A stretch of DNA of 64,000 nt, taken from positions 28,085 through 92,084 of the forward strand of contig JAQVSV010000001.1 of the NCBI GenBank assembly GCA_028700325.1. Reading direction: 5' to 3'. Each line of letters begins with the position of its first letter. The stretch's first letter is position 1. The notes under the pieces were generated by a model. The model saw nothing but the letters and a program-made list of their open reading frames with translations. It was not told the origin of the DNA and made no database searches. This DNA comes from Elusimicrobiaceae bacterium. GTDB lineage: Bacteria > Elusimicrobiota > Elusimicrobia > Elusimicrobiales > Elusimicrobiaceae. Below are positions 1-64,000 of the stretch, piece after piece. The translations under genes were made by a program, and so were the position numbers.

Positions 1-383
1 TCGGCAGCGCGGGCGCCACGCAGGACATGGATATCGTCAGCAGCGAAATAACTTTTTCAGCCGACTGGATGAATGTGAAGGATGAAGATTCCTATCTGCA
101 GTGCGGGCTGGAAATCAGCCTGCTGACTTTAAGCGATATGCGCGCGGCGCTTCGCGGCGGTTATATGTTCAACCGCGATGTGGACGGTTTGACTCTGGGG
201 CTCGGCGCGGATCAGGGCGATATCGAGCTTGATTACGCGTTTGGCAGTTCCTCGGCGATGGACAACCGGCATCAGATCACGCTGTCTTATAAATTCGGGC
301 GCGGCCGCATCCGTCAGCCTGACGCGCAAGGCGGCTCCGCCGCCGATGACTCCGATGACCCCGGCATAATCATCGTCGAATAA
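1..383 (+). CDS. C-terminal fragment of an outer-membrane beta-barrel protein, PorV/PorQ-like (5' end lies outside the window)
   Basis: The frame is open from the window edge. The tail GLTLGLGADQGDIELDYAFGSS..HQITLSYKF parallels the C-terminus of the 44933-45907 product (GATFGAGLKYSKTAFDFAWVPFG..FRYTLSVQF). A short acidic/Gly-rich extension follows. Confidence 0.4.
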   Translation, partial: GSAGATQDMDIVSSEITFSADWMNVKDEDSYLQCGLEISLLTLSDMRAALRGGYMFNRDVDGLTLGLGADQGDIELDYAFGSSSAMDNRHQITLSYKFGRGRIRQPDAQGGSAADDSDDPGIIIVE

Positions 384-462
384 GCCGCCGCAGGGGCTGT
401 CTTTTCTGGTAATGGAAAGCCTCCGCGGATACGGAGGCTTTTTTAGGTTATCCGGCAAGCTG

Positions 463-1488
463 TCAGTCCCAGACTTTAACCAGCCTTATCGTGATTTTTT
501 CCCGGTTGGAGGCTGTTTCCACCACGGGGCAGAGCGTTGTTCCGTCCGACGTTATAACAGGGTAATCGGTGTTTCTGTGCACATGTCCGCAGTTCCACAG
601 GCCTATATGAGGCGTTCTGCCAAGGTAATCTGCCACAAATGCGTATTCCTGCGGTGAAAACAGAAAGTAGCCCTGCCAGGTTTCTCTGGTAAGCGGGAAA
701 TGCGACAGGACGATCAGGTGTTTGGGCCCGGCTTCGGAGTTTGCGTAATGATTTTTGAACCAGTGCCAGGTGCCGCCGGGAAAATCAAAAAAATCAATTT
801 TGTAACCGGTTTTGGGGCCGCCGTCCGGTTTATAGGTGCGTCCGATAAAGTCCAGCGCGGCAAACGCATACCCGCCATAACGGAACGCGTAGTTCTGGAA
901 ATATGAGGCGGTGTTGGTGACGGGGTCGGTGGTTCTGGAAAGGCGGGTGCCGTCGTCCCAGCCGGGCATCACGCCGCGCAGTCTGGAAAACACCGGCGCG
1001 AAAATATCTTTAAAATATTCGTCCCCGGCCGGCGCGGGCGCGACCGCTCCGCCCACCGAGTATGGCCATACGTCATGATTGCCGATGACCGGCACATAAG
1101 GCACGTCCAGCGAGTCCAGAATTTCCCTGGCTTTCAGATACTCCGATTTCTGGGCGTGCTGGGTTAAATCGCCGGTGACGGCTACGAATTTGATTTTCAG
1201 GCTGTCTTTGCTGGAGTTGATCCGGTTTACCGCGGCCCGCAGGTTTTTTGCGGGGGTTCCCTCGTCGCCATCCGGCGGCAGGTCGTCGTAACCCGGGGTG
1301 CCGTAATCGGTGGTGTTATAGCCTATATGCAGATCGGTCAGCTGGGCGTACGAGAAATCCCATTTGCTGCCGGAACCGCCGGAGTTTATGTTGTAGGTCA
1401 GGATATCGCGGCTGGTGTCGCCGTCCTGCGCGGATGCGGGAGCGCCGGAAAACAGCGCGAAACAGAAAAGCCAGAGCAATTTTCTCAT
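463..1488 (-). CDS. secreted calcineurin-like metallophosphoesterase
   Basis: Signal peptide MRKLLWLFCFALFSGAPASA. Ordered metallophosphoesterase motifs are present: DLHIG, GDLT, GNHD, SHFP, GHVH. Confidence 0.8.
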   Translation of the reverse strand: MRKLLWLFCFALFSGAPASAQDGDTSRDILTYNINSGGSGSKWDFSYAQLTDLHIGYNTTDYGTPGYDDLPPDGDEGTPAKNLRAAVNRINSSKDSLKIKFVAVTGDLTQHAQKSEYLKAREILDSLDVPYVPVIGNHDVWPYSVGGAVAPAPAGDEYFKDIFAPVFSRLRGVMPGWDDGTRLSRTTDPVTNTASYFQNYAFRYGGYAFAALDFIGRTYKPDGGPKTGYKIDFFDFPGGTWHWFKNHYANSEAGPKHLIVLSHFPLTRETWQGYFLFSPQEYAFVADYLGRTPHIGLWNCGHVHRNTDYPVITSDGTTLCPVVETASNREKITIRLVKVWD

Positions 1489-1574
1489 ATTAATTCATTA
1501 TAACAAAGACCTGCTGTTTCGAGCGCTGGCCGTGCGGCCCGGCGTATTTGCGCGGCCCGCGGCTTCTAAAAAAG

Positions 1575-2705
1575 CTAGGCGGAATACGCGGTTCGCAGCG
1601 TGCGCAGATAATCCGCGTCTTCGGCGACTGTTTTTGCGGCGGTGTTTGTTATCTTGGCGACCGGCCGGCCGTTGCAGCGCACCATCTTTATCACGCTGTT
1701 AAGGCGCGGCAGGCCGATATTGTTGTCAAGCCAGGAGCCGATCCCGAACAGCACATTCGCCTGCGCCCCGAACGCCGCCGCTATTGCCGCCGCTTTTTCC
1801 GGTGTCACCATATCGCTGAACACGAGCGTTTTGGTTTTCGGGTCAATGCCGAACGCGCGGTAATGCTCCAGTATGCGGCGGCCCCATTCAAGCGGATCGC
1901 CGCTGTCATGGCGTACGCCGGAGTAGGCGGCCGCGAGTTCGGGGCCGAAATCAGCCAGAAAGCCGTCCGTATCAATCACATCGGTCAGCGCGACGGCGAA
2001 TTGGCCGCCGTGTTCTTTCAGCCACAGCTTGAGCATCTCGCGCTGGCCGGCGCGCGGTCCGTAAAACGCCTGGCCCGCCTGAAGATACTCGTGCGCCATC
2101 GTGCCGACCGCGGGCATATTGCCGAGCATGGCGAACAGCACGTTGCTGGTGCCGCCGAACCCGGGGAATTCCCTGACCGCGTCAAGCACCCGGCGCTGAT
2201 GCTCGAACGACACCCGCCGGCGCGTTCCGAAATCGCTGAATTTCACGCCGGCGGCCCGGAGTTTCTCAACCGGAGGCAGCGCGTCGCGCGCAACGGTTTT
2301 GAACCGGCCCGCGTAAAACAGTTCGTTGACGAGCGCGAGCAGCGGCACTTCAAAAAGAATGGTCTGAAGCCACGGCCCCTCTATGCGGACGGACAGGTTT
2401 CCTTCGCGGATTTCTATCCGCACCTGTTCGGGTTTGAGCGAAAACGCGGTTAGAAATTCCAGAAAATCCGCGCGGAAACACTTTAGCCCCGCCAGATAAT
2501 CCTTTTCCGCCCTGTCCAGCCGCAGCGCGCCCAGTTCCCTGACCGCCGCCTCAAGCGCCGGCGCGATTTCCGGCAAGTACCGGGCGTGCTCGTGATTGCG
2601 GCACACCAGCGCGTATTCCGCGTTTGCCGCGGGGAAATTATGAAACACCGCCTGCATCATCGTGAATTTGTACAAATCGTTATCAAGCAGACTGGATATA
2701 AGCAT
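1575..2705 (-). CDS. pncB: nicotinate phosphoribosyltransferase
   Basis: N-terminus MLISSLLDNDLYKFTMMQAVFH is characteristic of PncB. Length is 376 aa. Internal FSDFGTRRR and GTMAHE blocks are present. Confidence 0.88.
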   Translation of the reverse strand: MLISSLLDNDLYKFTMMQAVFHNFPAANAEYALVCRNHEHARYLPEIAPALEAAVRELGALRLDRAEKDYLAGLKCFRADFLEFLTAFSLKPEQVRIEIREGNLSVRIEGPWLQTILFEVPLLALVNELFYAGRFKTVARDALPPVEKLRAAGVKFSDFGTRRRVSFEHQRRVLDAVREFPGFGGTSNVLFAMLGNMPAVGTMAHEYLQAGQAFYGPRAGQREMLKLWLKEHGGQFAVALTDVIDTDGFLADFGPELAAAYSGVRHDSGDPLEWGRRILEHYRAFGIDPKTKTLVFSDMVTPEKAAAIAAAFGAQANVLFGIGSWLDNNIGLPRLNSVIKMVRCNGRPVAKITNTAAKTVAEDADYLRTLRTAYSA

Positions 2706-2708
2706 AAC

Positions 2709-3077
2709 TCACCGTGCAGGCACGATTTCCAGCCAGTAGCCGTCAGGGTCTTTTATGAAGCAGATCCCCATTGTTTCGTTTTCGTGGCAGATGCAGTTCA
2801 TTTTGCGGTGCAGTTTTTTCGCCGCCTCGAAATCGTCCACCCGAACCGCCAGATGGAATTCGCCTTCTCCAGGATTGTATTTTTCGGTCCGGTTTTTTAG
2901 CCGCGTCAGCTCCAGCCGAAACTGAGGCTGCCCGTCGCCCAGATCGCCGAGCGTGAAACTGCCGTCCGCCGCTTCGCGGCGTTTCATCTCTTTAAGGCCC
3001 AGCGTTTTTGCATAAAACGCCATGCTGCGCTCAAAATCAAGCACATTGAAATTGTAATGATCGAATTTGAACTGCAT
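2709..3077 (-). CDS. VOC (glyoxalase I/bleomycin-resistance) family protein
   Basis: 122 aa. HYNFNV..ERSMAFY start and GEGEFHLAV ... DPDGYWLEIV end are typical of single-domain VOC proteins. Only 3 nt separate its stop from the pncB start. Confidence 0.72.
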   Translation of the reverse strand: MQFKFDHYNFNVLDFERSMAFYAKTLGLKEMKRREAADGSFTLGDLGDGQPQFRLELTRLKNRTEKYNPGEGEFHLAVRVDDFEAAKKLHRKMNCICHENETMGICFIKDPDGYWLEIVPAR

Positions 3078-3101
3078 GGGCTTTTCCCCGCCGCACCCGG
3101 C

Positions 3102-3983
3102 TTAGTTATAGCCGAGGTCAATATCGCCGGACGTGGTGGTCACGGTGACTTTCAGCCGCGAGCTCATGTCCAGCATGGTTTTCTGGCCGGTCACCGTGCC
3201 GGTTACGGTTTCCCGGTAAAAAGCCAGTTTGGCGCCGACCGGGAAATCCAGCCCGATATGCCCGCTTACGGAAGCGGCGGTGATTTCTCCCGCCGGAGGC
3301 GTGGCAGCCCAGTCCAGATCCACCGGCCCGCTTACCGTTTCAATCCGCGCCGGGCCGGAAAGCAGACCGGTTATGCCGCCGCTTTTCGTGCCCAGATCCG
3401 CCCGGCCTTTGGTGTAAGCCACATGGATATCGCCGGAAATATTCCGGGCGACCACGGCGGACCCGGAATAAATTTTTATCGCGCCGCTGACCGAGCCGGC
3501 GTCAATGTTTCCGGCGGCGCCGGTTACCATTATGTCGCCCGACACGGTTCTGACCGCAATGTCGCTTCCTGCCCGCACCGTAATGTCGCCGCTGGTGGAG
3601 GCAAGATCGGCGCGCGAGCCGATTCCGGAAACGTCTATGAACCCGGAAACGGTTTTAAGCGCGGGCTCGACCGCCGGGTCGGGAACGGTTATATGAACCT
3701 GCGCGCGGCAGGCGCCGCCTGAATCGGGAACCGGCGCTATTCGCGCCGCCAGTTCGCCGCGCTCGAGCGTTATGCTGAGCGTGCACAGTTTGTCGTCGTA
3801 CCGCGATACTTCCAGACGAGCAGGGCCGGTTTCCACGTCAAGGTCAATTCCGCCCGATACGGTCGCTATATTCAGGGTTTTAATTTCGCCAGGCTTGTAT
3901 TGCCTGGTCACAGTCGTTTCGGCCGCCATGGCCGGCGCGAGCGCGCAGCACGCAAAAAACAGCACGGCATGTTTACAGTTCAT
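3102..3983 (-). CDS. DUF4097-like beta-strand-repeat protein with signal peptide
   Basis: N-terminal MNCKHAVLFFACCALAPAMA. Repeated short units end in SG(D/A/G)I (VSGDIMV, ISGDIHV, TSGDITV, TSGDIDL), as in DUF4097 putative adhesins. Confidence 0.55.
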   Translation of the reverse strand: MNCKHAVLFFACCALAPAMAAETTVTRQYKPGEIKTLNIATVSGGIDLDVETGPARLEVSRYDDKLCTLSITLERGELAARIAPVPDSGGACRAQVHITVPDPAVEPALKTVSGFIDVSGIGSRADLASTSGDITVRAGSDIAVRTVSGDIMVTGAAGNIDAGSVSGAIKIYSGSAVVARNISGDIHVAYTKGRADLGTKSGGITGLLSGPARIETVSGPVDLDWAATPPAGEITAASVSGHIGLDFPVGAKLAFYRETVTGTVTGQKTMLDMSSRLKVTVTTTSGDIDLGYN

Positions 3984-4015
3984 ATCTCTCCTTGTTCCGG
4001 AATATTGAAAATAAC

Positions 4016-6025
4016 TTATGAAAAATCCGGTTTCTTGTGCGCCAGCAGCCGCGCGGCCGCCTTGCGCTGTTCTTCCGGCCCGAACACGATGGCGATGTCA
4101 TGCGCGGTAAATACGGTCTGCGGCGCGGGCGCGGCGATGGTCTTGCCGTTGCGGTAAATCGCCACGACGGTCGCGCCGGTTTTGGTTTTTACCTCCAGCA
4201 CCGAAATGCGTTTTTTCGCCGCGGCGAAACCCACCGTGCACAGCAGCACCTGCTCTCTGGGCCGGGCGAAAACCGACTGATGCTGCGGTTCGCTGGTGGC
4301 CAGCCCGATAACCTGATCCAGCATCAGTTCCATGCTGTTGCGTGCTGAAGCGATCTGGTTTTTAAGCATGAACGAGATGACCAGCGCCGGCGCCGCCACA
4401 AACATCAGCCCGGCCGGCAGATCTATTTTGGGGGAAGCGTAGAACAGAAACAGCAGGCCGAACATGGTCAGCAGGAAATAATTGATCACCTTGTAGGTAT
4501 ATGAAATATTCATTTTCTGCATCAGCCGCACCGGAGAGAACCGCGCCAGCACTATGGTAAGCGAGATAAGCAGCATGTGGTCGCAATAGCGCGCTATGGA
4601 CAGGAAAAGCGGCACGCACAGCACTCCGAACGCCACCCACGCGGGGATCAGCACGCGCGGAAAATCCGCGTCGTCCAGCACCGAAGCGGCGAACCCGCCG
4701 GCGTAGAACAAGCCCGCGAGCAGGGTCACATACATGCCCAGCCGCAGCATGTATTTTGAAAACACCGATTGCTGGCCCTCGTTATAAACCGGCGCGGCGG
4801 TGCGTTCCAGAAAGTCGCGGTAGCGGGCCAGCATATCGTTTGCGCCGGCCGGAGCGAGCAGGAACAGTTTTTCCTCTATTTTGCGCGAGTGGCGGATCAG
4901 AAGCGGCGCGATGAACGCCGTCAGAGTGGAAATGGCGACCGCCAGAGAATACAGCGTGTCGGAAATCAGGCCGAGCCCCGCGCCGGCCGCCACGATGATG
5001 AAGGAGAATTCGCCTAGCTGGGCGATGCTGGCGCCGATTTTAACGGAGTCGGAATTGCTGCGCCCGACCGCCAGCGAGGCAAGCGTGCCCCAGCTCATCC
5101 GGCCGATAACCGCGACAGTCGTGATAATCGTGACCGGCAGCCAGTTGGCGATCAGTATTCTCGGGTTGACCAGCATGCCCGCCGACACGAAAAACAGCGC
5201 GCTGAACATGTCGCGCAGCGGGCGCACCCAGTCCTCTATCGAATCAATATGATCCGTCGCGGCTATTATCGCGCCGATAAGGAAGGTGCCCAACGCCAGC
5301 GAAAACCCGAAATGCGATGCCAGCAGCGCGCTGGCGAAACATAAAGCCAGTACGCAGATCCCGGTCATTTCAGTGTTGCGGAAACGGGTGACCGAAGCCA
5401 GCACTTTCGGCACGATCAGCAACCCCAGAATAAGGAACAGCATGATGAAAAACATTATCCGCACGAATGAAGTTGTCGCGTCCAGCGCGATCAGCCCGCT
5501 GTGCGCGCCCAGCCCGGAGATTACCGACAGCATGATCATCGCCGCTATATCGTCGCAGATCATTATGCCGAATACCGACCGGGCGAACGGTTCACTGGTC
5601 AGGCGCATGTCAAAAAACACCTTTGCGATCAGGGAACTGCCGCTTATCGAAAGCATCGCGCCCAGAAACGCGCAGGCGGGTGTTGACCAGCCCATCACCC
5701 GGCCCAGCATAAAACCCGTCAGCAGCATTCCTGTTACCACGATGCTCGCCGCGACCGCCACAGCCACTCCCGCTTTGCGCAGGCGCGGCAGATTAAAATC
5801 CAGCCCTAATGAAAACATTATGAAAATAAGGCCCAACTGGGAGATTGAGCGGATTGAGGCGATATCGCTCACCAGCGCGAACGGCGGAGTGAACGGCCCG
5901 ACAATGAAGCCCGCCAGCAGATATCCGATTACCGACGGCTGTTTCAGCCTGTGGCAGATAAACATTACCACGGCGGCGACCGTCATGATGACGGCCAGAT
6001 CCTGAAGCAGCAAACCGGAATTCAT
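4016..6025 (-). CDS. monovalent cation:proton antiporter (CPA2/Kef-type) with C-terminal TrkA-C (RCK_C) domain
   Basis: About 12 hydrophobic helices. N-terminus LLQDLAVIM..HRLKQPSVIGYLLAGFIVGP is typical of Na/H-exchanger family proteins. The C-terminal GATVVAIYRNGKTIAAPAPQTVFTAHDIAIVFG is TrkA-C-like. Confidence 0.85.
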   Translation of the reverse strand: MNSGLLLQDLAVIMTVAAVVMFICHRLKQPSVIGYLLAGFIVGPFTPPFALVSDIASIRSISQLGLIFIMFSLGLDFNLPRLRKAGVAVAVAASIVVTGMLLTGFMLGRVMGWSTPACAFLGAMLSISGSSLIAKVFFDMRLTSEPFARSVFGIMICDDIAAMIMLSVISGLGAHSGLIALDATTSFVRIMFFIMLFLILGLLIVPKVLASVTRFRNTEMTGICVLALCFASALLASHFGFSLALGTFLIGAIIAATDHIDSIEDWVRPLRDMFSALFFVSAGMLVNPRILIANWLPVTIITTVAVIGRMSWGTLASLAVGRSNSDSVKIGASIAQLGEFSFIIVAAGAGLGLISDTLYSLAVAISTLTAFIAPLLIRHSRKIEEKLFLLAPAGANDMLARYRDFLERTAAPVYNEGQQSVFSKYMLRLGMYVTLLAGLFYAGGFAASVLDDADFPRVLIPAWVAFGVLCVPLFLSIARYCDHMLLISLTIVLARFSPVRLMQKMNISYTYKVINYFLLTMFGLLFLFYASPKIDLPAGLMFVAAPALVISFMLKNQIASARNSMELMLDQVIGLATSEPQHQSVFARPREQVLLCTVGFAAAKKRISVLEVKTKTGATVVAIYRNGKTIAAPAPQTVFTAHDIAIVFGPEEQRKAAARLLAHKKPDFS

Positions 6026-6100
6026 CAGTTAATTCTAGCAAACCTTATGGCTTTTTTCTTCCTGAAAATCAAAAAACTCCGGTATAAAACCGGGGTTTTT

Positions 6101-6177
6101 TGGTTGCGGAGACTGGATTTGAACCAGTGATCTCAAGGTTATGGGCCTTGCGGGATACCGGGCTTCCCTACTCCGCA
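6101..6177 (-). tRNA. tRNA with CAU anticodon (elongator Met or lysidine-modified Ile2), CCA encoded
   Basis: Reverse complement: TGCGGAG-TA-GGGA-AGCCCGGTA-TCCC-G-CAAGG-CCCATAA-CCTTG-AGATC-ACTGG-TTCAAAT-CCAGT-CTCCGCA-A-CCA. This is a full cloverleaf with a perfect 7-bp acceptor stem. It lacks the three G:C pairs in the anticodon stem expected of an initiator. Confidence 0.85.
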
Positions 6178-6485
6178 ATATTATTGTATCACAATCCGGC
6201 GGGCTTTACAATATTTTTTATGCGGGCCGGCGCTGCGGAGGGCATGCTTTGCCGTTATTTGTCCACCCGGATCCTGCGGCGTTTTCCGCGCGAAAGGATT
6301 TGACTGAACGTCGCGGAAACGCTGTCGCGCTGCATTTTTCAGGTGAAACAATATATGTATAATGAAGAGTCCGAAAGGCCGTTGCGCGCATCGCAGCCCG
6401 TTACTGGTTTTACCGGCCTGACGGATGACTCGGCAGCATCATTTCAAGGGCGCGCTTCCGCGCCCGGGTTGAGAGGCCGTTTATT

Positions 6486-8585
6486 ATGAACAGAATCACC
6501 AGACATCCGGTTCTGCCGATCGCCGGCAGCCGGTCCGTCGAATTCACCTTTGACGGTGAAACGCTTTCCGCGCCGGAAGGCGAAATGCTTTCCTCCGCGC
6601 TTATCGCCAACGGCGTTCACGTTTTTTCGCATCATCATAAGGACCACAGCCCGCAGGGCATTTTCTGCGCCAACGGGCAGTGCGCGCAATGCACCGTGCT
6701 GGTGGACGGCGTGCCGCTCAAAGCCTGCGTCACGCCGCTGAAAAAGGGCATGAAACTGGCTACGGTCAAAGGGTTGCCGGTTCTGCCGGAACCCGACCGC
6801 GGGTGCGCGGCGGGCGAAGTGCAGGTGAAAAGCTATGACGCCGTTATCGTGGGCGGCGGCCCCGCCGGACTGGCGGCGGCGGTCGAACTGGGCAGGGCCG
6901 GCGCGTCCGTGCTGCTTATAGACGACAAGCACCGGCTTGGCGGGAAACTGGTTCTGCAGACTCATAAATTTTTCGGGTCCGTGGCGGACTGCCACGCCGG
7001 AACCCGCGGCATTGACATAGCCCGACAGCTTGAGGCGGAACTGGCGCAATATCCCAATATCGAAATCTGGCTCAACAGTTTTGCGGCGGCGGTTTTTTCC
7101 GACAACAAGATCGGAGTGGACCGCGGCGGCGTCTATTGCCTCGTGGAACCGCGCGCCCTGCTCATAGCCGCCGGCGCGCGGGAAAAATTTCTGGCGTTTC
7201 CCGGCAACACGCTGCCCGGCGTTTACGGCGCGGGCGCGTTCCAGACCCTTATCAACCGCGATCTAGTGCGGCCGTGCCGGAAACTTTTTATCGTGGGCGG
7301 CGGCAATGTGGGACTTATAGCGGGTTACCACGCGCTGCAGGCCGGCATTGAAGTGGCTGGCCTTATCGAGGCGCTGCCTCAGGTGGGCGGCTACAAGGTT
7401 CACGCCGACAAGCTGCGGCGGCTGGGCGTGCCGGTTTACACCTCGCACACGATAGTGCGGGCGAGCGGAGGCGGGCATGTCGAGTCCGTCACCATAGCGG
7501 AAGTGGACGCGAATTTCAAGCCCGTGCCGGGCACCTTCAAAACCCTGAAGGTGGACACGCTGCTCGTTGCGGTCGGACTGGACCGCTGCGCCGAACTGCT
7601 GACTCAGGCGCGCAGGTTCCGCATGAACGTGTACGCCGCCGGAGACTCCGAGGAGATTGCCGAGGCTTCAGCCGCCATGTTCAGCGGAAAAATTACCGGG
7701 CGCGACATGGCCCGCAATCTGGGGCTGGTGAAGGAAAACGCGCCGCGCGAATGGAAATACATGCTTGAGGTGCTGAAAAGCCGGCCGGGCAAAACCTATC
7801 CCAAACGCACGCCACTGGCGAATACCGGCGTGTTCCCGGTGTTTCACTGCCGGCAGGAAATTCCGTGCAATCCCTGCGTTTCCGCATGTCCTAAAAACAG
7901 CATAAAACTCGGCACCGAAGCGATCACGTCGCTGCCGTTTCTGGACGGCGAATGCATAGGTTGCGGGCGGTGCGTGTCGCTCTGTCCCGGGCTGGCGATC
8001 ACGCTGGTGGATTACCGTGCCGACGCGGCCAGGCCGCTGGTCACCATGGCTTATGAAATTGACCGGAACGTGTTAAAAGCCGGCCAGACGGTTACTGTAA
8101 CCGACGAGGAGGGTAAGGAGCTCGGGCAGGCCGAAATCACCAAAGTGCTGGATCTTAAAACGCCGGGCAGCACGGTGCTGGTCACCGTCGCGCCGCAGGC
8201 GCAGGCGGCGAAACTGGTTGCCGGGATAAAACTGCGTGAGGCGGACCGGCCGGTTCCGTCGGCCGACCAGATCACAGCGGAAACGCCGGATGAAACCGTC
8301 ATCTGCCGGTGCGAGCGCGTCACGCTGGGCGAAATACGCGCCGCCATCCGCTCCGGAATACGCGACCTCAACCAGCTTAAAGCCGCCACCCGCGTCAGCA
8401 TGGGCGCGTGCGGAGGAAAAACCTGCCTGACGCAGATCATGGCGATCTATCGCGCGGAGGGCGTGCCGTTTTCCGACGTTACTCCCAATACCCAGCGGCC
8501 GCTGCTTATGGAAATGCCGCTCGGGCGGTTCTGCAACTGTCAGGCCGGCGGAGCCGAACCCGGCGTTACTCACGGAGATTTTTAA
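6486..8585 (+). CDS. multi-cofactor FAD-dependent oxidoreductase, alpha-type subunit (sarcosine/opine/proline-dehydrogenase-like)
   Basis: N-terminal 2Fe-2S-like CANGQCAQCTV. Rossmann motifs VIVGGGPAGLAAA and FIVGGGNVGL. Two 4Fe-4S motifs, CNPCVSACP and CIGCGRCVSLCP. BFD-like CRCERVTLGEI...CGGKTC. Confidence 0.7.
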   Translation: MNRITRHPVLPIAGSRSVEFTFDGETLSAPEGEMLSSALIANGVHVFSHHHKDHSPQGIFCANGQCAQCTVLVDGVPLKACVTPLKKGMKLATVKGLPVLPEPDRGCAAGEVQVKSYDAVIVGGGPAGLAAAVELGRAGASVLLIDDKHRLGGKLVLQTHKFFGSVADCHAGTRGIDIARQLEAELAQYPNIEIWLNSFAAAVFSDNKIGVDRGGVYCLVEPRALLIAAGAREKFLAFPGNTLPGVYGAGAFQTLINRDLVRPCRKLFIVGGGNVGLIAGYHALQAGIEVAGLIEALPQVGGYKVHADKLRRLGVPVYTSHTIVRASGGGHVESVTIAEVDANFKPVPGTFKTLKVDTLLVAVGLDRCAELLTQARRFRMNVYAAGDSEEIAEASAAMFSGKITGRDMARNLGLVKENAPREWKYMLEVLKSRPGKTYPKRTPLANTGVFPVFHCRQEIPCNPCVSACPKNSIKLGTEAITSLPFLDGECIGCGRCVSLCPGLAITLVDYRADAARPLVTMAYEIDRNVLKAGQTVTVTDEEGKELGQAEITKVLDLKTPGSTVLVTVAPQAQAAKLVAGIKLREADRPVPSADQITAETPDETVICRCERVTLGEIRAAIRSGIRDLNQLKAATRVSMGACGGKTCLTQIMAIYRAEGVPFSDVTPNTQRPLLMEMPLGRFCNCQAGGAEPGVTHGDF

Positions 8586-8587
8586 TT

Positions 8588-9751
8588 ATGCCAGACAAAA
8601 ACAATACCTTTGACGCAATCATCGTGGGCGCCGGCAGCGTAGGCGTGCCGGCGGCGGTCGCGCTGGCGCAGGAAAAACTGCGCGTGCTGGTGGTGGATGA
8701 GCTGAGCGCGAACGCGCAGGGGCAGGGCAAAGCGGCGATCGGCGGGATCCGCGCGACGCATTCGGACGGCGCGAAAATCACCGCCTGCCTGCGCAGCCTC
8801 GAGATTTTCTCCGGCTGGAAAGACGCTCACGGCGACGATATCGGCTGGATAAAAGGCGGCTACACTTTCCCCGCCTATAACGAGTCCGACGAGAATATGA
8901 TGCGCGAACTGCTTAAAGTGCAGAAGAAATTCGGCCTCAATATTGACTGGCTCAACGCGGAGGAAATGCTCCGGCTGGTGCCCGGCCTCAACCCGGCCGG
9001 GCTGCGCGGCGGCACGCTTTCTCCCGACGACGGAAGCGCCTCGACCCTGCTCTCCAACACCGCGTTTTACCGCCGGGCCGGAGCGCTCGGCGCGGAGTTC
9101 CGGTTCAAGGAAAAAATACTGTCGGCGGTAATTGAAAAAGGCGTCGTGAAAGGGATCACCACCGCCGGCGGCACTGTTTATGCGCCCGCCGTGCTCAACT
9201 GCGCGGGAGCCAGCGCCAGGGAGGTGGCGGCGCTGTTCGGGGTGGATTCGCCCGTCTCGCCCGACATGCACGAAGCGGGCATTACCGAGCCGGTAGCCAT
9301 GCTGTTCAAGCCGATGGTGGTTGATATCCGCCCGGCCGAAACCTCCAAGAACTTTTATTTCTACCAGAACCACGAGGGCCAGATACTGTTCTGCATGACT
9401 CCCAGACCCACTCTCTGGGGCAAAAACACCGACTCGACCTCGTCGTTTCTGCCGGCAATCGCCAAACGGATGGTGGAGATCATGCCCCGGTTCGCCAACG
9501 TCAAGGTGCGCCGCACCTGGCGCGGACTGTACCCGATGACGCCGGACGGGTTCCCCATAGTTCATCGGTACGATTCGCCCAAAGGCTATATCGCGGCGAT
9601 TGGCATGTGCGGACAGGGCTTCATGCTCGGGCCGGGGCTTGGCGAATTGCTGGCGCGGCTTGTGACCGGCAAATCCACCGCAACGGACGGCATGATTCTG
9701 GCCGGTTTTTCCGCAGATCGCAGTTTCAGCGGCACCGAAAAATTCGCTTGA
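8588..9751 (+). CDS. FAD-dependent oxidoreductase, beta-type subunit (DAO family)
   Basis: I place the start at ATG 8588 (MPDKNNTFDAIIVGAGSVGVPAAVALA, a dinucleotide-binding motif), 2 nt after the upstream stop. The longer ORF from 8408 overlaps the alpha gene and is rejected. Confidence 0.75.
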   Translation: MPDKNNTFDAIIVGAGSVGVPAAVALAQEKLRVLVVDELSANAQGQGKAAIGGIRATHSDGAKITACLRSLEIFSGWKDAHGDDIGWIKGGYTFPAYNESDENMMRELLKVQKKFGLNIDWLNAEEMLRLVPGLNPAGLRGGTLSPDDGSASTLLSNTAFYRRAGALGAEFRFKEKILSAVIEKGVVKGITTAGGTVYAPAVLNCAGASAREVAALFGVDSPVSPDMHEAGITEPVAMLFKPMVVDIRPAETSKNFYFYQNHEGQILFCMTPRPTLWGKNTDSTSSFLPAIAKRMVEIMPRFANVKVRRTWRGLYPMTPDGFPIVHRYDSPKGYIAAIGMCGQGFMLGPGLGELLARLVTGKSTATDGMILAGFSADRSFSGTEKFA

Positions 9752-9926
9752 AAAGAACGGCGGGAAAAGCGGACAGCCTGCGGCCCGCGGTTTGATACGA
9801 TTGCCGTGGTCTTATGAACCTGCTGCCCCGGCTTGCGCCGAACAAGCTATCGGTTGCTCCGCCAGCGGGTCTGCACGCTTGATTTCTCCCGTTCGCGCGC
9901 CGGGTTTTTGCGAGCGGAATGTATAA

Positions 9927-9958
9927 AACCGCCCGGCTGCGACAGCAGCCGGGCGGTT
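9927..9958 (-). terminator. rho-independent terminator downstream of the DUF2892 gene
   Basis: 14-bp stem AACCGCCCGGCTGC/GCAGCCGGGCGGTT with a 4-nt loop. On the minus strand it is followed by TTTATACATT. Confidence 0.5.
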
Positions 9959-9983
9959 CCGAAAACAAGGATCGGACGCTTTG

Positions 9984-10262
9984 CTACTTGATATTGCGCA
10001 TTTCCTCCGGGAACCGCCGCGCCTTGATCTTTTTGTCCGCCGGGCAGGTGTTTACGCCAAGCAGTGTATAAACCGGACACCAGCCGACAAACGCCACCAC
10101 TATCGGCAGCAGGCCCAGCAGGCCCAGCCAGTTTTTGTAATAAAGGCCGATCGCCAGTATCACAACGCCGCCGGCGACGCGGATCCATTTGTCCACATGC
10201 CCTACGTTTCTGCACATTTTTCCGTCCGCCATAACGCCCCCTTTTTTATCTTCAGCTGACAC
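9984..10262 (-). CDS. DUF2892 (YgaP-like) small membrane protein
   Basis: 92 aa with two hydrophobic helices. The GWCPVYTLLGVNTCP motif is characteristic of DUF2892. Confidence 0.65.
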   Translation of the reverse strand: MSAEDKKGGVMADGKMCRNVGHVDKWIRVAGGVVILAIGLYYKNWLGLLGLLPIVVAFVGWCPVYTLLGVNTCPADKKIKARRFPEEMRNIK

Positions 10263-10923
10263 CGACTTCGCCGGCGTTTTCTCTCATATAGGCGAAAGTT
10301 TTTGAGCCGGTGAACGCGGAATCGAAATTCCTGCGGTATAAATCTCTAAGTGCCTGCGCGGTTTCCACTCCGGGCCACTGCGCCAGCTCGGTGCAGGATT
10401 CAAAGCGCCGCTCAAACGGTTTTCCGCACACGCGGAACGCGCCGGATCCGGTCATGGAAATCCCGTCGAATGCGCCCGGTTCGTAAGCCGTTTTTGACAG
10501 GCCGAGCAGATAATAATTCCCGGTTTTTACCCGCCCGCAGCAGGCGGCGGAAGCGCCCAGCGCGGCGAAAGCCGAGCCGTAAGTTTCAGTCGGCAGGTCG
10601 GGGCACGCTATCCCCACGGCGACAACCCGGTCGTACGCCTGCTCGAACGCGAACCGGACCGCGTGAGCGAGTTTTTCGGAATCGGACGCGCCCGTCTGCG
10701 CGATATAACGGCAGTCCTCGCCCAGCCGCGCGCGGTACTGCTCCACGCCTGCGCGCGGATCATAGCAGACAATGATGTCCGCCGAACCGTGCAAACGTTC
10801 CGCGCAATCCTCATGAAACAGGCCGACCAGTTTTTCCGCGCGGTGAGGCTTCAGTTCGGCGTTAAGCGGATGCCGGGTTCCGCCGCCTGGCAGCGCGGCG
10901 AAAAAAACAATAGCGTTTCTCAT
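10252..10923 (-). CDS. DUF2064/TIGR04282-like putative glycosyltransferase
   Basis: MRNAIVFFAALP start. GIACPDLP and GNYYLLGLSK blocks match the DUF2064 pattern (G.DCPDL, GGYYLIGL). This is recalled from memory. Confidence 0.5.
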   Translation of the reverse strand: MRNAIVFFAALPGGGTRHPLNAELKPHRAEKLVGLFHEDCAERLHGSADIIVCYDPRAGVEQYRARLGEDCRYIAQTGASDSEKLAHAVRFAFEQAYDRVVAVGIACPDLPTETYGSAFAALGASAACCGRVKTGNYYLLGLSKTAYEPGAFDGISMTGSGAFRVCGKPFERRFESCTELAQWPGVETAQALRDLYRRNFDSAFTGSKTFAYMRENAGEVGVS

Positions 10924-11231
10924 AATAAATTCCCGATATAAAATGCGCGCGGGTTCCCGCGCGCCGAAGCCATGTTATATTTATACATAATCCTTCGCGT
11001 TATTGCCACACTCCGTGCGGGCCGGAGCGAATTAGCTTGCCAGACCCGCGCGGGTTTGCAGCCGGCATGATTGGAGGATATGAGATCCCGCAGGCGGGAA
11101 CGGATATAACGTCTGCCGGGTTCACCAGCCTGCTCGCTGTTTGCTGGCGGTTTGGCGGGCGCGGTTTTTAAACGCGTCTGCACCTGCCATAAACTGCGCG
11201 GCCCGGCTGGAATTGCGGCCGGATATGTTTA

Positions 11232-11259
11232 TTGCTCCGGCCGGGCAAAGTGTTATAAT
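11232..11259 (+). promoter_or_regulatory. sigma70-like promoter candidate with extended -10
   Basis: TTGCTC (11232-11237), 16-nt spacer, TGtTATAAT (11251-11259). The -10 ends 6 nt before the ATG at 11266, so the transcript could be leaderless. Confidence 0.35.
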
Positions 11260-11265
11260 GGCGGT

Positions 11266-11520
11266 ATGGCGGATAAAAAAGTTTTTTTATATGCGTTGAG
11301 CACCTGTATCTGGTGCCGCAGAACCAAGGAATTGCTTACAGCGCTGGGCGTGGATTATGACTTTGTTTTTGTGGACACTCTGCAGGGCGCGGAAAAAGAG
11401 AAGGCGGTTGCCGAGATGGCGCGGCACAATCCGTCCCGCTCGTTTCCCACCGTGCTGATTAACGGAACGGTGATCGTGGGGTTTCAGGAAGCCCGGATCA
11501 GGGAGCTGCTGCAGAAATGA
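11266..11520 (+). CDS. glutaredoxin-like protein (CxxC = CIWC)
   Basis: MADKKVFLYALSTCIWCRRTKELL...FPTVLINGTVIVGF is a glutaredoxin fold pattern. The upstream in-frame extension from 11152 has no homology-like features. Confidence 0.72.
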   Translation: MADKKVFLYALSTCIWCRRTKELLTALGVDYDFVFVDTLQGAEKEKAVAEMARHNPSRSFPTVLINGTVIVGFQEARIRELLQK

Positions 11521-12047
11521 CCGATATTGACAAAAGCAGGCTCGCCGGTTTTTACCGGCAGCTTCAGCGGCAGGCGCAGGACGGGGGCTATTTTCTGAAC
11601 CCGGATTCTGGTTTTGCCATGGAACTGGCTGAAAGCCTGCTGATCAACCAGAACCGCTACGGCTATCAGGCCTGCCCCTGCCGGCTGGCCGACGGCGAAC
11701 GCGAACTTGACCAAGACATCATCTGTCCCTGTGATTACCGCGACGAGGATCTCGGTGAATACGGCGCCTGCTACTGCGCGCTTTATGTATCCAAAGAAGT
11801 GGCGGAGCGGAAAAAGCAGGCCGGTTCCATTCCGGAGCGCCGCCCGCCCGATCCGGCGGACCGTGCAAAACGGAAACCCGTGCCGTCCGCGCCGGGAACA
11901 GGTTTGTCGGGGCTGGCTTATCCTGTATGGCGGTGCCGGGTGTGCGGATATCTGGCCGCGCGGGACACGCCGCCCGGCGTCTGTCCGGTCTGCCATGCGG
12001 AAAAGGACCGGTTCGAGCTCTTTATGCCAGGCGGAAACACACGGTAA
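11517..12047 (+). CDS. ferredoxin:thioredoxin reductase catalytic-subunit-like domain fused to a C-terminal rubredoxin-type zinc/iron ribbon
   Basis: The FTR-B cysteine pattern is CPCR..(17)..CPCD..(13)..CYCALY. The C-terminal WRCRVCGY...CPVCHAEKDRF has two CxxC pairs. The start overlaps the glutaredoxin stop (ATGA). Confidence 0.72.
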   Translation: MTDIDKSRLAGFYRQLQRQAQDGGYFLNPDSGFAMELAESLLINQNRYGYQACPCRLADGERELDQDIICPCDYRDEDLGEYGACYCALYVSKEVAERKKQAGSIPERRPPDPADRAKRKPVPSAPGTGLSGLAYPVWRCRVCGYLAARDTPPGVCPVCHAEKDRFELFMPGGNTR

Positions 12048-12064
12048 CGGGCATGAATATTATT

Positions 12065-12096
12065 AAAAAGGCCCCGCCGGCAGGCGGGGCCTTTTT
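12065..12096 (+). terminator. bidirectional rho-independent terminator
   Basis: AAAAAG-GCCCCGCC-GGCA-GGCGGGGC-CTTTTT has A-tract and T-tract flanks. It closes the grx-FTR operon on the plus strand and could also terminate a minus-strand RNA from the repeat element. Confidence 0.7.
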
Positions 12097-12097
12097 C

Positions 12098-12278
12098 TTA
12101 TAAATTCCGCACACAAAAATCCGGCGCTGGCCGGCATGGCATGGCTCAGGCGGGGCGATGGAGTGTGTAACCCTGCGCAAGCAGTGCAAACGAAGTCTGG
12201 ACCAAAAGGAAACCCCGGCTTGCCGGTAAAGCGTAATAACAACCGGCAGGCCAATGGCACAAGCCGGGGGAGTTTCAT
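12098..12278. repeat. copy 1 of a duplicated ~180-200 nt structured intergenic element (candidate sRNA; strand unresolved)
   Basis: Aligns end to end with 59575-59774 in the same orientation. It shares 49-nt and 27-nt identical blocks. Nested helices are predicted. See findings. Confidence 0.55.
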
Positions 12279-12434
12279 CGCGAAGATAAGGTAATGACGG
12301 CGCGATATACGGAGGTTGCTGCCCGGTAGGCGGGTGCGTGGCGCGCGGGCGGGGTTATAGGCGCCGGGCAATGCAAGCTTGACGGCGGGGGCCCTGCATT
12401 GGTGTGTGTGCGCCGGCAGTCCGTGCAAGCTGGC

Positions 12435-12473
12435 GTGGCGCGGGCCGCGGATTTTGTCCGCGGCCCGCGCCAC
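12435..12473. other. long GC-rich stem-loop
   Basis: GTGGCGCGGGCCGCGGA-TTTTG-TCCGCGGCCCGCGCCAC forms a 17-bp perfect stem, 22 nt downstream of the TM1266-like gene stop. It has no clear U-tract on the minus strand and TTTCAGT on the plus strand. Confidence 0.4.
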
Positions 12474-12495
12474 TTTCAGTCAAACCGGCCGGTTT

Positions 12496-12750
12496 TTAAA
12501 GATTGCATTTGGCGGTGCTGGTTTTGATGATTACATCCTTAATGGCTTCCAGTTCGCCCGTCATCCTGCAGATATCGGAGTCTTTCCCGTCCACAATCAG
12601 CGTAATCACATGCATTTTTTTGCCATGGTACGGCATCCCCATGCGTCCTGCGATCAGATTGCCGTGCCGGGTAAGCACTTCGTTGACCTGCGGCGCGGCG
12701 GTTTCCCGGTTGTGAATGATAATTCCAACTATTCCGACATAATTTTCCAT
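12496..12750 (-). CDS. TM1266-family putative iron-only hydrogenase system regulator (ACT/NikR-C-like)
   Basis: 84 aa. VGIVGIIIHNRETAAPQVNEVLTRHGNLIAGRMGMPY matches my recollection of the TIGR03959 family. Confidence 0.5.
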   Translation of the reverse strand: MENYVGIVGIIIHNRETAAPQVNEVLTRHGNLIAGRMGMPYHGKKMHVITLIVDGKDSDICRMTGELEAIKDVIIKTSTAKCNL

Positions 12751-12852
12751 TTCAGCCCCCTTTGTCCTAAAATCTTCGCTGTTGTCGCATCAACAGTGTA
12801 ATATACTTGCCGGGCCGGATTCAACGGTTTCAATCCGGTTTGGCCGGCCGCG

Positions 12853-13287
12853 TTATCGGCCGCAGCATTTTTTATATTTTTTGCCGGACCCGCAGGGGCA
12901 ATCGTCATTTCTGCCGATTTTCGGTTCCTCGCGCCGGAAAGTTTCCACCTTGACCGGCTCCGCGCCGTCCTTTTGCTGTCTGGCCACTTCGGGGTGTTTT
13001 CCCATCCACGATTTGACCTGTTTCATGCTCTTGAGATCAACGCCGTCCTGCGCCATGCGTTTGGCCAGCGCGACTATTTTTTTCTTTATGTCGGGATTGT
13101 CCAGCTGCGCGCGCAGTGGCTTGGGCAGTTTCGCCAGTTCCGCTTCCAGCTGTTCCTCGGTAAATTCGCTCTTTTTTTTCCTGTCGTTTTTTTCCTTCGC
13201 TATGACGGCGGTTTCCGCGGCGGCTGGCGCGGCCGGTTTCGGCTCCGCTTTCTTTTTTCCGAACGATTTGAAGATGTCCCAAGCCAT
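12853..13287 (-). CDS. SEC-C motif (zinc-binding) domain protein, Lys/Glu-rich
   Basis: The C-terminal [20 protein letters not shown] is a canonical SEC-C metal-binding motif. Confidence 0.6.
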
Positions 13288-13299
13288 AAAACACTCCTC

Positions 13300-13881
13300 C
13301 TATAATCTGGGTATTTCCGTTTCCAGGATCTGGATGACGCGGTTCACTTTCACAAGAAAATCTTTTTCCTCTTCCACAATAAAGCGGTTCGGGTGGCCTT
13401 CCCATACCCGGTCCATCTTCCTGTCGAGCAGCAGCGATTCCCTGTGCGATTCTATCCGGGTTTTCGACAGCTGGTATGCGAGCTCCTGTTTGGGCGAGCG
13501 CAGATGCAGCACGATCGAATAGCGGCTGAATTCCTCGGCCAGCCCGGAGTGCAGCGAATCCAGAAACGATTCCCCGTCTTTCGGCCAGTAGGCCAGACCG
13601 TCGAGCGTGCCGCGGTCGCACAGAATCACCGAGGCCTGCGGGTTGTTGAGCGCGACTATTTCCTCCAGCTCCCGCACGGTGTAATAGATGGCGCGCTGGA
13701 TGTGGCGCATGTTCTCGTCGCCCGGCTGGCGCGGGAACCCGCCGCCGTACAGTATCGTGGCCGCCTCCGGCACAACCGCCACTTTCTTGCCGAAATGCCG
13801 CTGCACCACTTCGATAATGGAGGTCTTGCCGCCCGACGGCCCGCCTGTGAACACCACCTTTCCGGGAAGTTTTTTTGTCAT
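13300..13881 (-). CDS. P-loop ATPase (AAA_28/NadR-like kinase fold)
   Basis: Walker A VVFTGGPSGGKTS. ~190 aa. EAATILYGGGFPR block. Confidence 0.5.
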   Translation of the reverse strand: MTKKLPGKVVFTGGPSGGKTSIIEVVQRHFGKKVAVVPEAATILYGGGFPRQPGDENMRHIQRAIYYTVRELEEIVALNNPQASVILCDRGTLDGLAYWPKDGESFLDSLHSGLAEEFSRYSIVLHLRSPKQELAYQLSKTRIESHRESLLLDRKMDRVWEGHPNRFIVEEEKDFLVKVNRVIQILETEIPRL

Positions 13882-13897
13882 AGTTTGCGGTACCCTG

Positions 13898-15202
13898 TCA
13901 ATTGCCGGGCGCTGGTTTGCCGGACTTTCGGTCGGACAGCAGTTTGTTGATCGTGTCGAGCGTTTCGGCCATATATGCCTTGAACGCCGGTATTTTGTTT
14001 CTGGCCATCATGCCCGCCGACCGGTTTTTCATCGTCAGGAAATTCATGAATTTGCCGTTCTGCCTGATGCGGAAATCAAGATGCGGACCGGATGCCAGGC
14101 CCGTCATCCCCACATAACCTATAACCTGGCCCTGCATAACGCGCGTTCCTCGCTTCGTTTTGGCCGAATAACGGCTCAGATGCCCGTAAGCCGATATAAA
14201 ACCGTCGTTGTGTTTTATCTCTACATAATTGCCGAACCCGCCTTTGCGGCCGGCGAAAATCACCACGCCGTTTGCGACGGCCGACACCGGCGTGCCGGTC
14301 GGCGCGGCATAATCTATTCCAAGATGAGGGCGGAAGATTTTAAGGATCGGGTGAAACCGCCGCGCGCTGAAAAACGACGAGATCCTGCGGTAGCTCAGCG
14401 GCGCGCGCAGAAACATTTTTTTCAGTTCCTCGGCGTTCTCGCCGTAAAAAACCCCGTTGAACGAAAAAGCTTTTTTCAGGCCGGTTTCCTTGCCGCTGTA
14501 GGCCGCGCCGAGAATTTTCTGGGCCAGCAGTTCGCCTTGCGGCGCGCGGGTTTCCTCCCAGACTACGGCGAACCGGTCGCCGTCGCGCGTTTCCGTGAAA
14601 AAATCAATGTTCCAGGCGAACGCGTCGGCAAATTCCATGATGCCTTGCGGCGAAATTCCCTGCGCAGCCAGCGAGTTCCACAGCGACCCGCGTATCAGCC
14701 CGCACGCGTTTCTGCGCTCCACCGTGGTGGCGATCTCGAACGTGCCGGCCACATATCTGCCCGTGCCGGTTCGTGCGGCGAAGTATTTGCTGGTGCCGCG
14801 GGTGATTTCCAGCCGCTGGAATAAGCCGGAGGTCGAAATGGTGAGGTCGTATCTGTCGCGCGGCGTGAGCGCCGACACTTTCAGCGTTTTCGAAACCGCT
14901 TTTATGGCGTCGGCTGCTTCCTGTTGAGGCAGGCCGTGCCGTTTCAATACGAAATACAGCAGATCGCCTTTCTGAAAATGTCCGCCGTAGCGGTTAAGCG
15001 TTTGTGTCTGGGGGTCCGGGAGCGCGGCCCGCTCTTTCAGTTTCTTCCAGTAAATCGCCGTGCAGCACAGCAGCAGCGTCAGCCCGCCCCACACGAGTAT
15101 CCGCGCGGCGGAACCCGCTAATGGCTTCTGAAAAGGGGAAACCGCAGAGTGAGCTTTTATCCGCCACAGCGCGCGTCTGGAATTTTTCTGTTTTAAAACC
15201 AT
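13898..15202 (-). CDS. M23 family peptidoglycan DD-metalloendopeptidase with N-terminal membrane anchor
   Basis: HLGIDYAAPTGTPV ... GFGNYVEIKH ... GMTGLASGPHLDFRI are the M23 zinc motifs HxxxD and HxH-type. There is one N-terminal TM helix. Confidence 0.85.
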   Translation of the reverse strand: MVLKQKNSRRALWRIKAHSAVSPFQKPLAGSAARILVWGGLTLLLCCTAIYWKKLKERAALPDPQTQTLNRYGGHFQKGDLLYFVLKRHGLPQQEAADAIKAVSKTLKVSALTPRDRYDLTISTSGLFQRLEITRGTSKYFAARTGTGRYVAGTFEIATTVERRNACGLIRGSLWNSLAAQGISPQGIMEFADAFAWNIDFFTETRDGDRFAVVWEETRAPQGELLAQKILGAAYSGKETGLKKAFSFNGVFYGENAEELKKMFLRAPLSYRRISSFFSARRFHPILKIFRPHLGIDYAAPTGTPVSAVANGVVIFAGRKGGFGNYVEIKHNDGFISAYGHLSRYSAKTKRGTRVMQGQVIGYVGMTGLASGPHLDFRIRQNGKFMNFLTMKNRSAGMMARNKIPAFKAYMAETLDTINKLLSDRKSGKPAPGN

Positions 15203-15426
15203 CCTCTATAATTTATCAAATCAGCCGGAAAGTTTAAACTGGATTCTTGTCCGCGCGCGCATGGCGCGCGCCAAGCCAGCATATGAAAGGCGGGGCGGTG
15301 ACAGTCTTTTTCGCGCGCATGCGCTGGTTCGGGCGGAACATGCCAAGGCTGCCGCCGAGCAGGTCTTGTCCGCGCGCGCTGGTTTGCGGTATGCGCCGGC
15401 GTACTGCCCGGCCGGCGGAAAAAAAG

Positions 15427-16341
15427 TCAGTTCCTTTTAAGGTAAGCCGCAAGAGCAATGGAATTGAGTTTGGTGGCAGGCGTGTCGGCTCGCGACGGCA
15501 GAATCGCGGGTATTTTCGCGCCGACCAGTATTGCCGCCGCGCCGATCCCCGCGCCCAGCTGGATAATGCTTTTGTAAACCAGATTGCCGGCGTCAAGGTT
15601 GGGCATTAAAAGCAGATCCGCGTCGCCCGGCACCACACCGCCGGTTATGCCTTTTTCGTCCGCCGCGGCCCGCGAAAAGGAAATGTAGACGTCGTAAGGC
15701 CCTTCCACAACCGCGCCGGCAATGCCGCCGCTGCGGTTGAGTTCCGCCAGTTCGCGCGCCGCCACGGTGCTTGGCATGGCCTCGTTGACTTTTTCCACCG
15801 GACAGACTACCGATATTTTCGGCTCCGCCACGCCCAGCCTGTGCAGAATTTCTATGGAATTGTTCAGGATTTTGACTTTCTGGCTCAGGTCGGGGCTGAT
15901 AAGAATCGCGGAGTCGGTTATCACAAAAGGTTTTTTATAGTTCGCAGCCGTCAGCAGCGCGAAATGGTTGAGCAGCGCGCCCGGCGGCACGAGCCCGGCC
16001 TCCTTGTTGAGGATGGCTTTCATGTACAGCCTGGTGTCCACCAGACCTTTCACCAGAAAGTCCGCTTTGCCCTGTGTCACCAGCCGCACGGCTTCGGCGC
16101 ACATGTCCGCCATGCCGGCGCAGTCAATGACAGTGAACTTGGCGGTATTGAGCCCGCAGCGCGCGGCGGTGCCGGAAACAGCTTCGCGCTCGCCTATCAG
16201 ATAGCCGCCGGAAATCAGGCCGGCTTCGTCCGCCAGTTTAATCGCCTCAAGCGCCTCCGGGTTGTTGGCGCCGGGCACGGCCACGTGATTCGCCCGTCCG
16301 CGCACAAGACCGAGCAGTTCGTCAAAGTTTGAAAAGTTCAT
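15427..16341 (-). CDS. ptb: phosphate butyryltransferase / phosphate acyltransferase (PTA_PTB family)
   Basis: 304 aa PTA_PTB-like protein (DFLVKGLVDT, PNLDAGN-like MPNLDAGNLVYK). It lies immediately downstream of butyrate kinase. Confidence 0.78.
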   Translation of the reverse strand: MNFSNFDELLGLVRGRANHVAVPGANNPEALEAIKLADEAGLISGGYLIGEREAVSGTAARCGLNTAKFTVIDCAGMADMCAEAVRLVTQGKADFLVKGLVDTRLYMKAILNKEAGLVPPGALLNHFALLTAANYKKPFVITDSAILISPDLSQKVKILNNSIEILHRLGVAEPKISVVCPVEKVNEAMPSTVAARELAELNRSGGIAGAVVEGPYDVYISFSRAAADEKGITGGVVPGDADLLLMPNLDAGNLVYKSIIQLGAGIGAAAILVGAKIPAILPSRADTPATKLNSIALAAYLKRN

Positions 16342-16353
16342 TGGTTCGCTCCG

Positions 16354-17457
16354 TTATTTATATTCCTGCACCGAGGAAGGATCTTCAAGCGCGCGGGTCG
16401 CCGCATCCATGAGCGCGCGGTTCTCGTCGCCGCCGGGAAACTCTATCACCGGCGCGAGCCAGTCTATCCGCGCGCGCAGTTCCGGCATGAGATGTTTGTC
16501 ATACACTATGCCGCCGGTAAGCACGATCGCGTCCACGCGGCCGGCCAGCACAACGGCCATCGCGCCGATTTCCTTGGCGATCTGGTACGCCATTGCCGAA
16601 ACGCATTCATGCGCTTTTTCGCGGCTGACGGTGATCTGCGGATCCTTCTCGCCGGTGGCGATGAATTTCTCAAGCGCGATCAGGTCCGACGTGCCGGTAT
16701 ACGCCACCAGCCCGCCGCGCCCCTTGATTTTCAGTTTAATGTCCGCATGGCCATCCCGGCCGGAAAAACACAGCCGCGCCAGCCCGCCGGAGGGCACGCC
16801 GCCGCTGCGCTGGGGGGTGAACGGGCCGTCGCCGTCGAGCGCGTTGTTTACGTCAATCACCCGTCCGCCCACATGCGCGCCCACCGAAATGCCGCCGCCG
16901 CCGTGCATCACGATGAGGCGGCAGTTCTCGTATTTTTTGCCCAGCTTGCCGGCCGCCAGCCGCGCGACACGTTTATGGTTGAGCGCGTGAAAAATTGAAA
17001 TGCGCGGATTCTCCGGCATTCCGGAATAGCGGGCCAGCGCGTGCAGCTCGTCAACGACCACGGGATCGGCGATGAAAGCGGGACAGCCGGCGTCCTGCGC
17101 GATTTCGCGCGCTATCAGGCCGCCCAGATTGGACGAATGGTCGCCGGAAACGCCGTCGCGCAGATCTTTCGTCAGCGCGTCGTTGACCGCGTAAGTGCCG
17201 CCCGGTATCGGTTTTACCAGCCCGCCGCGCCCTATGACGGCGGACAGCGAGTTCACTTCTATCCCGTTTTCGCGCAGCAGATCCAGCACGTTTTTTTTGC
17301 GGAACTCATGCTGCGCGGTTATTTTCTGATGGTCAAAATCCTTCAGATCCGCCGGGCTGTAGCGCAGGGTTTTTTTGACCAGCTGGCGTCCGTCTTCATA
17401 TATGCCCAGCTCATCCGAAGTGGAGCCTGGATTGATGACAAGAATTCTCATGACCAT
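16354..17457 (-). CDS. buk: butyrate kinase
   Basis: MRILVINPGSTSDELGIYEDG N-terminus. ASKHA-fold motifs are present. ~365 aa. Met3 at 17451 is an alternative start. Confidence 0.88.
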   Translation of the reverse strand: MVMRILVINPGSTSDELGIYEDGRQLVKKTLRYSPADLKDFDHQKITAQHEFRKKNVLDLLRENGIEVNSLSAVIGRGGLVKPIPGGTYAVNDALTKDLRDGVSGDHSSNLGGLIAREIAQDAGCPAFIADPVVVDELHALARYSGMPENPRISIFHALNHKRVARLAAGKLGKKYENCRLIVMHGGGGISVGAHVGGRVIDVNNALDGDGPFTPQRSGGVPSGGLARLCFSGRDGHADIKLKIKGRGGLVAYTGTSDLIALEKFIATGEKDPQITVSREKAHECVSAMAYQIAKEIGAMAVVLAGRVDAIVLTGGIVYDKHLMPELRARIDWLAPVIEFPGGDENRALMDAATRALEDPSSVQEYK

Positions 17458-17579
17458 TGCATTCTCCGGGCCTGCGCCGGGTTCCGGCCGGAGCGGGCTT
17501 GCGATTTAAAATTTGCGCGACATCACTATGATATAAATTATTTTCGAAATTGCAACTTGCCGCGCTCAACTCCGGCTGT

Positions 17580-17616
17580 AAAAAATGCGCCGTCCGGCCC
17601 GGCGGGCGGCGCATTT
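17580..17616 (-). terminator. rho-independent terminator after the PLD-like gene
   Basis: The minus strand reads AAATGCGCCG-(13 nt)-CGGCGCATTTTTT. It is preceded by a second GC hairpin at 17634-17660. Confidence 0.55.
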
Positions 17617-17682
17617 CCTTTGCGGAAACCGCAAGGGCCCCCGCTCAGGCGGGGGCCCTTGTGTATAATTCTGAAACAGCCT

Positions 17683-18903
17683 TTATTTTACGGCGGAGGG
17701 AACGACCGGCGCCTCTGTCACGACAGGCTTGGCGAAGCGGCTGTTCCAGCTGACTCTGAAGATGTCTTCAGCCGTGGCCGCGGCCGCCGCGCCTTTGAGA
17801 ATGATCGCCGCGTTCCGCGACTGGTAGAAATAGGCGCGTTCCCAGTTCGACGTGCTGACGAATGCCATTTCCCCGTCAACGGTGAAATATTTGCAGTGTT
17901 CCACCCGCGCGAATTCAATCTGTTCCTGCGAATAAGGGGCGATGGACGAAACCTTTATGCTGATGTTGGGCACTTTGGCGAGTTCCTTGATATCCCTGGC
18001 CGCGGTGGAATCGCGCATGGTCCAGTCAGCCACGATGAGTTGCACTTTAACGCCGCGGCCGGCTACCCGGGTCAGCAGATCGAACAGCACGCGCCAGCCG
18101 CCTTTGGCCTTGAACTGCATCACCTGTATTTTGACCGATTTCCGGGCGTTTTCAATATAGCTGGTGAGCTCGGCAATTTCCGAGTCCAGTCCGCCCGGCG
18201 TGAAAGATGCGGGGCTGAAAGCCGGATAAACCGCAACCGAACCGCCGTTGTAGGACACCGTGACGGCATTCGCGCTGGTTATCGGATGCTTGGCTACCGG
18301 CAGCGGAGCGGGGATGGCCCCGGTCTGGGAGATTGCCCAGTCAGAATTGAACACGTCGGTGAAATTGGCCGCTATTTCGGGGATGCTCAGCCGCACTCCC
18401 AGCTCGTGGATCTGCTCCAGCGAGCGCCAGTCGAAATTCTGGCTGCCGACATACAGATCTTTCCCGTCCACTATGAAGTATTTGGCGTGCATCACCCCGC
18501 CGCTGAGTTTGCTTATGTTGATTATGCGCAGTTCCACGCCGGGAACTTTTTTCAGTTCGTTGGGGGTTTCGGGCATTTTGTAATAAAAAACGCTGTCAAT
18601 GAGGATCCGTACCCTGACGCCGCGTGCGGCGGCCGCTTTTATGGCGTCCACCACATTGGCCATGGCCGAACCCGGCCGGCTTACTATATAAAATTCCCCT
18701 ATATCAAGCGTCTTGGAGGCGGAATTTATCATGTTTACCCATACCTGCGGCGCCCGGGCGGTAAGTGAGGAGCCGTAATCGGTTTCCAGTGGAATGCTTT
18801 CGGCAAAAACGACGGGTGAAGCTTCCGCGAACCGGGCCTGGCACATAGTCAGGACGAGCAGCAGAGCTAGTGTTAGTTTTTTCATAACGTTTTCAATCTC
18901 CAT
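17683..18903 (-). CDS. secreted phospholipase D-family (two HKD motifs) protein
   Basis: Signal peptide MKKLTLALLLVLTMCQARFAEA. HKD motifs HAKYFIVDGKDLYVGSQNFD and HCKYFTVDGEMAFVSTSNWE. ATG 18885 is an alternative start. Confidence 0.8.
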   Translation of the reverse strand: MEIENVMKKLTLALLLVLTMCQARFAEASPVVFAESIPLETDYGSSLTARAPQVWVNMINSASKTLDIGEFYIVSRPGSAMANVVDAIKAAAARGVRVRILIDSVFYYKMPETPNELKKVPGVELRIINISKLSGGVMHAKYFIVDGKDLYVGSQNFDWRSLEQIHELGVRLSIPEIAANFTDVFNSDWAISQTGAIPAPLPVAKHPITSANAVTVSYNGGSVAVYPAFSPASFTPGGLDSEIAELTSYIENARKSVKIQVMQFKAKGGWRVLFDLLTRVAGRGVKVQLIVADWTMRDSTAARDIKELAKVPNISIKVSSIAPYSQEQIEFARVEHCKYFTVDGEMAFVSTSNWERAYFYQSRNAAIILKGAAAAATAEDIFRVSWNSRFAKPVVTEAPVVPSAVK

Positions 18904-19099
18904 TTAATTGCGGCAAACCCGCGTGGTGCCGGGATCGGGAACCTTCGCATCGCACGGCTGTTTATGGCCACAACTGCCAGCCATTACCGAACCGCGTGAA
19001 CCAGCTCGTAAACGGGCACAATCGCTGTTTCCGGTGCGACGGCGTTTTCGACGTTTTCTGAAACTAGTATAGCATACTGGCTGCCCTTTGTAAGGGGTA

Positions 19100-19125
19100 A
19101 AGGGCCTATTTGAAAATAGGCCCTT
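19100..19125. promoter_or_regulatory. perfect 12+12 inverted repeat in a divergent promoter region (candidate operator)
   Basis: AAGGGCCTATTT-GA-AAATAGGCCCTT lies 57 nt upstream of the metF ATG. Both flanking genes point away from it, so a terminator role is unlikely. Confidence 0.35.
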
Positions 19126-19181
19126 GCGGTTGTTCCCGCTCAACTCGGCCCGGCCTGCAATTATGATAAACTCTTGTTCAA

Positions 19182-20060
19182 ATGAAAATAGCCGAACTGC
19201 TGAAAACGCGAAAAACGTTCTCGTTCGAGTTTTTTCCGCCCAGGACGCCGGAAACCACCCGTCATCTGTTCGACGCGCTGGAGCTGTTGCGGGAACTCCG
19301 GCCGGACTTTGTGTCCGTAACGCATTCGCCGTCCGGGTTCGGCACTCTGAAGACGGCGGCGCTGGCCAAGCTGATACGGGACCGGTTTGATCTTAACCCG
19401 ATGGCGCATCTGGCCTGTATTACCCATACCCGTGCCGAGATAGAAGGCATTGTGCGCGAGCTTGACCGCATCGGCATAGATAACATTCTGGCGCTGCGCG
19501 GTGATTATCCGCCCGGCTACGCCGGCTCATCGGCCGATCCCCGCGGCTATAAGCACGCACACGAGCTGGTGGCGCAGTTGCGGCAAATCTCGTCAGCGTG
19601 TATCGGAGTGGCGGGGTATCCCCAGAAGCATCCCCAGGCGGCTACGCTTGAGCAGGATATAAAACATCTCGGGCGGAAAGTCGCCTGCGGCGCGGATTTC
19701 ATAATAACACAGCTGTTTTTTATCAACGCCGATTACTTCAGTTTCGTGGAGCAATGCCGGTCGGCGGGTATTACTGTGCCCATAATACCCGGCATTATGC
19801 CCGTAACCGGCTACAGCCAGCTGGAAAAGTTTTCGGAAATGTGCGGCGCTGCCATTCCGGCTGTTTTGCGCACACGGCTTGAGCCTGTTAAAAACGACGA
19901 CGCGGCTGTTGCCGCCCGCGGAGTGGATTTTGCCTCGGAGCAGTGCCGTCAATTGCTGGAAAACGGCGCGCCGGGCATACATTTCTATACGCTTAACAAA
20001 TCACGCGCCGCGCTCGCCATTCTGAAAAAACTTAAAGACACCGGCCTTATTTCCAATTGA
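19182..20060 (+). CDS. metF: methylenetetrahydrofolate reductase
   Basis: FSFEFFPPRTPE start block. ALRGD, AGYPQKHP and ITQLFF motifs are typical of MetF. 292 aa. Confidence 0.9.
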   Translation: MKIAELLKTRKTFSFEFFPPRTPETTRHLFDALELLRELRPDFVSVTHSPSGFGTLKTAALAKLIRDRFDLNPMAHLACITHTRAEIEGIVRELDRIGIDNILALRGDYPPGYAGSSADPRGYKHAHELVAQLRQISSACIGVAGYPQKHPQAATLEQDIKHLGRKVACGADFIITQLFFINADYFSFVEQCRSAGITVPIIPGIMPVTGYSQLEKFSEMCGAAIPAVLRTRLEPVKNDDAAVAARGVDFASEQCRQLLENGAPGIHFYTLNKSRAALAILKKLKDTGLISN

Positions 20061-20302
20061 TATCCGGTTAGTGCGGGGTTAAATGATATTAGCTTGGTTG
20101 CCGATGCTATTCGATTCTGGTTATCATTTGGTAATCGCTTATTCGGACGTATAGTGTAAAACTCGAATTGCTCGGTTGCGGATGTTTGGAAAAAGGTTAT
20201 TATGAGGGTTGTTGTAAAATGGTTATCTTTGTATTTTTTGCTTAATATTTAATATGCAAAATGCATTAAACTTATAATTGTTTTTAATTGCGAAAAAAGG
20301 GA

Positions 20303-20331
20303 TTGACAAAACGGAGTAATACTGGTAAGAT
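20303..20331 (+). promoter_or_regulatory. strong sigma70-like promoter candidate with A/T-rich upstream (UP-like) region
   Basis: TTGACA (20303-20308), 17-nt spacer, TAAGAT (20326-20331). The ~240 nt upstream is about one third G+C by my count, against a G+C-rich genome. Confidence 0.5.
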
Positions 20332-20337
20332 AATTAT

Positions 20338-20650
20338 ACCGTTATAGTATTAACGAATTGCCGTGAAATGAGAAATACAGTTGTGGCCTGCGTTAACGGC
20401 GGAAATCAGCGTGCATGACAGCGAATGCGCCGGCCTGACAGTACTGATCATATCCAAAAAGCAAAGACATCTCGCACCGCAGCGGTTAACGGTTTTTATC
20501 GAGATACTATAACGGTTCGTTTTGCAACAGTAGCCGCGCAAGCGGCTATCTGTCGCCCGAGCCCCCGGTCCTCTCCTCCCCCTCACACTACCGGGGGTTC
20601 ACTTTATAAGAACGCTCCCCCGTAAACAGGGGAGCGTTCTTATTTGCGCT
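20338..20650 (+). ncRNA. candidate structured ncRNA (~310 nt; 6S-like rod plus C-rich-loop hairpin; class unknown)
   Basis: It is bounded by the promoter above and the terminator at 20609-20641. No credible ORF is present. A 12-bp closing helix pairs CCGTTATAGTAT (20339-20350) with ATACTATAACGG (20504-20515). Nested helices and a GNRA hairpin AGCCGC-GCAA-GCGGCT are also present. Confidence 0.45.
20609..20641 (+). terminator. rho-independent terminator
   Basis: AAGAACGCTCCCC-CGTAAACA-GGGGAGCGTTCTT is followed by ATTTGCGCTTT. Confidence 0.65.
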
Positions 20651-20956
20651 TTACGGATGAAGCGGCAGGCACTGCCATCCGTTTCACGGTGTGCGGCGGT
20701 TTTAATGTTTTGACGGCGGCTTTTCAGGCGGAGATATCAGGTATGGCGGGTGGATGGCCTTCGGGCCGAAAGGCTGTCCGCGCGTAATATTTCAGAGGCT
20801 GGTTTTGGCTGCTTCTAGGTGAGGGCTGCGCCGCTATGCCGGCCCCCCGTCCGTCATGCGGAAAAAACGGCGGATTTGCGGCGGGTGAAGGCGATTGTAT
20901 GCTCCGGAAAATTCCCGCTCTCAAGACGGGGGGAGGCGGCGCGGATGCCGGGCGGT

Positions 20957-22198
20957 TCAGTGTTTCAGCTTAAGCGCCGCGACGGTTTCAACGTGTTCCG
21001 TATGGGGAAACAGGTCGAACGCTTCCAGTCGCGTTGTTTCATATGCCGCCGCCAGTTCCGCCAGATCGCGTGCCAACGCCTTGGCGTTGCACGATATATA
21101 AATCATGTTTTCCGGACGTATGGCGAGCAGTTGTTTAAGGGCTTTGGGGTGCAGGCCTGCGCGCGGGGGATCAATCAGAAACACGCTGTCATGCGCGAAC
21201 GCCGTGCCGGATTTCACCTGTTCCGTCAGCCAGTCTTCGGTTCTGGCGCAGACAAACCTGACATTGGCGATCGAGTTGAGGGCGGCGTTTTCACGGCCGT
21301 CGCGCACCGCGTCGGGCACGAATTCAACGGAAACTATCTCGCGAACCCTGTCGTGGCAGGCGAACCCCAGCCCGCCGGCGCCGCCGTACAGATCGTAGAG
21401 CGTGCCGCAGTTCAGTTCCGCCACCAGTTCCCGGATCCGGCTGTACAGCCGCTCCGCCGCGCGGGTGTTGGTCTGCAAAAACGAGCGCGGCGTGATTTTA
21501 AACGAAAGCGTCAGTTCGGGCGCGCCCTCCGGGCCGATAAAAAATTTTTCCGCTATATATTCCGGCCCGCAGAGGTGCGTTATGGAGTCCGCCTGTGCGG
21601 TATCGGCCGCGGCGTCGGTTTCGCCGTATAAAACCGCCGCGTCAGCCCAGACCGACCGCACCGCGTTCACAAAGCCCTCTTTGTCAAACCCGCCGCTTTT
21701 CAAAAACAGCACCGCCATTTTTCCACCGGTGTTTTTTGCCTGGCGCACCAGCAGGTGCCGCAGCATGCCGGTGTGAGTCTTCGCGTCGAGATAGGGGGTC
21801 TGCGTGGCCTGCGCCCACCGGCGCACGGCGGAGAGCAGCGCGCCGGAATCGGGCGAGGAGATGAGGCATTCGGTCAGGTCGAAAGCGCGGTCCCAGCGGC
21901 CTTTTTCTTTCATGCCGAACCGGTCTTCGAAATATTTTGGGCTGTCGGGCGTGGTTTTGAGGCGGTCTATCTGGCGGCTGAACGAAAACTCCATCTTGTT
22001 GCGGTAATACAGGATATCGGGCGACGGGGTTATCGGAATCTCGTGCGGCCAGAACCGGCCCAGCAAGCCGGCCAGCGCCCGGATTTTCAGCGTCAGCTGG
22101 CGCTGATACGGCACGTCCTGGCAGGCGCAGCCGCCGCAGACCTTGTAATGAGCGCAGAGCCTGGCCATTTCGCATGGCGGAATCGCCGCGTCACACAT
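20957..22198 (-). CDS. RumA/RlmD-type RNA (uracil-5-)-methyltransferase
   Basis: I place the start at ATG 22198 (MCDAAIPP..). Cys cluster C..CGGCACQ. SAM motif LYDLYGGAGGLG. C-terminal DLFPHTEHVE. The start overlaps the ychF stop (ATGTGTGA). The longer ORF to 22303 is rejected. Confidence 0.78.
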   Translation of the reverse strand: MCDAAIPPCEMARLCAHYKVCGGCACQDVPYQRQLTLKIRALAGLLGRFWPHEIPITPSPDILYYRNKMEFSFSRQIDRLKTTPDSPKYFEDRFGMKEKGRWDRAFDLTECLISSPDSGALLSAVRRWAQATQTPYLDAKTHTGMLRHLLVRQAKNTGGKMAVLFLKSGGFDKEGFVNAVRSVWADAAVLYGETDAAADTAQADSITHLCGPEYIAEKFFIGPEGAPELTLSFKITPRSFLQTNTRAAERLYSRIRELVAELNCGTLYDLYGGAGGLGFACHDRVREIVSVEFVPDAVRDGRENAALNSIANVRFVCARTEDWLTEQVKSGTAFAHDSVFLIDPPRAGLHPKALKQLLAIRPENMIYISCNAKALARDLAELAAAYETTRLEAFDLFPHTEHVETVAALKLKH

Positions 22199-23264
22199 TG
22201 AAGCGGAAGAAGCAGATATCGCCGTCGCGGATGATGTAGTCTTTGCCTTCGGATCGGACAAGCCCTTTTTCCTTGAGGATTTTTTCGTCCCTGTATTTTT
22301 CAATATCCTCGAACGAATAGACTTCCGCGCGGATGAACCCGCGTTCTATATCGGTATGGATTTTGCCCGCCGCTTTCGGAGCCGGGGTGCTGACCGGGAT
22401 GATCCACGCGCGCACTTCGTCTTCCGAGCCGGCGGTGAAAAACTCCATCAGCCCCATCAGCCGTTTGGCTTCGATGACAATGCGTTCAAGCCCCGTGTAT
22501 TCGCTTCCTATTTCGGACAGAAACACCGCTTTTTCTTCCGGCGTGAAATCCGAAATTTCCGCTTCCAGCCTGATGCACAGGTCAAGGAACCCCGCATTGC
22601 GGGATTTGGCGAACGCGGACATTTTTTCAAGCAGCGCGGCGTCTTTCTTCTCCGCGGTGTTGCCGACGTAAAGCACCGGCTTGGCGGTCAGCAGGAAAAG
22701 ATCCTTGAGTTCGCCTTCGCCGAACGACAGCGCCGATGCGGGGTTTCCGGCGGCCAGGCAGTCGCGTATCCTGGTGTAAACCGCCTGCCGGGCCAGCGCC
22801 TGCTTGTTGCCGCTTTTAACCGGGCCGGTATTGCGTTCGATGAGGCGTTCAATCATTTCCAGATCGGCCAGCATCAGCTCGGTTTCGATGATCTCCACGT
22901 CGCGCATGGGGTCTATCCCGCCCATGACGTGCACCACGTCCCCGTCTTCGAATAGACGAACCACATGGATGACCGCGTCCACCTCGCGGATGTTGGCGAG
23001 GAATTTGTTGCCAAGGCCTTCGCCTTTGCTCGCGCCTTTGACCAGGCCCGCTATGTCCACAAATTCGATTGCGGCGTTGACTTTTTTGGGCGGCCTGAAG
23101 ATATCGAACAGGCGGTCGAGCCGTTTGTCCGGCACGGGCACGATGCCCACATTGGGGTCAATGGTCGTAAAAGGGTAGTTGCAGGCCTGCGCGCCGGCGT
23201 TTGTAAGCGCGTTGAACAGCGAGGATTTGCCTACGTTGGGAAGTCCGATAATGCCTATTTTCAT
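22191..23264 (-). CDS. ychF: redox-regulated ATPase YchF
   Basis: [24 protein letters not shown]-like C-terminus ending [12 protein letters not shown]. 357 aa. Confidence 0.92.
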
Positions 23265-23320
23265 AAGAGTCTGTTCACCGTGTTTATGATTGGGGGCAAA
23301 AAAAACAGCCGCTCTTTGCC

Positions 23321-23394
23321 CGGCCCGTACGGGATTCGAACCCGTGGTCTCTGCCTTGAGAGGGCAGCGTCCTGGGCCGCTAGACGAACGGGCC
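23321..23394 (-). tRNA. tRNA-Glu (CUC), CCA not encoded
   Basis: Reverse complement: GGCCCGT-TC-GTCTAGCGGCCCAGGAC-G-CTGCC-CTCTCAA-GGCAG-AGAC-CACGGGTTCGAATCCCGT-ACGGGCC-G. It is very similar to canonical bacterial tRNA-Glu. Confidence 0.9.
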
Positions 23395-23492
23395 CGGCAA
23401 AAAGAAGCTGTTAGCAGATTATATCAAATTCCGCTTCTTTTGACCGCCTTTTTGCTTGTGGGCGCATTCAAGGCACTGGTGCAGCAAAACCG

Positions 23493-23990
23493 TTAAACAC
23501 TTCTGTTGGTGTATAAACCCCCGGACATTTCCGGGGCCGATTGTTTAGCCGCTGCTCGATTCTTCCGATTTTCCGCTTCCTGTATCTTGGCGGAATCCGT
23601 TTTCTTTGGCAAAAACCGCCGTATCAAACCGTTCGTATTTTCTACCGTTCCTTTCTCCCAGCTGTGGTACGCCTCACAAAAATATGACCGCGTTCCGAGT
23701 TCCCGGTTCAGCTTATTGTGTTCATGGTTTTCTGAACCGTTGTCGTATGTTATGCTTCGCCTGAAGTGCGCCGGGCGCTCCCCAGGCGTGGCGCTTGGTG
23801 CCGCGCGAAGATTAATTTCTGTTCATCTGCTCCTGCGTTTGATGGTAATGGCAAGGGTGTGTTTCGAGTGGCCGGGCGGCTCGGCTGCGGTCAGCCCGGA
23901 TCAGGCAAATGCTCCGTTGCGGTGATATTGGTCACATTACGGATACACTCCCTGACGGGACTGGCGGCCCGTATCCTCGCACTGTATTGC
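23493..23990 (-). pseudogene. decayed IS30-family transposase remnant (C-terminal DDE region; no start codon; internal stop)
   Basis: My minus-strand translation gives ..ERPAHFRRSITYDNGSENHEHNKLNRELGTRSYFCEAYHSWEKGTVENTNGLIRRFLPKKTDSAKI.., ending at a TAA at 23493-23495. This matches the IS30 signature (ITFDNG.EF...YF..PY.SWQRGT.ENTNGLLRQY.PKGTD). A TGA interrupts the frame upstream, near 23825. The upstream limit is approximate. Confidence 0.6.
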
Positions 23991-24071
23991 ATTTGCATCA
24001 GTTAAGGGTTACAATGTAGCGACATTCGGGTTATAGCAAGCAGAGTTAATTTCGGCGGCTCAGGGGAAGCT

Positions 24072-25616
24072 ATGCGCATGCGAGAAAAGAAATTTTTTCG
24101 TTTTCCTTTATTTATTTTCTTTTCATTTTTAGCAATATTTGCGGTTGAAACACGGGCGGCGGAAGTGCAGCCGCTGAGCGGGCGCGTAGAAATGCGGCTT
24201 GCCGGCGGAACCGGCTGGAGCCGGGTTTCCGGCCTCACCACCGTGGAAAGCGGTTCATATGTGCGCACCGGGTTCCGTTCCAAAGCGAAAATCTCCTGGA
24301 GTGACGGTTCCGTAGTGGAACTGGGTCCCAATTCCAATTATCAGCTTCATCTGGACGACAGTGCCACCGGCCTGAGCATGACACTGCTGGCCGGAAAACT
24401 CAAAGCCGCCGTGGGCAGACTCAGAGGGCGCAAGTTTGAGGTCGGCACCACCAACGCGGTTTGCGCCGTGCGCGGAACCGAGTTTGAAGTGCAGGTGCAC
24501 AATAACAATACCAGCGTGGTTCTTTACACGGGCAGTCTGGCCGTGTCGGACAATTTCGGCAACCAGCGGCTGCTGGAGCCGGGTTATTCCGTTGATGTCG
24601 GCCCCAACGGCATGGGCGACCTGAAAAACCCCGCGAAACGGAACCAGGAACGCAGGGAAAGCATTAAGCAGAACCTTAAACGGGAAGTGGGCCTGAATAT
24701 GAACAAGGAGCAGGTTCTGTCGGCCGCGGCGGACGAAATCCGGCTGGCCGAATACCAGCAGGGCAAGGTGATGGTTGATGTAAGCGGCCAGCGGGTGCGG
24801 CTGGAGCAGTATATAATGCGGCCCGCTCCGAACCAGTTCAAGCTGGTTTCTCTTAACGACCGGCCGGGCCGGTTTGATTATTTCTATTATCTGGGCACTT
24901 TCAATACCAATCTGCCGGCGGATTTGAGCGTGGCGCTTGGCCAGCTGGGCGGGTGCGTCGGTTCCGCCTGCCAGTACAACATGACGGGTTATGAGGTCGG
25001 CCGGTCCAATACGACTGACACGGTGCTGGAAACCGCTTCCGGCGGGCATATGGTGGATGTCAACGCCAACGCCGATTCATCCGACGACGTGACTTCCTAT
25101 TTCGACGGTACGCTCAACACTTATGTGCTGCTGAACGCCGGCGACGCGTTTTTCAAGACCTTTTACGACGCCTATTCCATAAAATATAACGATATCACCT
25201 TTCTGTCGTGGTCGCCGGTGTCGGGCGCGGGCACGGTGAGCTCGTACCTTACCGGGGTCGCCAACGGCGTGAACAAGTATTACATAACGGACGGCGGTTC
25301 GCTGGGCTCCGCCAACGGCGGCGCGCCCGTTTTGAATGCGGATCTGCATCCCGACGGCGATCTGATGCATGACAAGCTGAAACTCACCTACGGCACCGGC
25401 GAATACTGGGAGCAGTATGACAATTATCTGGTGGATGACCGCGGGAAAGTGGCCACGCTGTCGGATTTCGAGGGCCTGCGCGGCGGCAACGAATACACCC
25501 AGAACATGCTCAAATGGAATTTCGAGCAGGTGGTGACCTGCAATCTGTTCGAGGGCCGGAAAATTGATCTTGTGATCGAGCCGAAAACGCTCATTCAGTC
25601 CAATTTGCTGCAATAA
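24072..25616 (+). CDS. secreted FecR-domain protein
   Basis: Signal/anchor FFRFPLFIFFSFLAIFAVETRA. The FecR-like block is GRVEMRLAGGTGWSRV..VESGSYVRTGFRSKAKISWSDGSVVELGPNSNY...FEVGTTNAVCAVRGTEFEV. Confidence 0.68.
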   Translation: MRMREKKFFRFPLFIFFSFLAIFAVETRAAEVQPLSGRVEMRLAGGTGWSRVSGLTTVESGSYVRTGFRSKAKISWSDGSVVELGPNSNYQLHLDDSATGLSMTLLAGKLKAAVGRLRGRKFEVGTTNAVCAVRGTEFEVQVHNNNTSVVLYTGSLAVSDNFGNQRLLEPGYSVDVGPNGMGDLKNPAKRNQERRESIKQNLKREVGLNMNKEQVLSAAADEIRLAEYQQGKVMVDVSGQRVRLEQYIMRPAPNQFKLVSLNDRPGRFDYFYYLGTFNTNLPADLSVALGQLGGCVGSACQYNMTGYEVGRSNTTDTVLETASGGHMVDVNANADSSDDVTSYFDGTLNTYVLLNAGDAFFKTFYDAYSIKYNDITFLSWSPVSGAGTVSSYLTGVANGVNKYYITDGGSLGSANGGAPVLNADLHPDGDLMHDKLKLTYGTGEYWEQYDNYLVDDRGKVATLSDFEGLRGGNEYTQNMLKWNFEQVVTCNLFEGRKIDLVIEPKTLIQSNLLQ

Positions 25617-25649
25617 GCCCGCTCTGCGGGCGTAACAGGGAGAGTTTTG

Positions 25650-26873
25650 ATGATATTCAAAGCTGCGAAAAAGGCGTTGTTTGTATTGACAGGCTGTATG
25701 TGCGTTGCTTCGCCCGCTTTTGCGGAGGCGGTGCCTTATTTCAGCGCGGATGTGCTTGGCGGACAGTATTTTTACGACGGCAACAGCGGTTCTCTTTCGG
25801 CCAACGCCGACGTGACCGCTTCCGTAGGGCTGGACGCCGGGAGCTGGTTCCTTACGCCGATTTACGAGGGGCGCTATCAGAGCACCCAGCAGGTTTATGA
25901 TATCGTGGGCGGCGGCACGATGTTTAACCAGATGATGAGCCATCGGCTGTCGCTTTCCGCGATTTATGAGTTCGCTTATGGCTGGACGGTCAAGCCGGAA
26001 GCCGGCTACAAGATTTATTATCTGAACGAAACGCGCGACGAAAAATGGGGGACCGGGCTTTTTGATTACCGCCGCACGAACACCGCCGTAACGGTGGAGC
26101 ATATTTACGCGGATCCGTTTTCCGTGCGGTTCGAGGCTGATCTGTACTGGCTGAAATTCCCGAATTACACCTCGCTTGAATCGCAGGTCGGCGGCGATAT
26201 GGCGCGGGAGCTGGCCGGCAAGGATGTGATTAATTCCAGCAATCTGGCGTTTACCGCCAGCATCAACGGCCGCCTGAACATGTTTTTGTGGGATGCGGCG
26301 CTGGGCTACACCAGGCAGTCGTTCGGCAGCCAGCATGTGGTCAACGAGCTGGGCCTTTTTGACAGCGCGACACGCAACGACAATCTTGTTTCCGGGCGGG
26401 CCACGCTGAAATATCCGGTGAAACTTTCGCCTTCCTCGATTGTCATTCCGGGGCTCAGCCTGACCTGTGCGCATAACGGTTCCAACCAGAACAGCTATGA
26501 CGCCACCAGCGCGAAGTTTGTGCCGGAGTTTTATAATTACTCGAAAGCGCGCGTCGGCGCCGACGCGGAGTACCGGCGGCTGGTGCCGGAGTATAAAAAC
26601 AAGTATCTGGCGGTTGATTTCGGTTTGTCTTACGGACGGACCAGCTATCCTTCAAGGCCGGTGCAGAATTCCGCCGGGGCGTACGGTACGGACAATATTT
26701 ATCTCAACGAGTATGTGTGGCGACTGTCGGGCTCGTACCCCGTGTCACAGAAAGTTGATGTCGTGGCCAGCGTCATGTACGGCAACCAGACCTCCAACAT
26801 GAGCTATGAGAAACTATATGTTTACAATTTCAACATTTTCACCTATCTGGCCGGAGTGAAATATGAATTCTGA
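25650..26873 (+). CDS. outer-membrane beta-barrel protein (orphan family)
   Basis: Signal peptide MIFKAAKKALFVLTGCMCVASPAFA. Alternating-hydrophobicity strands rich in Y/G/S/N. The C-terminal YLAGVKYEF ends in Phe, an OMP sorting signature. A TTG at 25647 is an alternative start. Confidence 0.55.
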   Translation: MIFKAAKKALFVLTGCMCVASPAFAEAVPYFSADVLGGQYFYDGNSGSLSANADVTASVGLDAGSWFLTPIYEGRYQSTQQVYDIVGGGTMFNQMMSHRLSLSAIYEFAYGWTVKPEAGYKIYYLNETRDEKWGTGLFDYRRTNTAVTVEHIYADPFSVRFEADLYWLKFPNYTSLESQVGGDMARELAGKDVINSSNLAFTASINGRLNMFLWDAALGYTRQSFGSQHVVNELGLFDSATRNDNLVSGRATLKYPVKLSPSSIVIPGLSLTCAHNGSNQNSYDATSAKFVPEFYNYSKARVGADAEYRRLVPEYKNKYLAVDFGLSYGRTSYPSRPVQNSAGAYGTDNIYLNEYVWRLSGSYPVSQKVDVVASVMYGNQTSNMSYEKLYVYNFNIFTYLAGVKYEF

Positions 26874-29800
26874 AAACATGGCAGTCGTGCCGCCTGAAAA
26901 ACGGGAGAACATTATGGCGCGGTTCTTTAAGCATTTGACCAAATACCTGTGCGCGGCGGTTGCGGCGGCGGCCTTGTCCGCGGGCGCGGCGCAGGCTTAT
27001 ACCATAAGCGGCTATGTGCGGGATCAGAGCGGCAACAGCATTTCAGGCGTCAGCCTCAACGGCTTTTATCCCGGCGCCACCATTTACGCCACTACCGACG
27101 GCGCGGGTTTTTATTCGCTTTCATTTCCCACCGCCGGCGTTTCCTGCGCGGTGGTGCCGCAGGTAAGCGGGCCGGGCGTATATTTCACACCCGAACGGGC
27201 GGATTTCACGCTCACGCAGGATGTCACCAGCGATTTCGTGCAGAATGTGAGCGCCCAGGACGGCGGCCAGTGGGAGTTTGCGGAGGTGGCGGCCGGCGTT
27301 TCCGCGCGGCTGGCCGCAAATGAATCCGGCATACCGTTTATGGCGTATGCCGTAGAGCAGGGCAGCGCGGTTTACGCGAGTATAGCAGGCGGTTCTATTC
27401 AGGCTCTTTTTACGGCTCTCGCCGATACGGCTGCCGTGCCGGCTCCCGCAGTTTACGGTGGCCACTCTTTCATGGCGTATAAATCCCTCTCATCAAATAT
27501 CATGCTGGCAAGCGATGAAACAGGAGTGTGGACTTCCACAATAGCGGCTGGCGCGGGGCCGTCGCTTGACGTGTCTTTGCGGGTAAATTCGTTCGGCAGA
27601 TATCTGCTGTACCGCGGCACGTTTTTGACATTGATGCATGACGGTGCGGAGTCCGTCGTTTCGACTGATGCGGCCTGCGGCCTGAAATCGGCGCTGGCGG
27701 TGGATTCGTCAGGCACGGCGCATGTGCTGTACAGCTGTTCCGGCTCGCCGCAGCGGCTTTTTTACGCGAAGCTGTCGGGCGGGGAATGGGTTTCGGCGCT
27801 GGTGGCGAGCGCTTCGGAGGATACGTTCGATTCCGTTTCCCTGGCTGTTGATTCCGGCGCGCTGCCCTTCGCGTCCTATGTGCTGGCCTCGTCCGCTGAC
27901 GGAAAACGCACGCTTTTCGCGGCGCTGCCCTCCGAAAGTTTCACAGCAGAAGTAAGCACCGGTATCGTCAGTTACAATGCGGTCGCGTTTATAAACGAAA
28001 CGGGCAGGAGCGTGCTGTTTACCGCGACCGACGGGTCCGGCGTGCCGTACCTGCAGAACCGGACTTACCTGTCTTCAGCCGAATTTTCCGACAGCATGAT
28101 AAGCCAGGCTTACGCGCGGCAGATTTCGCTGGTGTCCGAAATCGGGCCCTATATATCTTACGCGACACCGGAAAACCGGATTTTTGCAGGGCGGATGGCC
28201 ACTTCTTCTGTCACCTGCGCTATTTATGGAGCCGTTACGCAGAACAGCGCCGGTCTGTCCGGCGTGACTGTTTCTGTTTATGGCGGCGCGTCCAGCCATA
28301 CTGCCACCACCGATGCGGGAGGCTATTATGCGGTGACGGGCCTTTCAACCGGATCTTATGTGATCACGCCGGCGCTGGCGGAAAAGGTGTTTGAGCCTGC
28401 GCAGGCGACTGTCAATCTGCAAAGCGATACCGAGATTGATTTCACGGCTGCTACAAAAACCTATTCGGTAAGCGGCTCGGTGGCGGCGGGCGGGGTCGGG
28501 CTGGCTTCGGTGAGCGTGACGGGTGTCAGCGGCGGCGAGTCCGCTTCGGCTGTCACCGACAGCAGCGGCGTTTATCTGCTGACCGGTCTGCCCGCAGGCG
28601 TCTGCACTGTCGCGCCCGGCCGGGCCGGTTATGAATTTGCGCCGGCCGCGAGCAGTTTTACCCTTTCAGCGAACACGACGGGGATTGATTTTGAGGCGGC
28701 CCTGTCGCAGCTTTACATAGCGGGCTACATCATTACGGAAGCGTCCGAGCCGGTGGCGGGCGCTACGGTTACCGCGTACAACGGCCAGATCTCATGGATG
28801 ACGGTCAGTGATGCCGCCGGTCTGTATTCGTTTGCCCTGGCGTCGGGTTCGTATCTGCTGGCCCCGGTGAAAGAAGGCTATGCGTTTACTCCTTCCTCCC
28901 GCACGGTTTCGCTTGCTTCGGCAAGTATTTCTGGCGTCAGCTTTGTCGCCGTTTCCACCGCCAGCATACCGCTTTATGCGCTTGCCGGACAGGTTACGAA
29001 AAACTCCGCCGGGTTAAGCGGCGTCTCGATAGGAATAACAGACGGCAGTCACAGCGAGGAAGCCGTTACCGACGGATCCGGCAACTACGGATTTTATGAT
29101 CTGATGGCGGCGCAGTACACGGTCACGCCGCAGCTGGAAGGGCTGGAGTTTTCGCCGGCTTACTCCGTGGTGACGGTTTCGGGCGACGTGTCGGGCGTGG
29201 ATTTCACGGCGGAGGATTCCGGGGTTCTTTCCGCAACGGTTACGGCGGTAAACACGCCGCAGGCTTACGCGTGGGAGAACTATCCGGCATTCACGCTGGC
29301 GCTGTCGGCCGACAGGAATGTTTTTGTCGGATCGGTGACGGTCAGTTTTGCCGACTCCGGCGTGTCGTATAACGATATCTTCGCGATGTTTCTGTATGAG
29401 AACGGAACTCCGGTCGCCAGTTCCTATAACAGCGATTCCACACTCGGGTCGGCAGTGAAACGGGAAGCGCTTATGCCGGTTTCGCTTTCCATAAGCACCG
29501 CGACCCGCACGTTCACTTTAATGATACAGCCCAAGTCTTCCGCTCTGGGCAAAACCGTTTATCCCGTGTTCGCCGGGTTCAGTTCGGCGGCGGGCCAATC
29601 CGTTACGCCGCTGCCGGTGGGCGGAAATGTCGCGCTGGTCGGCTACAAGGCATATGCCGCCAGCTCCGGCGGTCTGGCGACAAGCATTTCCCTGACCGCG
29701 GGCCAGAGTGCGCTGATTGTCGCGCAGGGCCAGTGGCAATATTCCTCCACCGGCACCGCCGGGCCGGACGGGGTGTCCGGTTCCGTGTGCGGAACCGGGT

Positions 29801-32800
29801 GCCAGCTGCCCGGCTCGCCGCGCGGCATGCTGCTGGCGCGCATCGGTTATTATTCCACGGTTTTTTATCCCGTCGGCTCAAGCGCGACGATAACTTCGCC
29901 GGCCGGAGCCGCGACCGACAGCGTCTATCTGTCCATCAACGACGATTATTTCACTGATAACAGCGGCGGGCTTTTCGTTCTGCCGCAGATAGTTTCACGC
30001 GTGATTGTGTGGACCGGAGCCGGCGGCACGGAATACGCCGCCGAACCGCTCAACTGGAACACCGGCGTCGTGCCCGCCAACGGCGACACGGTGCTGTTCA
30101 GTTCAATGGTTGCGAAAGCCTGCGCATGGAATATCTCTGCCCAGCCGAAACTGATTACGCTGTATTATTATCCCGGCGCGCTGAATGTCGTCGGCAGTTA
30201 TACCCTGCTGGCCGAAACGCTGACGATCAATAATTCCAGGCTGCGGATGAGCGGCACGGCGGCCGGTGCGCGGCCCTACATCAGCGTGGGCACGCTTAAC
30301 GCCATTGATTCCGAACTGGTCTTTTCCGATGCGATGGGCGTTTCTGCCGATAATTTTTCAGTGCTGCGCGGCACGGTAAGCATCACCGGGTCGGATTATG
30401 CCGGTTTCGGCGGGTGCAGCGGGCATTCCGTGGTGCTTGAAAACGCGGCGCTCGATATCAGCAGCGTGGCGTTCCAGAATGCCGGCACCATAAGCGTGCG
30501 CGGCGGTTCGGTTGCGAAATTCGACAACGTGTCGGTCAATTTGAGCGCGGAGGCCTCCTCGCCAATGGTGACTGTTTACGGGTTGTCCGGCTACAACACC
30601 TTTGACCGGTGGAATTTTTACAATTACGGCGGCTCGGCGGTTTACAACGTTATTTCCACGGGCAATGCGTCCGGCGCGCAGGTTGTGTTCGCCAATGCCG
30701 GCGGCAATTACATGGGCAGTGTCCACAGTCTTAATCTGGATGGCGCGCTGCGCTGGGAGCCGGACGGCGGCGGAACCGCCGCGCTGGCGCTCACCGCGGT
30801 TTATTCCGCTACAGACACATACACTTACCGGTTTGAAGTGACGACGGTTACCGGCACGCCGGTCGCGGCAGGCAGCGCGGCAGCCGGAGCCAAGAGTATT
30901 TTATTCAGCGGGCTTACCGCTCCGGCCACTTATTATATAAAGGCATACGCCGATGAAAATGGCAATGCTGTCGCTGACGGTTATGAGCCGAAAGGGAAGG
31001 CGGCTGTCGCGCTGGTCGCCAATTCCAGCGGCGCCGCCAGCGTTGCGCTGGCTGATTTCGGCAAAGCCGCGGGGTATCTCTACAGCGTTTCACAGAGCGG
31101 CAAGGTGCTCGGACAGGCGTACAGCTCCGGCGCGCTGGTTGATCAGGTGGAGCTGGGTTCTCTTGCTGACGGAACCACCGTGCACTGGGAGCTTTATCTG
31201 CCGACCGGAACTTATACGCTTAACGCGTTTGTTGATGTCAACGGCAGCGGTTCGCGTGACAGTTTCGAAGCCGGTTTCTCCGCGGAAAACGTTGAAATCT
31301 CAAAAGGCGCGGAGAATTATCTGGGCAACGCCGGGCTGGTCAGCGCGGCTGTCAGCACGGTTTCCGTGTCGGCCGCGGCGGGGCATGACGGCATCATTTA
31401 TGCGCGCGGCGGCTCCGCGACGCTGTTTAATCTTCTGGCGTCGGCTTCAGGCGACCCGGCGGTCATCTCCTCGTTCTCGTTTTTCTCCGCGGGCAGTTAT
31501 TACGCGGCGGGCGCGTACGCTGTCAATGTCACGCGCGATTCGAACTATAACGGCCTGTGCGATGCCGCGGACAGCGTGCTCGGTTCCGCGTATGCGAACG
31601 GCGGGGCGGCGGTTCCGCTGACGGTGAGTTTCAATCCGGTCGTTGTTTCCACCGGGCAGAGCGAGCGGTTTTGCGTCACGCTGGCCGGAGCGGTTGCGCT
31701 TGAGCGCAACAGTACGGTAGGCGTTTCGCTTGCCTCTTCCGGGATCGGCGCTGCGAACGGGCATGTGGAGTTTGCCGCCATAACCTCCACCGTGACGGTT
31801 AAATTCAACGTGGACGCGGCTGTCGCGGTCAGCTCCTTTTCTGGCGGAACGGGCACGGGCGTGTATCTGGAACCCGGCATGGTGGTCAGTCTGGTTTCCA
31901 CCGGCACCTGGTATATTTCCGGTTCCGCGGCCGGCGCTGGCGGAGCGAATTACAAAGGCGGTATTCTGCCGGATGTCAATTCCGGCGCGCTGATGGCGCG
32001 CGTCGGCATCGGTCCGTGGTTCGCGGTGGGTTCGGCTTCGTCGTTCACTTATACGATGATTTATAGCGGCGAATTGTATTTCGCCATGAACAAATACCAG
32101 ACTTCATCGGCGTCCGGCAACCTGCTTGTTGATTTCAGCGCGGTCAATCCCGGCAACGGCGCGGCGGGCAGCGTCAGTTACGCCGGCGCCAAAGCGCAGC
32201 AGCTTTTTATAAAAGCGCAGTCCGTTTCATCCGGCGATGTTCTGGCTTCCACCAGCATGGCGTTGAACGGAGCGGGTTCCTATCCCTACAGCCTGACTGG
32301 CATTTCCACCGGCACGGCGTTTTTCATTAAAGCCTATTGGTCTGACGTTTCCACTTCCGCGGTCGGCCAGTACCGCGAAGAACTCACCATGTACACAGGC
32401 AGCGTTCGCACCGGTCTGGATTTCGCGGTTTTTGACGGGTACGGGGCGCTGCCGCTCACGGTCACCTATTACGGCTCGTTCGCAGATAAACTGATTGCGC
32501 ATATGATAGTCGGGGCCAGCGAGTTCGAGCGGACTGTTGCAACCGGTACGCAGACCCTTGCCCTGCCCGCGCCGGGTATTTACCGCGTGGCCGTTTTCGA
32601 GGATCGCAACGGCGACGGAGAACCCGCCGGACTTGAGAACATGGGCATGTTCGGGTATGACGGGCCGGTGGCGCTGTTCGAGCAGAACGGCGGCACCGTC
32701 GCGGTTACCGTAGGCGGGACTTCCGCGCCTGTCGCGATTACCGTATTGCCGAAAGGCGGACTGGCGGGCGTCGGAAAAATCTGCGGTCTGTCGGGCCGGT

Positions 32801-35800
32801 TCATGTTTGTTGCCGGGCACGGAATTCCGGGCACGGCCGGCTATCAGGCCGAAAACTGGGAGAGCAGCTGGCTTGACGGCGCCGCTGCCAACGCAAGCTG
32901 CCTTTCCCTGAACTACGATATAGGAATGCTGCGCGCCGCGACTGACTATTCCCTGCTGCTGTTCAATGATTCAAACATGAATGACATCTATGACGACGGC
33001 GAGAAATTTTCATTGCTGGCGGGCCCGATTTCGATCGCGACGGGGATGGTCGTCAACCGCGATATCACGCTGGTAGCCGTTTCTACCGTGCCGGTCATGC
33101 CGTCGGCCATAAGTACATACGCCGTGACGGCAAGCTCGATTGTATGGACCTGGCCTTCGGTGTTCGGCGCTACCGGCTACATGCTTTTCTTTACCAGCGG
33201 CAGCACCGTCACTCTTTCAGCGACGTCTTATACGGAAACCGTGGGCGTTCCCAATACCAGATCGGGTCTGTACGGAGTGGCGGCTTACAATGCGATCGGG
33301 CTTGGCCCGGTAAAAACCGTGGAGAACGCTGTGTACACAAGGGCGGCAAAGGTTGCCCTGTCCGTCATGTCGGCGGATAATGTGTCCGTGCGGCTTGCTG
33401 TTGACCGGGCGGGCAATCCCGCCGCGACGGCTGTGAACATTTATCGCTCGGCCAATTCCACGGCGGCGTATGTGCTGGTAAGCTCGCTTACCGCCGGAGC
33501 TACCCAGTTTGCCGACATTTACGGTGTTGTGCCCGGCGTGCAGTACTGGTACGCCGCCACGGCGTTCAACGGCAATTATGTGGCGGGGGAGACGTCCGTG
33601 CCGGTTTCAACGGTCACGCCCTCGGCGGCTGGCGCCGATTATGTGCGCGGCACGGTATACTATTCCGGGCGGCAGCAGGGTAACCTGCGCGTGGAGCTGT
33701 TTGGGTCCGCCGTGCGCGATGGCTGGGCCGTGGCGAACGGCAGCGCGGCTTTTTCCGCGATCGCTTCTTTCAACGGGTTCATGCTGGCCGGAACCGAATC
33801 CGGCGGGGTGTATAAATCCACCGACGGGATCAATTGGGTTTCCGCCGCGACGGTGAGCGGAAGCGTAAAGAGTTTCGCGCAGAACGGTTCGGTGTACTAT
33901 CTGTCAGGCTCGAAAGGGATTTATTCCGGCTCCGGTTCGGGCAGCTGGTCGCTTGTGTACGCCGCGTCATCCGGCATGGGCAGGCTGCTGGTTTATAACG
34001 GGAAAGTCTATTGCGGGGACGGGAACCGGCTGGCGCAGTCCTCCGGGTCCGGGTTTGATGTTGCGGAAACGGGCATCCCAGCTGCGCGTGCCATTTCCAG
34101 CCTTGCTGTGTTCGGCGGTTATATGTACGCCGGCGTGCTGCCTTCCGTTTCGGCCTATACGGAAACGCAGGGCGATTATGTGTATCGCGCGGCGCTGGCC
34201 TCGCTCGGTTCATGGACTGCCAGTTTGAACGCCAAGATGCTTGGCGTGTATGATCTTGCGGTATGGAACGGCCGGTTATATGCGGCCAGCGGCAATTCGG
34301 GCCTGATATTTTCGCTGGAAACGGCGGACGGAGTCTGGTCGAATACGGCCGTAGCAGCTACCAAAGTGGTGAATTTCAGCAGTTTCAGGGGCCAGCTGGC
34401 GGTCGCGGCGCAGACCGGGCCGGGCGTGCTTGTTTCGCCCGAACACGGGCGGTGGGCGGCGGTTGCCCCGTCCGGGGTTGTTTATATGAACGGGCTGTGC
34501 CAGTTCAACGGCAAGCTGTACGCCGCGGCGGCGGCAAGGCTGTACGCGGGATTCGCCCAGCCGGCTTACAGTGTCGTGTCGCCCGTCCAGAGCCAGAATT
34601 CGTTTTATATTTCCGGCGTGCCTGCCGGCACGCCGTATTATCCGCGCGCATTTGTTGACGTTACCGGCGACGCGGTGCTGGAGCCCGGCGAAGACAGCGT
34701 TTTTTACTCTACTTCGGTCATGGCCGCGGGCACGGCGAACATGACGCTCGCGGTTTCGACCGGCGCGCCTGCGGCGCCCGGCGCGCCGTCAGCCTGCGCC
34801 GTAAACGGGGTCGTCAGCGTGTTGTGGACGGCGCCGTCCTCCGCGTCCAATCTGCTGGGCTATCGCGTGTACCGCAGCACGGCGCAGGCCGGCCCTTACG
34901 CGGAAATTTCCGGTTCTGAACCGGCCGGTTACGTGCCGTGGAACAGAACCTCGTTCAGCGACTCCAATCCGCCGAGCGGTTCTGTCTATTACCGGCTCAA
35001 GTCGCTGGACTGGGGTTATAACGAGAGTGCCGGCGTTACGGGGCTGCCGGTGAATGTTTTGCAGCCGGGCCGGATAGAGGGTTCGCTATACAGCCTTTCA
35101 GCGTCCACATCGGTTCAGTATTATGTGACCGTATCAAGCGTTTCCAGCCCGCTGGGCGCGGCGCTGTATTCCATCCCGCTTGCGGACGGCCAGTCTTATT
35201 CCGCGCCCAACCTCAGCGACGGTCTGTACTATGTGCGCGCTTTCGCCGACGCCAACGCCAACCGTGTGTTTGACTCCGGGGAAGCGCTGGGCGCTTACGG
35301 CGGCATAGCGTATCCGTACGGCGTGTATGTGAATTACGGATCCGTCAGCGGCAGCAAGAATGTTACGGTGTGCCCCGTAACCCGGATCAGGCCGGGCGAC
35401 AGTCTGAATGTTGTAATCAGCTCCGCCGACTGCGAAATCCGCGACTCGGGTGTTTCGCGGCACGGGAAAATCTTTTCGTTCGAGGTGGGGTACGGCGACG
35501 GCAAAGTGTCGCCCGGTTCCGGCATCCAGCTGACGGCTTCGGGCGGCGGGCTTGGTTCGGCCGAGCTGAGGCTGATTGACCCGGATTTCAACGCGATGTT
35601 CAACACGGGCACGATTTATTACGGCGCGGATACCGAAGGCTTTTATTATCTCGAAGCGGCCGCGCCGGCGGAGAACGCTGCCGGCGATGTCAACGTGTCG
35701 CTTTACATCAATTCCAATTCCGGAGGAAAGATTACCGGCGTCGCCAGCTATTACGGCGCAAGCACGGGCACCGCGGTTTTCATGCTCTACCGCAAGGCGG

Positions 35801-38800
35801 AGTATGACGCGGGCAACTACTGGCCTGTTAATATGGCGACCGCTCCTGTGGCTGACAATGCCGCCAGTTTTACCATGTACGGCATGGAGAACGGCCTGTT
35901 TTACATGACCGCGTATGTGGATGTTAACGCCGACGGCGTGCGCGAAACGTGGGAACCTTACGGTTTTTACGGGTCAGTGCAGCCGGAAGCGCTGGCCGTG
36001 TCTAGCGGAGCCGCCAGCCGGGTATCGCTGGCGCTGACCGACCCCGTGATGGGATCCATCAGCGGCTATGTGACTTATTCCGGCAGTTCGCGCGGCAGCG
36101 TGCGGGTTGAAGCGCGCCAGCCGCGGGAAGGCAATGATTCGAACGACTATGTGCTTTACGCTTCCACAATGTTCGCGCGCGCTTCGGAAAACGTAAGCGC
36201 GCCGTTTACGCTTGCGGGGCTGCCGCCTTCCGCGAGCTATTACATCACGGCGTATGTGGACGCGAATGACAACATGTCAGGCGACACGCTGGAACCGAAC
36301 GTTTTTGAAGGACCTTATACGGTAGCGGCCGGCTCGGTGACGGAGAACGTGTCCGTTTCGATCGCCGATATCGGCACCGGCGCGCCCGGTTACGCTTCCA
36401 TTACCGGCACCGTCACCTATGCGGGCGGTGCGGTGACGAGCCGGCTTATGCTCGGTTTTTTTACGGACACCGAGGGAAGGCATATGCCCTATACCGCTTT
36501 CGTCGAACCGGACGGAGCCACCGACACCTGGCATTTCAGCCGCAGCGGAATTATGGGCGGCACCACTTATTATATCGGCGCGGTGCTTGATTTCAATTCC
36601 AACGGGTTTGACGATGCCGGCGAGCCGAAAACCATGTTTATGGACGGCGACGGCAATCCAGTCCCCGTTTATCCCGCGGCGGATGGCAGCGCGGCGGTTT
36701 CCATGACGCTGTCTGCGCTGCCGGACGGCAGCATTTCGGGAACGGCGCGGTATTACGGGTCGCAGGCCGGCAAGTACATGAGCGTCAACATTTATTCCGA
36801 CAACTGCCGCAGCGATTATTGCAGCGCGCGCTACCGCGTTCTTCTGACAACCGCTACGCAATACCCGTTCACGGGCGAATTTCTGCAGGACAGCACGAGC
36901 TACAGCATTTACGCCTATGTGGACGTAAACGAGAACCAGACCCAGGATAACGGCGAGCCGGATTATTCCAGTTATCCCGATAAACTTGAACTGGGCGAGG
37001 CGGACCGCGCCCTGACGGGCGTGGATTTTACTGTCACCCGGTCCGAAGACCGCTGGAATAACGCCACGCTCCGCGCTTCTTTCGATTACGACGGCGCGCA
37101 GCGGGGCGATGTGTACATGCGGCTGTATCAGAACGGCGGGGCGGTCGCTTCGCGGACATCCTCGCCCGTAAGCTATACGGACGGAGCGGTTGTGGTGATG
37201 GCGGGCCTTTCCACCGGCGTGTATACCGCCGACGCGTTTATTGATACCAACGGAAACGGGCTCTATGATTCCGTATTCGAGCCTTACGCGCAGGTCAAAT
37301 ACGGCGGCTCGGCGCAACTGGCTCTGACTTACAAAGATCCCGTGCTTTACGATGCCAGCGCGACGTTTAAAGATCCCGGCTCGGCGAGCCTGTCGAGCGG
37401 CGCGCTTACCGTGGCGGGCCTGATCGCGGTTAAATCTTCTGCGGCGGGCGCTTTGCGCACGCTGCTGTTCAAGTATTCCGACAGCGCGGACGCGATGCAG
37501 ATTCCTTTGCTTAACGGCCTGATCGCCCGTACGGCGGGCGTGGGCTGCAGTTCCTATTCTTTCACCGCGCTTTCATCGGGCAATTATCTGGTGCAGGCGT
37601 TTATTGACGTCAACGGCAATTACCAGCCGGATGACGGCGAGCCGTGGGGCCAGAGTGCGGTTGCCCTTGTGTCGCCGGTTCCGTCCAGCGGCACGCTGGC
37701 GCTTGATTTCGCGGTGTCGGACAGGACCTCCCTTAATGTCGGCGGCGAATTCGCGTATCAGGCGAGTTCCGCCACCGGATATGTGCAGGAACGGCCCGGT
37801 TCTTACGCCAGGCTGTTTTCGATCAGCGGTTCCGCCGGCGACGTGATCAACGCCGGCATGACGCCCGCCAGCGGGTTTTCGTATGCCCGGCTCTATCTGT
37901 ACGGGCCGTACATGAACCAGACGGGTTCCGCGCTGCGGTATAATCTGCTTGCCTCCGCCGAGGCCGACGCGCAGACCGGAGCGGCGAGCATTCTTGCTTA
38001 CAAACTTGCGCAGTCCGGAGTTTACACGCTTGCGGCGGTGGCTTACGAAGAGGCCGCGGCCGGCGGTTTCAAACTTAAATATCTGCGGTCCGGGCAGGGC
38101 AGCGGCTCGATTTCCGGAACCGTTGACTATACCGGCAGCCGCGGCGGAAAATTCATCGTGGCAATATTCGGCGACGCGAACGTATACACCGGTTCCGCGC
38201 TGCTTTACACAACTCTGCCGGTGGCCGGCGCGTTCAGTTTCAGCGGTCTGCCGGGCGGATCGAACTATTATATCGGCGCGTTTATTGACACCAACGGCAA
38301 CGGCATCCGCGATGCCGGCGAGGATTACGGTTATTATTCCGTGGCCGGCTCGACCGTGCCGCAGGGCGTAAGCGTGCTCAACGGGCAGGATGTGTCCGGT
38401 TTGCGGGTTACCGTCAACAGCGTATCCGATCCTGCCTCCCAGGCCCAGGTCAGCGGCGTGCTGAACTACTCCGGTTCGCTTGCCGGCAACGCCCGAGTGG
38501 AAGCGTGGACCAGTTCCGCCTACACCGGCACGCCGGCGGGAGTGCGCAATATTGCGTCGCCCGTATATCCGCAGGCGTTCAGCATGCAGGTGCCCGGAGG
38601 CTCGGCGTATTACTTCCGCGCTTATGCGGATTCCGCGCCCTACGGCGAGTTTGACTTGAATGCGGAAGCCGCCGGCGCGTACAATTCGGGCCAGCCGGTC
38701 TATTTGAAACAGGGCGGGAACTCTTCGCTTGATTATGTCATACAGCTTAACGATCCCGGATATGATCCGACCGCTTCCGCGGTCGGCGGAGAGGGTTATG

Positions 38801-41800
38801 CGGCGCTGGTTTCCACATCCGCGGCCGCTGCCTCTTCTTATTCCGGGCAGATCAATTTTGTCGCGGGCGCGAGCGGTATCCAGCAGGGCGGCCGCATAAG
38901 CGTGGCGCTGCCGTCCGGCCTGTACGCTACGCTGACCACCGTTACGGCATACGGGTACGGAGTAGTGCAGGCCAGCGCGCCCGGTTACGATTCCGGGACG
39001 CTGAGTGTCAGCGCGGGCCAGTCTTACGCCGAGCTGACCGTGCTTTCGGAAGCAGGCCTTGCCGCGGGCGCGACGGTGCAGATTACGATCGGCCCGCTCT
39101 ATCTGCCATGTGCCAGCGGCGATTTCGCGTTCAGCGTAGGGTCCAGCCAGAACGGCTCGCTGGCGCCGAAAGCGCTGCGCAGCGGCCAGCCGGTTCTGAG
39201 AATTCTGTCCGGCTCGGCCACGCGTTTTACCGGCAGGCCGGCGGACGCGGCCGAGTCTGCGGCGTATAACTTTTCCATAGTGTCGGGCGAGGATGTGCCG
39301 TTCGTGGCGACCGCGCTTGACACCTGCGGCAATCCCGCAATCGCCGGGTCAACCGTAAATGTGAATATCCATGCCCAGAAGCAGTCTACGGTGACGTGGA
39401 TGTACAGCGACGATCCCAGCGTGCTGTTCAGCACCGGTTCGCAGTTTGTTTCCGTCGCGACGGTGGCGTTCGCGGCGGGCATGAGCAGCGCGCCTTTCAC
39501 CGTCAGGGCCACGCAGGCCGGGGCGCAGAAAACCATGGTGTTCCGGTCGTCGTCGGGCATGTACACCGATTCGGTGTATTTCACCGCGCTTGCCGGGGTT
39601 CCGATAACCGGGGCCGCCGTTTCCAGCGCGGTTTACGGGGTGGGCAGATCCTCCGTCACGATCGTGCCCAGCGTGAATGCGACCGGCGGAGCGGCCTACA
39701 TAAATTTCAATCTCTCGCTCGCGAACACTTACGACAACTGGCAGGTGGTTATAGCGTCCAAACCGTTTATTGCCGGCGCGGCGGTCAGCGAAATCTGGCA
39801 GTTCTGGGGCAGCGGCACGCCGGTGCCCGGTAAAGTGGTATGGAACGGCAGGTACAGCTATAATAACAGCATTGTGCCGTCCGGCTGGTATTATGTGAAG
39901 ATAGCATACAGCGGATTTACCGACACCAGCCTCAAGATATATGTGCAGTCGCCGGAGGTTTATGGCGTCGTGCGGGACGAGTCCGTTTCGCCCGCGGCGG
40001 CTGTCGCCGGCGCGGTGATCAACGTGTTCAGCGCCAGCGGCGGCGGATACGCCAAAACCGCCGAGGACGGCAGTTATTCCATTCCCGGCCTTTCGAGCGG
40101 CTCTTACCGGTTCGAAATCGCGGCCAGCGGGTATGTGAAACTGTCTACGCAGGTGACGCTGGGCGCCGCCCGCACCAATGTTGATTTCGGCATGGAGAAA
40201 GCGGCGCAACTGGTTATCGTGCCGTCGCTTTCGCAATCCAACCCCTATCCGAACGATAGCGGCGGCGGGGTCAGCGCGTATGACGGAACGCAGAACTATT
40301 TCACCAACATCAGGCTGAAGGGCGGCACCACCTCGTTTGTTGCGGCTGACGTGTGGGACAGCCTGACCAACAGTTATGTTTCCAGCGACAGGATCGCGCT
40401 GGATGTCACTCCGGGCGTGTACAGCGTAAACGGCTATCTGGACAATTACGGAAACGTGTATGTCGAGCGGGTGGAAGTGTCCGCTTCCGGCGCCACGGTC
40501 GAACTGCCGGCTTTTGAGAGCCGGCGCAACGTATCGGGCACGCTGACGGTAGCTTCGGCTGCGTACAGCCGGTATGCGTCGCTGAACGCGGAACCTGTAA
40601 ACGGCAACAGCTCAAGCCATTGGGGCTGGGCATCGGCTGAAATACCCGCCAGCGTTTCCGGCGCGGCTTATCATGTGTACGGGATTGACGCGGGTTCCTA
40701 TACCATCAGCGCCACGGGCGACGGACTGCCGCGCGTGTCCACGCTGGTCTATATAACAGCCAATGATCTCAGCGGCGTTGACTTCGACTTCACCAAAGTG
40801 CAGAACAACGTCATACGCGGCACCGTCACGGTGACGGTGCAGGACGCGGCGCAGTGGTCTGCCCTTAAAACCCAGATGGACGGGAGTTTTATGGAGGCCC
40901 GGCTTACCGCATGGGCGCCCAAAGGGTCTGGCTATGCGTCTGAAAACGTGAAATTCACTTCCGCGAGCGTGAGCGGGCTGGTTGCCAGAGCCGCATACAC
41001 GCTTACGGGCCTTGACGCAGGAGCGGAATACCAGGTTTACGCGGAGCTCAGTCCTTACAGCGAGGGCGATCCCGGCGAATATACATCGGTGGGCGCGCTG
41101 CCCAAACTGGTCACTATTTCGTCCGCGACAGGCTTGGCGAACCTTGATATCGGTTTCGCGCGGGCGTCCGGCACGATAACCGGCACGGTGTATCTGCCGG
41201 AGGGCAGCAGTGATTTCGGCAATGTCGCCATGACGGGCATGGTGACCCAGTCGGAAAACCCCTACGAGATCGGGCAGGTGATGAACGAAGGCGGTTCGGA
41301 TCCCGTCACTTCATTTCCGGGTTTCAGGTGTTTTAACGGCGCGGCCGCCGTTAACGGCGTCTGTGCGGACGGCGTTAACATAGCCAGTTTCACGGTAACC
41401 GGACAGAAGACCAAGACCATGGACATGGTTTTCACTTACGGAGCCACCGGGTTGAGCAGGAGTTACAAACTGACCGTTGTCAACGGCAGCACGGTTACGG
41501 CGGTTGTTGACATGCGGGCCGACACCTATTCCATTTCGGGCGCGGTCATAAACCGTATCAACGCCAATTCGCTGAATACCATGGCCAGGCTGATCGCCAA
41601 TTCCACGGTCACCGTGCCGGCGGGTTATCCGGTGCAGGAAGGCACGCTGCCGATCGAAATGGTGCGGCGCAGCGCGAATTCTTTCTCGACTACCGTGGAT
41701 TATGACCCCAGTCTGGTGCGCGTGGGTTATATCACGCAAAGCGGCACCTATACCATAACGGGCCTGCAGGAGGGCGTTTATACGCTGCGTACCCGCGGGC

Positions 41801-44800
41801 TCAAGGAATGCACGACCTGTTCCGTCGCCGTCGCGCCGGTCGAGAAACTGGTTACCATGCGCCACGCCATTTATAACACGGGGCTGGTTGTGGTGGATTC
41901 GGCGCAGACCTCCACTTCCGCGGTCAATGTGACGCTGATTGACGGCTGGGACGTTTCCGGTTCCATTTCGCTGCCCAACGGCGTCAGGGATTCCCGCGTT
42001 TTCGCGCTTACCCTGACAAACAAGCGCGGGGACGTTGTGCGTTCGACCCAGATCGCGCTAGGCAACGTTTACACGGGCGAAAAAGCCAATTCCGCCTCGT
42101 ATACGTTCAGCCGCCTGCCAAGCGACGATTTTTACACGCTCGCCGTGGCGGACACCGCCACTTCAACTGCCGCGGTGCGCTATACCGCCGCGCCGATAAC
42201 GTTCCCGTCGCGCAAGGTGTCGCCTTCGGGTCTGCAGTCGAGCCTGACCGGCCAGAATGTTGAAATGGTGGTCGGCGCGCTGCTTTCCGGCAAATTGCGC
42301 GACGCCAATTCCGGCGCGCTCATTACCGTGACGAACGCCACACTGCTCGCGCCCAGTTTCAGCTGTTTCGCGCAGGCCAACCCGTGGGTTACGGGCGGCT
42401 ATTACGCTACGGTTTCTTCCGTGGCGGTCACGATCAACAACGCCACGGAATACAAGCCTGTCGAAGCGGACGGCACATTCCGCATCGGCCCCGTGATGCC
42501 GGGCGTCACCTATGACGTGCAGTGCAGGCAAACCGAATGGAATTCCGGCTATATCCTGCGCGGCGCGCAGAATTATTCGCCCGCTATCGTGGCGGCGGTC
42601 AAGCCTTCTGCCGGCGAGAGCCGCGATCTTGGCGTGCTGGATCTGAAGCAGGGGCAGTCCATCACCGGCACCGTCAGGGATTCGGCCGGCGCGGCTGTTC
42701 CCAACATGCTGGTCAAAGCCAAACCTTCCTCGTCCGATATTGACATGGAAGTGAAGACCTATACCAGCCAGACCGGCGCGTTCAGCCTGTGGGTGTCCAC
42801 TTATGTGTCGCGGTATTATGACATTACCGCCAGCCCCCGCGAGTATTACGACGGGGTGTCCACTGGCACGTTAATGTATAAGGAGGTAACGCTCCGTAAT
42901 CAGGATCTGCAGGACCGGACTACCTTTGCGTTCACGCTCAGCCCCGTGCGGGGCGGAGTCGCTGGCCGTGTGATTACGGCGGACGGCGGCGCGCTTTATT
43001 ATCCTTACGGGGATCTGCGCGGCTATCCCGCCGCCGCGGTTTTTCTCCAGCCTTACGGGGTGGTGCCCGTGAATAATCCGCTGGGCGACATTGAAACATA
43101 TACCCAGTCGGACGGCAGTTTCGAGGTGCCCGGTGTTTCGACCGGAATATATACGCTCAAGGTTGTCAGCATCGGTTACGGGTTCGCGTCATCCACGGTC
43201 AATGTGGCCAGCACCGGCACGCTGGATGCGGGCACCATAACGCTGCGCCGCGGCGCGAGCGCCGAAGGCACGATACTGAAAACCGACGGCAGTTCGCCCA
43301 GCACCGATGAAATCGGTTCGGTGATAGCGGTTTCGCCGGACTTCTCGGAATACCTGTTCGGCACGCTCGACACGGATGCGCTGTCGCGGTCAGTGCAGAG
43401 CTACAGCCTGACGGGGTTCAGCACCGGAACTCTTTATTCCATCGCGCTGGTGTCGCCTGACGGAGAGGATATTACGTTCCCCGTCGAGGGCCAGGTTTCG
43501 TTCGACGAGGCCAGCTCGACCGATACCGTCACCGCCGACCTGACTTATGCGCCGGGCGGCGTTGACTGCGGCGCGGTGGCCAAGAAAACCGGAACCGCCA
43601 CGTTCAGCCTCCAGTTCACCTGCTCGCGCCAGTTAAGAAGCCTCACCGCGGCGGACAGCACGGTTTCCCAGCTGGTGTGGCTTAGCAGCATAACCGCAGG
43701 CGGCGCGCCTGTTTCCGGCGACGACGGAACCGGCACGCTCGGTTACGGCGCCATCACCGCCGACCGGCGCGGACTGGCCGCCTCCTACGTCATGTCGAGC
43801 ACTGAAGACAGCCGCTTCAGCATTTTGCTTACGGCATATTTCAACGCCATTGATCCGGCCACAGGCGACTATTTCCATATCGCCAAGCGGTTTGATTTCT
43901 ACACCGGCATCCAGAGCGCGACCAGCCGCCGCATCAGCAACCTCATCGGCGGCGCCTTGAACGTGGAATCGGCTGAAGGCGAAAGCGAAAGTTCGGGGCT
44001 GGATTTCAATCCCGGCTGTCTCAATAACTCGACCGGCACGTTCGTGGTGGATTTGTCCACCACGATCGGAATGCAGAAGTTTACCGCGCTCGAAGACGTG
44101 CCGGCAACCCAGTCGCTCGCTTCGGCGGGCGCGCGCGACCGGTTCGGCGCGGGCCGCCTGCCGCAGGAAATTGTGGACGCGAGAAAAGCGTTCGCGGAAA
44201 AACGGATAACGGCTTCATTCCGCGCGCAGTCGAGTTCCACGGCCACTTACCGGGCGATCAGCTCGTTCTACAATATCTTCCTGCCCGCCGGCATCAACCA
44301 TATCCTGCGCCAGAACGCGCGGCTGACGCTCAGTTATGACGCGGTGTCCGACCCCAATAACGTCAATGTCTGGTACTATAATCCCGACACCGGGCGGTAC
44401 CAGCTGGAAGCCAGCAACCGGACCATTGACACCATCAACAACACCATCGCGGTGGATGTGGACCACTTCTCCACCTTCGTGGTGATGGAAACGCAGCCGG
44501 TGTATACCTCCACCACCGCATACGGCGGGCTGAATCTGGCGGCGTACAACTTCCCCAACCCGTTCAATCTTGAAACCAAGACGAAGCAGGTCAACACCTC
44601 GCCGGGTTCCGGATCCTATACTGCCGGACAGAATATCACCACGGAGGGCACTGTTATAAGGGTGGCGGTGCCGGCGTCGGCTGTTTCGGGCACGGGCCAT
44701 ATAAAAATCTATAATATGGCCGGCGAACTGGTGCGCAAGATCGGCATCAGCGGCGTTGCGGGCGGCGCCTACGAGTATTTCGCGTGGGACGGGCGCAACA

Positions 44801-44907
44801 ACAGCGGCGAAAAAGTGGCCAGCGGAGTTTATATCGGAGAGGTTAAGGTCGATGATCAGCAAACTTTCTTTAAAATGGCCGTAGTCAAGGATTCAAAATA
44901 CCGTTAA
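26863..44907 (+). CDS. giant mosaic secreted surface protein (6,014 codons) with T9SS-type/FlgD-Ig-like C-terminal sorting domain
   Basis: The frame is uninterrupted for 18,045 nt. GGAG lies 6 nt before ATG 26863. An alternative ATG at 26914 is also SD-preceded. Signal peptide ..KYLCAAVAAAALSAGAAQA. It carries many recognisable beta-rich modules (see sub-features). No competing ORF on any frame approaches this length. Confidence 0.88.
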   Translation: MNSENMAVVPPEKRENIMARFFKHLTKYLCAAVAAAALSAGAAQAYTISGYVRDQSGNSISGVSLNGFYPGATIYATTDGAGFYSLSFPTAGVSCAVVPQVSGPGVYFTPERADFTLTQDVTSDFVQNVSAQDGGQWEFAEVAAGVSARLAANESGIPFMAYAVEQGSAVYASIAGGSIQALFTALADTAAVPAPAVYGGHSFMAYKSLSSNIMLASDETGVWTSTIAAGAGPSLDVSLRVNSFGRYLLYRGTFLTLMHDGAESVVSTDAACGLKSALAVDSSGTAHVLYSCSGSPQRLFYAKLSGGEWVSALVASASEDTFDSVSLAVDSGALPFASYVLASSADGKRTLFAALPSESFTAEVSTGIVSYNAVAFINETGRSVLFTATDGSGVPYLQNRTYLSSAEFSDSMISQAYARQISLVSEIGPYISYATPENRIFAGRMATSSVTCAIYGAVTQNSAGLSGVTVSVYGGASSHTATTDAGGYYAVTGLSTGSYVITPALAEKVFEPAQATVNLQSDTEIDFTAATKTYSVSGSVAAGGVGLASVSVTGVSGGESASAVTDSSGVYLLTGLPAGVCTVAPGRAGYEFAPAASSFTLSANTTGIDFEAALSQLYIAGYIITEASEPVAGATVTAYNGQISWMTVSDAAGLYSFALASGSYLLAPVKEGYAFTPSSRTVSLASASISGVSFVAVSTASIPLYALAGQVTKNSAGLSGVSIGITDGSHSEEAVTDGSGNYGFYDLMAAQYTVTPQLEGLEFSPAYSVVTVSGDVSGVDFTAEDSGVLSATVTAVNTPQAYAWENYPAFTLALSADRNVFVGSVTVSFADSGVSYNDIFAMFLYENGTPVASSYNSDSTLGSAVKREALMPVSLSISTATRTFTLMIQPKSSALGKTVYPVFAGFSSAAGQSVTPLPVGGNVALVGYKAYAASSGGLATSISLTAGQSALIVAQGQWQYSSTGTAGPDGVSGSVCGTGCQLPGSPRGMLLARIGYYSTVFYPVGSSATITSPAGAATDSVYLSINDDYFTDNSGGLFVLPQIVSRVIVWTGAGGTEYAAEPLNWNTGVVPANGDTVLFSSMVAKACAWNISAQPKLITLYYYPGALNVVGSYTLLAETLTINNSRLRMSGTAAGARPYISVGTLNAIDSELVFSDAMGVSADNFSVLRGTVSITGSDYAGFGGCSGHSVVLENAALDISSVAFQNAGTISVRGGSVAKFDNVSVNLSAEASSPMVTVYGLSGYNTFDRWNFYNYGGSAVYNVISTGNASGAQVVFANAGGNYMGSVHSLNLDGALRWEPDGGGTAALALTAVYSATDTYTYRFEVTTVTGTPVAAGSAAAGAKSILFSGLTAPATYYIKAYADENGNAVADGYEPKGKAAVALVANSSGAASVALADFGKAAGYLYSVSQSGKVLGQAYSSGALVDQVELGSLADGTTVHWELYLPTGTYTLNAFVDVNGSGSRDSFEAGFSAENVEISKGAENYLGNAGLVSAAVSTVSVSAAAGHDGIIYARGGSATLFNLLASASGDPAVISSFSFFSAGSYYAAGAYAVNVTRDSNYNGLCDAADSVLGSAYANGGAAVPLTVSFNPVVVSTGQSERFCVTLAGAVALERNSTVGVSLASSGIGAANGHVEFAAITSTVTVKFNVDAAVAVSSFSGGTGTGVYLEPGMVVSLVSTGTWYISGSAAGAGGANYKGGILPDVNSGALMARVGIGPWFAVGSASSFTYTMIYSGELYFAMNKYQTSSASGNLLVDFSAVNPGNGAAGSVSYAGAKAQQLFIKAQSVSSGDVLASTSMALNGAGSYPYSLTGISTGTAFFIKAYWSDVSTSAVGQYREELTMYTGSVRTGLDFAVFDGYGALPLTVTYYGSFADKLIAHMIVGASEFERTVATGTQTLALPAPGIYRVAVFEDRNGDGEPAGLENMGMFGYDGPVALFEQNGGTVAVTVGGTSAPVAITVLPKGGLAGVGKICGLSGRFMFVAGHGIPGTAGYQAENWESSWLDGAAANASCLSLNYDIGMLRAATDYSLLLFNDSNMNDIYDDGEKFSLLAGPISIATGMVVNRDITLVAVSTVPVMPSAISTYAVTASSIVWTWPSVFGATGYMLFFTSGSTVTLSATSYTETVGVPNTRSGLYGVAAYNAIGLGPVKTVENAVYTRAAKVALSVMSADNVSVRLAVDRAGNPAATAVNIYRSANSTAAYVLVSSLTAGATQFADIYGVVPGVQYWYAATAFNGNYVAGETSVPVSTVTPSAAGADYVRGTVYYSGRQQGNLRVELFGSAVRDGWAVANGSAAFSAIASFNGFMLAGTESGGVYKSTDGINWVSAATVSGSVKSFAQNGSVYYLSGSKGIYSGSGSGSWSLVYAASSGMGRLLVYNGKVYCGDGNRLAQSSGSGFDVAETGIPAARAISSLAVFGGYMYAGVLPSVSAYTETQGDYVYRAALASLGSWTASLNAKMLGVYDLAVWNGRLYAASGNSGLIFSLETADGVWSNTAVAATKVVNFSSFRGQLAVAAQTGPGVLVSPEHGRWAAVAPSGVVYMNGLCQFNGKLYAAAAARLYAGFAQPAYSVVSPVQSQNSFYISGVPAGTPYYPRAFVDVTGDAVLEPGEDSVFYSTSVMAAGTANMTLAVSTGAPAAPGAPSACAVNGVVSVLWTAPSSASNLLGYRVYRSTAQAGPYAEISGSEPAGYVPWNRTSFSDSNPPSGSVYYRLKSLDWGYNESAGVTGLPVNVLQPGRIEGSLYSLSASTSVQYYVTVSSVSSPLGAALYSIPLADGQSYSAPNLSDGLYYVRAFADANANRVFDSGEALGAYGGIAYPYGVYVNYGSVSGSKNVTVCPVTRIRPGDSLNVVISSADCEIRDSGVSRHGKIFSFEVGYGDGKVSPGSGIQLTASGGGLGSAELRLIDPDFNAMFNTGTIYYGADTEGFYYLEAAAPAENAAGDVNVSLYINSNSGGKITGVASYYGASTGTAVFMLYRKAEYDAGNYWPVNMATAPVADNAASFTMYGMENGLFYMTAYVDVNADGVRETWEPYGFYGSVQPEALAVSSGAASRVSLALTDPVMGSISGYVTYSGSSRGSVRVEARQPREGNDSNDYVLYASTMFARASENVSAPFTLAGLPPSASYYITAYVDANDNMSGDTLEPNVFEGPYTVAAGSVTENVSVSIADIGTGAPGYASITGTVTYAGGAVTSRLMLGFFTDTEGRHMPYTAFVEPDGATDTWHFSRSGIMGGTTYYIGAVLDFNSNGFDDAGEPKTMFMDGDGNPVPVYPAADGSAAVSMTLSALPDGSISGTARYYGSQAGKYMSVNIYSDNCRSDYCSARYRVLLTTATQYPFTGEFLQDSTSYSIYAYVDVNENQTQDNGEPDYSSYPDKLELGEADRALTGVDFTVTRSEDRWNNATLRASFDYDGAQRGDVYMRLYQNGGAVASRTSSPVSYTDGAVVVMAGLSTGVYTADAFIDTNGNGLYDSVFEPYAQVKYGGSAQLALTYKDPVLYDASATFKDPGSASLSSGALTVAGLIAVKSSAAGALRTLLFKYSDSADAMQIPLLNGLIARTAGVGCSSYSFTALSSGNYLVQAFIDVNGNYQPDDGEPWGQSAVALVSPVPSSGTLALDFAVSDRTSLNVGGEFAYQASSATGYVQERPGSYARLFSISGSAGDVINAGMTPASGFSYARLYLYGPYMNQTGSALRYNLLASAEADAQTGAASILAYKLAQSGVYTLAAVAYEEAAAGGFKLKYLRSGQGSGSISGTVDYTGSRGGKFIVAIFGDANVYTGSALLYTTLPVAGAFSFSGLPGGSNYYIGAFIDTNGNGIRDAGEDYGYYSVAGSTVPQGVSVLNGQDVSGLRVTVNSVSDPASQAQVSGVLNYSGSLAGNARVEAWTSSAYTGTPAGVRNIASPVYPQAFSMQVPGGSAYYFRAYADSAPYGEFDLNAEAAGAYNSGQPVYLKQGGNSSLDYVIQLNDPGYDPTASAVGGEGYAALVSTSAAAASSYSGQINFVAGASGIQQGGRISVALPSGLYATLTTVTAYGYGVVQASAPGYDSGTLSVSAGQSYAELTVLSEAGLAAGATVQITIGPLYLPCASGDFAFSVGSSQNGSLAPKALRSGQPVLRILSGSATRFTGRPADAAESAAYNFSIVSGEDVPFVATALDTCGNPAIAGSTVNVNIHAQKQSTVTWMYSDDPSVLFSTGSQFVSVATVAFAAGMSSAPFTVRATQAGAQKTMVFRSSSGMYTDSVYFTALAGVPITGAAVSSAVYGVGRSSVTIVPSVNATGGAAYINFNLSLANTYDNWQVVIASKPFIAGAAVSEIWQFWGSGTPVPGKVVWNGRYSYNNSIVPSGWYYVKIAYSGFTDTSLKIYVQSPEVYGVVRDESVSPAAAVAGAVINVFSASGGGYAKTAEDGSYSIPGLSSGSYRFEIAASGYVKLSTQVTLGAARTNVDFGMEKAAQLVIVPSLSQSNPYPNDSGGGVSAYDGTQNYFTNIRLKGGTTSFVAADVWDSLTNSYVSSDRIALDVTPGVYSVNGYLDNYGNVYVERVEVSASGATVELPAFESRRNVSGTLTVASAAYSRYASLNAEPVNGNSSSHWGWASAEIPASVSGAAYHVYGIDAGSYTISATGDGLPRVSTLVYITANDLSGVDFDFTKVQNNVIRGTVTVTVQDAAQWSALKTQMDGSFMEARLTAWAPKGSGYASENVKFTSASVSGLVARAAYTLTGLDAGAEYQVYAELSPYSEGDPGEYTSVGALPKLVTISSATGLANLDIGFARASGTITGTVYLPEGSSDFGNVAMTGMVTQSENPYEIGQVMNEGGSDPVTSFPGFRCFNGAAAVNGVCADGVNIASFTVTGQKTKTMDMVFTYGATGLSRSYKLTVVNGSTVTAVVDMRADTYSISGAVINRINANSLNTMARLIANSTVTVPAGYPVQEGTLPIEMVRRSANSFSTTVDYDPSLVRVGYITQSGTYTITGLQEGVYTLRTRGLKECTTCSVAVAPVEKLVTMRHAIYNTGLVVVDSAQTSTSAVNVTLIDGWDVSGSISLPNGVRDSRVFALTLTNKRGDVVRSTQIALGNVYTGEKANSASYTFSRLPSDDFYTLAVADTATSTAAVRYTAAPITFPSRKVSPSGLQSSLTGQNVEMVVGALLSGKLRDANSGALITVTNATLLAPSFSCFAQANPWVTGGYYATVSSVAVTINNATEYKPVEADGTFRIGPVMPGVTYDVQCRQTEWNSGYILRGAQNYSPAIVAAVKPSAGESRDLGVLDLKQGQSITGTVRDSAGAAVPNMLVKAKPSSSDIDMEVKTYTSQTGAFSLWVSTYVSRYYDITASPREYYDGVSTGTLMYKEVTLRNQDLQDRTTFAFTLSPVRGGVAGRVITADGGALYYPYGDLRGYPAAAVFLQPYGVVPVNNPLGDIETYTQSDGSFEVPGVSTGIYTLKVVSIGYGFASSTVNVASTGTLDAGTITLRRGASAEGTILKTDGSSPSTDEIGSVIAVSPDFSEYLFGTLDTDALSRSVQSYSLTGFSTGTLYSIALVSPDGEDITFPVEGQVSFDEASSTDTVTADLTYAPGGVDCGAVAKKTGTATFSLQFTCSRQLRSLTAADSTVSQLVWLSSITAGGAPVSGDDGTGTLGYGAITADRRGLAASYVMSSTEDSRFSILLTAYFNAIDPATGDYFHIAKRFDFYTGIQSATSRRISNLIGGALNVESAEGESESSGLDFNPGCLNNSTGTFVVDLSTTIGMQKFTALEDVPATQSLASAGARDRFGAGRLPQEIVDARKAFAEKRITASFRAQSSSTATYRAISSFYNIFLPAGINHILRQNARLTLSYDAVSDPNNVNVWYYNPDTGRYQLEASNRTIDTINNTIAVDVDHFSTFVVMETQPVYTSTTAYGGLNLAAYNFPNPFNLETKTKQVNTSPGSGSYTAGQNITTEGTVIRVAVPASAVSGTGHIKIYNMAGELVRKIGISGVAGGAYEYFAWDGRNNSGEKVASGVYIGEVKVDDQQTFFKMAVVKDSKYR
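28210..29215 (+). repeat. four tandem carboxypeptidase-regulatory-like (CarboxypepD_reg/Cna-B-like) domains inside the giant ORF
   Basis: The repeating pattern is Y.(I/V)(S/A)G.V......L.GV.V........(A/T)(T/V)TD..G.Y....L..G.Y.(V/I).P...G(Y/L).F.P......(L/V).......DF.A, about 80-85 aa each. A fifth copy is at 26998-27240 and further copies are at ~39960-40200, ~42650-42850 and ~42950-43250. Confidence 0.65.
29620..29990 (+). other. LecA/PA-IL-like lectin-fold module 1 (giant ORF)
   Basis: LIVAQGQWQYSSTGTAGPDGVSGSVCGTGCQLPGSPRGMLLARIGYYSTVFYPVGSSATITSPAGAATDSVYLSINDDYFTDNSGGLFV tracks, from memory, Pseudomonas LecA (ITIVAAGWASYGP..GPQG...C....CGALVMKIG.....PV......LIYNDVPGTYGNNSGSFSV). Confidence 0.45.
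30000..30760 (+). other. right-handed beta-helix-like segment (giant ORF)
   Basis: Begins VWTGAGGTEYAAEPLNWNTGVVPANGDTVLF, as in autotransporter-type beta-strand repeats. Short repeats of about 20-25 aa rich in G/S/N/V follow. Confidence 0.4.
31800..32150 (+). other. LecA/PA-IL-like lectin-fold module 2 (giant ORF)
   Basis: MVVSLVSTGTWYISGSAAGAGGANYKGGILPDVNSGALMARVGIGPWFAVGSASSFTYTMIYSGELYFAMNKYQTSSASGNLLVDF has the same strand order as module 1. Confidence 0.4.
33090..33620 (+). other. two tandem fibronectin type III-like domains (giant ORF)
   Basis: P.AIS.Y.VTASSIVWTWPSV.GATGY.LF...Y..AYN..G.GP. and ..SV.L.V....NPAAT.V.IYRS......Y..V.......F.D....PG..YWY...AFNG. A third FN3 is at ~34770-35060 (VSVLWTAP....LLGYRVYRS...GPY). 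Confidence 0.6.
33715..34545 (+). other. beta-propeller-like insert with a BNR/Asp-box-like motif and Kelch-like NGxxY blades, nested inside one DUF2141-like module
   Basis: YKSTDGINWVS (Asp-box-like). Blades marked by VYNGKVYCGDG, VFGGYMYAGV, VWNGRLYAASG, SFRGQLAVAA and QFNGKLYAAAA. The host module starts at GTVYYSGRQQGNLRVELFGSA and resumes at NSFYISGVPAGTPYYPRAFVDVTGDAVLEPGED. Confidence 0.5.
39685..39950 (+). other. internal FlgD-Ig/T9SS-CTD-like domain in the middle of the giant ORF
   Basis: AAYINFNLSLANTYDNWQVVIASK...GKVVWNGRYSYNNSIVPSGWYYVKIAYSGFTDTSLKIYV has the same pattern as the true C-terminal domain (..IKIYNMAGELV...WDGRNNSGEKVASGVYIGEVKV). An invasin/Big_1-like stretch ATALDTCGNPAIAGSTVNVNI precedes it. 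Confidence 0.45.
44530..44904 (+). other. C-terminal sorting domain, T9SS type A / FlgD-Ig-like
   Basis: AYNFPNPFNLETK...HIKIYNMAGELVRKI...YEYFAWDGRNNSGEKVASGVYIGEVKVDDQQTFFKMAVVK matches the Por_Secre_tail pattern (NYPNPFN...I.IYD..G..V......G.....WDG.N..G..V.SGVY). Confidence 0.7.
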
Positions 44908-44932
44908 CGGCGGTTGCACAAAGGAGAATGAT

Positions 44933-45907
44933 ATGAAATATAACCCTAATATTACCGCCGCCGGTCCGACACAGCGAATCCCGAAAACGCTCGGCGCGGT
45001 TTTGTGCGCGCTGGTTTTTTCATGCGGCGCGGCTTTTGCCGCAGGGGAAGGCACCAGCGCCGCCCAGTTTCTGAAAATAGGCGCGGGGTCGAAACCCGGC
45101 GCCATGGCCGACGCATACACCGCGCTCGCCGATGACGTGTACGCGCTGTATTATAATCCAGCGGGCATGGCGCGGATGGCGCGTCCGCAGTTCGCGGGCC
45201 AGCTGACGAACTATTTTCAGGACTCGGATTACGGGTTCCTGGGGTTCGCCTATCCGTTCAGGGACGGCAGCGGCGAAACGCGGCACAGCATCGGCGTTTC
45301 GATCTATAGCCTGAAAGTGAACAGCCTTGAGCGGCGCACCCAGGATACCGACAATTCGGCCGGCCTGTTTGACGCCAGCGACATGGCTTATTCGCTCAGC
45401 TATGCCTGCCGCGTGAGCAGGGGGCTGGGGCTGGGCGCGTCGGCCAAATACATCCGCGGGCAGATTGACGACGTGAAAGCCAGCGCGTTCGCCATGGATT
45501 TCGGCGCGCAGTATGTATTCGAGCGGCTGAGCCTGGGCGTTACGGTGCGCAACGCGGGCTCGAAAATGAAATACGGTTCGGAGGCTGATTTCCTGCCGCT
45601 GGGCGTGTTTTTCGGGCTTGGCTACCGCGCCGGCGACGCGCTCGCGCTGGCGCTGGAAACCTATAAATACCGCGACTATAAACTGTGCGGCGCGTTCGGC
45701 GCTGATTATACGCAGGAGCTGGTCAGATCGGCGTTGTGGGGTTCGCTGCGCGCGGGCTATACCACCCATAACACCGATTCGGACGGGTTTAATGGAGCCA
45801 CTTTCGGCGCGGGGCTTAAATACTCCAAAACCGCGTTTGATTTCGCGTGGGTTCCGTTCGGCGATCTGGGCAACACGTTCAGGTATACGCTCTCCGTGCA
45901 GTTTTAA
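44933..45907 (+). CDS. PorV/PorQ-family-like outer-membrane beta-barrel protein
   Basis: Signal peptide ..LCALVFSCGAAFA. The block GTSAAQFLKIGAGSKPGAMADAYTALADDVYALYYNPAGMA is typical of the PorV/PorQ (UPF0164) family. C-terminal ..FRYTLSVQF. It starts 25 nt after the giant ORF stop. Confidence 0.6.
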   Translation: MKYNPNITAAGPTQRIPKTLGAVLCALVFSCGAAFAAGEGTSAAQFLKIGAGSKPGAMADAYTALADDVYALYYNPAGMARMARPQFAGQLTNYFQDSDYGFLGFAYPFRDGSGETRHSIGVSIYSLKVNSLERRTQDTDNSAGLFDASDMAYSLSYACRVSRGLGLGASAKYIRGQIDDVKASAFAMDFGAQYVFERLSLGVTVRNAGSKMKYGSEADFLPLGVFFGLGYRAGDALALALETYKYRDYKLCGAFGADYTQELVRSALWGSLRAGYTTHNTDSDGFNGATFGAGLKYSKTAFDFAWVPFGDLGNTFRYTLSVQF

Positions 45908-45952
45908 GCGCGCGGATCGGCCGGGAGCGATATCCGCGGGTTTCGCGTCACT

Positions 45953-47845
45953 GTGCATATTTTACTTTACCAGCTTGTTCTGACTTTGTTTTTCGCCCTG
46001 TTTTTCACCGCCGGGCGGCTGGCGTTTCTTTTTACTTTTGCAACGGGCCTGCCGCTGAACGCCGACTATCTGAACGCGTTGGTTGCAGGGCTGCGGTTTG
46101 ATCTGGCCCTGTGCGCGCTGCCGTGCGGGCTGATCGCCGCGTTGCGGCTTTACGGCCGGGAAAGAACCGTTTCCGCCGTCGCGGCTGCGTTCGGCGCGGC
46201 GAGCGCGTTTTTTATTCTGGCCGAGTTTCCGTTTTACCGCGAATGCGGATCGCGCCTTAATCTCATGTTTTTCAAGTATATCGCCTGGCCGCATCAGCTG
46301 CTGACACAACTGGCCGGCACGATGTCGCTGCGGGTGGTGCTGCCGGTGGGCGCGCTGTTGTGGTTCGCGGGGAAATGGTCCGGCGAAGCGGCGCGCGCGC
46401 TTAAGCCGCGCGAAACTTCAAACCGCGCGCGTGCGCTGGCGTGGATCGCGGCGCTCGCTTTTGCGCTCGCCTGGGGCCGGCCCGCTTTTACGCCGCTTGA
46501 GCCGGCGGCGGCGTTTTTCTGTTCCGTCAATCTGCTTAATCAGGCGGCGCTGAACGGGCCGCACAATCTGGTTTTCAAGTCGGCGGAAAAGCTGCTGGGC
46601 GAGCAATACTCCAAAGCGCCGGACTCCGCAAGCGACGCCGCAACCGTTTCCTCCTATACCGGCCTGTGCGCCGGCGGGTTTGCGCCCGCCGTGGAACTGA
46701 CCCGCGGCGCACAGCCGAATGTGGCGGTGATATTTCTTGAAAGCGTCTATACGGGGCATCTTCAGGCGGGCCTGATGCCGAATTTAAGCCGGCGCATTAA
46801 ACAGGGTCTGTATTTCAGCGGCTATCATTCCAACGTTATCGGCACGATGCTGGGGCTTACGGCGGCGCTGTCGTCCTACGCGCCGCCTCCGCAGGATATT
46901 TATAACGCGACCGGGGTAACCGCGCCAACAGTGGCCCGGTATCTTGGCCGCGCCGGCTACGATTCGCTTTTTGTTTACGGAAAGGACGGCGTTTTTGAAA
47001 ATATGGAGGGGTTCCTGCGCCGCAACGGGTTCAGCCGGTTTTATGATTATAAGGCGTACAGGGAGAGCGATCCGGTCTGGCGCGAGATTGACGACTCGCT
47101 TCTTTTTGATAAACTGGACGGATTTCTGCGGCAGGCCCGCCAGCCGTTTTTCGCGGCGGCGCTTACCTCCGCCAACCATGTGCCCTACCATGTGGCGGCC
47201 GGTTTCAGGGGCCGGCCCGGCGAGAGCGCCGTTTCCCGCGCGGTGCGGTTCACCGATTACGCGCTGGAGCGGTTTCTGGCGCGCGCGGAAAACAGTCCGT
47301 ATTATAAAAACACCGTCTTTATCATAACAGCCGATCACGCTCCGCATTATCTGACGGGGTTTACCGAACGCGATTTCAATGTGCCGCTCCTGATTCTTTC
47401 CGCGCGGCTCAAGCGGACCGGGTCAGATGCGCGCATCTGTTCCGCTGTTGATCTGCCGCGCAGCATTCTTCGCATGTGCGGCGCGGACGAGCCCGCCGCG
47501 CCGTTTATCGGCGCCGGGCTGGAAGCCCGGGCACAGTATCCGGCGGCGTATGTGTCGAGCGTGTTCTATCACGGCGCGGTGACGCCGGAGGGGTTTTTCA
47601 TGCGCGGCAACGACGAGGCGCGCGGGCCGGCTCTGCCGCTGTACGCCAAAGGCACGGCTCCGCTTAATTACGCTTCCGCGATGTTTCGCACCAGCGCGCG
47701 GCTTGCCGCCGCGAAGGATTCGCGCCTGCTGAAAAATTTTCTGCCCGGCTGCATGGCCGGGTTCCCGCGTCCGGCGGATAAAAACATCCCTGAAAACAGG
47801 CATGCGGCTCCTGAGTTCAAACCGCCAGCGCGACAAAAACCATAA
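45953..47845 (+). CDS. LTA-synthase/phosphoglycerol-transferase-family sulfatase-fold membrane enzyme
   Basis: About 5 N-terminal TM helices are followed by an alkaline-phosphatase-superfamily domain: VAVIFLESVYTG, LTSANHVPY, FIITADHAPH. Confidence 0.72.
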   Translation: MHILLYQLVLTLFFALFFTAGRLAFLFTFATGLPLNADYLNALVAGLRFDLALCALPCGLIAALRLYGRERTVSAVAAAFGAASAFFILAEFPFYRECGSRLNLMFFKYIAWPHQLLTQLAGTMSLRVVLPVGALLWFAGKWSGEAARALKPRETSNRARALAWIAALAFALAWGRPAFTPLEPAAAFFCSVNLLNQAALNGPHNLVFKSAEKLLGEQYSKAPDSASDAATVSSYTGLCAGGFAPAVELTRGAQPNVAVIFLESVYTGHLQAGLMPNLSRRIKQGLYFSGYHSNVIGTMLGLTAALSSYAPPPQDIYNATGVTAPTVARYLGRAGYDSLFVYGKDGVFENMEGFLRRNGFSRFYDYKAYRESDPVWREIDDSLLFDKLDGFLRQARQPFFAAALTSANHVPYHVAAGFRGRPGESAVSRAVRFTDYALERFLARAENSPYYKNTVFIITADHAPHYLTGFTERDFNVPLLILSARLKRTGSDARICSAVDLPRSILRMCGADEPAAPFIGAGLEARAQYPAAYVSSVFYHGAVTPEGFFMRGNDEARGPALPLYAKGTAPLNYASAMFRTSARLAAAKDSRLLKNFLPGCMAGFPRPADKNIPENRHAAPEFKPPARQKP

Positions 47846-48012
47846 AGCCTTCTGCGCAATAATAAGGAGGGCCGGGCACGTTTAATGGAAGCAGAGCCGG
47901 CCCGGCCGGCGGTTTTGCGCGGCCGGATTTACTATAATGCTGTATGGCAGACAGGTTCTTTCTGTCCGGCGCAAACCGGACTATTTTTTGCGGCGCGGGA
48001 TAATCACCGGTT

Positions 48013-49266
48013 ATGCTGACTCAACGTACTCCGATCTTAAGTCTTATCATACCCACTCTTAACGAAGCTGACAATATCGCCGAGCTGGTCCGGCGGGTGC
48101 ATGCCGCGCTGCCGCTGATCGGACATGAAATTATTGTGGTGGACGACGCGTCACCCGACGGCACGGGCCGGATCGTGCGGAAGCTGTCCGAAACCGACCC
48201 GGCGGTCAGATTGCTGCTGCGTGAAACCGGGTTCGGGCTCAGTTCCGCCGTTATTGACGGTTTTAAAATCGCGCGCGGCAGATTTCTTGGCGTGATGGAC
48301 GCCGATCTTTCGCATGACGCCGCCATTCTGCCGGAGCTGGTGCGGGGTGTGGAACTGGGCGCGCAGCTGGCGGTCGGCTCGCGCCGGGTGCCCGGCGGCG
48401 GCGCCGACAAATGGCCCTGGCACCGGAAACTTTATTCCAACGCGGCGACCTGGGCCGCCAGGCTGTGGCTGGGCACCGCGATCAGCGATCCTATGAGCGG
48501 CTATTTCATCGTCCGGCGGGAAGTGTTTGAGGAAATAGCCGGCTCGCTTAATCCCAAAGGCTACAAAATCCTGCTGGAAATCGCCACCCGCGCAGGCGTG
48601 TCGGCCGTGCTTGAAGTGCCGTTTGTTTTCAGGGACCGCAGGCAGGGGTACAGCAAGCTAAGCGGCCGGGTGGCTTCGCAGTATCTTGAAATGCTCTGGG
48701 ATCTGCGGAAATACGCGGGTGTTTCATCCCGGCTGCGCCGCGCCTATTACAGCGGCCTGTATGCCCGGATCAAAGGCGCGCTCGCGCCCGGTTCGCTGCT
48801 GGACGTGGCGTGCGCCCGGCCGTTTGACGATTTCCCCGATCAGGCGTTTTTGATTCATGTAAACCGGCCGGACGCGCGCGGAACGGACACGGGGCAGGCG
48901 TCCGGTCCGTACCCGGCGGAGCGGGCGGAACTGGCGGAACTGCCGTTTGAGAGCGCGTCGTTTGACAATGTGATTGCGATAGACGCGTTTGCGCCTGTGA
49001 ATAATGTTGCCGGCGCGCTTGCGGAAATACGGCGCGTGCTCAAACCGGGCGGTGTTTTTATCCTGGCCGAGCCGGACCGCGGCCTTGGCTGGAGGTTTTT
49101 AAGGCCAGTATGGACCGTGTTTTCCGGCAAAACACGCAAAGACGCGGGCTCGCTCCGTCACACAGCCGCCCTGTGGAGAGAACTGCTCGGCGCGCAGTTT
49201 GCCGTGCGGGCGGAGCGGCGGCACTGGCTGGCCGAACTGGTGTTTGTGTGCGTGAAGCCGGTCTGA
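48013..49266 (+). CDS. GT2 polyprenyl-phosphate hexose synthase (Dpm1/Ppm1-like) fused to a class I SAM methyltransferase domain
   Basis: LSLIIPTLNEADNI...EIIVVDDASPDGTG...GVMDADLSHD is a DPM-synthase-like GT2 pattern. The C-terminal FDNVIAIDAF...LAEIRRVLKPGGVFILAEP is Methyltransf_11-like. Confidence 0.7.
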   Translation: MLTQRTPILSLIIPTLNEADNIAELVRRVHAALPLIGHEIIVVDDASPDGTGRIVRKLSETDPAVRLLLRETGFGLSSAVIDGFKIARGRFLGVMDADLSHDAAILPELVRGVELGAQLAVGSRRVPGGGADKWPWHRKLYSNAATWAARLWLGTAISDPMSGYFIVRREVFEEIAGSLNPKGYKILLEIATRAGVSAVLEVPFVFRDRRQGYSKLSGRVASQYLEMLWDLRKYAGVSSRLRRAYYSGLYARIKGALAPGSLLDVACARPFDDFPDQAFLIHVNRPDARGTDTGQASGPYPAERAELAELPFESASFDNVIAIDAFAPVNNVAGALAEIRRVLKPGGVFILAEPDRGLGWRFLRPVWTVFSGKTRKDAGSLRHTAALWRELLGAQFAVRAERRHWLAELVFVCVKPV

Positions 49267-49417
49267 CCGCGCCGTTGCGCGGAGTTTCATTTACTAGCGC
49301 AAGGCTTTTCGCTATCATATTGCATATGGTCTGCGCCGGCGCGTCCGCGCGCCGGCGCAGGCGGGATTTTTGCGGCCGGTGCAGGGATTTTGGTTGAATG
49401 AACGGAGCGGGTTTGCT

Positions 49418-50890
49418 ATGAATAAAAAAGCCTTGGATCTGAAGGTGGTTGTTTTGGCGGGCGGAGCCGCGCCGGGCCTGTGGCCTGAAAGCCGGGAGCT
49501 GCTGCCCTGGCAGTTTCAAAAGCCTGAATCCGGCGGCAGGATCACGGCGTATTCCCCGTTTGCGGCGGGTGATGATGCCGGCCCGCTTTCTCCGTTTGAA
49601 AAAACCGCCCGGTTCGCCGAGACGCTTGTGTCGCGCGATAGTATTCTTGTGCTCGCTGACAAGGAGCAGGTTTACGGCGCGGCTTTCCGGCAGCTGCGCG
49701 ATTACAAGGTAATCTGCGAGCCGGACTACCGCGACACGGCGGTTTCGCTTGAGCTGGCCTGCATGTGGTCGCTTAACGAAAGCTACCGGTCGGCGCTGCT
49801 GGTTCTGCCGGCCGGGTTCGTCCCTGAAAACGAAAGCGTGTTCGAATTCAGCCTGCAGACCGCGCTTGACCGCGCGGCCCGCGGCGAGATAGCGGTTATC
49901 GGGTTCAGGCCCGACGCCAGCCGCGCGCATAAAGGGTATGTCGTGCGCAGCGGCGACGCGGAGGGTTCCTTTTTCAGCGCGGTATTCTCGGCCGAGCGGC
50001 CGGCGGGAAAAACCGAATACCACGCTTACGAAAAAGTGATGGTGTTCAAGCCGGAAGTGGTGCTTGAGGAGCTGAAACGCGAAATACCGGAACTGTACGC
50101 CGAGCTTAACAATATCGCCGGGGCGGATTTCTCGAAACACGGCATAAAAACGGTTTCACTGGAAAAGCATTACGGGAAGCTGTCCGCCCGATCGTTCGGG
50201 GCGGAAGTGCTGGGCAGGTCGGGTTCGCTGGTTTGCGTGCCGTGTCCGATGCGGTTTACCGCGTGCCTGGACTGGCCGTCAAGCTACGCGGCTCTGCCCA
50301 AAGACGGCAGCGGCAACAGTTTCCGCGGCCCGGTGGTGGATTGCGGCTCGCGCAACAGCCTTGTGCGGGCGAGCTGCCGCACGGTGGGAGTTGTGGGACT
50401 TGAGGACATGGCGGTTATCGAAACGGCTGACGCGGTGTTTGTGGCGCCGCTTGCGAAAGCCGGCGAGGCGGCTGCCATGGCCAACCGGTTCCGCGCGGGC
50501 AAAGACAAACTTTACCGCGAGCATAACCGCATAGAGCGCCCGTGGGGCGCGTTTACAATACTGCATCAGGCGCAGGGGTTCAAGGTCAAGCTGATCGAGG
50601 TGTTCCCGGGCGAGCGGTTGAGCCTTCAGTCGCACAGCCGCCGCGAGGAATTCTGGACCATTATAGCGGGTGAATGCGAAGTGACCTCCGGCGATTCTGT
50701 GGTTTCCAAAAAGCGCGGCGGCACGATGCATGTTCCGCGTGGCATGCGCCACGCGCTGAAGAACACCGGCACGGTGCCGGTGCAGATGATTGAAATCATG
50801 TCCGGCGATTATCTCGAGGAGGACGATACCGTCCGCTTCGCCGATCTGTACGGCCGCGAAGACGATATGAAAGGCGGAATGTTCAGTTGA
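49418..50890 (+). CDS. mannose-1-phosphate guanylyltransferase / mannose-6-phosphate isomerase-like protein (divergent NTP-transferase domain, intact cupin)
   Basis: I place the start at ATG 49418 (GGAG-containing SD 8 nt upstream). The cupin block is RPWGAFTILHQAQGFKVKLIEVFPGERLSLQSHSRREEFWTIIAGE. The N-terminal VVLAGGAAPGLWPES..LPWQF deviates from the canonical GGSGTRLWPLSR..PKQF. Confidence 0.62.
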   Translation: MNKKALDLKVVVLAGGAAPGLWPESRELLPWQFQKPESGGRITAYSPFAAGDDAGPLSPFEKTARFAETLVSRDSILVLADKEQVYGAAFRQLRDYKVICEPDYRDTAVSLELACMWSLNESYRSALLVLPAGFVPENESVFEFSLQTALDRAARGEIAVIGFRPDASRAHKGYVVRSGDAEGSFFSAVFSAERPAGKTEYHAYEKVMVFKPEVVLEELKREIPELYAELNNIAGADFSKHGIKTVSLEKHYGKLSARSFGAEVLGRSGSLVCVPCPMRFTACLDWPSSYAALPKDGSGNSFRGPVVDCGSRNSLVRASCRTVGVVGLEDMAVIETADAVFVAPLAKAGEAAAMANRFRAGKDKLYREHNRIERPWGAFTILHQAQGFKVKLIEVFPGERLSLQSHSRREEFWTIIAGECEVTSGDSVVSKKRGGTMHVPRGMRHALKNTGTVPVQMIEIMSGDYLEEDDTVRFADLYGREDDMKGGMFS

Positions 50891-50939
50891 CGGCGCCGTT
50901 TTTTAAATCTCCTGCGCCCGCGGGCCGGATTTTTTCAAT

Positions 50940-52895
50940 ATGAATTCCGGGCCGGGCCGCGTTTTTTCTTCGTGCGTTCTGGCGGTTCTGTGTTCTGTTT
51001 TCTGTTTGTGCGTGGCGGCTTTTCTTGTCAATCTTGTTCCGTTTGATACCGACGTTTCGGTTCTGGCCGCGTCAAGCGCGGTCAAGCCGGAAGAATTCAG
51101 GCCGGAGCCGGCCGAACGGCTTGTTTATCTGATCGTTTTGTGCGCCGGGCCGGTTCTGCTTTATGCGTTCTACGCGCTGTGGCGCAGATATTTCGAGCGC
51201 GCGCCGCGTGATCCGCTTGCGGCGAAAATGCCGGGTCTGGCGGCCGGGCTTGGAATTTTCTGGACTGCCGCGGCGCTTTTAAGCAGTTACAGGCTGTCCC
51301 TGACCGGCGCGGCGAGCTGGGCCGCTGGCATCGCGCTGGCCTGCTGGGTGGCGTTGCCGCGCGCGCGGGCCGCGCGCGACGGGCTGGGCCGGATAGCCGT
51401 AGCGGCCGGGCGGATAATCGCGCCGCTGCTTGTGCTGGCGGTGTTCCTGCACGGGCTGTTCACGCCGGCCAATACGCGCGAAACGTTCTGCTGGACGATA
51501 CATTTTCCCGCGGTGTTCCATTCGGTCTGGGAAGTTTTTAACGGGCGAGTCCTGCTGCATGATTTCGCCAATCAGTACGGGCTGTATCCGCATTTTCTCG
51601 CGCCGCTGTTTAAACTGACCGGCCTGTCGGTGCTGAAATTCACCGCGGTTATGTCGGGCCTGGCGGCCGGTTCCTATCTGCTGCTGTTCGCCGTTGTGCG
51701 CCGAGAGATCGCCGACAGGACAAGGCTGTACTGGTCGTTTGCGCTGGCGGTGTTTCTTCACTATTTCTGGGGCAAGCTGTCTTTTGACGAAGTGTATTTC
51801 CAGTATGTGCCTTTGCGGCTGCTGTTTCCGGCGCTGGGCCTGTGGCTGGCCCAGCGGTGGTGTTATGCTCCGGCCGCGCGCAACCATGCGTTTGCCACTG
51901 CGGTCTGCTGTGCGGGGATGCTGTGGAATATTGATTCGGGGCTGGTTGTTTTCTGCGCGTGGCTGCTTACGCTGGGGTTCGTGCGGTTTTCCTCGGATCA
52001 GCCGGCCCGCGCTCTGAAGCTGTTTGGCGCGGATATCGGTTTCTGCGCGTGCTCGCTGGGTCTGGTTTTTGCCGGGTATGCCGGAGCGATCAGGCTGGGT
52101 TATGGCGCATGGCCAGATTTTTCGAGGCTGTTTTCCTATCATTCTTTTTATTACGGGTCGGGTTATTATATGCTTCCGATGCGGGTGCTGGATTTATGGA
52201 ATGTGCCCGCGCTGCTTTATGCCGGCGGGTTGATGCACTCGGTTGTCGTTCTGCGGCGCGATGCGCGCTACAGTCCGTCCGCGGCGGTTGTTTTCATGCT
52301 GTCGGTGCTGGGCGCGGGGCTGTTTTCGTATTATCAGGGCCGGTCGCATATCTACAATCTTTATTCGGTCTCCTGGCCCGCATGGCTGCTGGCGGGGATT
52401 TATCTGGACAGACTGCTGCGGCTCGCGCCGGAATTTCCCGGCGGCGCGGGCGCGCTTGAATGGGCGCGCGGCGCCGCGCTGGCCTGTTTTTTCAGCGTGG
52501 CGGGTTTATTGCTGGTTAACGCCGGCGTCATAGCGGCGGGCGCGGTTGAAAAACTGGCTTTTTCGGGTTATGACGGAACCGTGGTGTCGCAGGCCGGGTT
52601 TATCGGCGCGAATGCCGCGCCGGGCGAGAAAATACAGATTTTTTCCTACCGCCAGTCCGTGCTGGAACTGCTTTCGGGGCGGCGCAGCGCAAAGCGGTTT
52701 CCCGCGCTGGTGGAAACGGTGCGGCGGGCTGATTACGACGCGCTCGCCGACGCGCTCTGCTGTCCTGAAATCAGCGGCGTATTCATTGATCTGGAAACGG
52801 TAGGCTATGTGCCGGATAACGAGAAAATAGTCGCCCGGACGCGCCGGTGCCGCACGCTCAAAGCCTGCGACCGCGGATTATGCCTGTTTAAATAG
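50940..52895 (+). CDS. polytopic integral membrane protein (~14 TM), possible GT-C-fold glycosyltransferase
   Basis: 651 aa, almost entirely hydrophobic helices, with a ~130-aa soluble C-terminal tail. The first loop carries FDTD. Its position after a polyprenyl-P-sugar synthase suggests a lipid-linked-sugar-using transferase. No motif-level proof. Confidence 0.4.
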   Translation: MNSGPGRVFSSCVLAVLCSVFCLCVAAFLVNLVPFDTDVSVLAASSAVKPEEFRPEPAERLVYLIVLCAGPVLLYAFYALWRRYFERAPRDPLAAKMPGLAAGLGIFWTAAALLSSYRLSLTGAASWAAGIALACWVALPRARAARDGLGRIAVAAGRIIAPLLVLAVFLHGLFTPANTRETFCWTIHFPAVFHSVWEVFNGRVLLHDFANQYGLYPHFLAPLFKLTGLSVLKFTAVMSGLAAGSYLLLFAVVRREIADRTRLYWSFALAVFLHYFWGKLSFDEVYFQYVPLRLLFPALGLWLAQRWCYAPAARNHAFATAVCCAGMLWNIDSGLVVFCAWLLTLGFVRFSSDQPARALKLFGADIGFCACSLGLVFAGYAGAIRLGYGAWPDFSRLFSYHSFYYGSGYYMLPMRVLDLWNVPALLYAGGLMHSVVVLRRDARYSPSAAVVFMLSVLGAGLFSYYQGRSHIYNLYSVSWPAWLLAGIYLDRLLRLAPEFPGGAGALEWARGAALACFFSVAGLLLVNAGVIAAGAVEKLAFSGYDGTVVSQAGFIGANAAPGEKIQIFSYRQSVLELLSGRRSAKRFPALVETVRRADYDALADALCCPEISGVFIDLETVGYVPDNEKIVARTRRCRTLKACDRGLCLFK

Positions 52896-53070
52896 ACTTG
52901 ACTGCTGCGCGCGGGTTGCCGCGATGTTTTTTCGCTGGGTAAAACTTCTGATTTTTAACTTTAATACCGCGCGGGCTTGCCGCGCGCAGGTTGATTTTGC
53001 CGCCGGCAAGAGTTGGCCGGATAGCCGGGGAAGAGCCTGAAAATGGTTAATGACCGCCGCTCAAAAGGCG

Positions 53071-54174
53071 TTATAAAGGACACTGATAGATACGGAACCG
53101 CTTGTAAAGCCTGCCGCCCACTTCTTCGATAATATTGATCATTTTGACATTGTCTTCCAGCACCCAGCCCAGATCGCCGCCGTCCCAGCCGAGTTTCGCG
53201 GCGGTGCGGATAGCTTCGCGCACCAGCAGCAGGTCCAGCCCCAGCATCCGGTATTCTTTTTTCACGCCGAGCGTTATGAGCCGGGAAAACGTAATGTGTT
53301 TTAACTGCCAAAGAAACGGAAGGAGGTTCAGGGGTGTGAGCGAGCCGCGGGTTTTGGCCAGCGCCTGATTGATGTCCGGGATAACCAGCCCCACGCCTGC
53401 GGGCACTCCGTTTACTTCCACTATGGTGCCGTGTTCGCCTTTTAAAATCGGTTTGAGGCTTTTGGCGTCGGCTTCCACGTCGCGCCGCGAAAGCGGAATA
53501 AAACCCCAGTTTTCGCTCCACGCGTCGTTGTAAATCTCACGCATGAGGCTCATTTCCTTGTCCAGCCGGCTTATGTCGAACGGGCGTATTTTAATATTCG
53601 GCTTGCGGTCTATCCGGGCCAGTATTTTTTCCAGTCGCGGCGACATGTCCTGCTTTGTGTAGCGGATAAATGAAACGACGTCTTTCACTTTTTCCAGCCC
53701 GCAGGATGCCATCAGCTCATGATAATAGGACGGGTTCCACGGCATCATGATGACCGGCGGCAGATCGTAACCTTCGCACAGCATTCCGCAGGTGTGGTTG
53801 GTGGACGGGTTCATCGGCCCGCGCATGGCACCCAATCCCCGCGTTCCAAGAAATTCTTTCACCGCGCCGATGAGCATGCCGGCCGTTTCCGGGTTGTTTT
53901 CGCATTCGAAGAACCCGAAGAAACCGCATCTGTCGTTGTGAAAAGTGTTGTGCAGGCGGTTGACCACCGCCGCGATCCTGCCCGCGCACACACCGTCGCG
54001 CAGCGCGATAAAAAGCTTCAGTTCGCCGTTTTCCGCAAACGGGTGGCCTGGCGAGAGCAGCGCGCGCGTTTCAGCCTTGAGTTCCGGCACCCACGGGGTG
54101 TTTTTATGCAGCCGGTAGGGAAGCTCTATGAATTCCGGCAGATGGTCTTCGCCGTCCGCCAGTTCAAGCGGCAT
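53071..54174 (-). CDS. GNAT-fold-like acyltransferase candidate (possible ceramide-synthase-type N-acyltransferase)
   Basis: 367 aa soluble protein. Its stop is 3 nt from the start region of... correction: its start at 54174 lies 3 nt after the stop of the upstream Spt-like gene (54178). The C-terminal half (ITLGVKKEYRMLGLDLLLV) resembles the GNAT acyl-CoA binding core. The assignment is weak. Confidence 0.35.
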   Translation of the reverse strand: MPLELADGEDHLPEFIELPYRLHKNTPWVPELKAETRALLSPGHPFAENGELKLFIALRDGVCAGRIAAVVNRLHNTFHNDRCGFFGFFECENNPETAGMLIGAVKEFLGTRGLGAMRGPMNPSTNHTCGMLCEGYDLPPVIMMPWNPSYYHELMASCGLEKVKDVVSFIRYTKQDMSPRLEKILARIDRKPNIKIRPFDISRLDKEMSLMREIYNDAWSENWGFIPLSRRDVEADAKSLKPILKGEHGTIVEVNGVPAGVGLVIPDINQALAKTRGSLTPLNLLPFLWQLKHITFSRLITLGVKKEYRMLGLDLLLVREAIRTAAKLGWDGGDLGWVLEDNVKMINIIEEVGGRLYKRFRIYQCPL

Positions 54175-54177
54175 AAC

Positions 54178-55383
54178 CTACTTTACTTTGGCCGGCCGCG
54201 CGATGCCTATGACGGCGGCGCACTTGTCGAAAGCCGTCAGTATCCGGTCTATGTGCTCTTTGGTATGGGTCGCCATAAGCGAAACCCGGACCAGCGTGTC
54301 GGACGGCGGAACCGCCGGCGACACTACGGGGTTGGTGAAAATTCCCTCTTCCAGCAGCGCTTTCCAGAGCATGAAAACTTTCGTGTTGTCGCGCACCATG
54401 ATCGGGATAATGGGGGTTTCGGAGTGGCCGGTGTCAAAACCCAGGTCGTCGAACCCGGTTTTCAGCCGCCGGGTCATGTCCCAGAGGTTTTTGCGGCGCT
54501 GCGGTTCCTGCTCGATTATGTCAAGCGCGGTGGAAATGGAGGCTACGCACGGGGCGGGCAGAGCCGCCGAAAACATCATGGAGCGGGCGTTGTGGCGGAT
54601 ATAGTCCATAATATCGCTTTTCCCCACGCAGAACCCGCCCACGGTGGCTAACGATTTGGAGCAGGTGCCCACCACGATATCCACTTCGTCCGGGTCAATG
54701 CCGAAATGCTCGGTGGTGCCGCGCCCGTTTTTGCCGAGCACGCCGGTGGCGTGCGCGTCGTCAATCATGATGCGCGCTTTGTGCTTTTTCGTCACTTCGA
54801 GGAGAGCGGGCAGGTCGCAGATGTCGCCTTCCATGCTGAACACGCCGTCCACTATGACCAATTTGCCCGCGCTGTCGGGTATGGCGGAAAGCACGCGGTC
54901 AAGGTCGGCGGCATCGTTGTGTTTAAAGCGTTTCATTTCCGCGCCGGACAGATTCACCCCGTCCAGAATGCTGGCATGGTCCAGCTTGTCAACAATGGCG
55001 AAATCGCCCTTGCCTACAAGCGCGCCGACCGTGCCGGTGTTCATCTGGTAGCCCGTGGCGTATATCAACCCGGCTTCTTTCTGCTTGAATTTGGCGATTT
55101 TTATTTCAAGATCTTCATGAAAATGAGTGTTGCCGTTTAAAAACCGGGAACCGGCGCAGCCGGTTCCGAATTCGTCAACCGCCGTTTTCACGGCCTGTTT
55201 CATGCGGGGATCGTTGGCCAGCCCCAGGTAATTGTTCGAGCCGGCCATCACCATCATCCTGCCAAGATACATTACTTCCGGCGCCTGCTCCGACTCAAGC
55301 GGAGCGAAATAAGGGTATACCCCTTTGCTGCGCATGAGCTCCACCGTCTTGAAATCTCTGCACTTCTGAAAAATATCTGACAT
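54178..55383 (-). CDS. alpha-oxoamine synthase, serine palmitoyltransferase-like
   Basis: The PLP-lysine block GTCSKSLATVGGF is closest, from memory, to bacterial Spt GTFSKSVGTVGGF rather than BioF or Kbl. DDAHATG is present. 401 aa. Confidence 0.7.
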   Translation of the reverse strand: MSDIFQKCRDFKTVELMRSKGVYPYFAPLESEQAPEVMYLGRMMVMAGSNNYLGLANDPRMKQAVKTAVDEFGTGCAGSRFLNGNTHFHEDLEIKIAKFKQKEAGLIYATGYQMNTGTVGALVGKGDFAIVDKLDHASILDGVNLSGAEMKRFKHNDAADLDRVLSAIPDSAGKLVIVDGVFSMEGDICDLPALLEVTKKHKARIMIDDAHATGVLGKNGRGTTEHFGIDPDEVDIVVGTCSKSLATVGGFCVGKSDIMDYIRHNARSMMFSAALPAPCVASISTALDIIEQEPQRRKNLWDMTRRLKTGFDDLGFDTGHSETPIIPIMVRDNTKVFMLWKALLEEGIFTNPVVSPAVPPSDTLVRVSLMATHTKEHIDRILTAFDKCAAVIGIARPAKVK

Positions 55384-55498
55384 GTCGTGTTCCTTCCATA
55401 GGAAAACTGCCGTTATTACATTCTATAAATAAAAGACCGGGTTTGACAATTGATATGCATTGCGCGCGCGTGCCGGCAGGCCGTCGCTCCCGCGCTTG

Positions 55499-55972
55499 TC
55501 AGGCGCGGCCGGCCAGCCGGTTTATTATGCGGCTGGTGGATTTCCCTTTAACGAGCCGGATCCGCGCCGTTTTGCCGGCGTATTCCCGGCCCGCGATCTG
55601 GTTATGCGCGTAATCGGCCCCTTTGGCCAGCACGTCCGGCCGGAGCGCGCGCAGGGGTTCGGCGGGAGTGTCCTCCCCGAAAATCACCACGCGGTCCACC
55701 GCTTCGAGCGCGGCCAGCACCAGCGCGCGGTCCCGCTCGCTGTTAACGGGGCGTGCCGGGCCTTTGAGCCGCCGGACAGAAGCGTCCGAATTGAGTCCGA
55801 CTATCAATGAGTCCGCCGTTTTCCGGGCGCCTTCCAATATTCTTACATGACCCGGGTGCAGTATGTCGAAGCAGCCGTTGGTAAAAGCCACCGTTTTGCC
55901 TTTGCGCGCCTGCGCCCTGCGCCACGATACCGCCTGGCGCAGGGTGATTATTTTGGTTTTCGCGGGTGTCAT
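55499..55972 (-). CDS. D-glycero-beta-D-manno-heptose-1-phosphate adenylyltransferase (stand-alone RfaE domain II / HldC-like cytidylyltransferase)
   Basis: VAFTNGCFDILHPGHVRILEGA ... VGLNSDASV ... VLAKGADY. 157 aa. The start overlaps the accC stop (ATGA). Confidence 0.78.
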   Translation of the reverse strand: MTPAKTKIITLRQAVSWRRAQARKGKTVAFTNGCFDILHPGHVRILEGARKTADSLIVGLNSDASVRRLKGPARPVNSERDRALVLAALEAVDRVVIFGEDTPAEPLRALRPDVLAKGADYAHNQIAGREYAGKTARIRLVKGKSTSRIINRLAGRA

Positions 55973-57357
55973 GCAGGCACTTTAACCTTTGTTCCGGGTG
56001 TTTGCGCGGGCGCGGCGGAAAACATTTTTTCCACCAGTCCCGTATCGGCGCTGCCTTCTTTAAATTCAGGCCGGTCCAGCAGCTGAAGATGGAACGGAAT
56101 GGTGGATTTCACGCCGCTGATATGGAATTCCGAAAGCGCGCGTCTGCCGCGGCTTATCGCGCCGGCGCGGTCCGGCGCGCTCACTATCAGCTTGGCGATC
56201 ATGCTGTCGTAATAACTGGGGATTTCGTAGCCGGGGTAGATGCCGGTGTCAACCCTTACGCCCGGCCCGCCCGGCGCGATCCATTCGGAGATGGCCCCGG
56301 GCGCGGCGGCGAAATCTCTGCCGGGATCCTCGGCGTTGATGCGGAATTCGATCGCATGACACCGTATTTCCGCCGCGCGCTCCTGGGTAATGTGCAGTTT
56401 CTTGTTCTGGGCTATATCCAGCTGCAGCTGCACCAGGTCAACCCCGGAAACCGTTTCCGTAACCGGATGTTCCACCTGAAGCCGGGTGTTCACTTCCATG
56501 AAATAGAATTCGCCACGGCTGTCCATGAGGAACTCGACCGTGCCGACCCCGGTGTAGCCCGACGCCCTGATCAGCCGCTTTGCCGCCTGCATAAGGCCGG
56601 CCCGGATCGCCGGCGTGACCGCCGGCGCGGGCGATTCTTCCACCAGTTTCTGGTGCCGCCGCTGCACGCTGCAGTCGCGTTCCGGGAAAGCTATTATGCT
56701 GCCGTGGCTGTCCGCCGCGATCTGGATTTCGATGTGGCGCGGTTTTTCCACATACCGTTCAACGTAAACACCGTCGTCGCCGAACGCCGCTTTCGCTTCC
56801 GTGCGCGCCGTCTGAAGTGCTTTTTCGAATTCCGCCTCCGTGCGCGCTATTCTCATGCCTTTGCCGCCGCCGCCGGCCGAGGCTTTGATCATGACCGGAA
56901 ACCCTACTTTTTTCGCTTCCTCCAGCGCGTTTTCATGCACATGCTCTTTTGTGCCCGGCACGATCGGCACCTTGTGTTCCACAGCCAGTTTCCGTGCCGC
57001 GGCTTTGTAGCCAAGCAGCGCGATCGTTTCAGGCGTGGGGCCTATGAACACCATGCCCGCGTCGGTCACGGCTTTTGAAAAGGCAGGGTTTTCGGAAAGG
57101 AACCCGTAACCGGGATGCACCGCGTCGGCGCCGGCCAGTTTGGCGGCGGCGACTACTGAGGGAATGTCCAGATAGCTTGACCGCGCCGGCGCGGCCCCTA
57201 TGCAGACTGCTTCGTCCGCCTGGCGGACGTGCAATGCGCCCCGGTCGGCTTCCGAATAAACCGCCACGGACAGGATGTCGTTTTCCTTGAGCGCGCGGAT
57301 TATCCGCAGGGCTATTTCTCCGCGATTTGCGACCAGCACTTTTTTAAACGGTATCAT
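55969..57357 (-). CDS. accC: acetyl-CoA carboxylase biotin carboxylase subunit
   Basis: I place the start at ATG 57357 (MIPFKKVLVANRGEIALRIIRA). The ATP-grasp block GGGGKGMRIA and EMNTRLQVEH-like FMEVNTRLQVEHPVTE are present. Confidence 0.92.
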   Translation of the reverse strand: MIPFKKVLVANRGEIALRIIRALKENDILSVAVYSEADRGALHVRQADEAVCIGAAPARSSYLDIPSVVAAAKLAGADAVHPGYGFLSENPAFSKAVTDAGMVFIGPTPETIALLGYKAAARKLAVEHKVPIVPGTKEHVHENALEEAKKVGFPVMIKASAGGGGKGMRIARTEAEFEKALQTARTEAKAAFGDDGVYVERYVEKPRHIEIQIAADSHGSIIAFPERDCSVQRRHQKLVEESPAPAVTPAIRAGLMQAAKRLIRASGYTGVGTVEFLMDSRGEFYFMEVNTRLQVEHPVTETVSGVDLVQLQLDIAQNKKLHITQERAAEIRCHAIEFRINAEDPGRDFAAAPGAISEWIAPGGPGVRVDTGIYPGYEIPSYYDSMIAKLIVSAPDRAGAISRGRRALSEFHISGVKSTIPFHLQLLDRPEFKEGSADTGLVEKMFSAAPAQTPGTKVKVPA

Positions 57358-57374
57358 GCTCCAGCTCCTTGGGA

Positions 57375-58658
57375 TTATTGTTCCATTCTGATTGCGCCCG
57401 CCCAAAGGTCCACGGAAAGCGTCCAGATGTTTTTTGGGGGGATAACTTTACCTTTCGAACCTTTGCCGGCGCCCAGTGCCAGCGTTACTTTATATACTCC
57501 GGGCGTTTCCGGCGCGGCGCGCCACTGCTCGGCCGGAGCGGTCAGATGCCCCGCCGAGCGGGCGATGTTATTCTTCTGTTCTTTCCAGATTTCCTCAAGA
57601 GTGAACGAGGAAGGGGTTTCCTTGTAATTCCGGCCGAAAGCGATGGCTTCTTTGGTCGCACGGCCGGCCAGTATGTCAAGAGTTCTCTGCGCCGGGCCGC
57701 GCTCCTGCGGTCCGGTGCATTGTTCCGCGGTTTCCCGGGCCATGGCAAGCAGTCCGGTTCGGTCAGCCGAACTGTCAAACGTCTGCGGGATCGCCAGCCT
57801 GGCAAGGCAGGCGATCGGAGTGGATATGTCGGGTATGGACAGGATTTTTTCAAAACGGTTTCTTGCGTCGTCACTGCGGCCCAGCTTGAGCTCGCTTGTG
57901 CCCAGATAATACAGGCAGGTGGCTGATTCCGAGGAGGAAAATCCGGCCGGGTATTCCTGCTTGAGCAATGCGTCGGTGCAGGTTTCTATTGCGTCCTTAT
58001 GCAGGCCGGCCGAGAACTGCGCGCGGCATAACAGCGCGTTGGTGGCCGGATTGAACGGATCAAGCTTTCTCGCCGTTTTTGCCAGATGCAGCGCCTGCTC
58101 GGGCTGGTCGGCGGCGATAGCGGCTTCGGTGTTCGCCATCAGGTCGGGTATGTACGGTTTTACCCATTTGCCGTTTTCGCTTAAAAATGAAGTGTAGGCG
58201 TCTTCGCCGGTTTCCGTGCGGTATTTAACCACCGCGCCGGCATCTGTTCTTTTAAATACGGTTATGTCGCGCGCGGCGGCAGGGGTTGCCGATTGCAATG
58301 CGGCGAAGCGGGGCGCGGTGCAGTATTTTTTCGAGCCGCCCGACAGGCGCGCGTACGCTTTGAGGTAATTGCCGGAGCGCAGTGCCTCGAAATAGCCGTT
58401 TACCGCAGAATCCAGCTGGCGCTGCCGCAATGCCGGGCGCAGCAGCACGAAAGCCGCCAGACCCGTCAGCAGCGCGAAAAACAGCACGATGAACAGAAAT
58501 TTAAGAGCCGCCGATTCCGGCTGGCCCGCCTGCGTGGAGCGCTGCTCCGCAGTCGCGGCTGCCGGCAGAGGCGCGCCGCAATATACGCAAAAACCGAGCG
58601 CAGCGGAATTCGTTTTGCCGCAACTGTCGCAGATGGCCGCTTCCGGGGGTTCTGGCAT
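57375..58658 (-). CDS. zinc-ribbon / single-TM / TPR-like extracytoplasmic protein of unknown function
   Basis: N-terminal ICDSCGKTN..CVYCGAPL (double CxxC). TM helix LKFLFIVLFFALLTGLAAFVLL. Helical-repeat C-terminal region. It sits between the BCCP-like gene and accC. Confidence 0.5.
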   Translation of the reverse strand: MPEPPEAAICDSCGKTNSAALGFCVYCGAPLPAAATAEQRSTQAGQPESAALKFLFIVLFFALLTGLAAFVLLRPALRQRQLDSAVNGYFEALRSGNYLKAYARLSGGSKKYCTAPRFAALQSATPAAARDITVFKRTDAGAVVKYRTETGEDAYTSFLSENGKWVKPYIPDLMANTEAAIAADQPEQALHLAKTARKLDPFNPATNALLCRAQFSAGLHKDAIETCTDALLKQEYPAGFSSSESATCLYYLGTSELKLGRSDDARNRFEKILSIPDISTPIACLARLAIPQTFDSSADRTGLLAMARETAEQCTGPQERGPAQRTLDILAGRATKEAIAFGRNYKETPSSFTLEEIWKEQKNNIARSAGHLTAPAEQWRAAPETPGVYKVTLALGAGKGSKGKVIPPKNIWTLSVDLWAGAIRMEQ

Positions 58659-58666
58659 TTGGCTGG

Positions 58667-59044
58667 TCAGCTGGGTTCGATGAAATACAGCGGCTGCCCG
58701 TAATGGGCCGGCGCGCCGTCCTCCACGCAGACAATGCGGATTATCCCGTCAGTGTCGGCGAGAACGGGCTTTTCGGTGTTGAGCACTTCTATATAACCCA
58801 GGCTGTCGCCCCGGGAAATGCGCGCGCCTTCGCTGAAAACTGCGGTTTTGCCTTTTACGCTGCGCCGGTAGATGCCTACGCCCGGCGAGGAAATCGTGGT
58901 GTACGCGCAGGCCGGCAGTTCGGTGCGGGGAAGCGCTTCTTCTGTTCGCAGTTCAAAACCCGCCCGGCCTTTTTTGTAGATTAACTCCGCCAGATCGGTG
59001 GTTTTAAGCCAGCCGCTTATGTCGCTGAGGGTTTTTGTGTTCAT
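58667..59044 (-). CDS. BCCP-like biotinyl/lipoyl-domain protein lacking the canonical (A/V)MKM biotinylation motif
   Basis: I place the start at ATG 59044 (MNTKTLSDISGWLKTTDLAELIY). The domain is SPGVGIYRR...GDSLGYIEVLNTEKPVLADTDGII, versus E. coli [24 protein letters not shown]. The position of the biotinyl Lys is occupied by Asn. Confidence 0.55.
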   Translation of the reverse strand: MNTKTLSDISGWLKTTDLAELIYKKGRAGFELRTEEALPRTELPACAYTTISSPGVGIYRRSVKGKTAVFSEGARISRGDSLGYIEVLNTEKPVLADTDGIIRIVCVEDGAPAHYGQPLYFIEPS

Positions 59045-59063
59045 GGGGTTGCTCCTGTAGTGG

Positions 59064-59480
59064 TTAAAGCCCCGCTTTTTTGGGGTCGAATGCGCGGGGC
59101 AGCAGATCGGCCAGCGTGAACCGCTGGAGCCGGTATTTGCCGGTTTCGTCATCCACGTTTGCCGTGGTGACGGGGGATGAGCCGGCCATAAATTCCATCA
59201 TAACCTGGCGGCACGCGCCGCACGGGTTTGACACTTTTGCCGCTACGCAAAGGGCTTTGATCTTCGTTTCGCCCGCCGCTATCGCCGTGAATATCGCGGT
59301 CCGTTCGGCGCAGTTGCTCAGCCCGTAGGACGCGTTTTCCACATTGCAGCCGCTGTAGATTTTACCCGAACCGCCCAGCGCTGCCGCGCCCACCTTGTAC
59401 TCCGAATACGGTGAATAGGAGTGCGCGCGCGCCGCTATGGCGGTTTCTATGAGCTGCTGTTCAATTTCGGGTGTAAACAA
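59064..59480 (-). CDS. cdd: cytidine deaminase (TTG start)
   Basis: Zinc ligand motifs CAERTAI and PCGACRQVMMEF. 138 aa. GGAG lies 7 nt before the TTG. Confidence 0.86.
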   Translation of the reverse strand: MFTPEIEQQLIETAIAARAHSYSPYSEYKVGAAALGGSGKIYSGCNVENASYGLSNCAERTAIFTAIAAGETKIKALCVAAKVSNPCGACRQVMMEFMAGSSPVTTANVDDETGKYRLQRFTLADLLPRAFDPKKAGL

Positions 59481-59539
59481 TTGTTGTTCTCCATTTCCTG
59501 CCGGATATCCATATTCTAGTATATATCAATAGCAAAAAC

Positions 59540-59570
59540 AAAAAGCGGCCGGAAATTCCGGCCGCTTTTT
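59540..59570 (-). terminator. rho-independent (bidirectional) terminator between repeat copy 2 and cdd
   Basis: AAAAAGCGGCCGGAAATTCCGGCCGCTTTTT. On the minus strand it is followed by TTTTTGTTTTTG. Confidence 0.6.
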
Positions 59571-59574
59571 CGTT

Positions 59575-59774
59575 TTATAAATTCAGCTCACAAAAACCCG
59601 GCGCCGGCCGGCACGACATAATGATTGCCGGCATGGCACAGCTCAAGCAGGGGTATGGAGTGTGTAACCCTGCGCAAGCAGGGCAAACAAAATCTGGACC
59701 GAAAGACCCCCCCGGCTTGCCGGTAAAGCGTAATAACAACCGGCAGGCCAATGGCACAGCCGGGGGAGTTTCAT
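59575..59774. repeat. copy 2 of the duplicated structured intergenic element
   Basis: It has the same ends (TTATAAATTC ... GGGGGAGTTTCAT) and the same identical blocks as 12098-12278. It carries a 20-nt insertion and starts 5 nt from the mtnP stop codon. Confidence 0.55.
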
Positions 59775-59779
59775 TTGAT

Positions 59780-60676
59780 TCAGGCCTGTAATTCGCCGAG
59801 AAACAGGGCCAGCCGTTTTTTTGCCGCCGCGGGTATCAGTTTCCGGTCGGTCGGGCTGGCGCCTTTAAGCGCCGCGCGGCAGGCGCAGCCGGTGTGCGTT
59901 TTCGCTATTTCCGGTATGGCGCGCGCCAGCAGTTTTCCGGCCTGTTCGGAGTTGCGCGACATGATCTCCAGCACTTTGCCGGCGGTCACCTGCTCGTTCT
60001 CTTTCCACACGTCGTAGTCGGTTACCATCGAAATCGGCGCGTAGCATAGCCCCGCCTCGCGCGCCAGTTTCGCTTCCGGGCAGGCTGTCATGCCGATAAG
60101 CGAATAACCCATCCGGCGGTGAAATTCGCTTTCCGCTTTCGTAGAAAAAGCCGGGCCTTCCATGCAGACCAGCGTGCCGCCCCGGCGGCACGCTATGCCG
60201 AGCGTTTCGGCCAGCGAATAGAGCCGGTCCGACAGGCTGTCGCAGAACGGGCGCGAGAAGTCAACGTGCGCCACAACGCCCCTGTCGAAAAAAGTGCCCG
60301 GCCGGCCGGCCGTGCGGTCAACCAGCTGGTCGGGAAACACGAAGCAGCCCGGCGCCAGTTCTTCTTTCAGCGAGCCGACGGCGCTTACGCTCAGCAGGGT
60401 TTTTACGCCCAGCGCTTTAAACGCCCAGATGTTTGCCCGCTGCGGCAGTTCCGACGGGTTGAGCAGGTGCCCCTGCCCGTGCCGGGGCAGAAAAGCCACC
60501 CGCGTTCCGTCCAGTTCGCCCAGCGTAAACGCGCCGGAAGGCGCGCCGAACGGGGTTTTAACGGTCACTTCGCGGCGCGCGCGCAGGCCGTCGAGCCGGT
60601 ATATTCCGCTGCCCCCTATCACGCCTATTTCCGCGCGCGGCAGACCGCCTTTCGCGGGTTTCTTTTTTTCTGGCAT
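59780..60676 (-). CDS. mtnP: S-methyl-5'-thioadenosine phosphorylase
   Basis: IGVIGGSGIY..., FLPRHGQGH, GMTACPEAKLAREAGLCY and MVTDYD are typical of MTAP/PNP family 2. Confidence 0.85.
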   Translation of the reverse strand: MPEKKKPAKGGLPRAEIGVIGGSGIYRLDGLRARREVTVKTPFGAPSGAFTLGELDGTRVAFLPRHGQGHLLNPSELPQRANIWAFKALGVKTLLSVSAVGSLKEELAPGCFVFPDQLVDRTAGRPGTFFDRGVVAHVDFSRPFCDSLSDRLYSLAETLGIACRRGGTLVCMEGPAFSTKAESEFHRRMGYSLIGMTACPEAKLAREAGLCYAPISMVTDYDVWKENEQVTAGKVLEIMSRNSEQAGKLLARAIPEIAKTHTGCACRAALKGASPTDRKLIPAAAKKRLALFLGELQA

Positions 60677-60700
60677 GGTCGTTTTCGCTCCGGGCCGGGA

Positions 60701-62377
60701 TTACAGCTCGTGGCCCTGGTAAAGGGGAAAGCGGGCGCACAGCTCTTCCACTTTCCGGGCCACTTTGGCCAGATAGGCGTCGTTATCGTGGTGTCCGAGC
60801 GCGTCGTCTATCAGCTCCGCCACTTCGCCCATCTCCGCCTCTTTCATGCCGCGGGTGGTGATGGCGGGCGTGCCGATGCGCACTCCGCTGGTCACCATGG
60901 GCGGCTGAGGATCGTAGGGGATGGTGTTTTTGTTGACGGTGATGCCGGCCTTGTCGAGCGCGATTTCCGCGTCTTTTCCGGTAAGATTCTTCGAGCGCAG
61001 ATCCACGGAGCAGAGATGGCAGTCGGTTCCGCCGGACACGATCCTGTAGCCCCGGTCCACCAGCTCTTTCACCAGTGTTTTGGCGTTGGCCATGACCTGT
61101 TTCTGGTAGGTTTTGAATTCAGGCTTGAGCGCTTCGCCGAAACACACGGCCTTGCCCGCAATGACGTGCATCAGCGGCCCGCCCTGATTGCCGGGGAAGT
61201 TGGTGCGCGCCACGGCCTTTTTATGCTCTTCCCTGCACAGCACCAGCCCGCCGCGCGGCCCGCGCAGGGTTTTGTGGGTGGTGGTGGTCACGCAGTCGGC
61301 GTAGGGAACCGGCGAGGGATAAACGCCCGCCGCCACCAGCCCCGCGTAATGCGCTATGTCGCAGACCAGATACGCGCCCACGCTGTCGGCCATCTTTTTA
61401 AAGCGCGCCCAGTCGAAGATCCGCGAATAGTTCGACGCGCCCGCCATGATCAGTTTCGGGCGGTGCTGCTCTACCAGCTTCTCCGCTTCCTCGTAATCAA
61501 TCGTTTCGGTGTCGCGGCTGACGTTCATCGCCACGATGTTGAAGTATTTGCCGGAAAAATTGAGCGGATGTCCGTGCGACAGGTGTCCGCCGTGCGACAG
61601 GTTGAGCCCCAGCACCGTGTCCCCCGGTTTGATGAGCGAAAGGTAGGCGCAGATATTAGCCTGCGTGCCGGAATGGGGCTGCACGTTGGCGTAGTCCGCC
61701 CCGAACAGTTTCTGCGCGCGCTCGATGGCCAGCGTTTCCACGATATCCACATATTCGCAGCCGCCGTAATAGCGTTTGCCGGGATAGCCTTCGGCGTATT
61801 TGTTGGTAAGCAGCGAGCCCTGCGCCTCGATAATCGCTTGGGAGGTGTAGTTCTCCGATGCGATGAGCTCCAGCTTGGTCTGCTGCCGGATAACTTCCTT
61901 GCGGATAGCGGAATATACTTCCGGATCCTGGGTTTTTACATGTTCGTACATTTTTTGATCTCCTTGCGGTAATTCTGTCAAAATCCTGTCAGCCGCGGTT
62001 TTTATCAGGCCCAGCGCGGCTTCATAGGCCGCCGGGCCCCGGCCGAACGGATCGGTTATCTCCAGTGTCAGGCCGAACAGTTCCGTTTTCCGCGCCGCCT
62101 GCGGAAACATTCGCGCCAAGTCCGTTTTATGGCGGGTTTCCATTACAAAAACGCGATCGGCTTTTGCAATGTCGCGCGCGGTCACTTTACGCGGCGTGTG
62201 CGCAAACCCGGCCAGTCCTGACCTGGCCAGCGCGGCAAACACTTCCTCCGGCACCTGCCCGCCGGGCCTGAGTCCGCGCGTCGCTACCTGCGCTCTGGCG
62301 CCGGCCCGCCGCGCCAGATACCGCCCCGCCATGACGCTGCGGCAGGTGTTGCCAGCGCATATTATGAGTATATTCAT
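60701..62377 (-). CDS. glyA: low-molecular-weight protein (Tyr/Arg) phosphatase fused in frame to serine hydroxymethyltransferase
   Basis: Residues 1-140 are [17 protein letters not shown] (the CX5R(S) P-loop) plus the DP general-acid motif ITDPFG. From Met143 (ATG 61951, preceded by GGAGA) there is a full GlyA: [32 protein letters not shown]. There is no stop codon between the two parts. Confidence 0.8.
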
Positions 62378-62431
62378 TTTTGCCGTCTTTTCAAATAACC
62401 GGCGACAGTAACCGGCGGATCCGCGCCCGGT

Positions 62432-63049
62432 TCACAGCGCGGCCAGAAAATCTTCCGCCGTGACGGCGCCTTGCCGCAGAAGCACCGGGGCAAGGCCGGT
62501 CAGATCGGCTACGGTGGATTCGGTTCCGTTCAATTGCCCGCCGGTCAGTATGATGTCAACCGCGCCGTCAAACCGGGCCAGCACGCCCGCTTCATCGGTC
62601 AGGGCGGGTGAGCCGGAGCTGTTCGCGCTCGTCTGAGCCAGCGGTTCGCCGATTGTCGCCAGCCAGCCGCGCAGCCGGCTGTGGCCCGGCACTCTCACAC
62701 CTATGCCCGCCGCGCCGCGCGCAAAGGCGGCCCAGCCGGGTGCGGGCGGCAGTATCAGGGTCAGCCGGCCGGGCCAGAACCGCGCGGCCAGCTTTTCCGC
62801 CGGAGCCGTGAACTGTGCAATTTTGCGCGCCGTCACGACCGAGCCGGCAAACACCGGCAGCGGTTTGCCGGGCGGGCGGTTTTTGAGCGCGTAGATCCGG
62901 GCGACGCTTTCCGCGCGCAGCGCGTTTGCGCCGAGCCCGTACACCGTGTCGGTCGGGAAAACCGCGAGCGCGCCGTCCCGCACCAGCCTCGCCGCTTCGG
63001 CCAGCGCGTCCGGCCCGGCCGTGTCAATATTAAGGATCAGTGTTTTCAT
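62432..63049 (-). CDS. tsaC: L-threonylcarbamoyladenylate synthase (TsaC/YrdC family)
   Basis: VFPTDTVYGLGANA and SANSSG motifs. 205 aa. Confidence 0.85.
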   Translation of the reverse strand: MKTLILNIDTAGPDALAEAARLVRDGALAVFPTDTVYGLGANALRAESVARIYALKNRPPGKPLPVFAGSVVTARKIAQFTAPAEKLAARFWPGRLTLILPPAPGWAAFARGAAGIGVRVPGHSRLRGWLATIGEPLAQTSANSSGSPALTDEAGVLARFDGAVDIILTGGQLNGTESTVADLTGLAPVLLRQGAVTAEDFLAAL

Positions 63050-63734
63050 TGGTTTGCGTGTCCGCTTCCGCCGGCGCGCGCAGGATCAGGACTATTTCGC
63101 CTTTCACCCTGTCACGCCCGGTTATTTCCGCGGTTATCCGTGCCAGCGTGCCGCTCAGCCATTCTTCGTGTATTTTCGTGAGTTCGCGCGCCAGCACGGC
63201 TTGCGTGTCCGGCTCAATATTTTCGGACAGCAGGCGCAGCAGCCCGGCTATTTGGAAAGGCGATTCGTAGATAATTACCGGCTTTTCCAGCGCGAGCGCG
63301 TTTCTCACCGCCGTGACAGCCCGCGATTTGCGCTTGGGCAGGAACCCCAGAAACACAAACCCGCCGCCGCCCAGGCCCGCTCCCGCCAGCGCGGTCACCG
63401 CCGCGCAGGGACCGGGCATCGAAACTATCTTTATTCCTTCGCTGCGCGCCCGCGCCACCAGCTTCCAGCCGGGGTCGGAGATGCAGGGCGTGCCGGAGTC
63501 CGACACCAGTACCGCCACTTCGGTTTCGTGCAGCAGGCGCATGGCTTCGTCGAGCGATTTGCCGCTGTGTTCGTTATAGCGCAGCAGCCGCGCCTTGAGG
63601 CCGTAAGCGTCGGCCAGACGGCGCGTCATGCGGGTGTCTTCGCAGAAAATCAAACCCGCGGAACACAGAATATCAAGTGTTCTGCGGGTGATGTCGTCAA
63701 GATTGCCGATCGGGGTTGCCGCTATATACAGCAT
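63030..63734 (-). CDS. rsmI: 16S rRNA (cytidine1402-2'-O)-methyltransferase
   Basis: I place the start at ATG 63734 (MLYIAATPIGNLDDITRRTLDIL...IFCEDTR). GTPCISDPG motif. The longer ORF to 63977 overlaps the HD-GYP gene and is rejected. Confidence 0.86.
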   Translation of the reverse strand: MLYIAATPIGNLDDITRRTLDILCSAGLIFCEDTRMTRRLADAYGLKARLLRYNEHSGKSLDEAMRLLHETEVAVLVSDSGTPCISDPGWKLVARARSEGIKIVSMPGPCAAVTALAGAGLGGGGFVFLGFLPKRKSRAVTAVRNALALEKPVIIYESPFQIAGLLRLLSENIEPDTQAVLARELTKIHEEWLSGTLARITAEITGRDRVKGEIVLILRAPAEADTQTNENTDP

Positions 63735-64000
63735 TGGCCCTGGGTGTCGCGCCATTCCTTTTCTTCGAGCGCGAGAAACACGTCCACTATCGCCGGATCG
63801 AACTGGGTGCCAGCGCCGTTGCGCAGCTCGGCGATCGCGGTTTCGCGGGGCAGGGCGCGGCGGTAGGGCCGGTCCGAAACCATCGCGTCCCACGCGTCTA
63901 TGGCCGACACTATGCGCGAACCGAGCGGGATTTTTTCGCCCGCCAGCCCGGACGGATAGCCTTTGCCGTTGTACCATTCCTGATGGTGCAGGACCATGCG
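63722..64000 (-). CDS. HD-GYP domain protein, C-terminal part (5' end outside window)
   Basis: HHQEWYNGKGYPSGLAGEKIPLGSRIVSAIDAWDAMVSDRPYR is the HD-GYP signature. The frame stays open to the window edge. Confidence 0.7.
   Translation of the reverse strand, partial: RMVLHHQEWYNGKGYPSGLAGEKIPLGSRIVSAIDAWDAMVSDRPYRRALPRETAIAELRNGAGTQFDPAIVDVFLALEEKEWRDTQGQCCI

Follow-up and report, generated by a model that had tools for sequence, protein, structure and literature searches.

SprB, the 6,497-aa protein of Flavobacterium johnsoniae, is encoded in an operon with the layout sprC, sprD, sprB, sprF, and PorU and PorZ of Porphyromonas gingivalis retain their C-terminal domains and remain bound to PorV and PorQ. 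[quoted passage not shown] The Elusimicrobiota, a deep-branching, mostly uncultured phylum with gut symbionts among its members, are reportedly enriched in proteins of more than 5,000 aa (PMC11573180). Searching the literature for Elusimicrobia in combination with PorV or T9SS turned up nothing relevant.

The window analyzed here, a 64-kb stretch of Elusimicrobiaceae DNA containing no N bases, carries a four-gene cassette whose third gene encodes a giant protein:

24072..25616, plus strand: cassette gene 1, secreted FecR-domain protein of 514 aa (Pfam FecR, 59 bits; NCBI MDD4003622.1 has a later start and 483 aa)
25647..26873, plus strand: cassette gene 2, protein of ~407 aa, putative outer-membrane beta-barrel (NCBI MDD4003623.1, 'hypothetical protein', start 25650)
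26863..44907, plus strand: cassette gene 3, the giant ORF, 6,014 aa (NCBI MDD4003624.1)
44933..45907, plus strand: cassette gene 4, PorV/PorQ-family outer-membrane barrel of 324 aa (NCBI MDD4003625.1)

The original prediction described a single frame open for 6,014 codons, and the ORF listing and the translation agree: the ORF starts with ATG, and its sole stop lies at the end of the translation. The accompanying statement that all other frames break within about 350 codons was accurate for ORFs with a start codon (the longest in the interval, at 36277..37317 on the minus strand, is 346 aa) and slightly low for raw stop-to-stop stretches, which reach 591 codons in one antisense frame and at most 226 codons in the rest. 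GC3 was 0.66–0.78 versus a GC2 of 0.50–0.55 in every 500-codon block of the giant ORF, and the coding signal is therefore continuous along it. The longest direct DNA repeat in the ORF is 90 nt at 70% identity, a search of its DNA for tandem repeats found none, and self-BLAST showed internal protein repeats of 25–45% identity; with protein repeats this divergent and no long DNA repeats, repeat collapse is no concern for the assembly, and both collapse and chimera were rejected. The protein contains 12.9% A, 11.9% S, 11.1% G, 9.5% V, 7.9% T, and 6.0% Y, with K (1.9%), C (0.55%), and H (0.4%) scarce, in line with the predicted A/G/S/T/V/Y-rich, Lys/Cys-poor product. At NCBI, MDD4003624.1 is deposited as one protein from an Elusimicrobiaceae metagenome-assembled genome, under the title "DUF2012 domain-containing protein". 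The taxonomy was taken from the NCBI name of the neighboring protein; a genome scan with YchF reached a best identity of only 56% and showed no synteny.

Orthologues were obtained from independent samples and assemblers. The partial orthologues L083 and L084 are collinear with the last ~2,960 residues of the giant protein at 70% and 52% identity, respectively, and dN/dS was below 1 in every block tested (0.10–0.21 for L083 and 0.24–0.36 for L084). Comparison with four further giants, P0129 (6,763 aa), P0130, P0131, and P0135, all single proteins in the range of 5,189–6,763 aa, revealed a collinear domain order over residues ~880–2284 and ~2575–6014. Because the frame is unbroken, GC3 is uniform, long repeats are absent, the orthologues are collinear with low dN/dS, and NCBI holds a single protein, the 18-kb frame represents a genuine and conserved gene from an uncultured Elusimicrobiaceae bacterium of gut type; the view of the locus as one gene for a secreted mosaic giant is thus upheld by orthologue collinearity and purifying selection.

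We define here an Elusimicrobiota giant-cargo family by collinear modules, a C-terminal core of ~1,800 aa with a ...FFKMAV.K tail, and an adjacent PorV-like gene, all of which were found for the giant protein. Since this collinear giant family exists and the protein was already in NCBI, its module combination is not unique. Compared with the ~2,050 aa of other Elusimicrobiota, the cargo in this lineage appears from sequence alignment to have tripled by addition of modules ahead of the C-terminal core. A word-indexed protein search with aa 1501–2900 gave no match at E≤1e-5, but it also missed known giants; for MDD4003624.1 itself, one reason is that its 90% cluster is represented by a 48-aa fragment, and composition moreover swamps the limit of 8,000 candidates. 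When this segment was scanned against GTDB genomes and JGI metagenomes, there was likewise no match.

The cassette genes overlap or lie 25–40 nt apart, the PorV-like gene starting 25 nt past the stop of the giant ORF. In nine of nine related loci inspected, a PorV-like homologue lies directly downstream of a large cargo gene, and the full order of FecR-domain gene, ~410-aa gene, cargo, and PorV-like gene occurs in four other loci (L089, L090, L091, and L093; in L090 the first gene is cut off by the contig end), with cargos of ~2,050 aa or 5,927 aa. Homologues in L089 and L091 occupy the same positions as cassette gene 1 (34% identity over the full length) and cassette gene 2 (29–31% identity), and L092 and L093 likewise carry FecR-domain genes at the first position and 405–409-aa proteins without Pfam matches at the second. 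The housekeeping neighbors of the cassette are ychF, tRNA-Glu, and metF here and tatD, metG-like, and yidC genes in L089, L091, and L093, a setting that fits a constitutive envelope component and an adhesin equally.

The product of cassette gene 1 shows a weak NCBIfam likeness to LipL45 and Lsa33 of Leptospira (E=1e-11 and 3e-8); like them, it is secreted and carries a FecR-type domain without a transmembrane part of the anti-sigma type, but it lies far under the family cutoffs (44.6 vs. 420 bits) and its C-terminal part of ~350 aa is unrelated. Cassette gene 2, which had no Pfam, NCBIfam, or PDB match, encodes a protein with a signal-peptide-like N-terminus, alternating hydrophobic residues, and the end ...YLAGVKYEF with a terminal aromatic residue, features by which it is probably an outer-membrane beta-barrel. 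Cassette gene 4 matched the NCBIfam model NF033709 (PorV_fam) with 158.3 bits against a cutoff of 90 over profile positions 1–326 of 326, while falling short of the equivalog models NF033711 (PorQ; 91.3 vs. 220 bits) and NF033710 (PorV; 67.7 vs. 250 bits), and no PorP/SprF model was among its NCBIfam matches. Used as a query with a threshold of E≤1e-10, it retrieved 331 homologues, nearly all of the named ones being from Elusimicrobia.

The C-terminal third of the giant protein comprises the following features:

38725..39957, plus strand: conserved region (aa 3955–4365) with an FlgD-Ig-like motif at its end (aa ~4285–4365), kept in seven orthologues
39460..44532, plus strand: conserved C-terminal core (aa ~4200–5890), mostly transthyretin-like/CarboxypepD_reg-type beta-sandwiches
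44545..44904, plus strand: C-terminal sorting-type domain (aa ~5895–6009) and short tail, NFPNPF ... WDGRN..G..VASGVY ... FFKMAVVK

The core gave Pfam CarboxypepD_reg, EMC7_beta-sandw, and NOMO-like matches and is the best-conserved part relative to L083 (up to 81% identity, dN/dS 0.10–0.17); P0123–P0127 align from aa ~4200–4390 to 6009 at 29–31% identity. The AlphaFold2 model of aa 5455–6014 was poor (pLDDT 52), and a fold search with it returned only generic antibody-like Ig matches. No convincing Pfam match was found for aa 3955–4365. A clear second, internal sorting domain at aa ~4285–4365 was not borne out, as hhalign aligned this motif to the terminal domain with only 55% probability over 32 columns.

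For the terminal domain itself, Pfam FlgD_ig scored 38 bits against a cutoff of 27, in agreement with the predicted FlgD-Ig-like domain. Its score to TIGR04183 (Por_Secre_tail) was 18.2 bits (E=0.0019), below the cutoff of 23. With E≤1 as the limit, each of the 12 family members scanned matched this model (best 5.9e-6), and each also matched the C-terminal ends of PorU and PorZ. A profile of the terminal domain retrieved FlgD and the C-terminal domains of PorZ (5m11) and PorU (6za2) from the PDB. TIGR04131, the type B model, matched only one of the 12 (E=0.024), and the domain was not classed as type B. In sequence, the terminal FlgD-Ig domain thus resembles the C-terminal sorting domains of type IX secretion. 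Neither this type-IX-like character nor the PorV/PorQ-family identity of the next gene's product had been noticed in the original prediction.

The locus shares with SprB/SprF a repetitive protein of ~6,000 aa with a Sec signal and a putative C-terminal sorting domain, a cargo gene directly upstream of its own outer-membrane barrel gene, and a small operon with accessory genes. In contrast to SprB, the terminal domain is type A/FlgD-Ig-like and the module content is different; the partner barrel belongs to the PorV/PorQ rather than the PorP/SprF family; and the host lies outside Bacteroidota, with no gliding or T9SS core genes in view (no SprA/Sov, PorK/L/M/N, or PorU among the scanned ORFs of the 64-kb window). 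With a C-terminal beta-sandwich close to TIGR04183 as well as to the PorU and PorZ C-terminal domains, and with a PorV/PorQ-family barrel as partner, the giant protein recalls T9SS type A cargo and the PorU–PorV/PorZ–PorQ attachment complex. However, the curated TIGR04183, PorV, and PorQ cutoffs are not reached, there is no sign of sortase or lipopolysaccharide attachment, and, whereas in Bacteroidota one PorV serves many cargos from a non-adjacent gene, each cargo gene here has its own adjoining PorV-like gene.

Ahead of the C-terminal third, Pfam scans and segment-wise structure prediction recovered most of the predicted module mosaic; Big_1 found no support, and the beta-helix and the N-terminal propeller are candidate modules only:

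26863..26997, plus strand: signal-peptide region (aa 1–45), read from sequence as a basic n-region, an Ala/Leu-rich core, and AQA/Y
26998..29232, plus strand: variable N-terminal part (Pfam, self-BLAST, repeat test)
29245..29637, plus strand: beta-sandwich (aa 795–925), all strands in the AlphaFold2 model, pLDDT 70–86, no Pfam match
29650..29988, plus strand: LecA/PA-IL-like lectin domain 1 (aa 930–1042; Foldseek, domain profile)
29995..30762, plus strand: putative beta-helix-like region (aa 1045–1300), many short strands in the AlphaFold2 model, pLDDT 40–65
30742..33087, plus strand: DUF2141-like domains (aa 1294–1487 and 1752–2075) on either side of an unassigned stretch (aa 1495–1650) and LecA-like domain 2 (Pfam, own-repeat HMM, LecA profile alignment)
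33100..33648, plus strand: two FN3-like domains (aa 2080–2262; aligned copies, Pfam fn3)
33814..34560, plus strand: propeller-like insert (aa ~2318–2566; Pfam DUF6242, with the own-repeat HMM showing a split host domain)
34750..35082, plus strand: third FN3-like domain (aa 2630–2740; aligned window and orthologous copies)
35338..35712, plus strand: PPC-like insert 1 (aa 2826–2950; alignment with orthologous copies)
35686..37689, plus strand: six DUF2141-like domains in a row (aa 2942–3609; own-repeat HMM, E 1e-24 to 1e-33 each)
37705..38106, plus strand: PPC-like insert 2, degenerate (aa 3615–3748; alignment with orthologous copies)
38062..38727, plus strand: two more DUF2141-like domains (aa 3734–3955; own-repeat HMM)

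The N-terminus reads as signal-peptide-like without the use of a predictor (...MARFFKHLTKYLCAAVAAAALSAGAAQA/YT), in accordance with the predicted signal peptide, and thus shares the Sec signal peptide of T9SS type A cargo. NCBI calls M1 as the start; with GGGAG lying 6 nt ahead of it, M18 at 26914 is an alternative and may be the genuine one. The variable N-terminal part consists of a CarboxypepD_reg domain (aa 46–125), about seven ~45-aa repeats (aa 126–452), and four further CarboxypepD_reg domains (aa 453–790); only P0128 has the same part (27–34% identity), and it differs in the other giants. CarboxypepD_reg-like domains were found as predicted (Pfam, 90.7 bits), whereas the Big_1 match had an E-value of 0.0064 and lay beneath a CarboxypepD_reg match, so Big_1 was discarded. 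Propeller-like repeats had been proposed at ~27250–28200; the ~45-aa repeats are indeed present there, but only three of the seven beat shuffles in a leave-one-out test, and a confident seven-bladed propeller was dropped.

Structure comparison by Foldseek of lectin domain 1 with 2vxj, 4cp9, and 1l7l gave target-normalised TM scores of 0.78–0.80, rmsd of 2.7–3.3, E-values from 4e-5, and a probability of 1.00. A profile of the LecA-like domain matched LecA at E=6.3e-9 over LecA residues 10–115, while the single sequence scored 14.8 bits with Pfam PA-IL, under the cutoff of 22.5. On the predicted model and the sequence profile together, domain 1 is assigned the PA-IL fold, and the claim of two LecA-like lectin folds is borne out. 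The same fold is found in LecA (PA-IL) of Pseudomonas aeruginosa and in PllA/EclA (TM 0.80, rmsd 2.7 Å, 24–25% identity). The LecA motif ..ND....NNSG.., whose ligand residues we take to be those for calcium/galactose, appears in copy 1 as NDDYFTDNSG, with D and N retained (INDDYFTDNSGG); in the profile alignment, NDD...DNSG of copy 1 falls on ND...NNSG of LecA, whereas copy 2 (aa 1652–1762) reads NKY...SASG, the calcium motif being lost. Free-standing LecA, a tetrameric lectin of 121 aa, contrasts with the two copies built into the 6,014-aa chain here. The predicted beta-helix is no more than a candidate: the model of aa 1045–1300 is strand-rich and the region is kept in orthologues, but model confidence is low and Foldseek returned only low-probability matches to beta-helix enzymes. 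Searching the BFVD viral fold library with aa 795–1310 gave no significant match.

In the middle region, Pfam DUF2141 (PF09912) scored 40.4 bits in 30742..33087 and 41.3 bits in 35686..37689, above the gathering cutoff of 24.4, and the own-repeat HMM, made from internal repeats of the giant protein, detected about 15 copies, which corroborates the predicted array. The FN3 assignment also held, with six of 17 window and orthologous copies matching Pfam fn3 (best E=4.8e-8); the window copy at aa 2630–2740, scanned alone, had no fn3 match. The propeller-like insert scored 27 bits with DUF6242, below the cutoff of 29. It splits one DUF2141-like domain into halves at aa 2245–2317 and 2567–2638 and is missing from P0129, P0130, P0131, and P0135, in which the alignment passes directly from aa ~2284 to ~2575, consistent with the predicted nested propeller. 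Two PPC-like inserts had been placed at ~35340–35700 and ~37740–38090, and both are kept as putative PPC-like inserts: of 14 copies aligned from the window and the orthologues, 11 matched Pfam PPC (PF04151; best E=1.3e-7), with neither window copy matching singly and the second copy also without a match in the alignment scan. This second insert has lost the Cys pair and the DDD..GN motif found in distant orthologues.

The statement that the protein is not an RTX, Bap, LapA-like, MARTX, or two-partner-secretion (TPS) giant stands. Pfam/NCBIfam detected no RTX nonapeptides, TPS domain, or typical giant-adhesin repeat families, whether in ten overlapping tiles (E≤0.01) or in 20 domain-sized pieces (E≤10), and an RTX or TPS giant was rejected on these Pfam results. 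PDB sequence searches with raw halves of the protein gave only NOMO and FlgD traces, and the Pfam/NCBIfam scan of the window ORFs found no type I secretion genes near the giant gene. Like the type I-secreted adhesins (LapA, SiiE, Bap-like, MpIBP, RTX), the giant protein combines an Ig-like beta-sandwich stalk with putative ligand modules far from its anchor; unlike them, it has no RTX nonapeptides, type I secretion signal, or retention module, and it has a Sec signal peptide and a putative anchor at the C- rather than the N-terminus.

We lean, with modest confidence, towards a reading in which the giant protein is a Sec-exported, lectin-tipped, sugar-binding surface fibre docked via its C-terminal domain to its partner barrel. 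The Sec system would deliver it into the periplasm, and the FlgD-Ig/type-IX-like sorting domain would direct its crossing of the outer membrane and its retention there by docking on the PorV/PorQ-family barrel whose gene starts 25 nt downstream. This step is modelled on Bacteroidota, where barrels of the PorV, PorQ, or PorP-like kinds retain C-terminal-domain proteins, and the proposed mode of docking is that of PorU/PorZ on PorV/PorQ. About 45–50 beta-sandwich modules (CarboxypepD_reg-like, ~15 DUF2141-like, FN3, and PPC) would form the stalk. The lineage-variable N-terminal end is a candidate glycan-binding region, comprising a LecA-type domain that retains the calcium motif, propeller-like modules, and perhaps a beta-helix; it would face outward and may bind carbohydrates of a host, prey, or substrate surface. 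The absence of T9SS core genes from the 64-kb window and the description of T9SS only from Bacteroidota and relatives speak against this reading at the outer-membrane crossing step. We counted against the fibre the scores of the terminal domain and of the neighboring barrel below the TIGR04183, PorV, and PorQ cutoffs, the low pLDDT of the C-terminal model, the loss of the motif in LecA-like copy 2, a sugar specificity that is not readable from sequence, and the housekeeping setting of the cassette in several loci.

With the same export and anchoring, the giant protein could instead be a structural component of the envelope, the cassette building a constitutive outer layer or a membrane-stabilising lattice common to Elusimicrobiota, and the extra N-terminal modules merely making this coat thicker or more variable, as a defence against phage or grazers, for instance. 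The wide distribution of the cassette among Elusimicrobia, as indicated by the PorV-like homologues, its housekeeping surroundings, and a conservation that is highest in the C-terminal core and not at the lectin end would all suit such a role. We nevertheless regard it as rather unlikely, because modules of the lectin, PPC, and propeller kinds typically belong to binding proteins, the rapid variation of the distal end suggests ligand-driven diversification, and the giant protein matched no known S-layer family in Pfam or PDB sequence searches.

A role as a tethered or secreted polysaccharide-degrading enzyme, in which the beta-helix-like region would act as a depolymerase or lyase, assisted in carbohydrate binding by the lectin, PPC, and FN3 modules, is improbable: the region lies beside the lectin, is conserved in orthologues, and gave weak Foldseek matches to phage depolymerase, GH87 glucanase, and sialidase accessory domains, but these are of low probability or low TM, the region is poorly modelled and makes up less than 5% of the protein, and no glycoside hydrolase or lyase family was found anywhere in the giant protein with Pfam or NCBIfam. 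That the ORF is an artefact (a chimeric assembly, erroneously fused genes, or a decaying pseudogene still open by chance) is close to refuted and very hard to credit, for although the source is a metagenome-assembled genome and the only independent same-strain assembly found (Logan SRR22315503, 100% identical over 18406–25927) ends before the giant gene, independently assembled orthologues share its domain order, dN/dS is well below 1 in every tested block, GC3 is uniform, no repeat is long enough for mis-joining, and the signal peptide and the sorting domain occur only at the N- and C-terminus, respectively.

The putative surface fibre with its barrel is of a kind known elsewhere but not studied in Elusimicrobiota, and the giant protein provides a curated example behind the statistical report of proteins longer than 5,000 aa in this phylum. 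That the four genes form a self-contained outer-membrane export-and-anchoring module, working without the type IX translocon and motor of Bacteroidota, is unlikely in our judgement; if it were so, the module would be a less elaborate relative, or a precursor, of T9SS attachment, found in a phylum from which T9SS is not known, with a cargo able to grow from ~2,000 to ~6,800 residues. If the docking proposed for the fibre is correct, every large surface protein of Elusimicrobiota is paired with a PorV-like barrel of its own, and display by a C-terminal domain plus cognate barrel would extend beyond Bacteroidota. The cassette would then offer a tractable four-gene unit in which to study how C-terminal domains traverse the outer membrane and are retained there, and the distal LecA-type lectin suggests, in concrete and testable form, what these cells may attach to.

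A single frame, with an ATG start, was open for 6,014 codons at 26863-44907 (+), and its sole stop was the terminal one, as the original prediction had stated. The companion statement that rival frames break within about 350 codons held for ORFs with a start (longest, 346 aa) but not for stop-to-stop counts, in which one antisense frame reached 591 codons and the remaining frames 226 or fewer. Translation of the giant encountered 0 ambiguous bases. In each 500-codon block, third-position GC was 0.66-0.78 and second-position GC 0.50-0.55, so the coding signal spans its full length. The composition was as described (A+S+G+V+T+Y, 59%; K 1.9%, C 0.55%, H 0.4%), and the N-terminal residues look like a signal peptide with AQA as its last residues, before Y; translation might instead begin at M18 (26914), which is preceded by a GGGAG box. 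The identical 6,014-aa sequence is deposited at NCBI from an Elusimicrobiaceae MAG as a "DUF2012 domain-containing protein" (MDD4003624.1), beside a FecR family protein (MDD4003622.1), a hypothetical protein (MDD4003623.1), and a PorV/PorQ family protein (MDD4003625.1).

Orthologues were reached via the downstream PorV-like gene. In two closely related loci from other assemblies, L083 (Logan SRR15116522) and L084 (JGI 3300014208), a long ORF adjoins the PorV homologue upstream and is cut by the contig end. The last ~2,960 residues of the giant aligned to these ORFs in one piece, with 70% and 52% identity and dN/dS values in all 500-codon blocks of 0.10-0.21 and 0.24-0.36, respectively. At greater evolutionary distance, complete giants occupied the same position in L085 (NCBI GCA_964520045.1; 6,763 aa), L087 and L088 (ENA; 6,098 aa each), and L092 (5,927 aa); the last ~3,290 residues of those in L085, L087, and L088 showed 37% identity to aa 2777-6014. 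An exhaustive HMMER search of 1.84 billion representative proteins with aa 801-2000 returned just 88 matches at E<=0.001, of which 12 reached E<=1e-30; among them were proteins of 6,763, 5,588, 5,355, and 5,189 aa that were collinear with the giant over aa ~880-2284 and ~2575-6014. These complete collinear giants favour a single gene over the several separate genes that could have refuted the prediction, and the giant is a real, conserved gene. Its most variable part among relatives is the extreme N-terminus (aa 1 to ~880). Its 90% cluster representative is a 48-aa fragment, one reason why word-indexed homology searches missed it, and the lineage is poorly sampled among GTDB species representatives, given a best YchF identity of 56%.

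The predicted FlgD-Ig-like domain was recovered at the C-terminus, with the last ~115 aa matching Pfam FlgD_ig at 38 bits (cutoff 27). Among 12 family members, this terminal domain was the best-conserved short stretch (NFPNPF, WDGRN..G..VASGVY, FFKMAV.K), and 12/12 matched the C-termini of PorU and PorZ and also, at E<=1, the T9SS type A tail model; the window copy scored 18.2 bits against the latter (cutoff 23). The terminal-domain profile found FlgD and the C-terminal domains of PorZ (5m11) and PorU (6za2). The PorV-like gene, 25 nt downstream of the giant, gave a full-length PorV/PorQ-family match (158 bits, cutoff 90) and scored under both the PorV and PorQ equivalog cutoffs.

The genes upstream of the giant encode a secreted FecR-domain protein and a ~407-aa protein that matches no family; the latter has a signal-peptide-like N-terminus and a C-terminus with a typical barrel-type signal. 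The C-terminal 1,200 aa of the giant retrieved proteins of ~1,850-2,100 aa that aligned to aa ~4200-6009 at ~30% identity, and the same gene order was found in their loci (L089, L090, and L091) and in L093, where neighbouring starts and stops overlap.

Cassette genes in the window, with product lengths in L089, L090, L091, and L093
Gene 1: 24072-25616 (+), FecR-domain protein; 547-575 aa
Gene 2: unknown protein, ~407 aa in the window; 405-421 aa
Gene 3: 26863-44907 (+), giant; cargo, CarboxypepD_reg ... FlgD_ig, 2,049-2,096 aa
Gene 4: 44933-45907 (+), PorV-like protein; PorV/UPF0164 protein, 306-322 aa

Alignment showed all four products of L089 and L091 to be homologous to those of the window, which makes the giant the third gene of this cassette. 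It is a cassette cargo enlarged by ~4,200 residues ahead of a conserved core. For gene 1, the NCBI call starts later and is 483 aa long; the Logan gene call and the longest ORF agree on 514 aa, a form with a signal-peptide-like N-terminus. Tandem cassettes also occur (L092, 11056-20948; L093, 11044-20921): the 5,927-aa cargo and PorV-like gene of L092 are followed by a second, partial cassette (FecR / 409-aa / cNMP-binding / 3,580-aa), and the PorV-like gene of L093 by a 3,457-aa Big_3_3/FlgD_ig protein.

Other features of the window
6101-6177 (-): tRNA-Met(CAT), further upstream of the cassette
17683-18903 (-): 406-aa protein with two phospholipase-D/nuclease-type halves
23321-23394 (-): tRNA-Glu(CTC), between ychF and the cassette
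45953-52895 (+): several envelope-glycan genes directly after the PorV-like gene
49329-49362: terminator-like hairpin, 15-bp stem
60701-62377 (-): 558-aa ORF, phosphotyrosine-phosphatase-like N-terminus and serine hydroxymethyltransferase

The stretch at 45953-52895 encodes a 630-aa sulfatase-family protein resembling LtaS/phosphoglycerol transferase, a 417-aa fusion of a GT2 glycosyltransferase with a methyltransferase, a 506-aa mannose-1-phosphate guanylyltransferase/isomerase of the ManC type, and a protein without family match (651 aa); this set was not kept beside the cassette at other loci, except for a PMT_2 glycosyltransferase in L091. The 406-aa protein resembles DISARM DrmC, NucT, and cardiolipin synthase, each under its cutoff. 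The 558-aa ORF combines a weak low-molecular-weight phosphotyrosine-phosphatase-like match (aa 2-130, 45 bits) with a complete serine hydroxymethyltransferase (aa 151-553, 634 bits) and may be either a genuine fusion or the product of a wrongly chosen start codon in the mechanical ORF listing. Rfam and ARAGORN found nothing in the window beyond the two tRNAs.

Most of the predicted modules were recovered. CarboxypepD_reg domains lie at aa 46-125, 453-790, ~4367-4450, and ~5267-5460. The DUF2141-like array scored above the Pfam cutoff, and an HMM of its own repeat found ~15 copies over aa 1294-3955. One copy is split into halves (aa 2245-2317 and 2567-2638) by ~250 aa resembling the propeller-type DUF6242 (27 bits, cutoff 29); this insert was absent from four orthologues, which makes the predicted nested propeller a lineage-specific insertion of a domain. 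Both PPC-like inserts were found where predicted, with Pfam PPC matched by 11/14 window and orthologous copies; the second window copy is degenerate. The same kind of evidence supports three FN3-like domains (Pfam fn3 matched by 6/17 window and orthologous copies). For aa 795-1310, AlphaFold2 with ten orthologue segments gave a model with pLDDT of 70-90 across the first 330 residues, and Foldseek matched this model to P. aeruginosa LecA (target-normalised TM 0.80, rmsd 2.7 A), in agreement with the proposed LecA-like folds. A profile of both domains and their orthologues also matched LecA (E=6.3e-9); copy 1 retains ND...DNSG, aligned to the LecA calcium/galactose loop, whereas copy 2 lacks the motif. 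Model confidence was low for the putative beta-helix (aa 1045-1300), and 3/7 of the N-terminal ~45-aa repeats beat shuffles, which is weak support. The Pfam scan gave no support for Big_1 domains, and Pfam/NCBIfam scans found no RTX, TPS, or similar signature, consistent with the claim that this is not such a giant.

A W(D/N)GR...VPSG.YY motif, as in the terminal sorting domain, occurs internally at 39715-39957 (aa ~4285-4365), exactly where the ~2,050-aa homologues start aligning. An ancient fusion between two C-terminal-domain proteins might lie behind it, with weak support: hhalign gave 55% over 32 columns against the terminal domain, CHU_C was matched in 2/7 orthologues (E=0.004), and the stretch had no PDB match.

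In Bacteroidota, PorV and PorQ hold PorU and PorZ. We propose that the giant would be exported by Sec, and would cross and stay at the outer membrane through binding of its terminal domain to the cognate PorV-like barrel, with roughly 45-50 beta-sandwich modules forming a stalk and a putative glycan-binding end lying distally. The retention model is drawn from Bacteroidota barrels that hold C-terminal-domain proteins, as PorP/SprF hold SprB and PG1035 (PMC9143113), and cognate shuttles are described there (PMC12618676). The outer-membrane crossing step is unexplained, because no T9SS core gene lies within the 64-kb window and T9SS is said to be restricted to Bacteroidota and relatives (PMC7463736); speculatively, the crossing could involve the ~410-aa barrel-like protein and the FecR-domain protein.

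A constitutive surface coat also fits, in keeping with the ubiquity and housekeeping neighbourhood of the cassette, and the sequence data do not separate it from an adhesin. A role as an enzyme (depolymerase) is unlikely, with weak fold hints as its support. An assembly artefact can be all but excluded: tandem repeats were absent from the giant, as were direct DNA repeats longer than 90 nt (one of 90 nt at 70% identity), and internal protein repeats shared just 25-45% identity, so repeat-driven mis-assembly is no worry. A short-read Logan contig of the same strain (SRR22315503_189046) was 100% identical to 18406-25927 and breaks inside cassette gene 2, short of the giant gene.

Precedents exist for giant Ig-like surface proteins, for T9SS-type sorting domains, and for cargo-barrel gene pairs, and Elusimicrobiota are reported to be enriched in proteins >5,000 aa (PMC11573180). 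A literature search on Elusimicrobia with PorV or T9SS found nothing relevant. This giant family and its four-gene cassette, with one PorV-like barrel per cargo, outside Bacteroidota, appear to be undescribed so far.

Follow-up and report, generated by a model that had tools for sequence, protein, structure and literature searches.

PorV-family barrels paired with CTD-bearing cargo proteins in an Elusimicrobiaceae bacterium, and a possible reduced type IX-like pathway

Why should the gene for a giant exported protein be followed almost immediately by a gene for a PorV-like outer-membrane barrel, in a bacterium from the Elusimicrobiota? Type IX secretion is seen as a system of the Bacteroidota or the FCB group, centred on a motor driven by protons, a single general carrier (PorV) and a sortase. 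The question is raised by a window (the whole 64,000-nucleotide stretch analysed here, positions 28,085 to 92,084 of contig JAQVSV010000001.1 in the Elusimicrobiaceae assembly GCA_028700325.1) in which the following features make up the pair:

26863..44907, + strand: giant cargo, an ORF of 6,014 aa, probably a surface adhesin
44530..44904, + strand: C-terminal sorting/anchoring domain (CTD) of the giant, PF13860 FlgD_ig
44908..44932, + strand: 25-nt spacer from giant to barrel, with a GGAGA ribosome-binding site (Shine-Dalgarno) 7 nt before the ATG
44933..45907, + strand: PorV/PorQ-family outer-membrane beta-barrel (NF033709), 324 aa, ~14 strands, signal peptide

The giant has a hydrophobic, signal-peptide-like stretch in its N-terminal 70 residues. 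Its body consists of many transthyretin/CarboxypepD_reg-like repeats, and the domains matched along it are PF13620, PF13715, SdrD_B, DUF2141 and PEGA repeats, with FlgD_ig at the C-terminal end. The final 125 residues of the ORF contain NFPNPFN, IKIYNMAGELV and WDGRNNSGEKVASGVYIGEV, with motifs that can be written as YPNPF-like, IYxxxGxLV and WDGxNxSGxxVASGVY; the strings and coordinates quoted in the original prediction are all correct. That prediction placed the tail in a Por_Secre_tail/FlgD-Ig pattern, and only the second half of the assignment holds: PF13860 FlgD_ig reaches 40.5 bits (cut-off 27) at the extreme C-terminus, whereas the type A models stay below their thresholds (PF18962 Por_Secre_tail 10.3 bits against 27, TIGR04183 12.2 against 23). 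Among NCBIfam models this domain matches the PorZ and PorU CTDs best, and the core of its AF2 model is a beta-sandwich whose top folds are PorZ, FlgD, the NucA CTD and PorU (all weak, E at least 1e-3). On these scores the putative sorting domain is best described as FlgD_ig-like; it reaches neither the type A (TIGR04183) nor the type B (CHU_C) cut-off.

The gene claimed to lie 25 nt downstream, with a PorV/PorQ N-terminal block, is as described: the gap is exactly 25 nt, the block is present, and the 324-aa product (P0001) scores 158.3 bits on the PorV/PorQ family model NF033709 (cut-off 90). It scores 27 bits on PF19572 (PorV), which is the cut-off itself, and is also at threshold on PF03687 (UPF0164; 21.5 bits, cut-off 21.4). 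Neither equivalog is met, with 67.7 bits on PorV proper (NF033710, cut-off 250) and 91.3 on PorQ proper (NF033711, cut-off 220). The AF2 model (pLDDT 83.7) is a FadL-like barrel with an N-terminal plug; its best Foldseek matches are the PorV chains 8gl6_F and 6h3i_F, at TM 0.71 against 0.60 for FadL. A profile of the paralogues compared with the PDB gives E 2.5e-26 for F. johnsoniae PorV and E 0.04 for FadL. Placement in an unrelated family (FadL or OmpA-like) would have refuted the PorV-like reading, and these comparisons do not lead there. FadL identity of the barrels is also rejected on PF03349, which yields 16.6 bits (cut-off 29.7) over the N-terminal 53 residues only. The 25-nt spacer holds no terminator-like site, so co-transcription of giant and barrel is likely, in the absence of expression data. 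We take the barrel and the giant's CTD to be cognate partners; that the two bind is inferred.

The start of the window supplies a second instance, which is completed by sequence upstream of it:

1..383, + strand: 3'-terminal part of another PorV/PorQ-family barrel gene (NF033709 positions 259-326, E 2.8e-6)
C60:25856-27448 of the assembly, outside the window and upstream: partner of the window-start barrel, a 530-aa CTD protein (FlgD_ig, E 6.2e-8)

In the truncated ORF (3-383) the barrel terminates in HQITLSYKF, and the match to NF033709 falls in the C-terminal part of the model. The claim that it is a second PorV-like gene is borne out by the full ORF (assembly C60:27445-28467, 340 aa), which scores 93.1 bits on that model, above the cut-off of 90. 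The prediction had also proposed a check of the gene upstream of position 1 for a CTD; this gene does encode a CTD protein, the one of 530 aa, and shares 4 nt with the barrel gene. The window would then contain, one and a half times, a repeated two-gene cassette in which a Sec-exported CTD cargo is followed by a dedicated PorV-family barrel.

The 2.2-Mb genome (estimated at ~2,000 genes) encodes PorV-family barrels and complete CTD proteins in equal number, 14 of each. Twelve of the 14 barrels stand in tandem pairs, the CTD gene first and the barrel gene directly behind it, and one further pair is divergent; with only ~15 CTD genes in all, 12 of 14 speaks against a chance arrangement. Several PorV paralogues, possibly one per large cargo, were what the original prediction had suggested. 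Gaps within the tandem pairs range from -127 to +130 nt when counted from the longest ORF start, and most real gaps fall between -4 and +25 nt. Barrel C109 (32851-34107) has no CTD neighbour, and no barrel gene adjoins the CTD protease C62 or the CTD fragment C59.

All 12 aligned barrel paralogues match NF033709. Its cut-off is passed by 12 of the 14 (C5 and C109 only via summed stretches) and missed by C16 and C111:16139-16954. No paralogue comes near the equivalog cut-offs, the best (E) giving 6.8e-24 on the PorV model and 3.7e-40 on the PorQ model; the paralogues are assigned by these matches to the PorV/PorQ superfamily, but to neither equivalog. The CTDs (14 in the genome alignment) vary in their model scores. 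Of 11 CTD proteins in the Pfam scan, six (the giant, C119, C60b, C62, C5 and C16) have a C-terminal PF13860 match of at least 27 bits; C20 has 22.9 bits on PF13860, C29, C102 and C111a have only sub-threshold CHU_C matches, and C122 has no CTD-family match. On the type B model CHU_C (PF13585) the cargoes score 15.8-26.3 bits, all under the cut-off of 27, and the genome's best score on the type A models is 24 bits, from the small C5 protein. Among the cargoes are peptidases (M36, C1 and S8) and proteins with Kelch/fn3/BNR/TTR repeats, which are typical type IX substrates.

Three further genes on the same strand adjoin the giant and its barrel, and were considered as cassette members or conserved partners:

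24072..25616, + strand: FecR-domain secreted protein (PF04773, E 4.8e-16), first gene of the same-strand cluster
25647..26873, + strand: 408-aa protein outside all known families; signal peptide present, C-terminus beta-barrel-like (…GVKYEF)
45953..47845, + strand: LtaS/phosphoglycerol-transferase-like membrane sulfatase-fold enzyme (PF00884, E 2.6e-33)

The 408-aa gene overlaps the start of the giant gene by 11 nt. Its product has no Pfam or NCBIfam match and no paralogue in the genome, and is therefore locus-specific, outside the repeated cassette. For the FecR gene the rest of the genome contains a single paralogue, and both genes are rejected as cassette members on these counts. The LtaS-like gene starts 45 nt downstream of the barrel, with the next terminator-like site at 47964, and is probably in the same transcript as the giant and barrel (again without expression data); as a conserved partner it is rejected, being missing at the related loci L022 and L023. 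A scan for related loci with a single protein found only three relatives.

In other Elusimicrobiota the pairing is observed at 45 of 63 sampled barrel loci (25/33, and 20/30 from two sister genomes); ~30% of barrel loci in relatives have no detectable upstream CTD. CTD and barrel counts per genome correlate with a Spearman coefficient of 0.82 (n = 93 genomes), although the co-occurrence statistics are uncorrected for phylogeny. The two partners also co-diverge: a Mantel test of distances among CTDs against those among barrels yields r 0.63 (p 5e-4) when the 12 pairs of this genome are used, and r 0.69 (p 1e-4) with 32 pairs. The best barrel match and the best CTD match in another genome co-locate for 6/12 and 8/12 of this genome's own pairs, where chance would give 1.2. 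The closest barrel relatives (43-47% identity) sit behind unrelated cargo bodies, and the conserved module is therefore CTD plus barrel. As far as sequence comparison can tell, the CTD-barrel pair is inherited as a unit.

A carrier of the PorV type works with a translocon, and one candidate is found in the assembly:

C96:722-6085 of the assembly: SprA/Sov-like protein (TIGR04189), 1,787 aa, named "hypothetical" at NCBI

Its only NCBIfam match is TIGR04189 (SprA), at E 1.9e-31 and 108 bits, below the cut-off of 200; the protein itself has no Pfam match, and three of 25 orthologues match PF14349. A family profile built from 25 sequences and compared with the PDB finds only F. johnsoniae SprA (E 1.8e-18, in four colinear stretches). 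The homology goes unseen by phmmer with the N-terminal 789 aa and by a 6-sequence profile against the PDB. At 1,787 aa against 2,403 for SprA, the protein is a predicted SprA/Sov homologue of divergent and compact form. The gene occurs once per genome and is found in 142 of 151 genomes. None of the nine genomes without it has CTDs (0/9), and six of them also lack PorV-family barrels; this double absence is confined to a single genus, whose genomes are reduced.

The remaining type IX parts were sought by HMM, with no positive control available for any of them. GldM has no match in this genome and GldL nothing above cut-off across 151 genomes; neither search had a positive control, so very divergent homologues are not excluded. 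GldN has no match anywhere in the 151 genomes, likewise without a positive control, and the GldK model finds generic FGE-sulfatase matches only (67 bits, cut-off 350), as it does in control genomes without the system. The PorU model NF033707 is matched through its CTD segment alone (~976-1092), by the genome's CTD proteins, with the catalytic part unmatched. The carrier-substrate complex of Bacteroidota is released only with a GldLM-driven energy chain (PMC10994853). With the motor undetected, either the mechanism differs here or divergent motor parts have been missed.

We consider it reasonably probable that a reduced type IX-like pathway, with an own PorV-like carrier/anchor for each cargo, is typical of Elusimicrobiota. 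In such a pathway Sec would bring the cargo into the periplasm, where its own PorV-like barrel, docked at the single SprA/Sov-like translocon, would recognise the CTD; the SprA/Sov-like pore would let the cargo through, and the barrel-CTD complex would leave the pore sideways into the outer membrane. By analogy with PorU/PorV, PorZ/PorQ and SprB/SprF, the CTD may then stay non-covalently on the barrel, which would serve as the surface anchor. What the sequences show directly is the family and fold of the parts, the pairing of the genes and how far it is conserved, the co-divergence, and the co-occurrence with the SprA-like gene. Neither experimental nor expression data are at hand, and CTD-barrel binding, passage through the SprA-like pore, CTD retention and the energy source are all inferred. 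A bolder form of the proposal, which we hold out only as a tentative possibility, is that this is a complete minimal pathway, made only of a compact SprA-type pore and one PorV-type carrier/anchor per cargo, without the GldLM/GldKN rotary energy chain or sortase-mediated LPS attachment. Extraction of the carrier from the pore, which costs energy in Bacteroidota, would be spontaneous or otherwise powered, and PorU-PorV and PorZ-PorQ would have survived in Bacteroidota from an ancestor in which each cargo had its own barrel.

The same observations can be read with a smaller role for the barrels. A general carrier (the unpaired C109 barrel, for example) or SprA alone may export the cargo, the dedicated barrels only holding it afterwards, as PorQ holds PorZ. 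The barrel without a CTD neighbour would fit this arrangement, as would the resemblance of the CTDs to the retained CTDs of PorZ and PorU, and the PorQ model is matched by each of the 12 aligned paralogues, its best E value being lower than that on the PorV model. We regard it as rather unlikely, in that small relatives with 1-4 barrels have similar numbers of CTDs and no obvious extra general barrel, and the current type IX model makes one barrel both carrier and anchor (PMC10994853). Carrier and anchor roles are not separable by sequence data.

A larger role for the barrels is also conceivable, as in a split autotransporter or two-partner system, where a BAM-inserted PorV-like barrel would itself be the pore or insertion platform on which the CTD docks, and the co-occurrence of the SprA-like gene would be incidental. 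One-to-one gene pairing with translational coupling recalls TpsA/TpsB, and the failure to detect either motor or sortase agrees with it. However, the modelled FadL/PorV-type barrel with its N-terminal plug is predicted to be too narrow for folded repeat domains, and it has no POTRA domains. The SprA-like family, moreover, is single-copy and conserved phylum-wide, and CTDs are absent from every genome without it; we judge this reading quite improbable. The barrels could instead be substrate channels of an uptake module, with the CTD proteins as surface capture partners, like SusD with SusC. For this one can cite the FadL-like fold and the several cargoes that are hydrolases, but a large share of the cargo consists of giant repeat adhesins for which a part in substrate delivery is not obvious, and in sequence and fold the barrels are closer to PorV than to FadL or TodX. 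We hold an uptake role to be very improbable indeed.

If the reduced type IX-like pathway exists as a phylum-wide variant, the known phylogenetic range of type IX secretion is widened, and nature provides a minimal version, without detectable motor or sortase, in which to ask what translocation itself requires and what serves energy coupling or attachment. It would also give annotation rules for hundreds of "hypothetical" giant surface proteins and for the 1,800-aa SprA-like "hypothetical" proteins. The CTD-plus-barrel module looks like a portable surface-display cassette. In our literature search, which combined Elusimicrobia with PorV or with type IX secretion, no paper describing such a system in Elusimicrobiota came up.

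Several known systems invite comparison. Spirochaete UPF0164/FadL-like barrels belong to the same barrel superfamily, but the match to the PorV family is far stronger, and we know of no CTD-cargo pairing for UPF0164. PorV on the SprA translocon (6H3I, 8GL6), for which a carrier model exists (PMC10994853), has family and fold in common with the barrels described here, and this genome encodes the divergent protein predicted to be a SprA homologue; in Bacteroidota, however, a single PorV serves all type A cargo. There PorU cleaves the CTD, the cargo goes to anionic LPS and release is motor-driven, and all three are unsupported here. In SprB-SprF of Flavobacterium johnsoniae there is likewise one barrel per cargo, encoded by the adjoining gene and proposed as carrier and anchor (PMC9143113), but the barrel family is PorP/SprF there and PorV/PorQ here, the CTD there is CHU_C type B, and the GldKLMN used in Bacteroidota is undetected here. 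The original prediction of a cargo-specific shuttle unlike the single PorV is thus upheld as to one barrel per cargo but not as to novelty of concept, because cognate PorP/SprF carriers are already known for type B CTD cargo in Bacteroidota (PMC9143113). What is new is the use of PorV-family barrels in a cargo-specific role, and the context in which they occur. The pairs PorU-PorV (encoded by adjacent genes) and PorZ-PorQ of the Bacteroidota attachment complex likewise set a CTD surface protein on a PorV-family barrel, although the catalytic domain of PorU is not found in this genome. There, two specialised housekeeping pairs work for dozens of other cargoes, whereas here nearly every cargo has a barrel of its own.

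The original prediction gave the giant 6,014-residue cargo protein a T9SS-type sorting domain at its C-terminus, with a PorV-like gene 25 nt behind it and a second PorV-like gene at the window start. The window corresponds to C60:28085-92084 of its assembly (2.21 Mb, 128 contigs, 99% complete), which contains the following features there.

Features of the window (window positions)
3-383: open-ended ORF, 3' end of a second barrel gene, matching the C-terminal third of the PorV/PorQ family model NF033709
26863-44907: ORF of the giant cargo, 6,014 residues
44530-44904: C-terminal domain (CTD), the last 125 residues of the giant; PF13860 FlgD_ig, 40.5 bits, cut-off 27
spacer from giant to barrel gene: 25 nt after the stop codon, without a terminator-like site; GGAGA 7 nt before the ATG
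44933-45907: barrel P0001, 324 aa; NF033709, 158.3 bits, cut-off 90
45953-52895: four genes on the same strand, namely an LtaS-like sulfatase-fold enzyme, a GT2-methyltransferase fusion, a ManC-like GDP-mannose enzyme and a 651-aa polytopic, family-less membrane protein

The body of the giant consists of CarboxypepD_reg/transthyretin-type repeats. The C-terminal strings quoted for it are all present exactly within the CTD, and the sorting-domain assignment is supported with a qualification: in NCBIfam the tail scores best on FlgD and on the C-terminal domains found in PorZ (E 6.6e-7) and PorU (E 5.4e-5), but neither the type A models (PF18962, 10.3 bits; TIGR04183, 12.2 bits) nor the type B model CHU_C (15.8 bits) is matched above cut-off. 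A structure model of the CTD has only moderate confidence (pLDDT 68), and its weak fold matches (PorZ, FlgD, the NucA CTD and PorU, all E >= 1e-3) nevertheless agree with the HMM results. Immediately upstream of the giant on the same strand (24072-26873), a gene for a FecR-domain protein is followed by one for a putative barrel of 408 aa without a known family; this barrel has no paralogue in the genome and so is locus-specific. The four genes on the 3' side point to a module for modifying glycans or lipids, which is not conserved beside the closest PorV relatives.

Both PorV-like genes were called correctly; the full-length gene of the ORF at the window start encodes a 340-aa paralogue that scores above the NF033709 cut-off. 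P0001 itself reaches 27.0 bits against PF19572 PorV, exactly its cut-off, and 21.5 bits against UPF0164. A profile built from 12 aligned paralogues, whose members are 22-35% identical to P0001, finds Flavobacterium johnsoniae PorV (6h3i_F) in PDB at E 2.5e-26 with both barrel halves covered, and the AlphaFold2 model of P0001 (pLDDT 83.7), in which about 14 strands form a barrel and the N-terminus forms a plug, has PorV chains 8gl6_F and 6h3i_F as its best PDB folds (TM 0.71). FadL, an unrelated family that might have claimed these barrels, is rejected at 16.6 bits for P0001, below cut-off, at E 0.04 for the profile and at TM 0.60 for the fold. Each of the 12 aligned paralogues is recognized by the PorV family model and also by the PorQ and PorV models, at best E-values of 3.7e-40 and 6.8e-24 respectively, but none approaches the PorV or PorQ equivalog cut-offs, so that on sequence grounds they are assigned to a separate branch within the PorV/PorQ superfamily. 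The closest relatives of the P0001 protein come from Elusimicrobiota MAGs.

Many of the PorV-like paralogues run on beyond the terminal aromatic residue of the barrel for another 20-100 aa, in tails that are acidic or rich in Pro/Ala, and one has an extension of about 330 aa containing TPR repeats. The topology of the barrel should place these tails in the periplasm, and they could tether it to the cell wall or an energiser.

Barrels with C-terminal extensions (contig:positions)
C23:43016-44290
C85:3450-4763
C111:10065-11285
C20:1802-2845
C60:27445-28467
C111:15083-17047

Several paralogues had been predicted, possibly one per large cargo. The NF033709 search finds 14 in the genome, and an HMM of the C-terminal ends of the barrels' upstream neighbors finds 14 CTD-bearing ORFs and no other matches, with a 15th CTD, a fragment, at the start of contig C59. 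The one-to-one relationship holds for most of them: 12 barrels directly follow a same-strand CTD gene, several with a 4-nt overlap or only 4-25 nt between genes, and the barrel on contig C5 stands next to a CTD protein of 183 aa in divergent orientation, but the C109 barrel has no CTD neighbor and the C62 CTD subtilase has no barrel neighbor. The gene 5' of the window start is, as expected, a CTD partner (530 aa, FlgD_ig E 6e-8). Every cargo whose N-terminus is present begins with a signal-peptide-like stretch, and cargo types include an M36 metallopeptidase, a C1 papain with a lectin domain, Kelch plus fn3 repeats, fn3 repeats, and a BNR/sortilin propeller. One CTD cargo of 1,244 aa that starts with a signal peptide (C111:11416-15150; L032:2420-6151, minus strand) matches FliG_M (E 5e-10) and FliG_C (E 9e-11), which is odd in a secreted protein. 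Near-identical CTD segments that differ in their last residues end contig C5 (54037-54300) and start C59 (1-160), probably because a small, repeated CTD gene interrupted the assembly there.

Across 151 sampled Elusimicrobiota genomes, NF033709 is matched in 144 and the profile of this genome's 14 CTDs in 138; most free-living lineages have at least 13 barrels, with up to 61 first-look candidates. A CTD ends the upstream same-strand ORF at 25 of 33 barrel loci from other genomes and at 20 of 30 from two sister genomes, and CTD and barrel counts per genome are correlated (Spearman 0.82; 93 genomes, leaving out those with counts known only as lower bounds). The two also diverge together, with Mantel r of 0.63 (p 5e-4) within the genome and 0.69 (p 1e-4) for 32 pairs from three genomes; the best barrel match and best CTD match of this genome's own pairs share one locus in 6/12 and 8/12 cases in other genomes, against a chance expectation of 1.2. 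Since, in addition, the barrels most similar to P0001 (43-47% identity) are preceded by cargo bodies unrelated to the giant, the heritable unit is CTD plus barrel, and the passenger domains are exchangeable. Four PorV-like paralogues in sister genomes (L087, L088, L096 and L101, in G052 and G054) have one in-frame stop each (TAA or TGA), which may mean either pseudogenes or errors of assembly. The same pairing of a CTD gene followed by a PorV-like gene, 39% identical to P0001, occurs on a contig that bears a Planctomycetota MAG label (L024, JAZDLC010000445.1), through either mis-binning or spread of the cassette beyond Elusimicrobiota.

A candidate translocon is encoded outside the window.

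SprA-like ORF (contig:positions)
C96:722-6085 (loci L040, L071): 1,787 aa, with a signal peptide and a C-terminal end in TMTLQF

Its only NCBIfam match is TIGR04189 SprA (E 1.9e-31; 108 bits, cut-off 200), and the protein itself has no Pfam match. Public relatives, under the NCBI names Elusimicrobiaceae or Elusimicrobia, are all labelled "hypothetical protein," and a few have PF14349 SprA_N. Searched against PDB, a 25-sequence family profile matches only F. johnsoniae SprA (E 1.8e-18), in four colinear stretches (profile positions 151-1187, SprA residues 160-1561); smaller queries of the family missed this homology. We take the protein, from these profile matches, to be a compact, divergent SprA/Sov homolog of the outer membrane. 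It is single-copy and occurs in 142 of the 151 genomes. The nine without it all lack CTDs, and six of these, one genus with reduced genomes, also lack barrels; the remaining three are in other genera. No phylogenetic correction was applied to these co-occurrence statistics. The conserved neighbors of the gene are an LptF/G-like permease gene and comF, not motor parts.

Searches for other type IX components, none with a positive control, gave no GldM match in this genome, only generic FGE domains for GldK, nothing above cut-off for GldL and no match for GldN in 151 genomes, and PorU matches through the CTD segment only. The absence of all five is provisional, because of the missing controls and because the SprA case shows that very divergent homologs are possible in this phylum. 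Full-text literature searches found no paper that connects Elusimicrobia to PorV or to type IX secretion.

Three alternatives are given lower weight: that the barrels are anchors only and a general carrier does the transport, that barrel and cargo form a two-partner-like system independent of SprA, and that the pairs are uptake modules. The preferred reading is that each cargo would use its own PorV-family carrier, which, because the sortase appears (provisionally) to be absent, may then stay behind as the anchor of that cargo. The T9SS model now current places the carrier barrel in SprA, where it recognizes the substrate CTD, and has the carrier-substrate complex then extracted by energy input (PMC10994853); cognate PorP/SprF-like carriers of type B cargoes, encoded alongside them, also serve as anchors (PMC9143113). 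Our data fit a scheme analogous to that of T9SS and its type B carriers, although the scheme itself is inferred, without expression or protein evidence.
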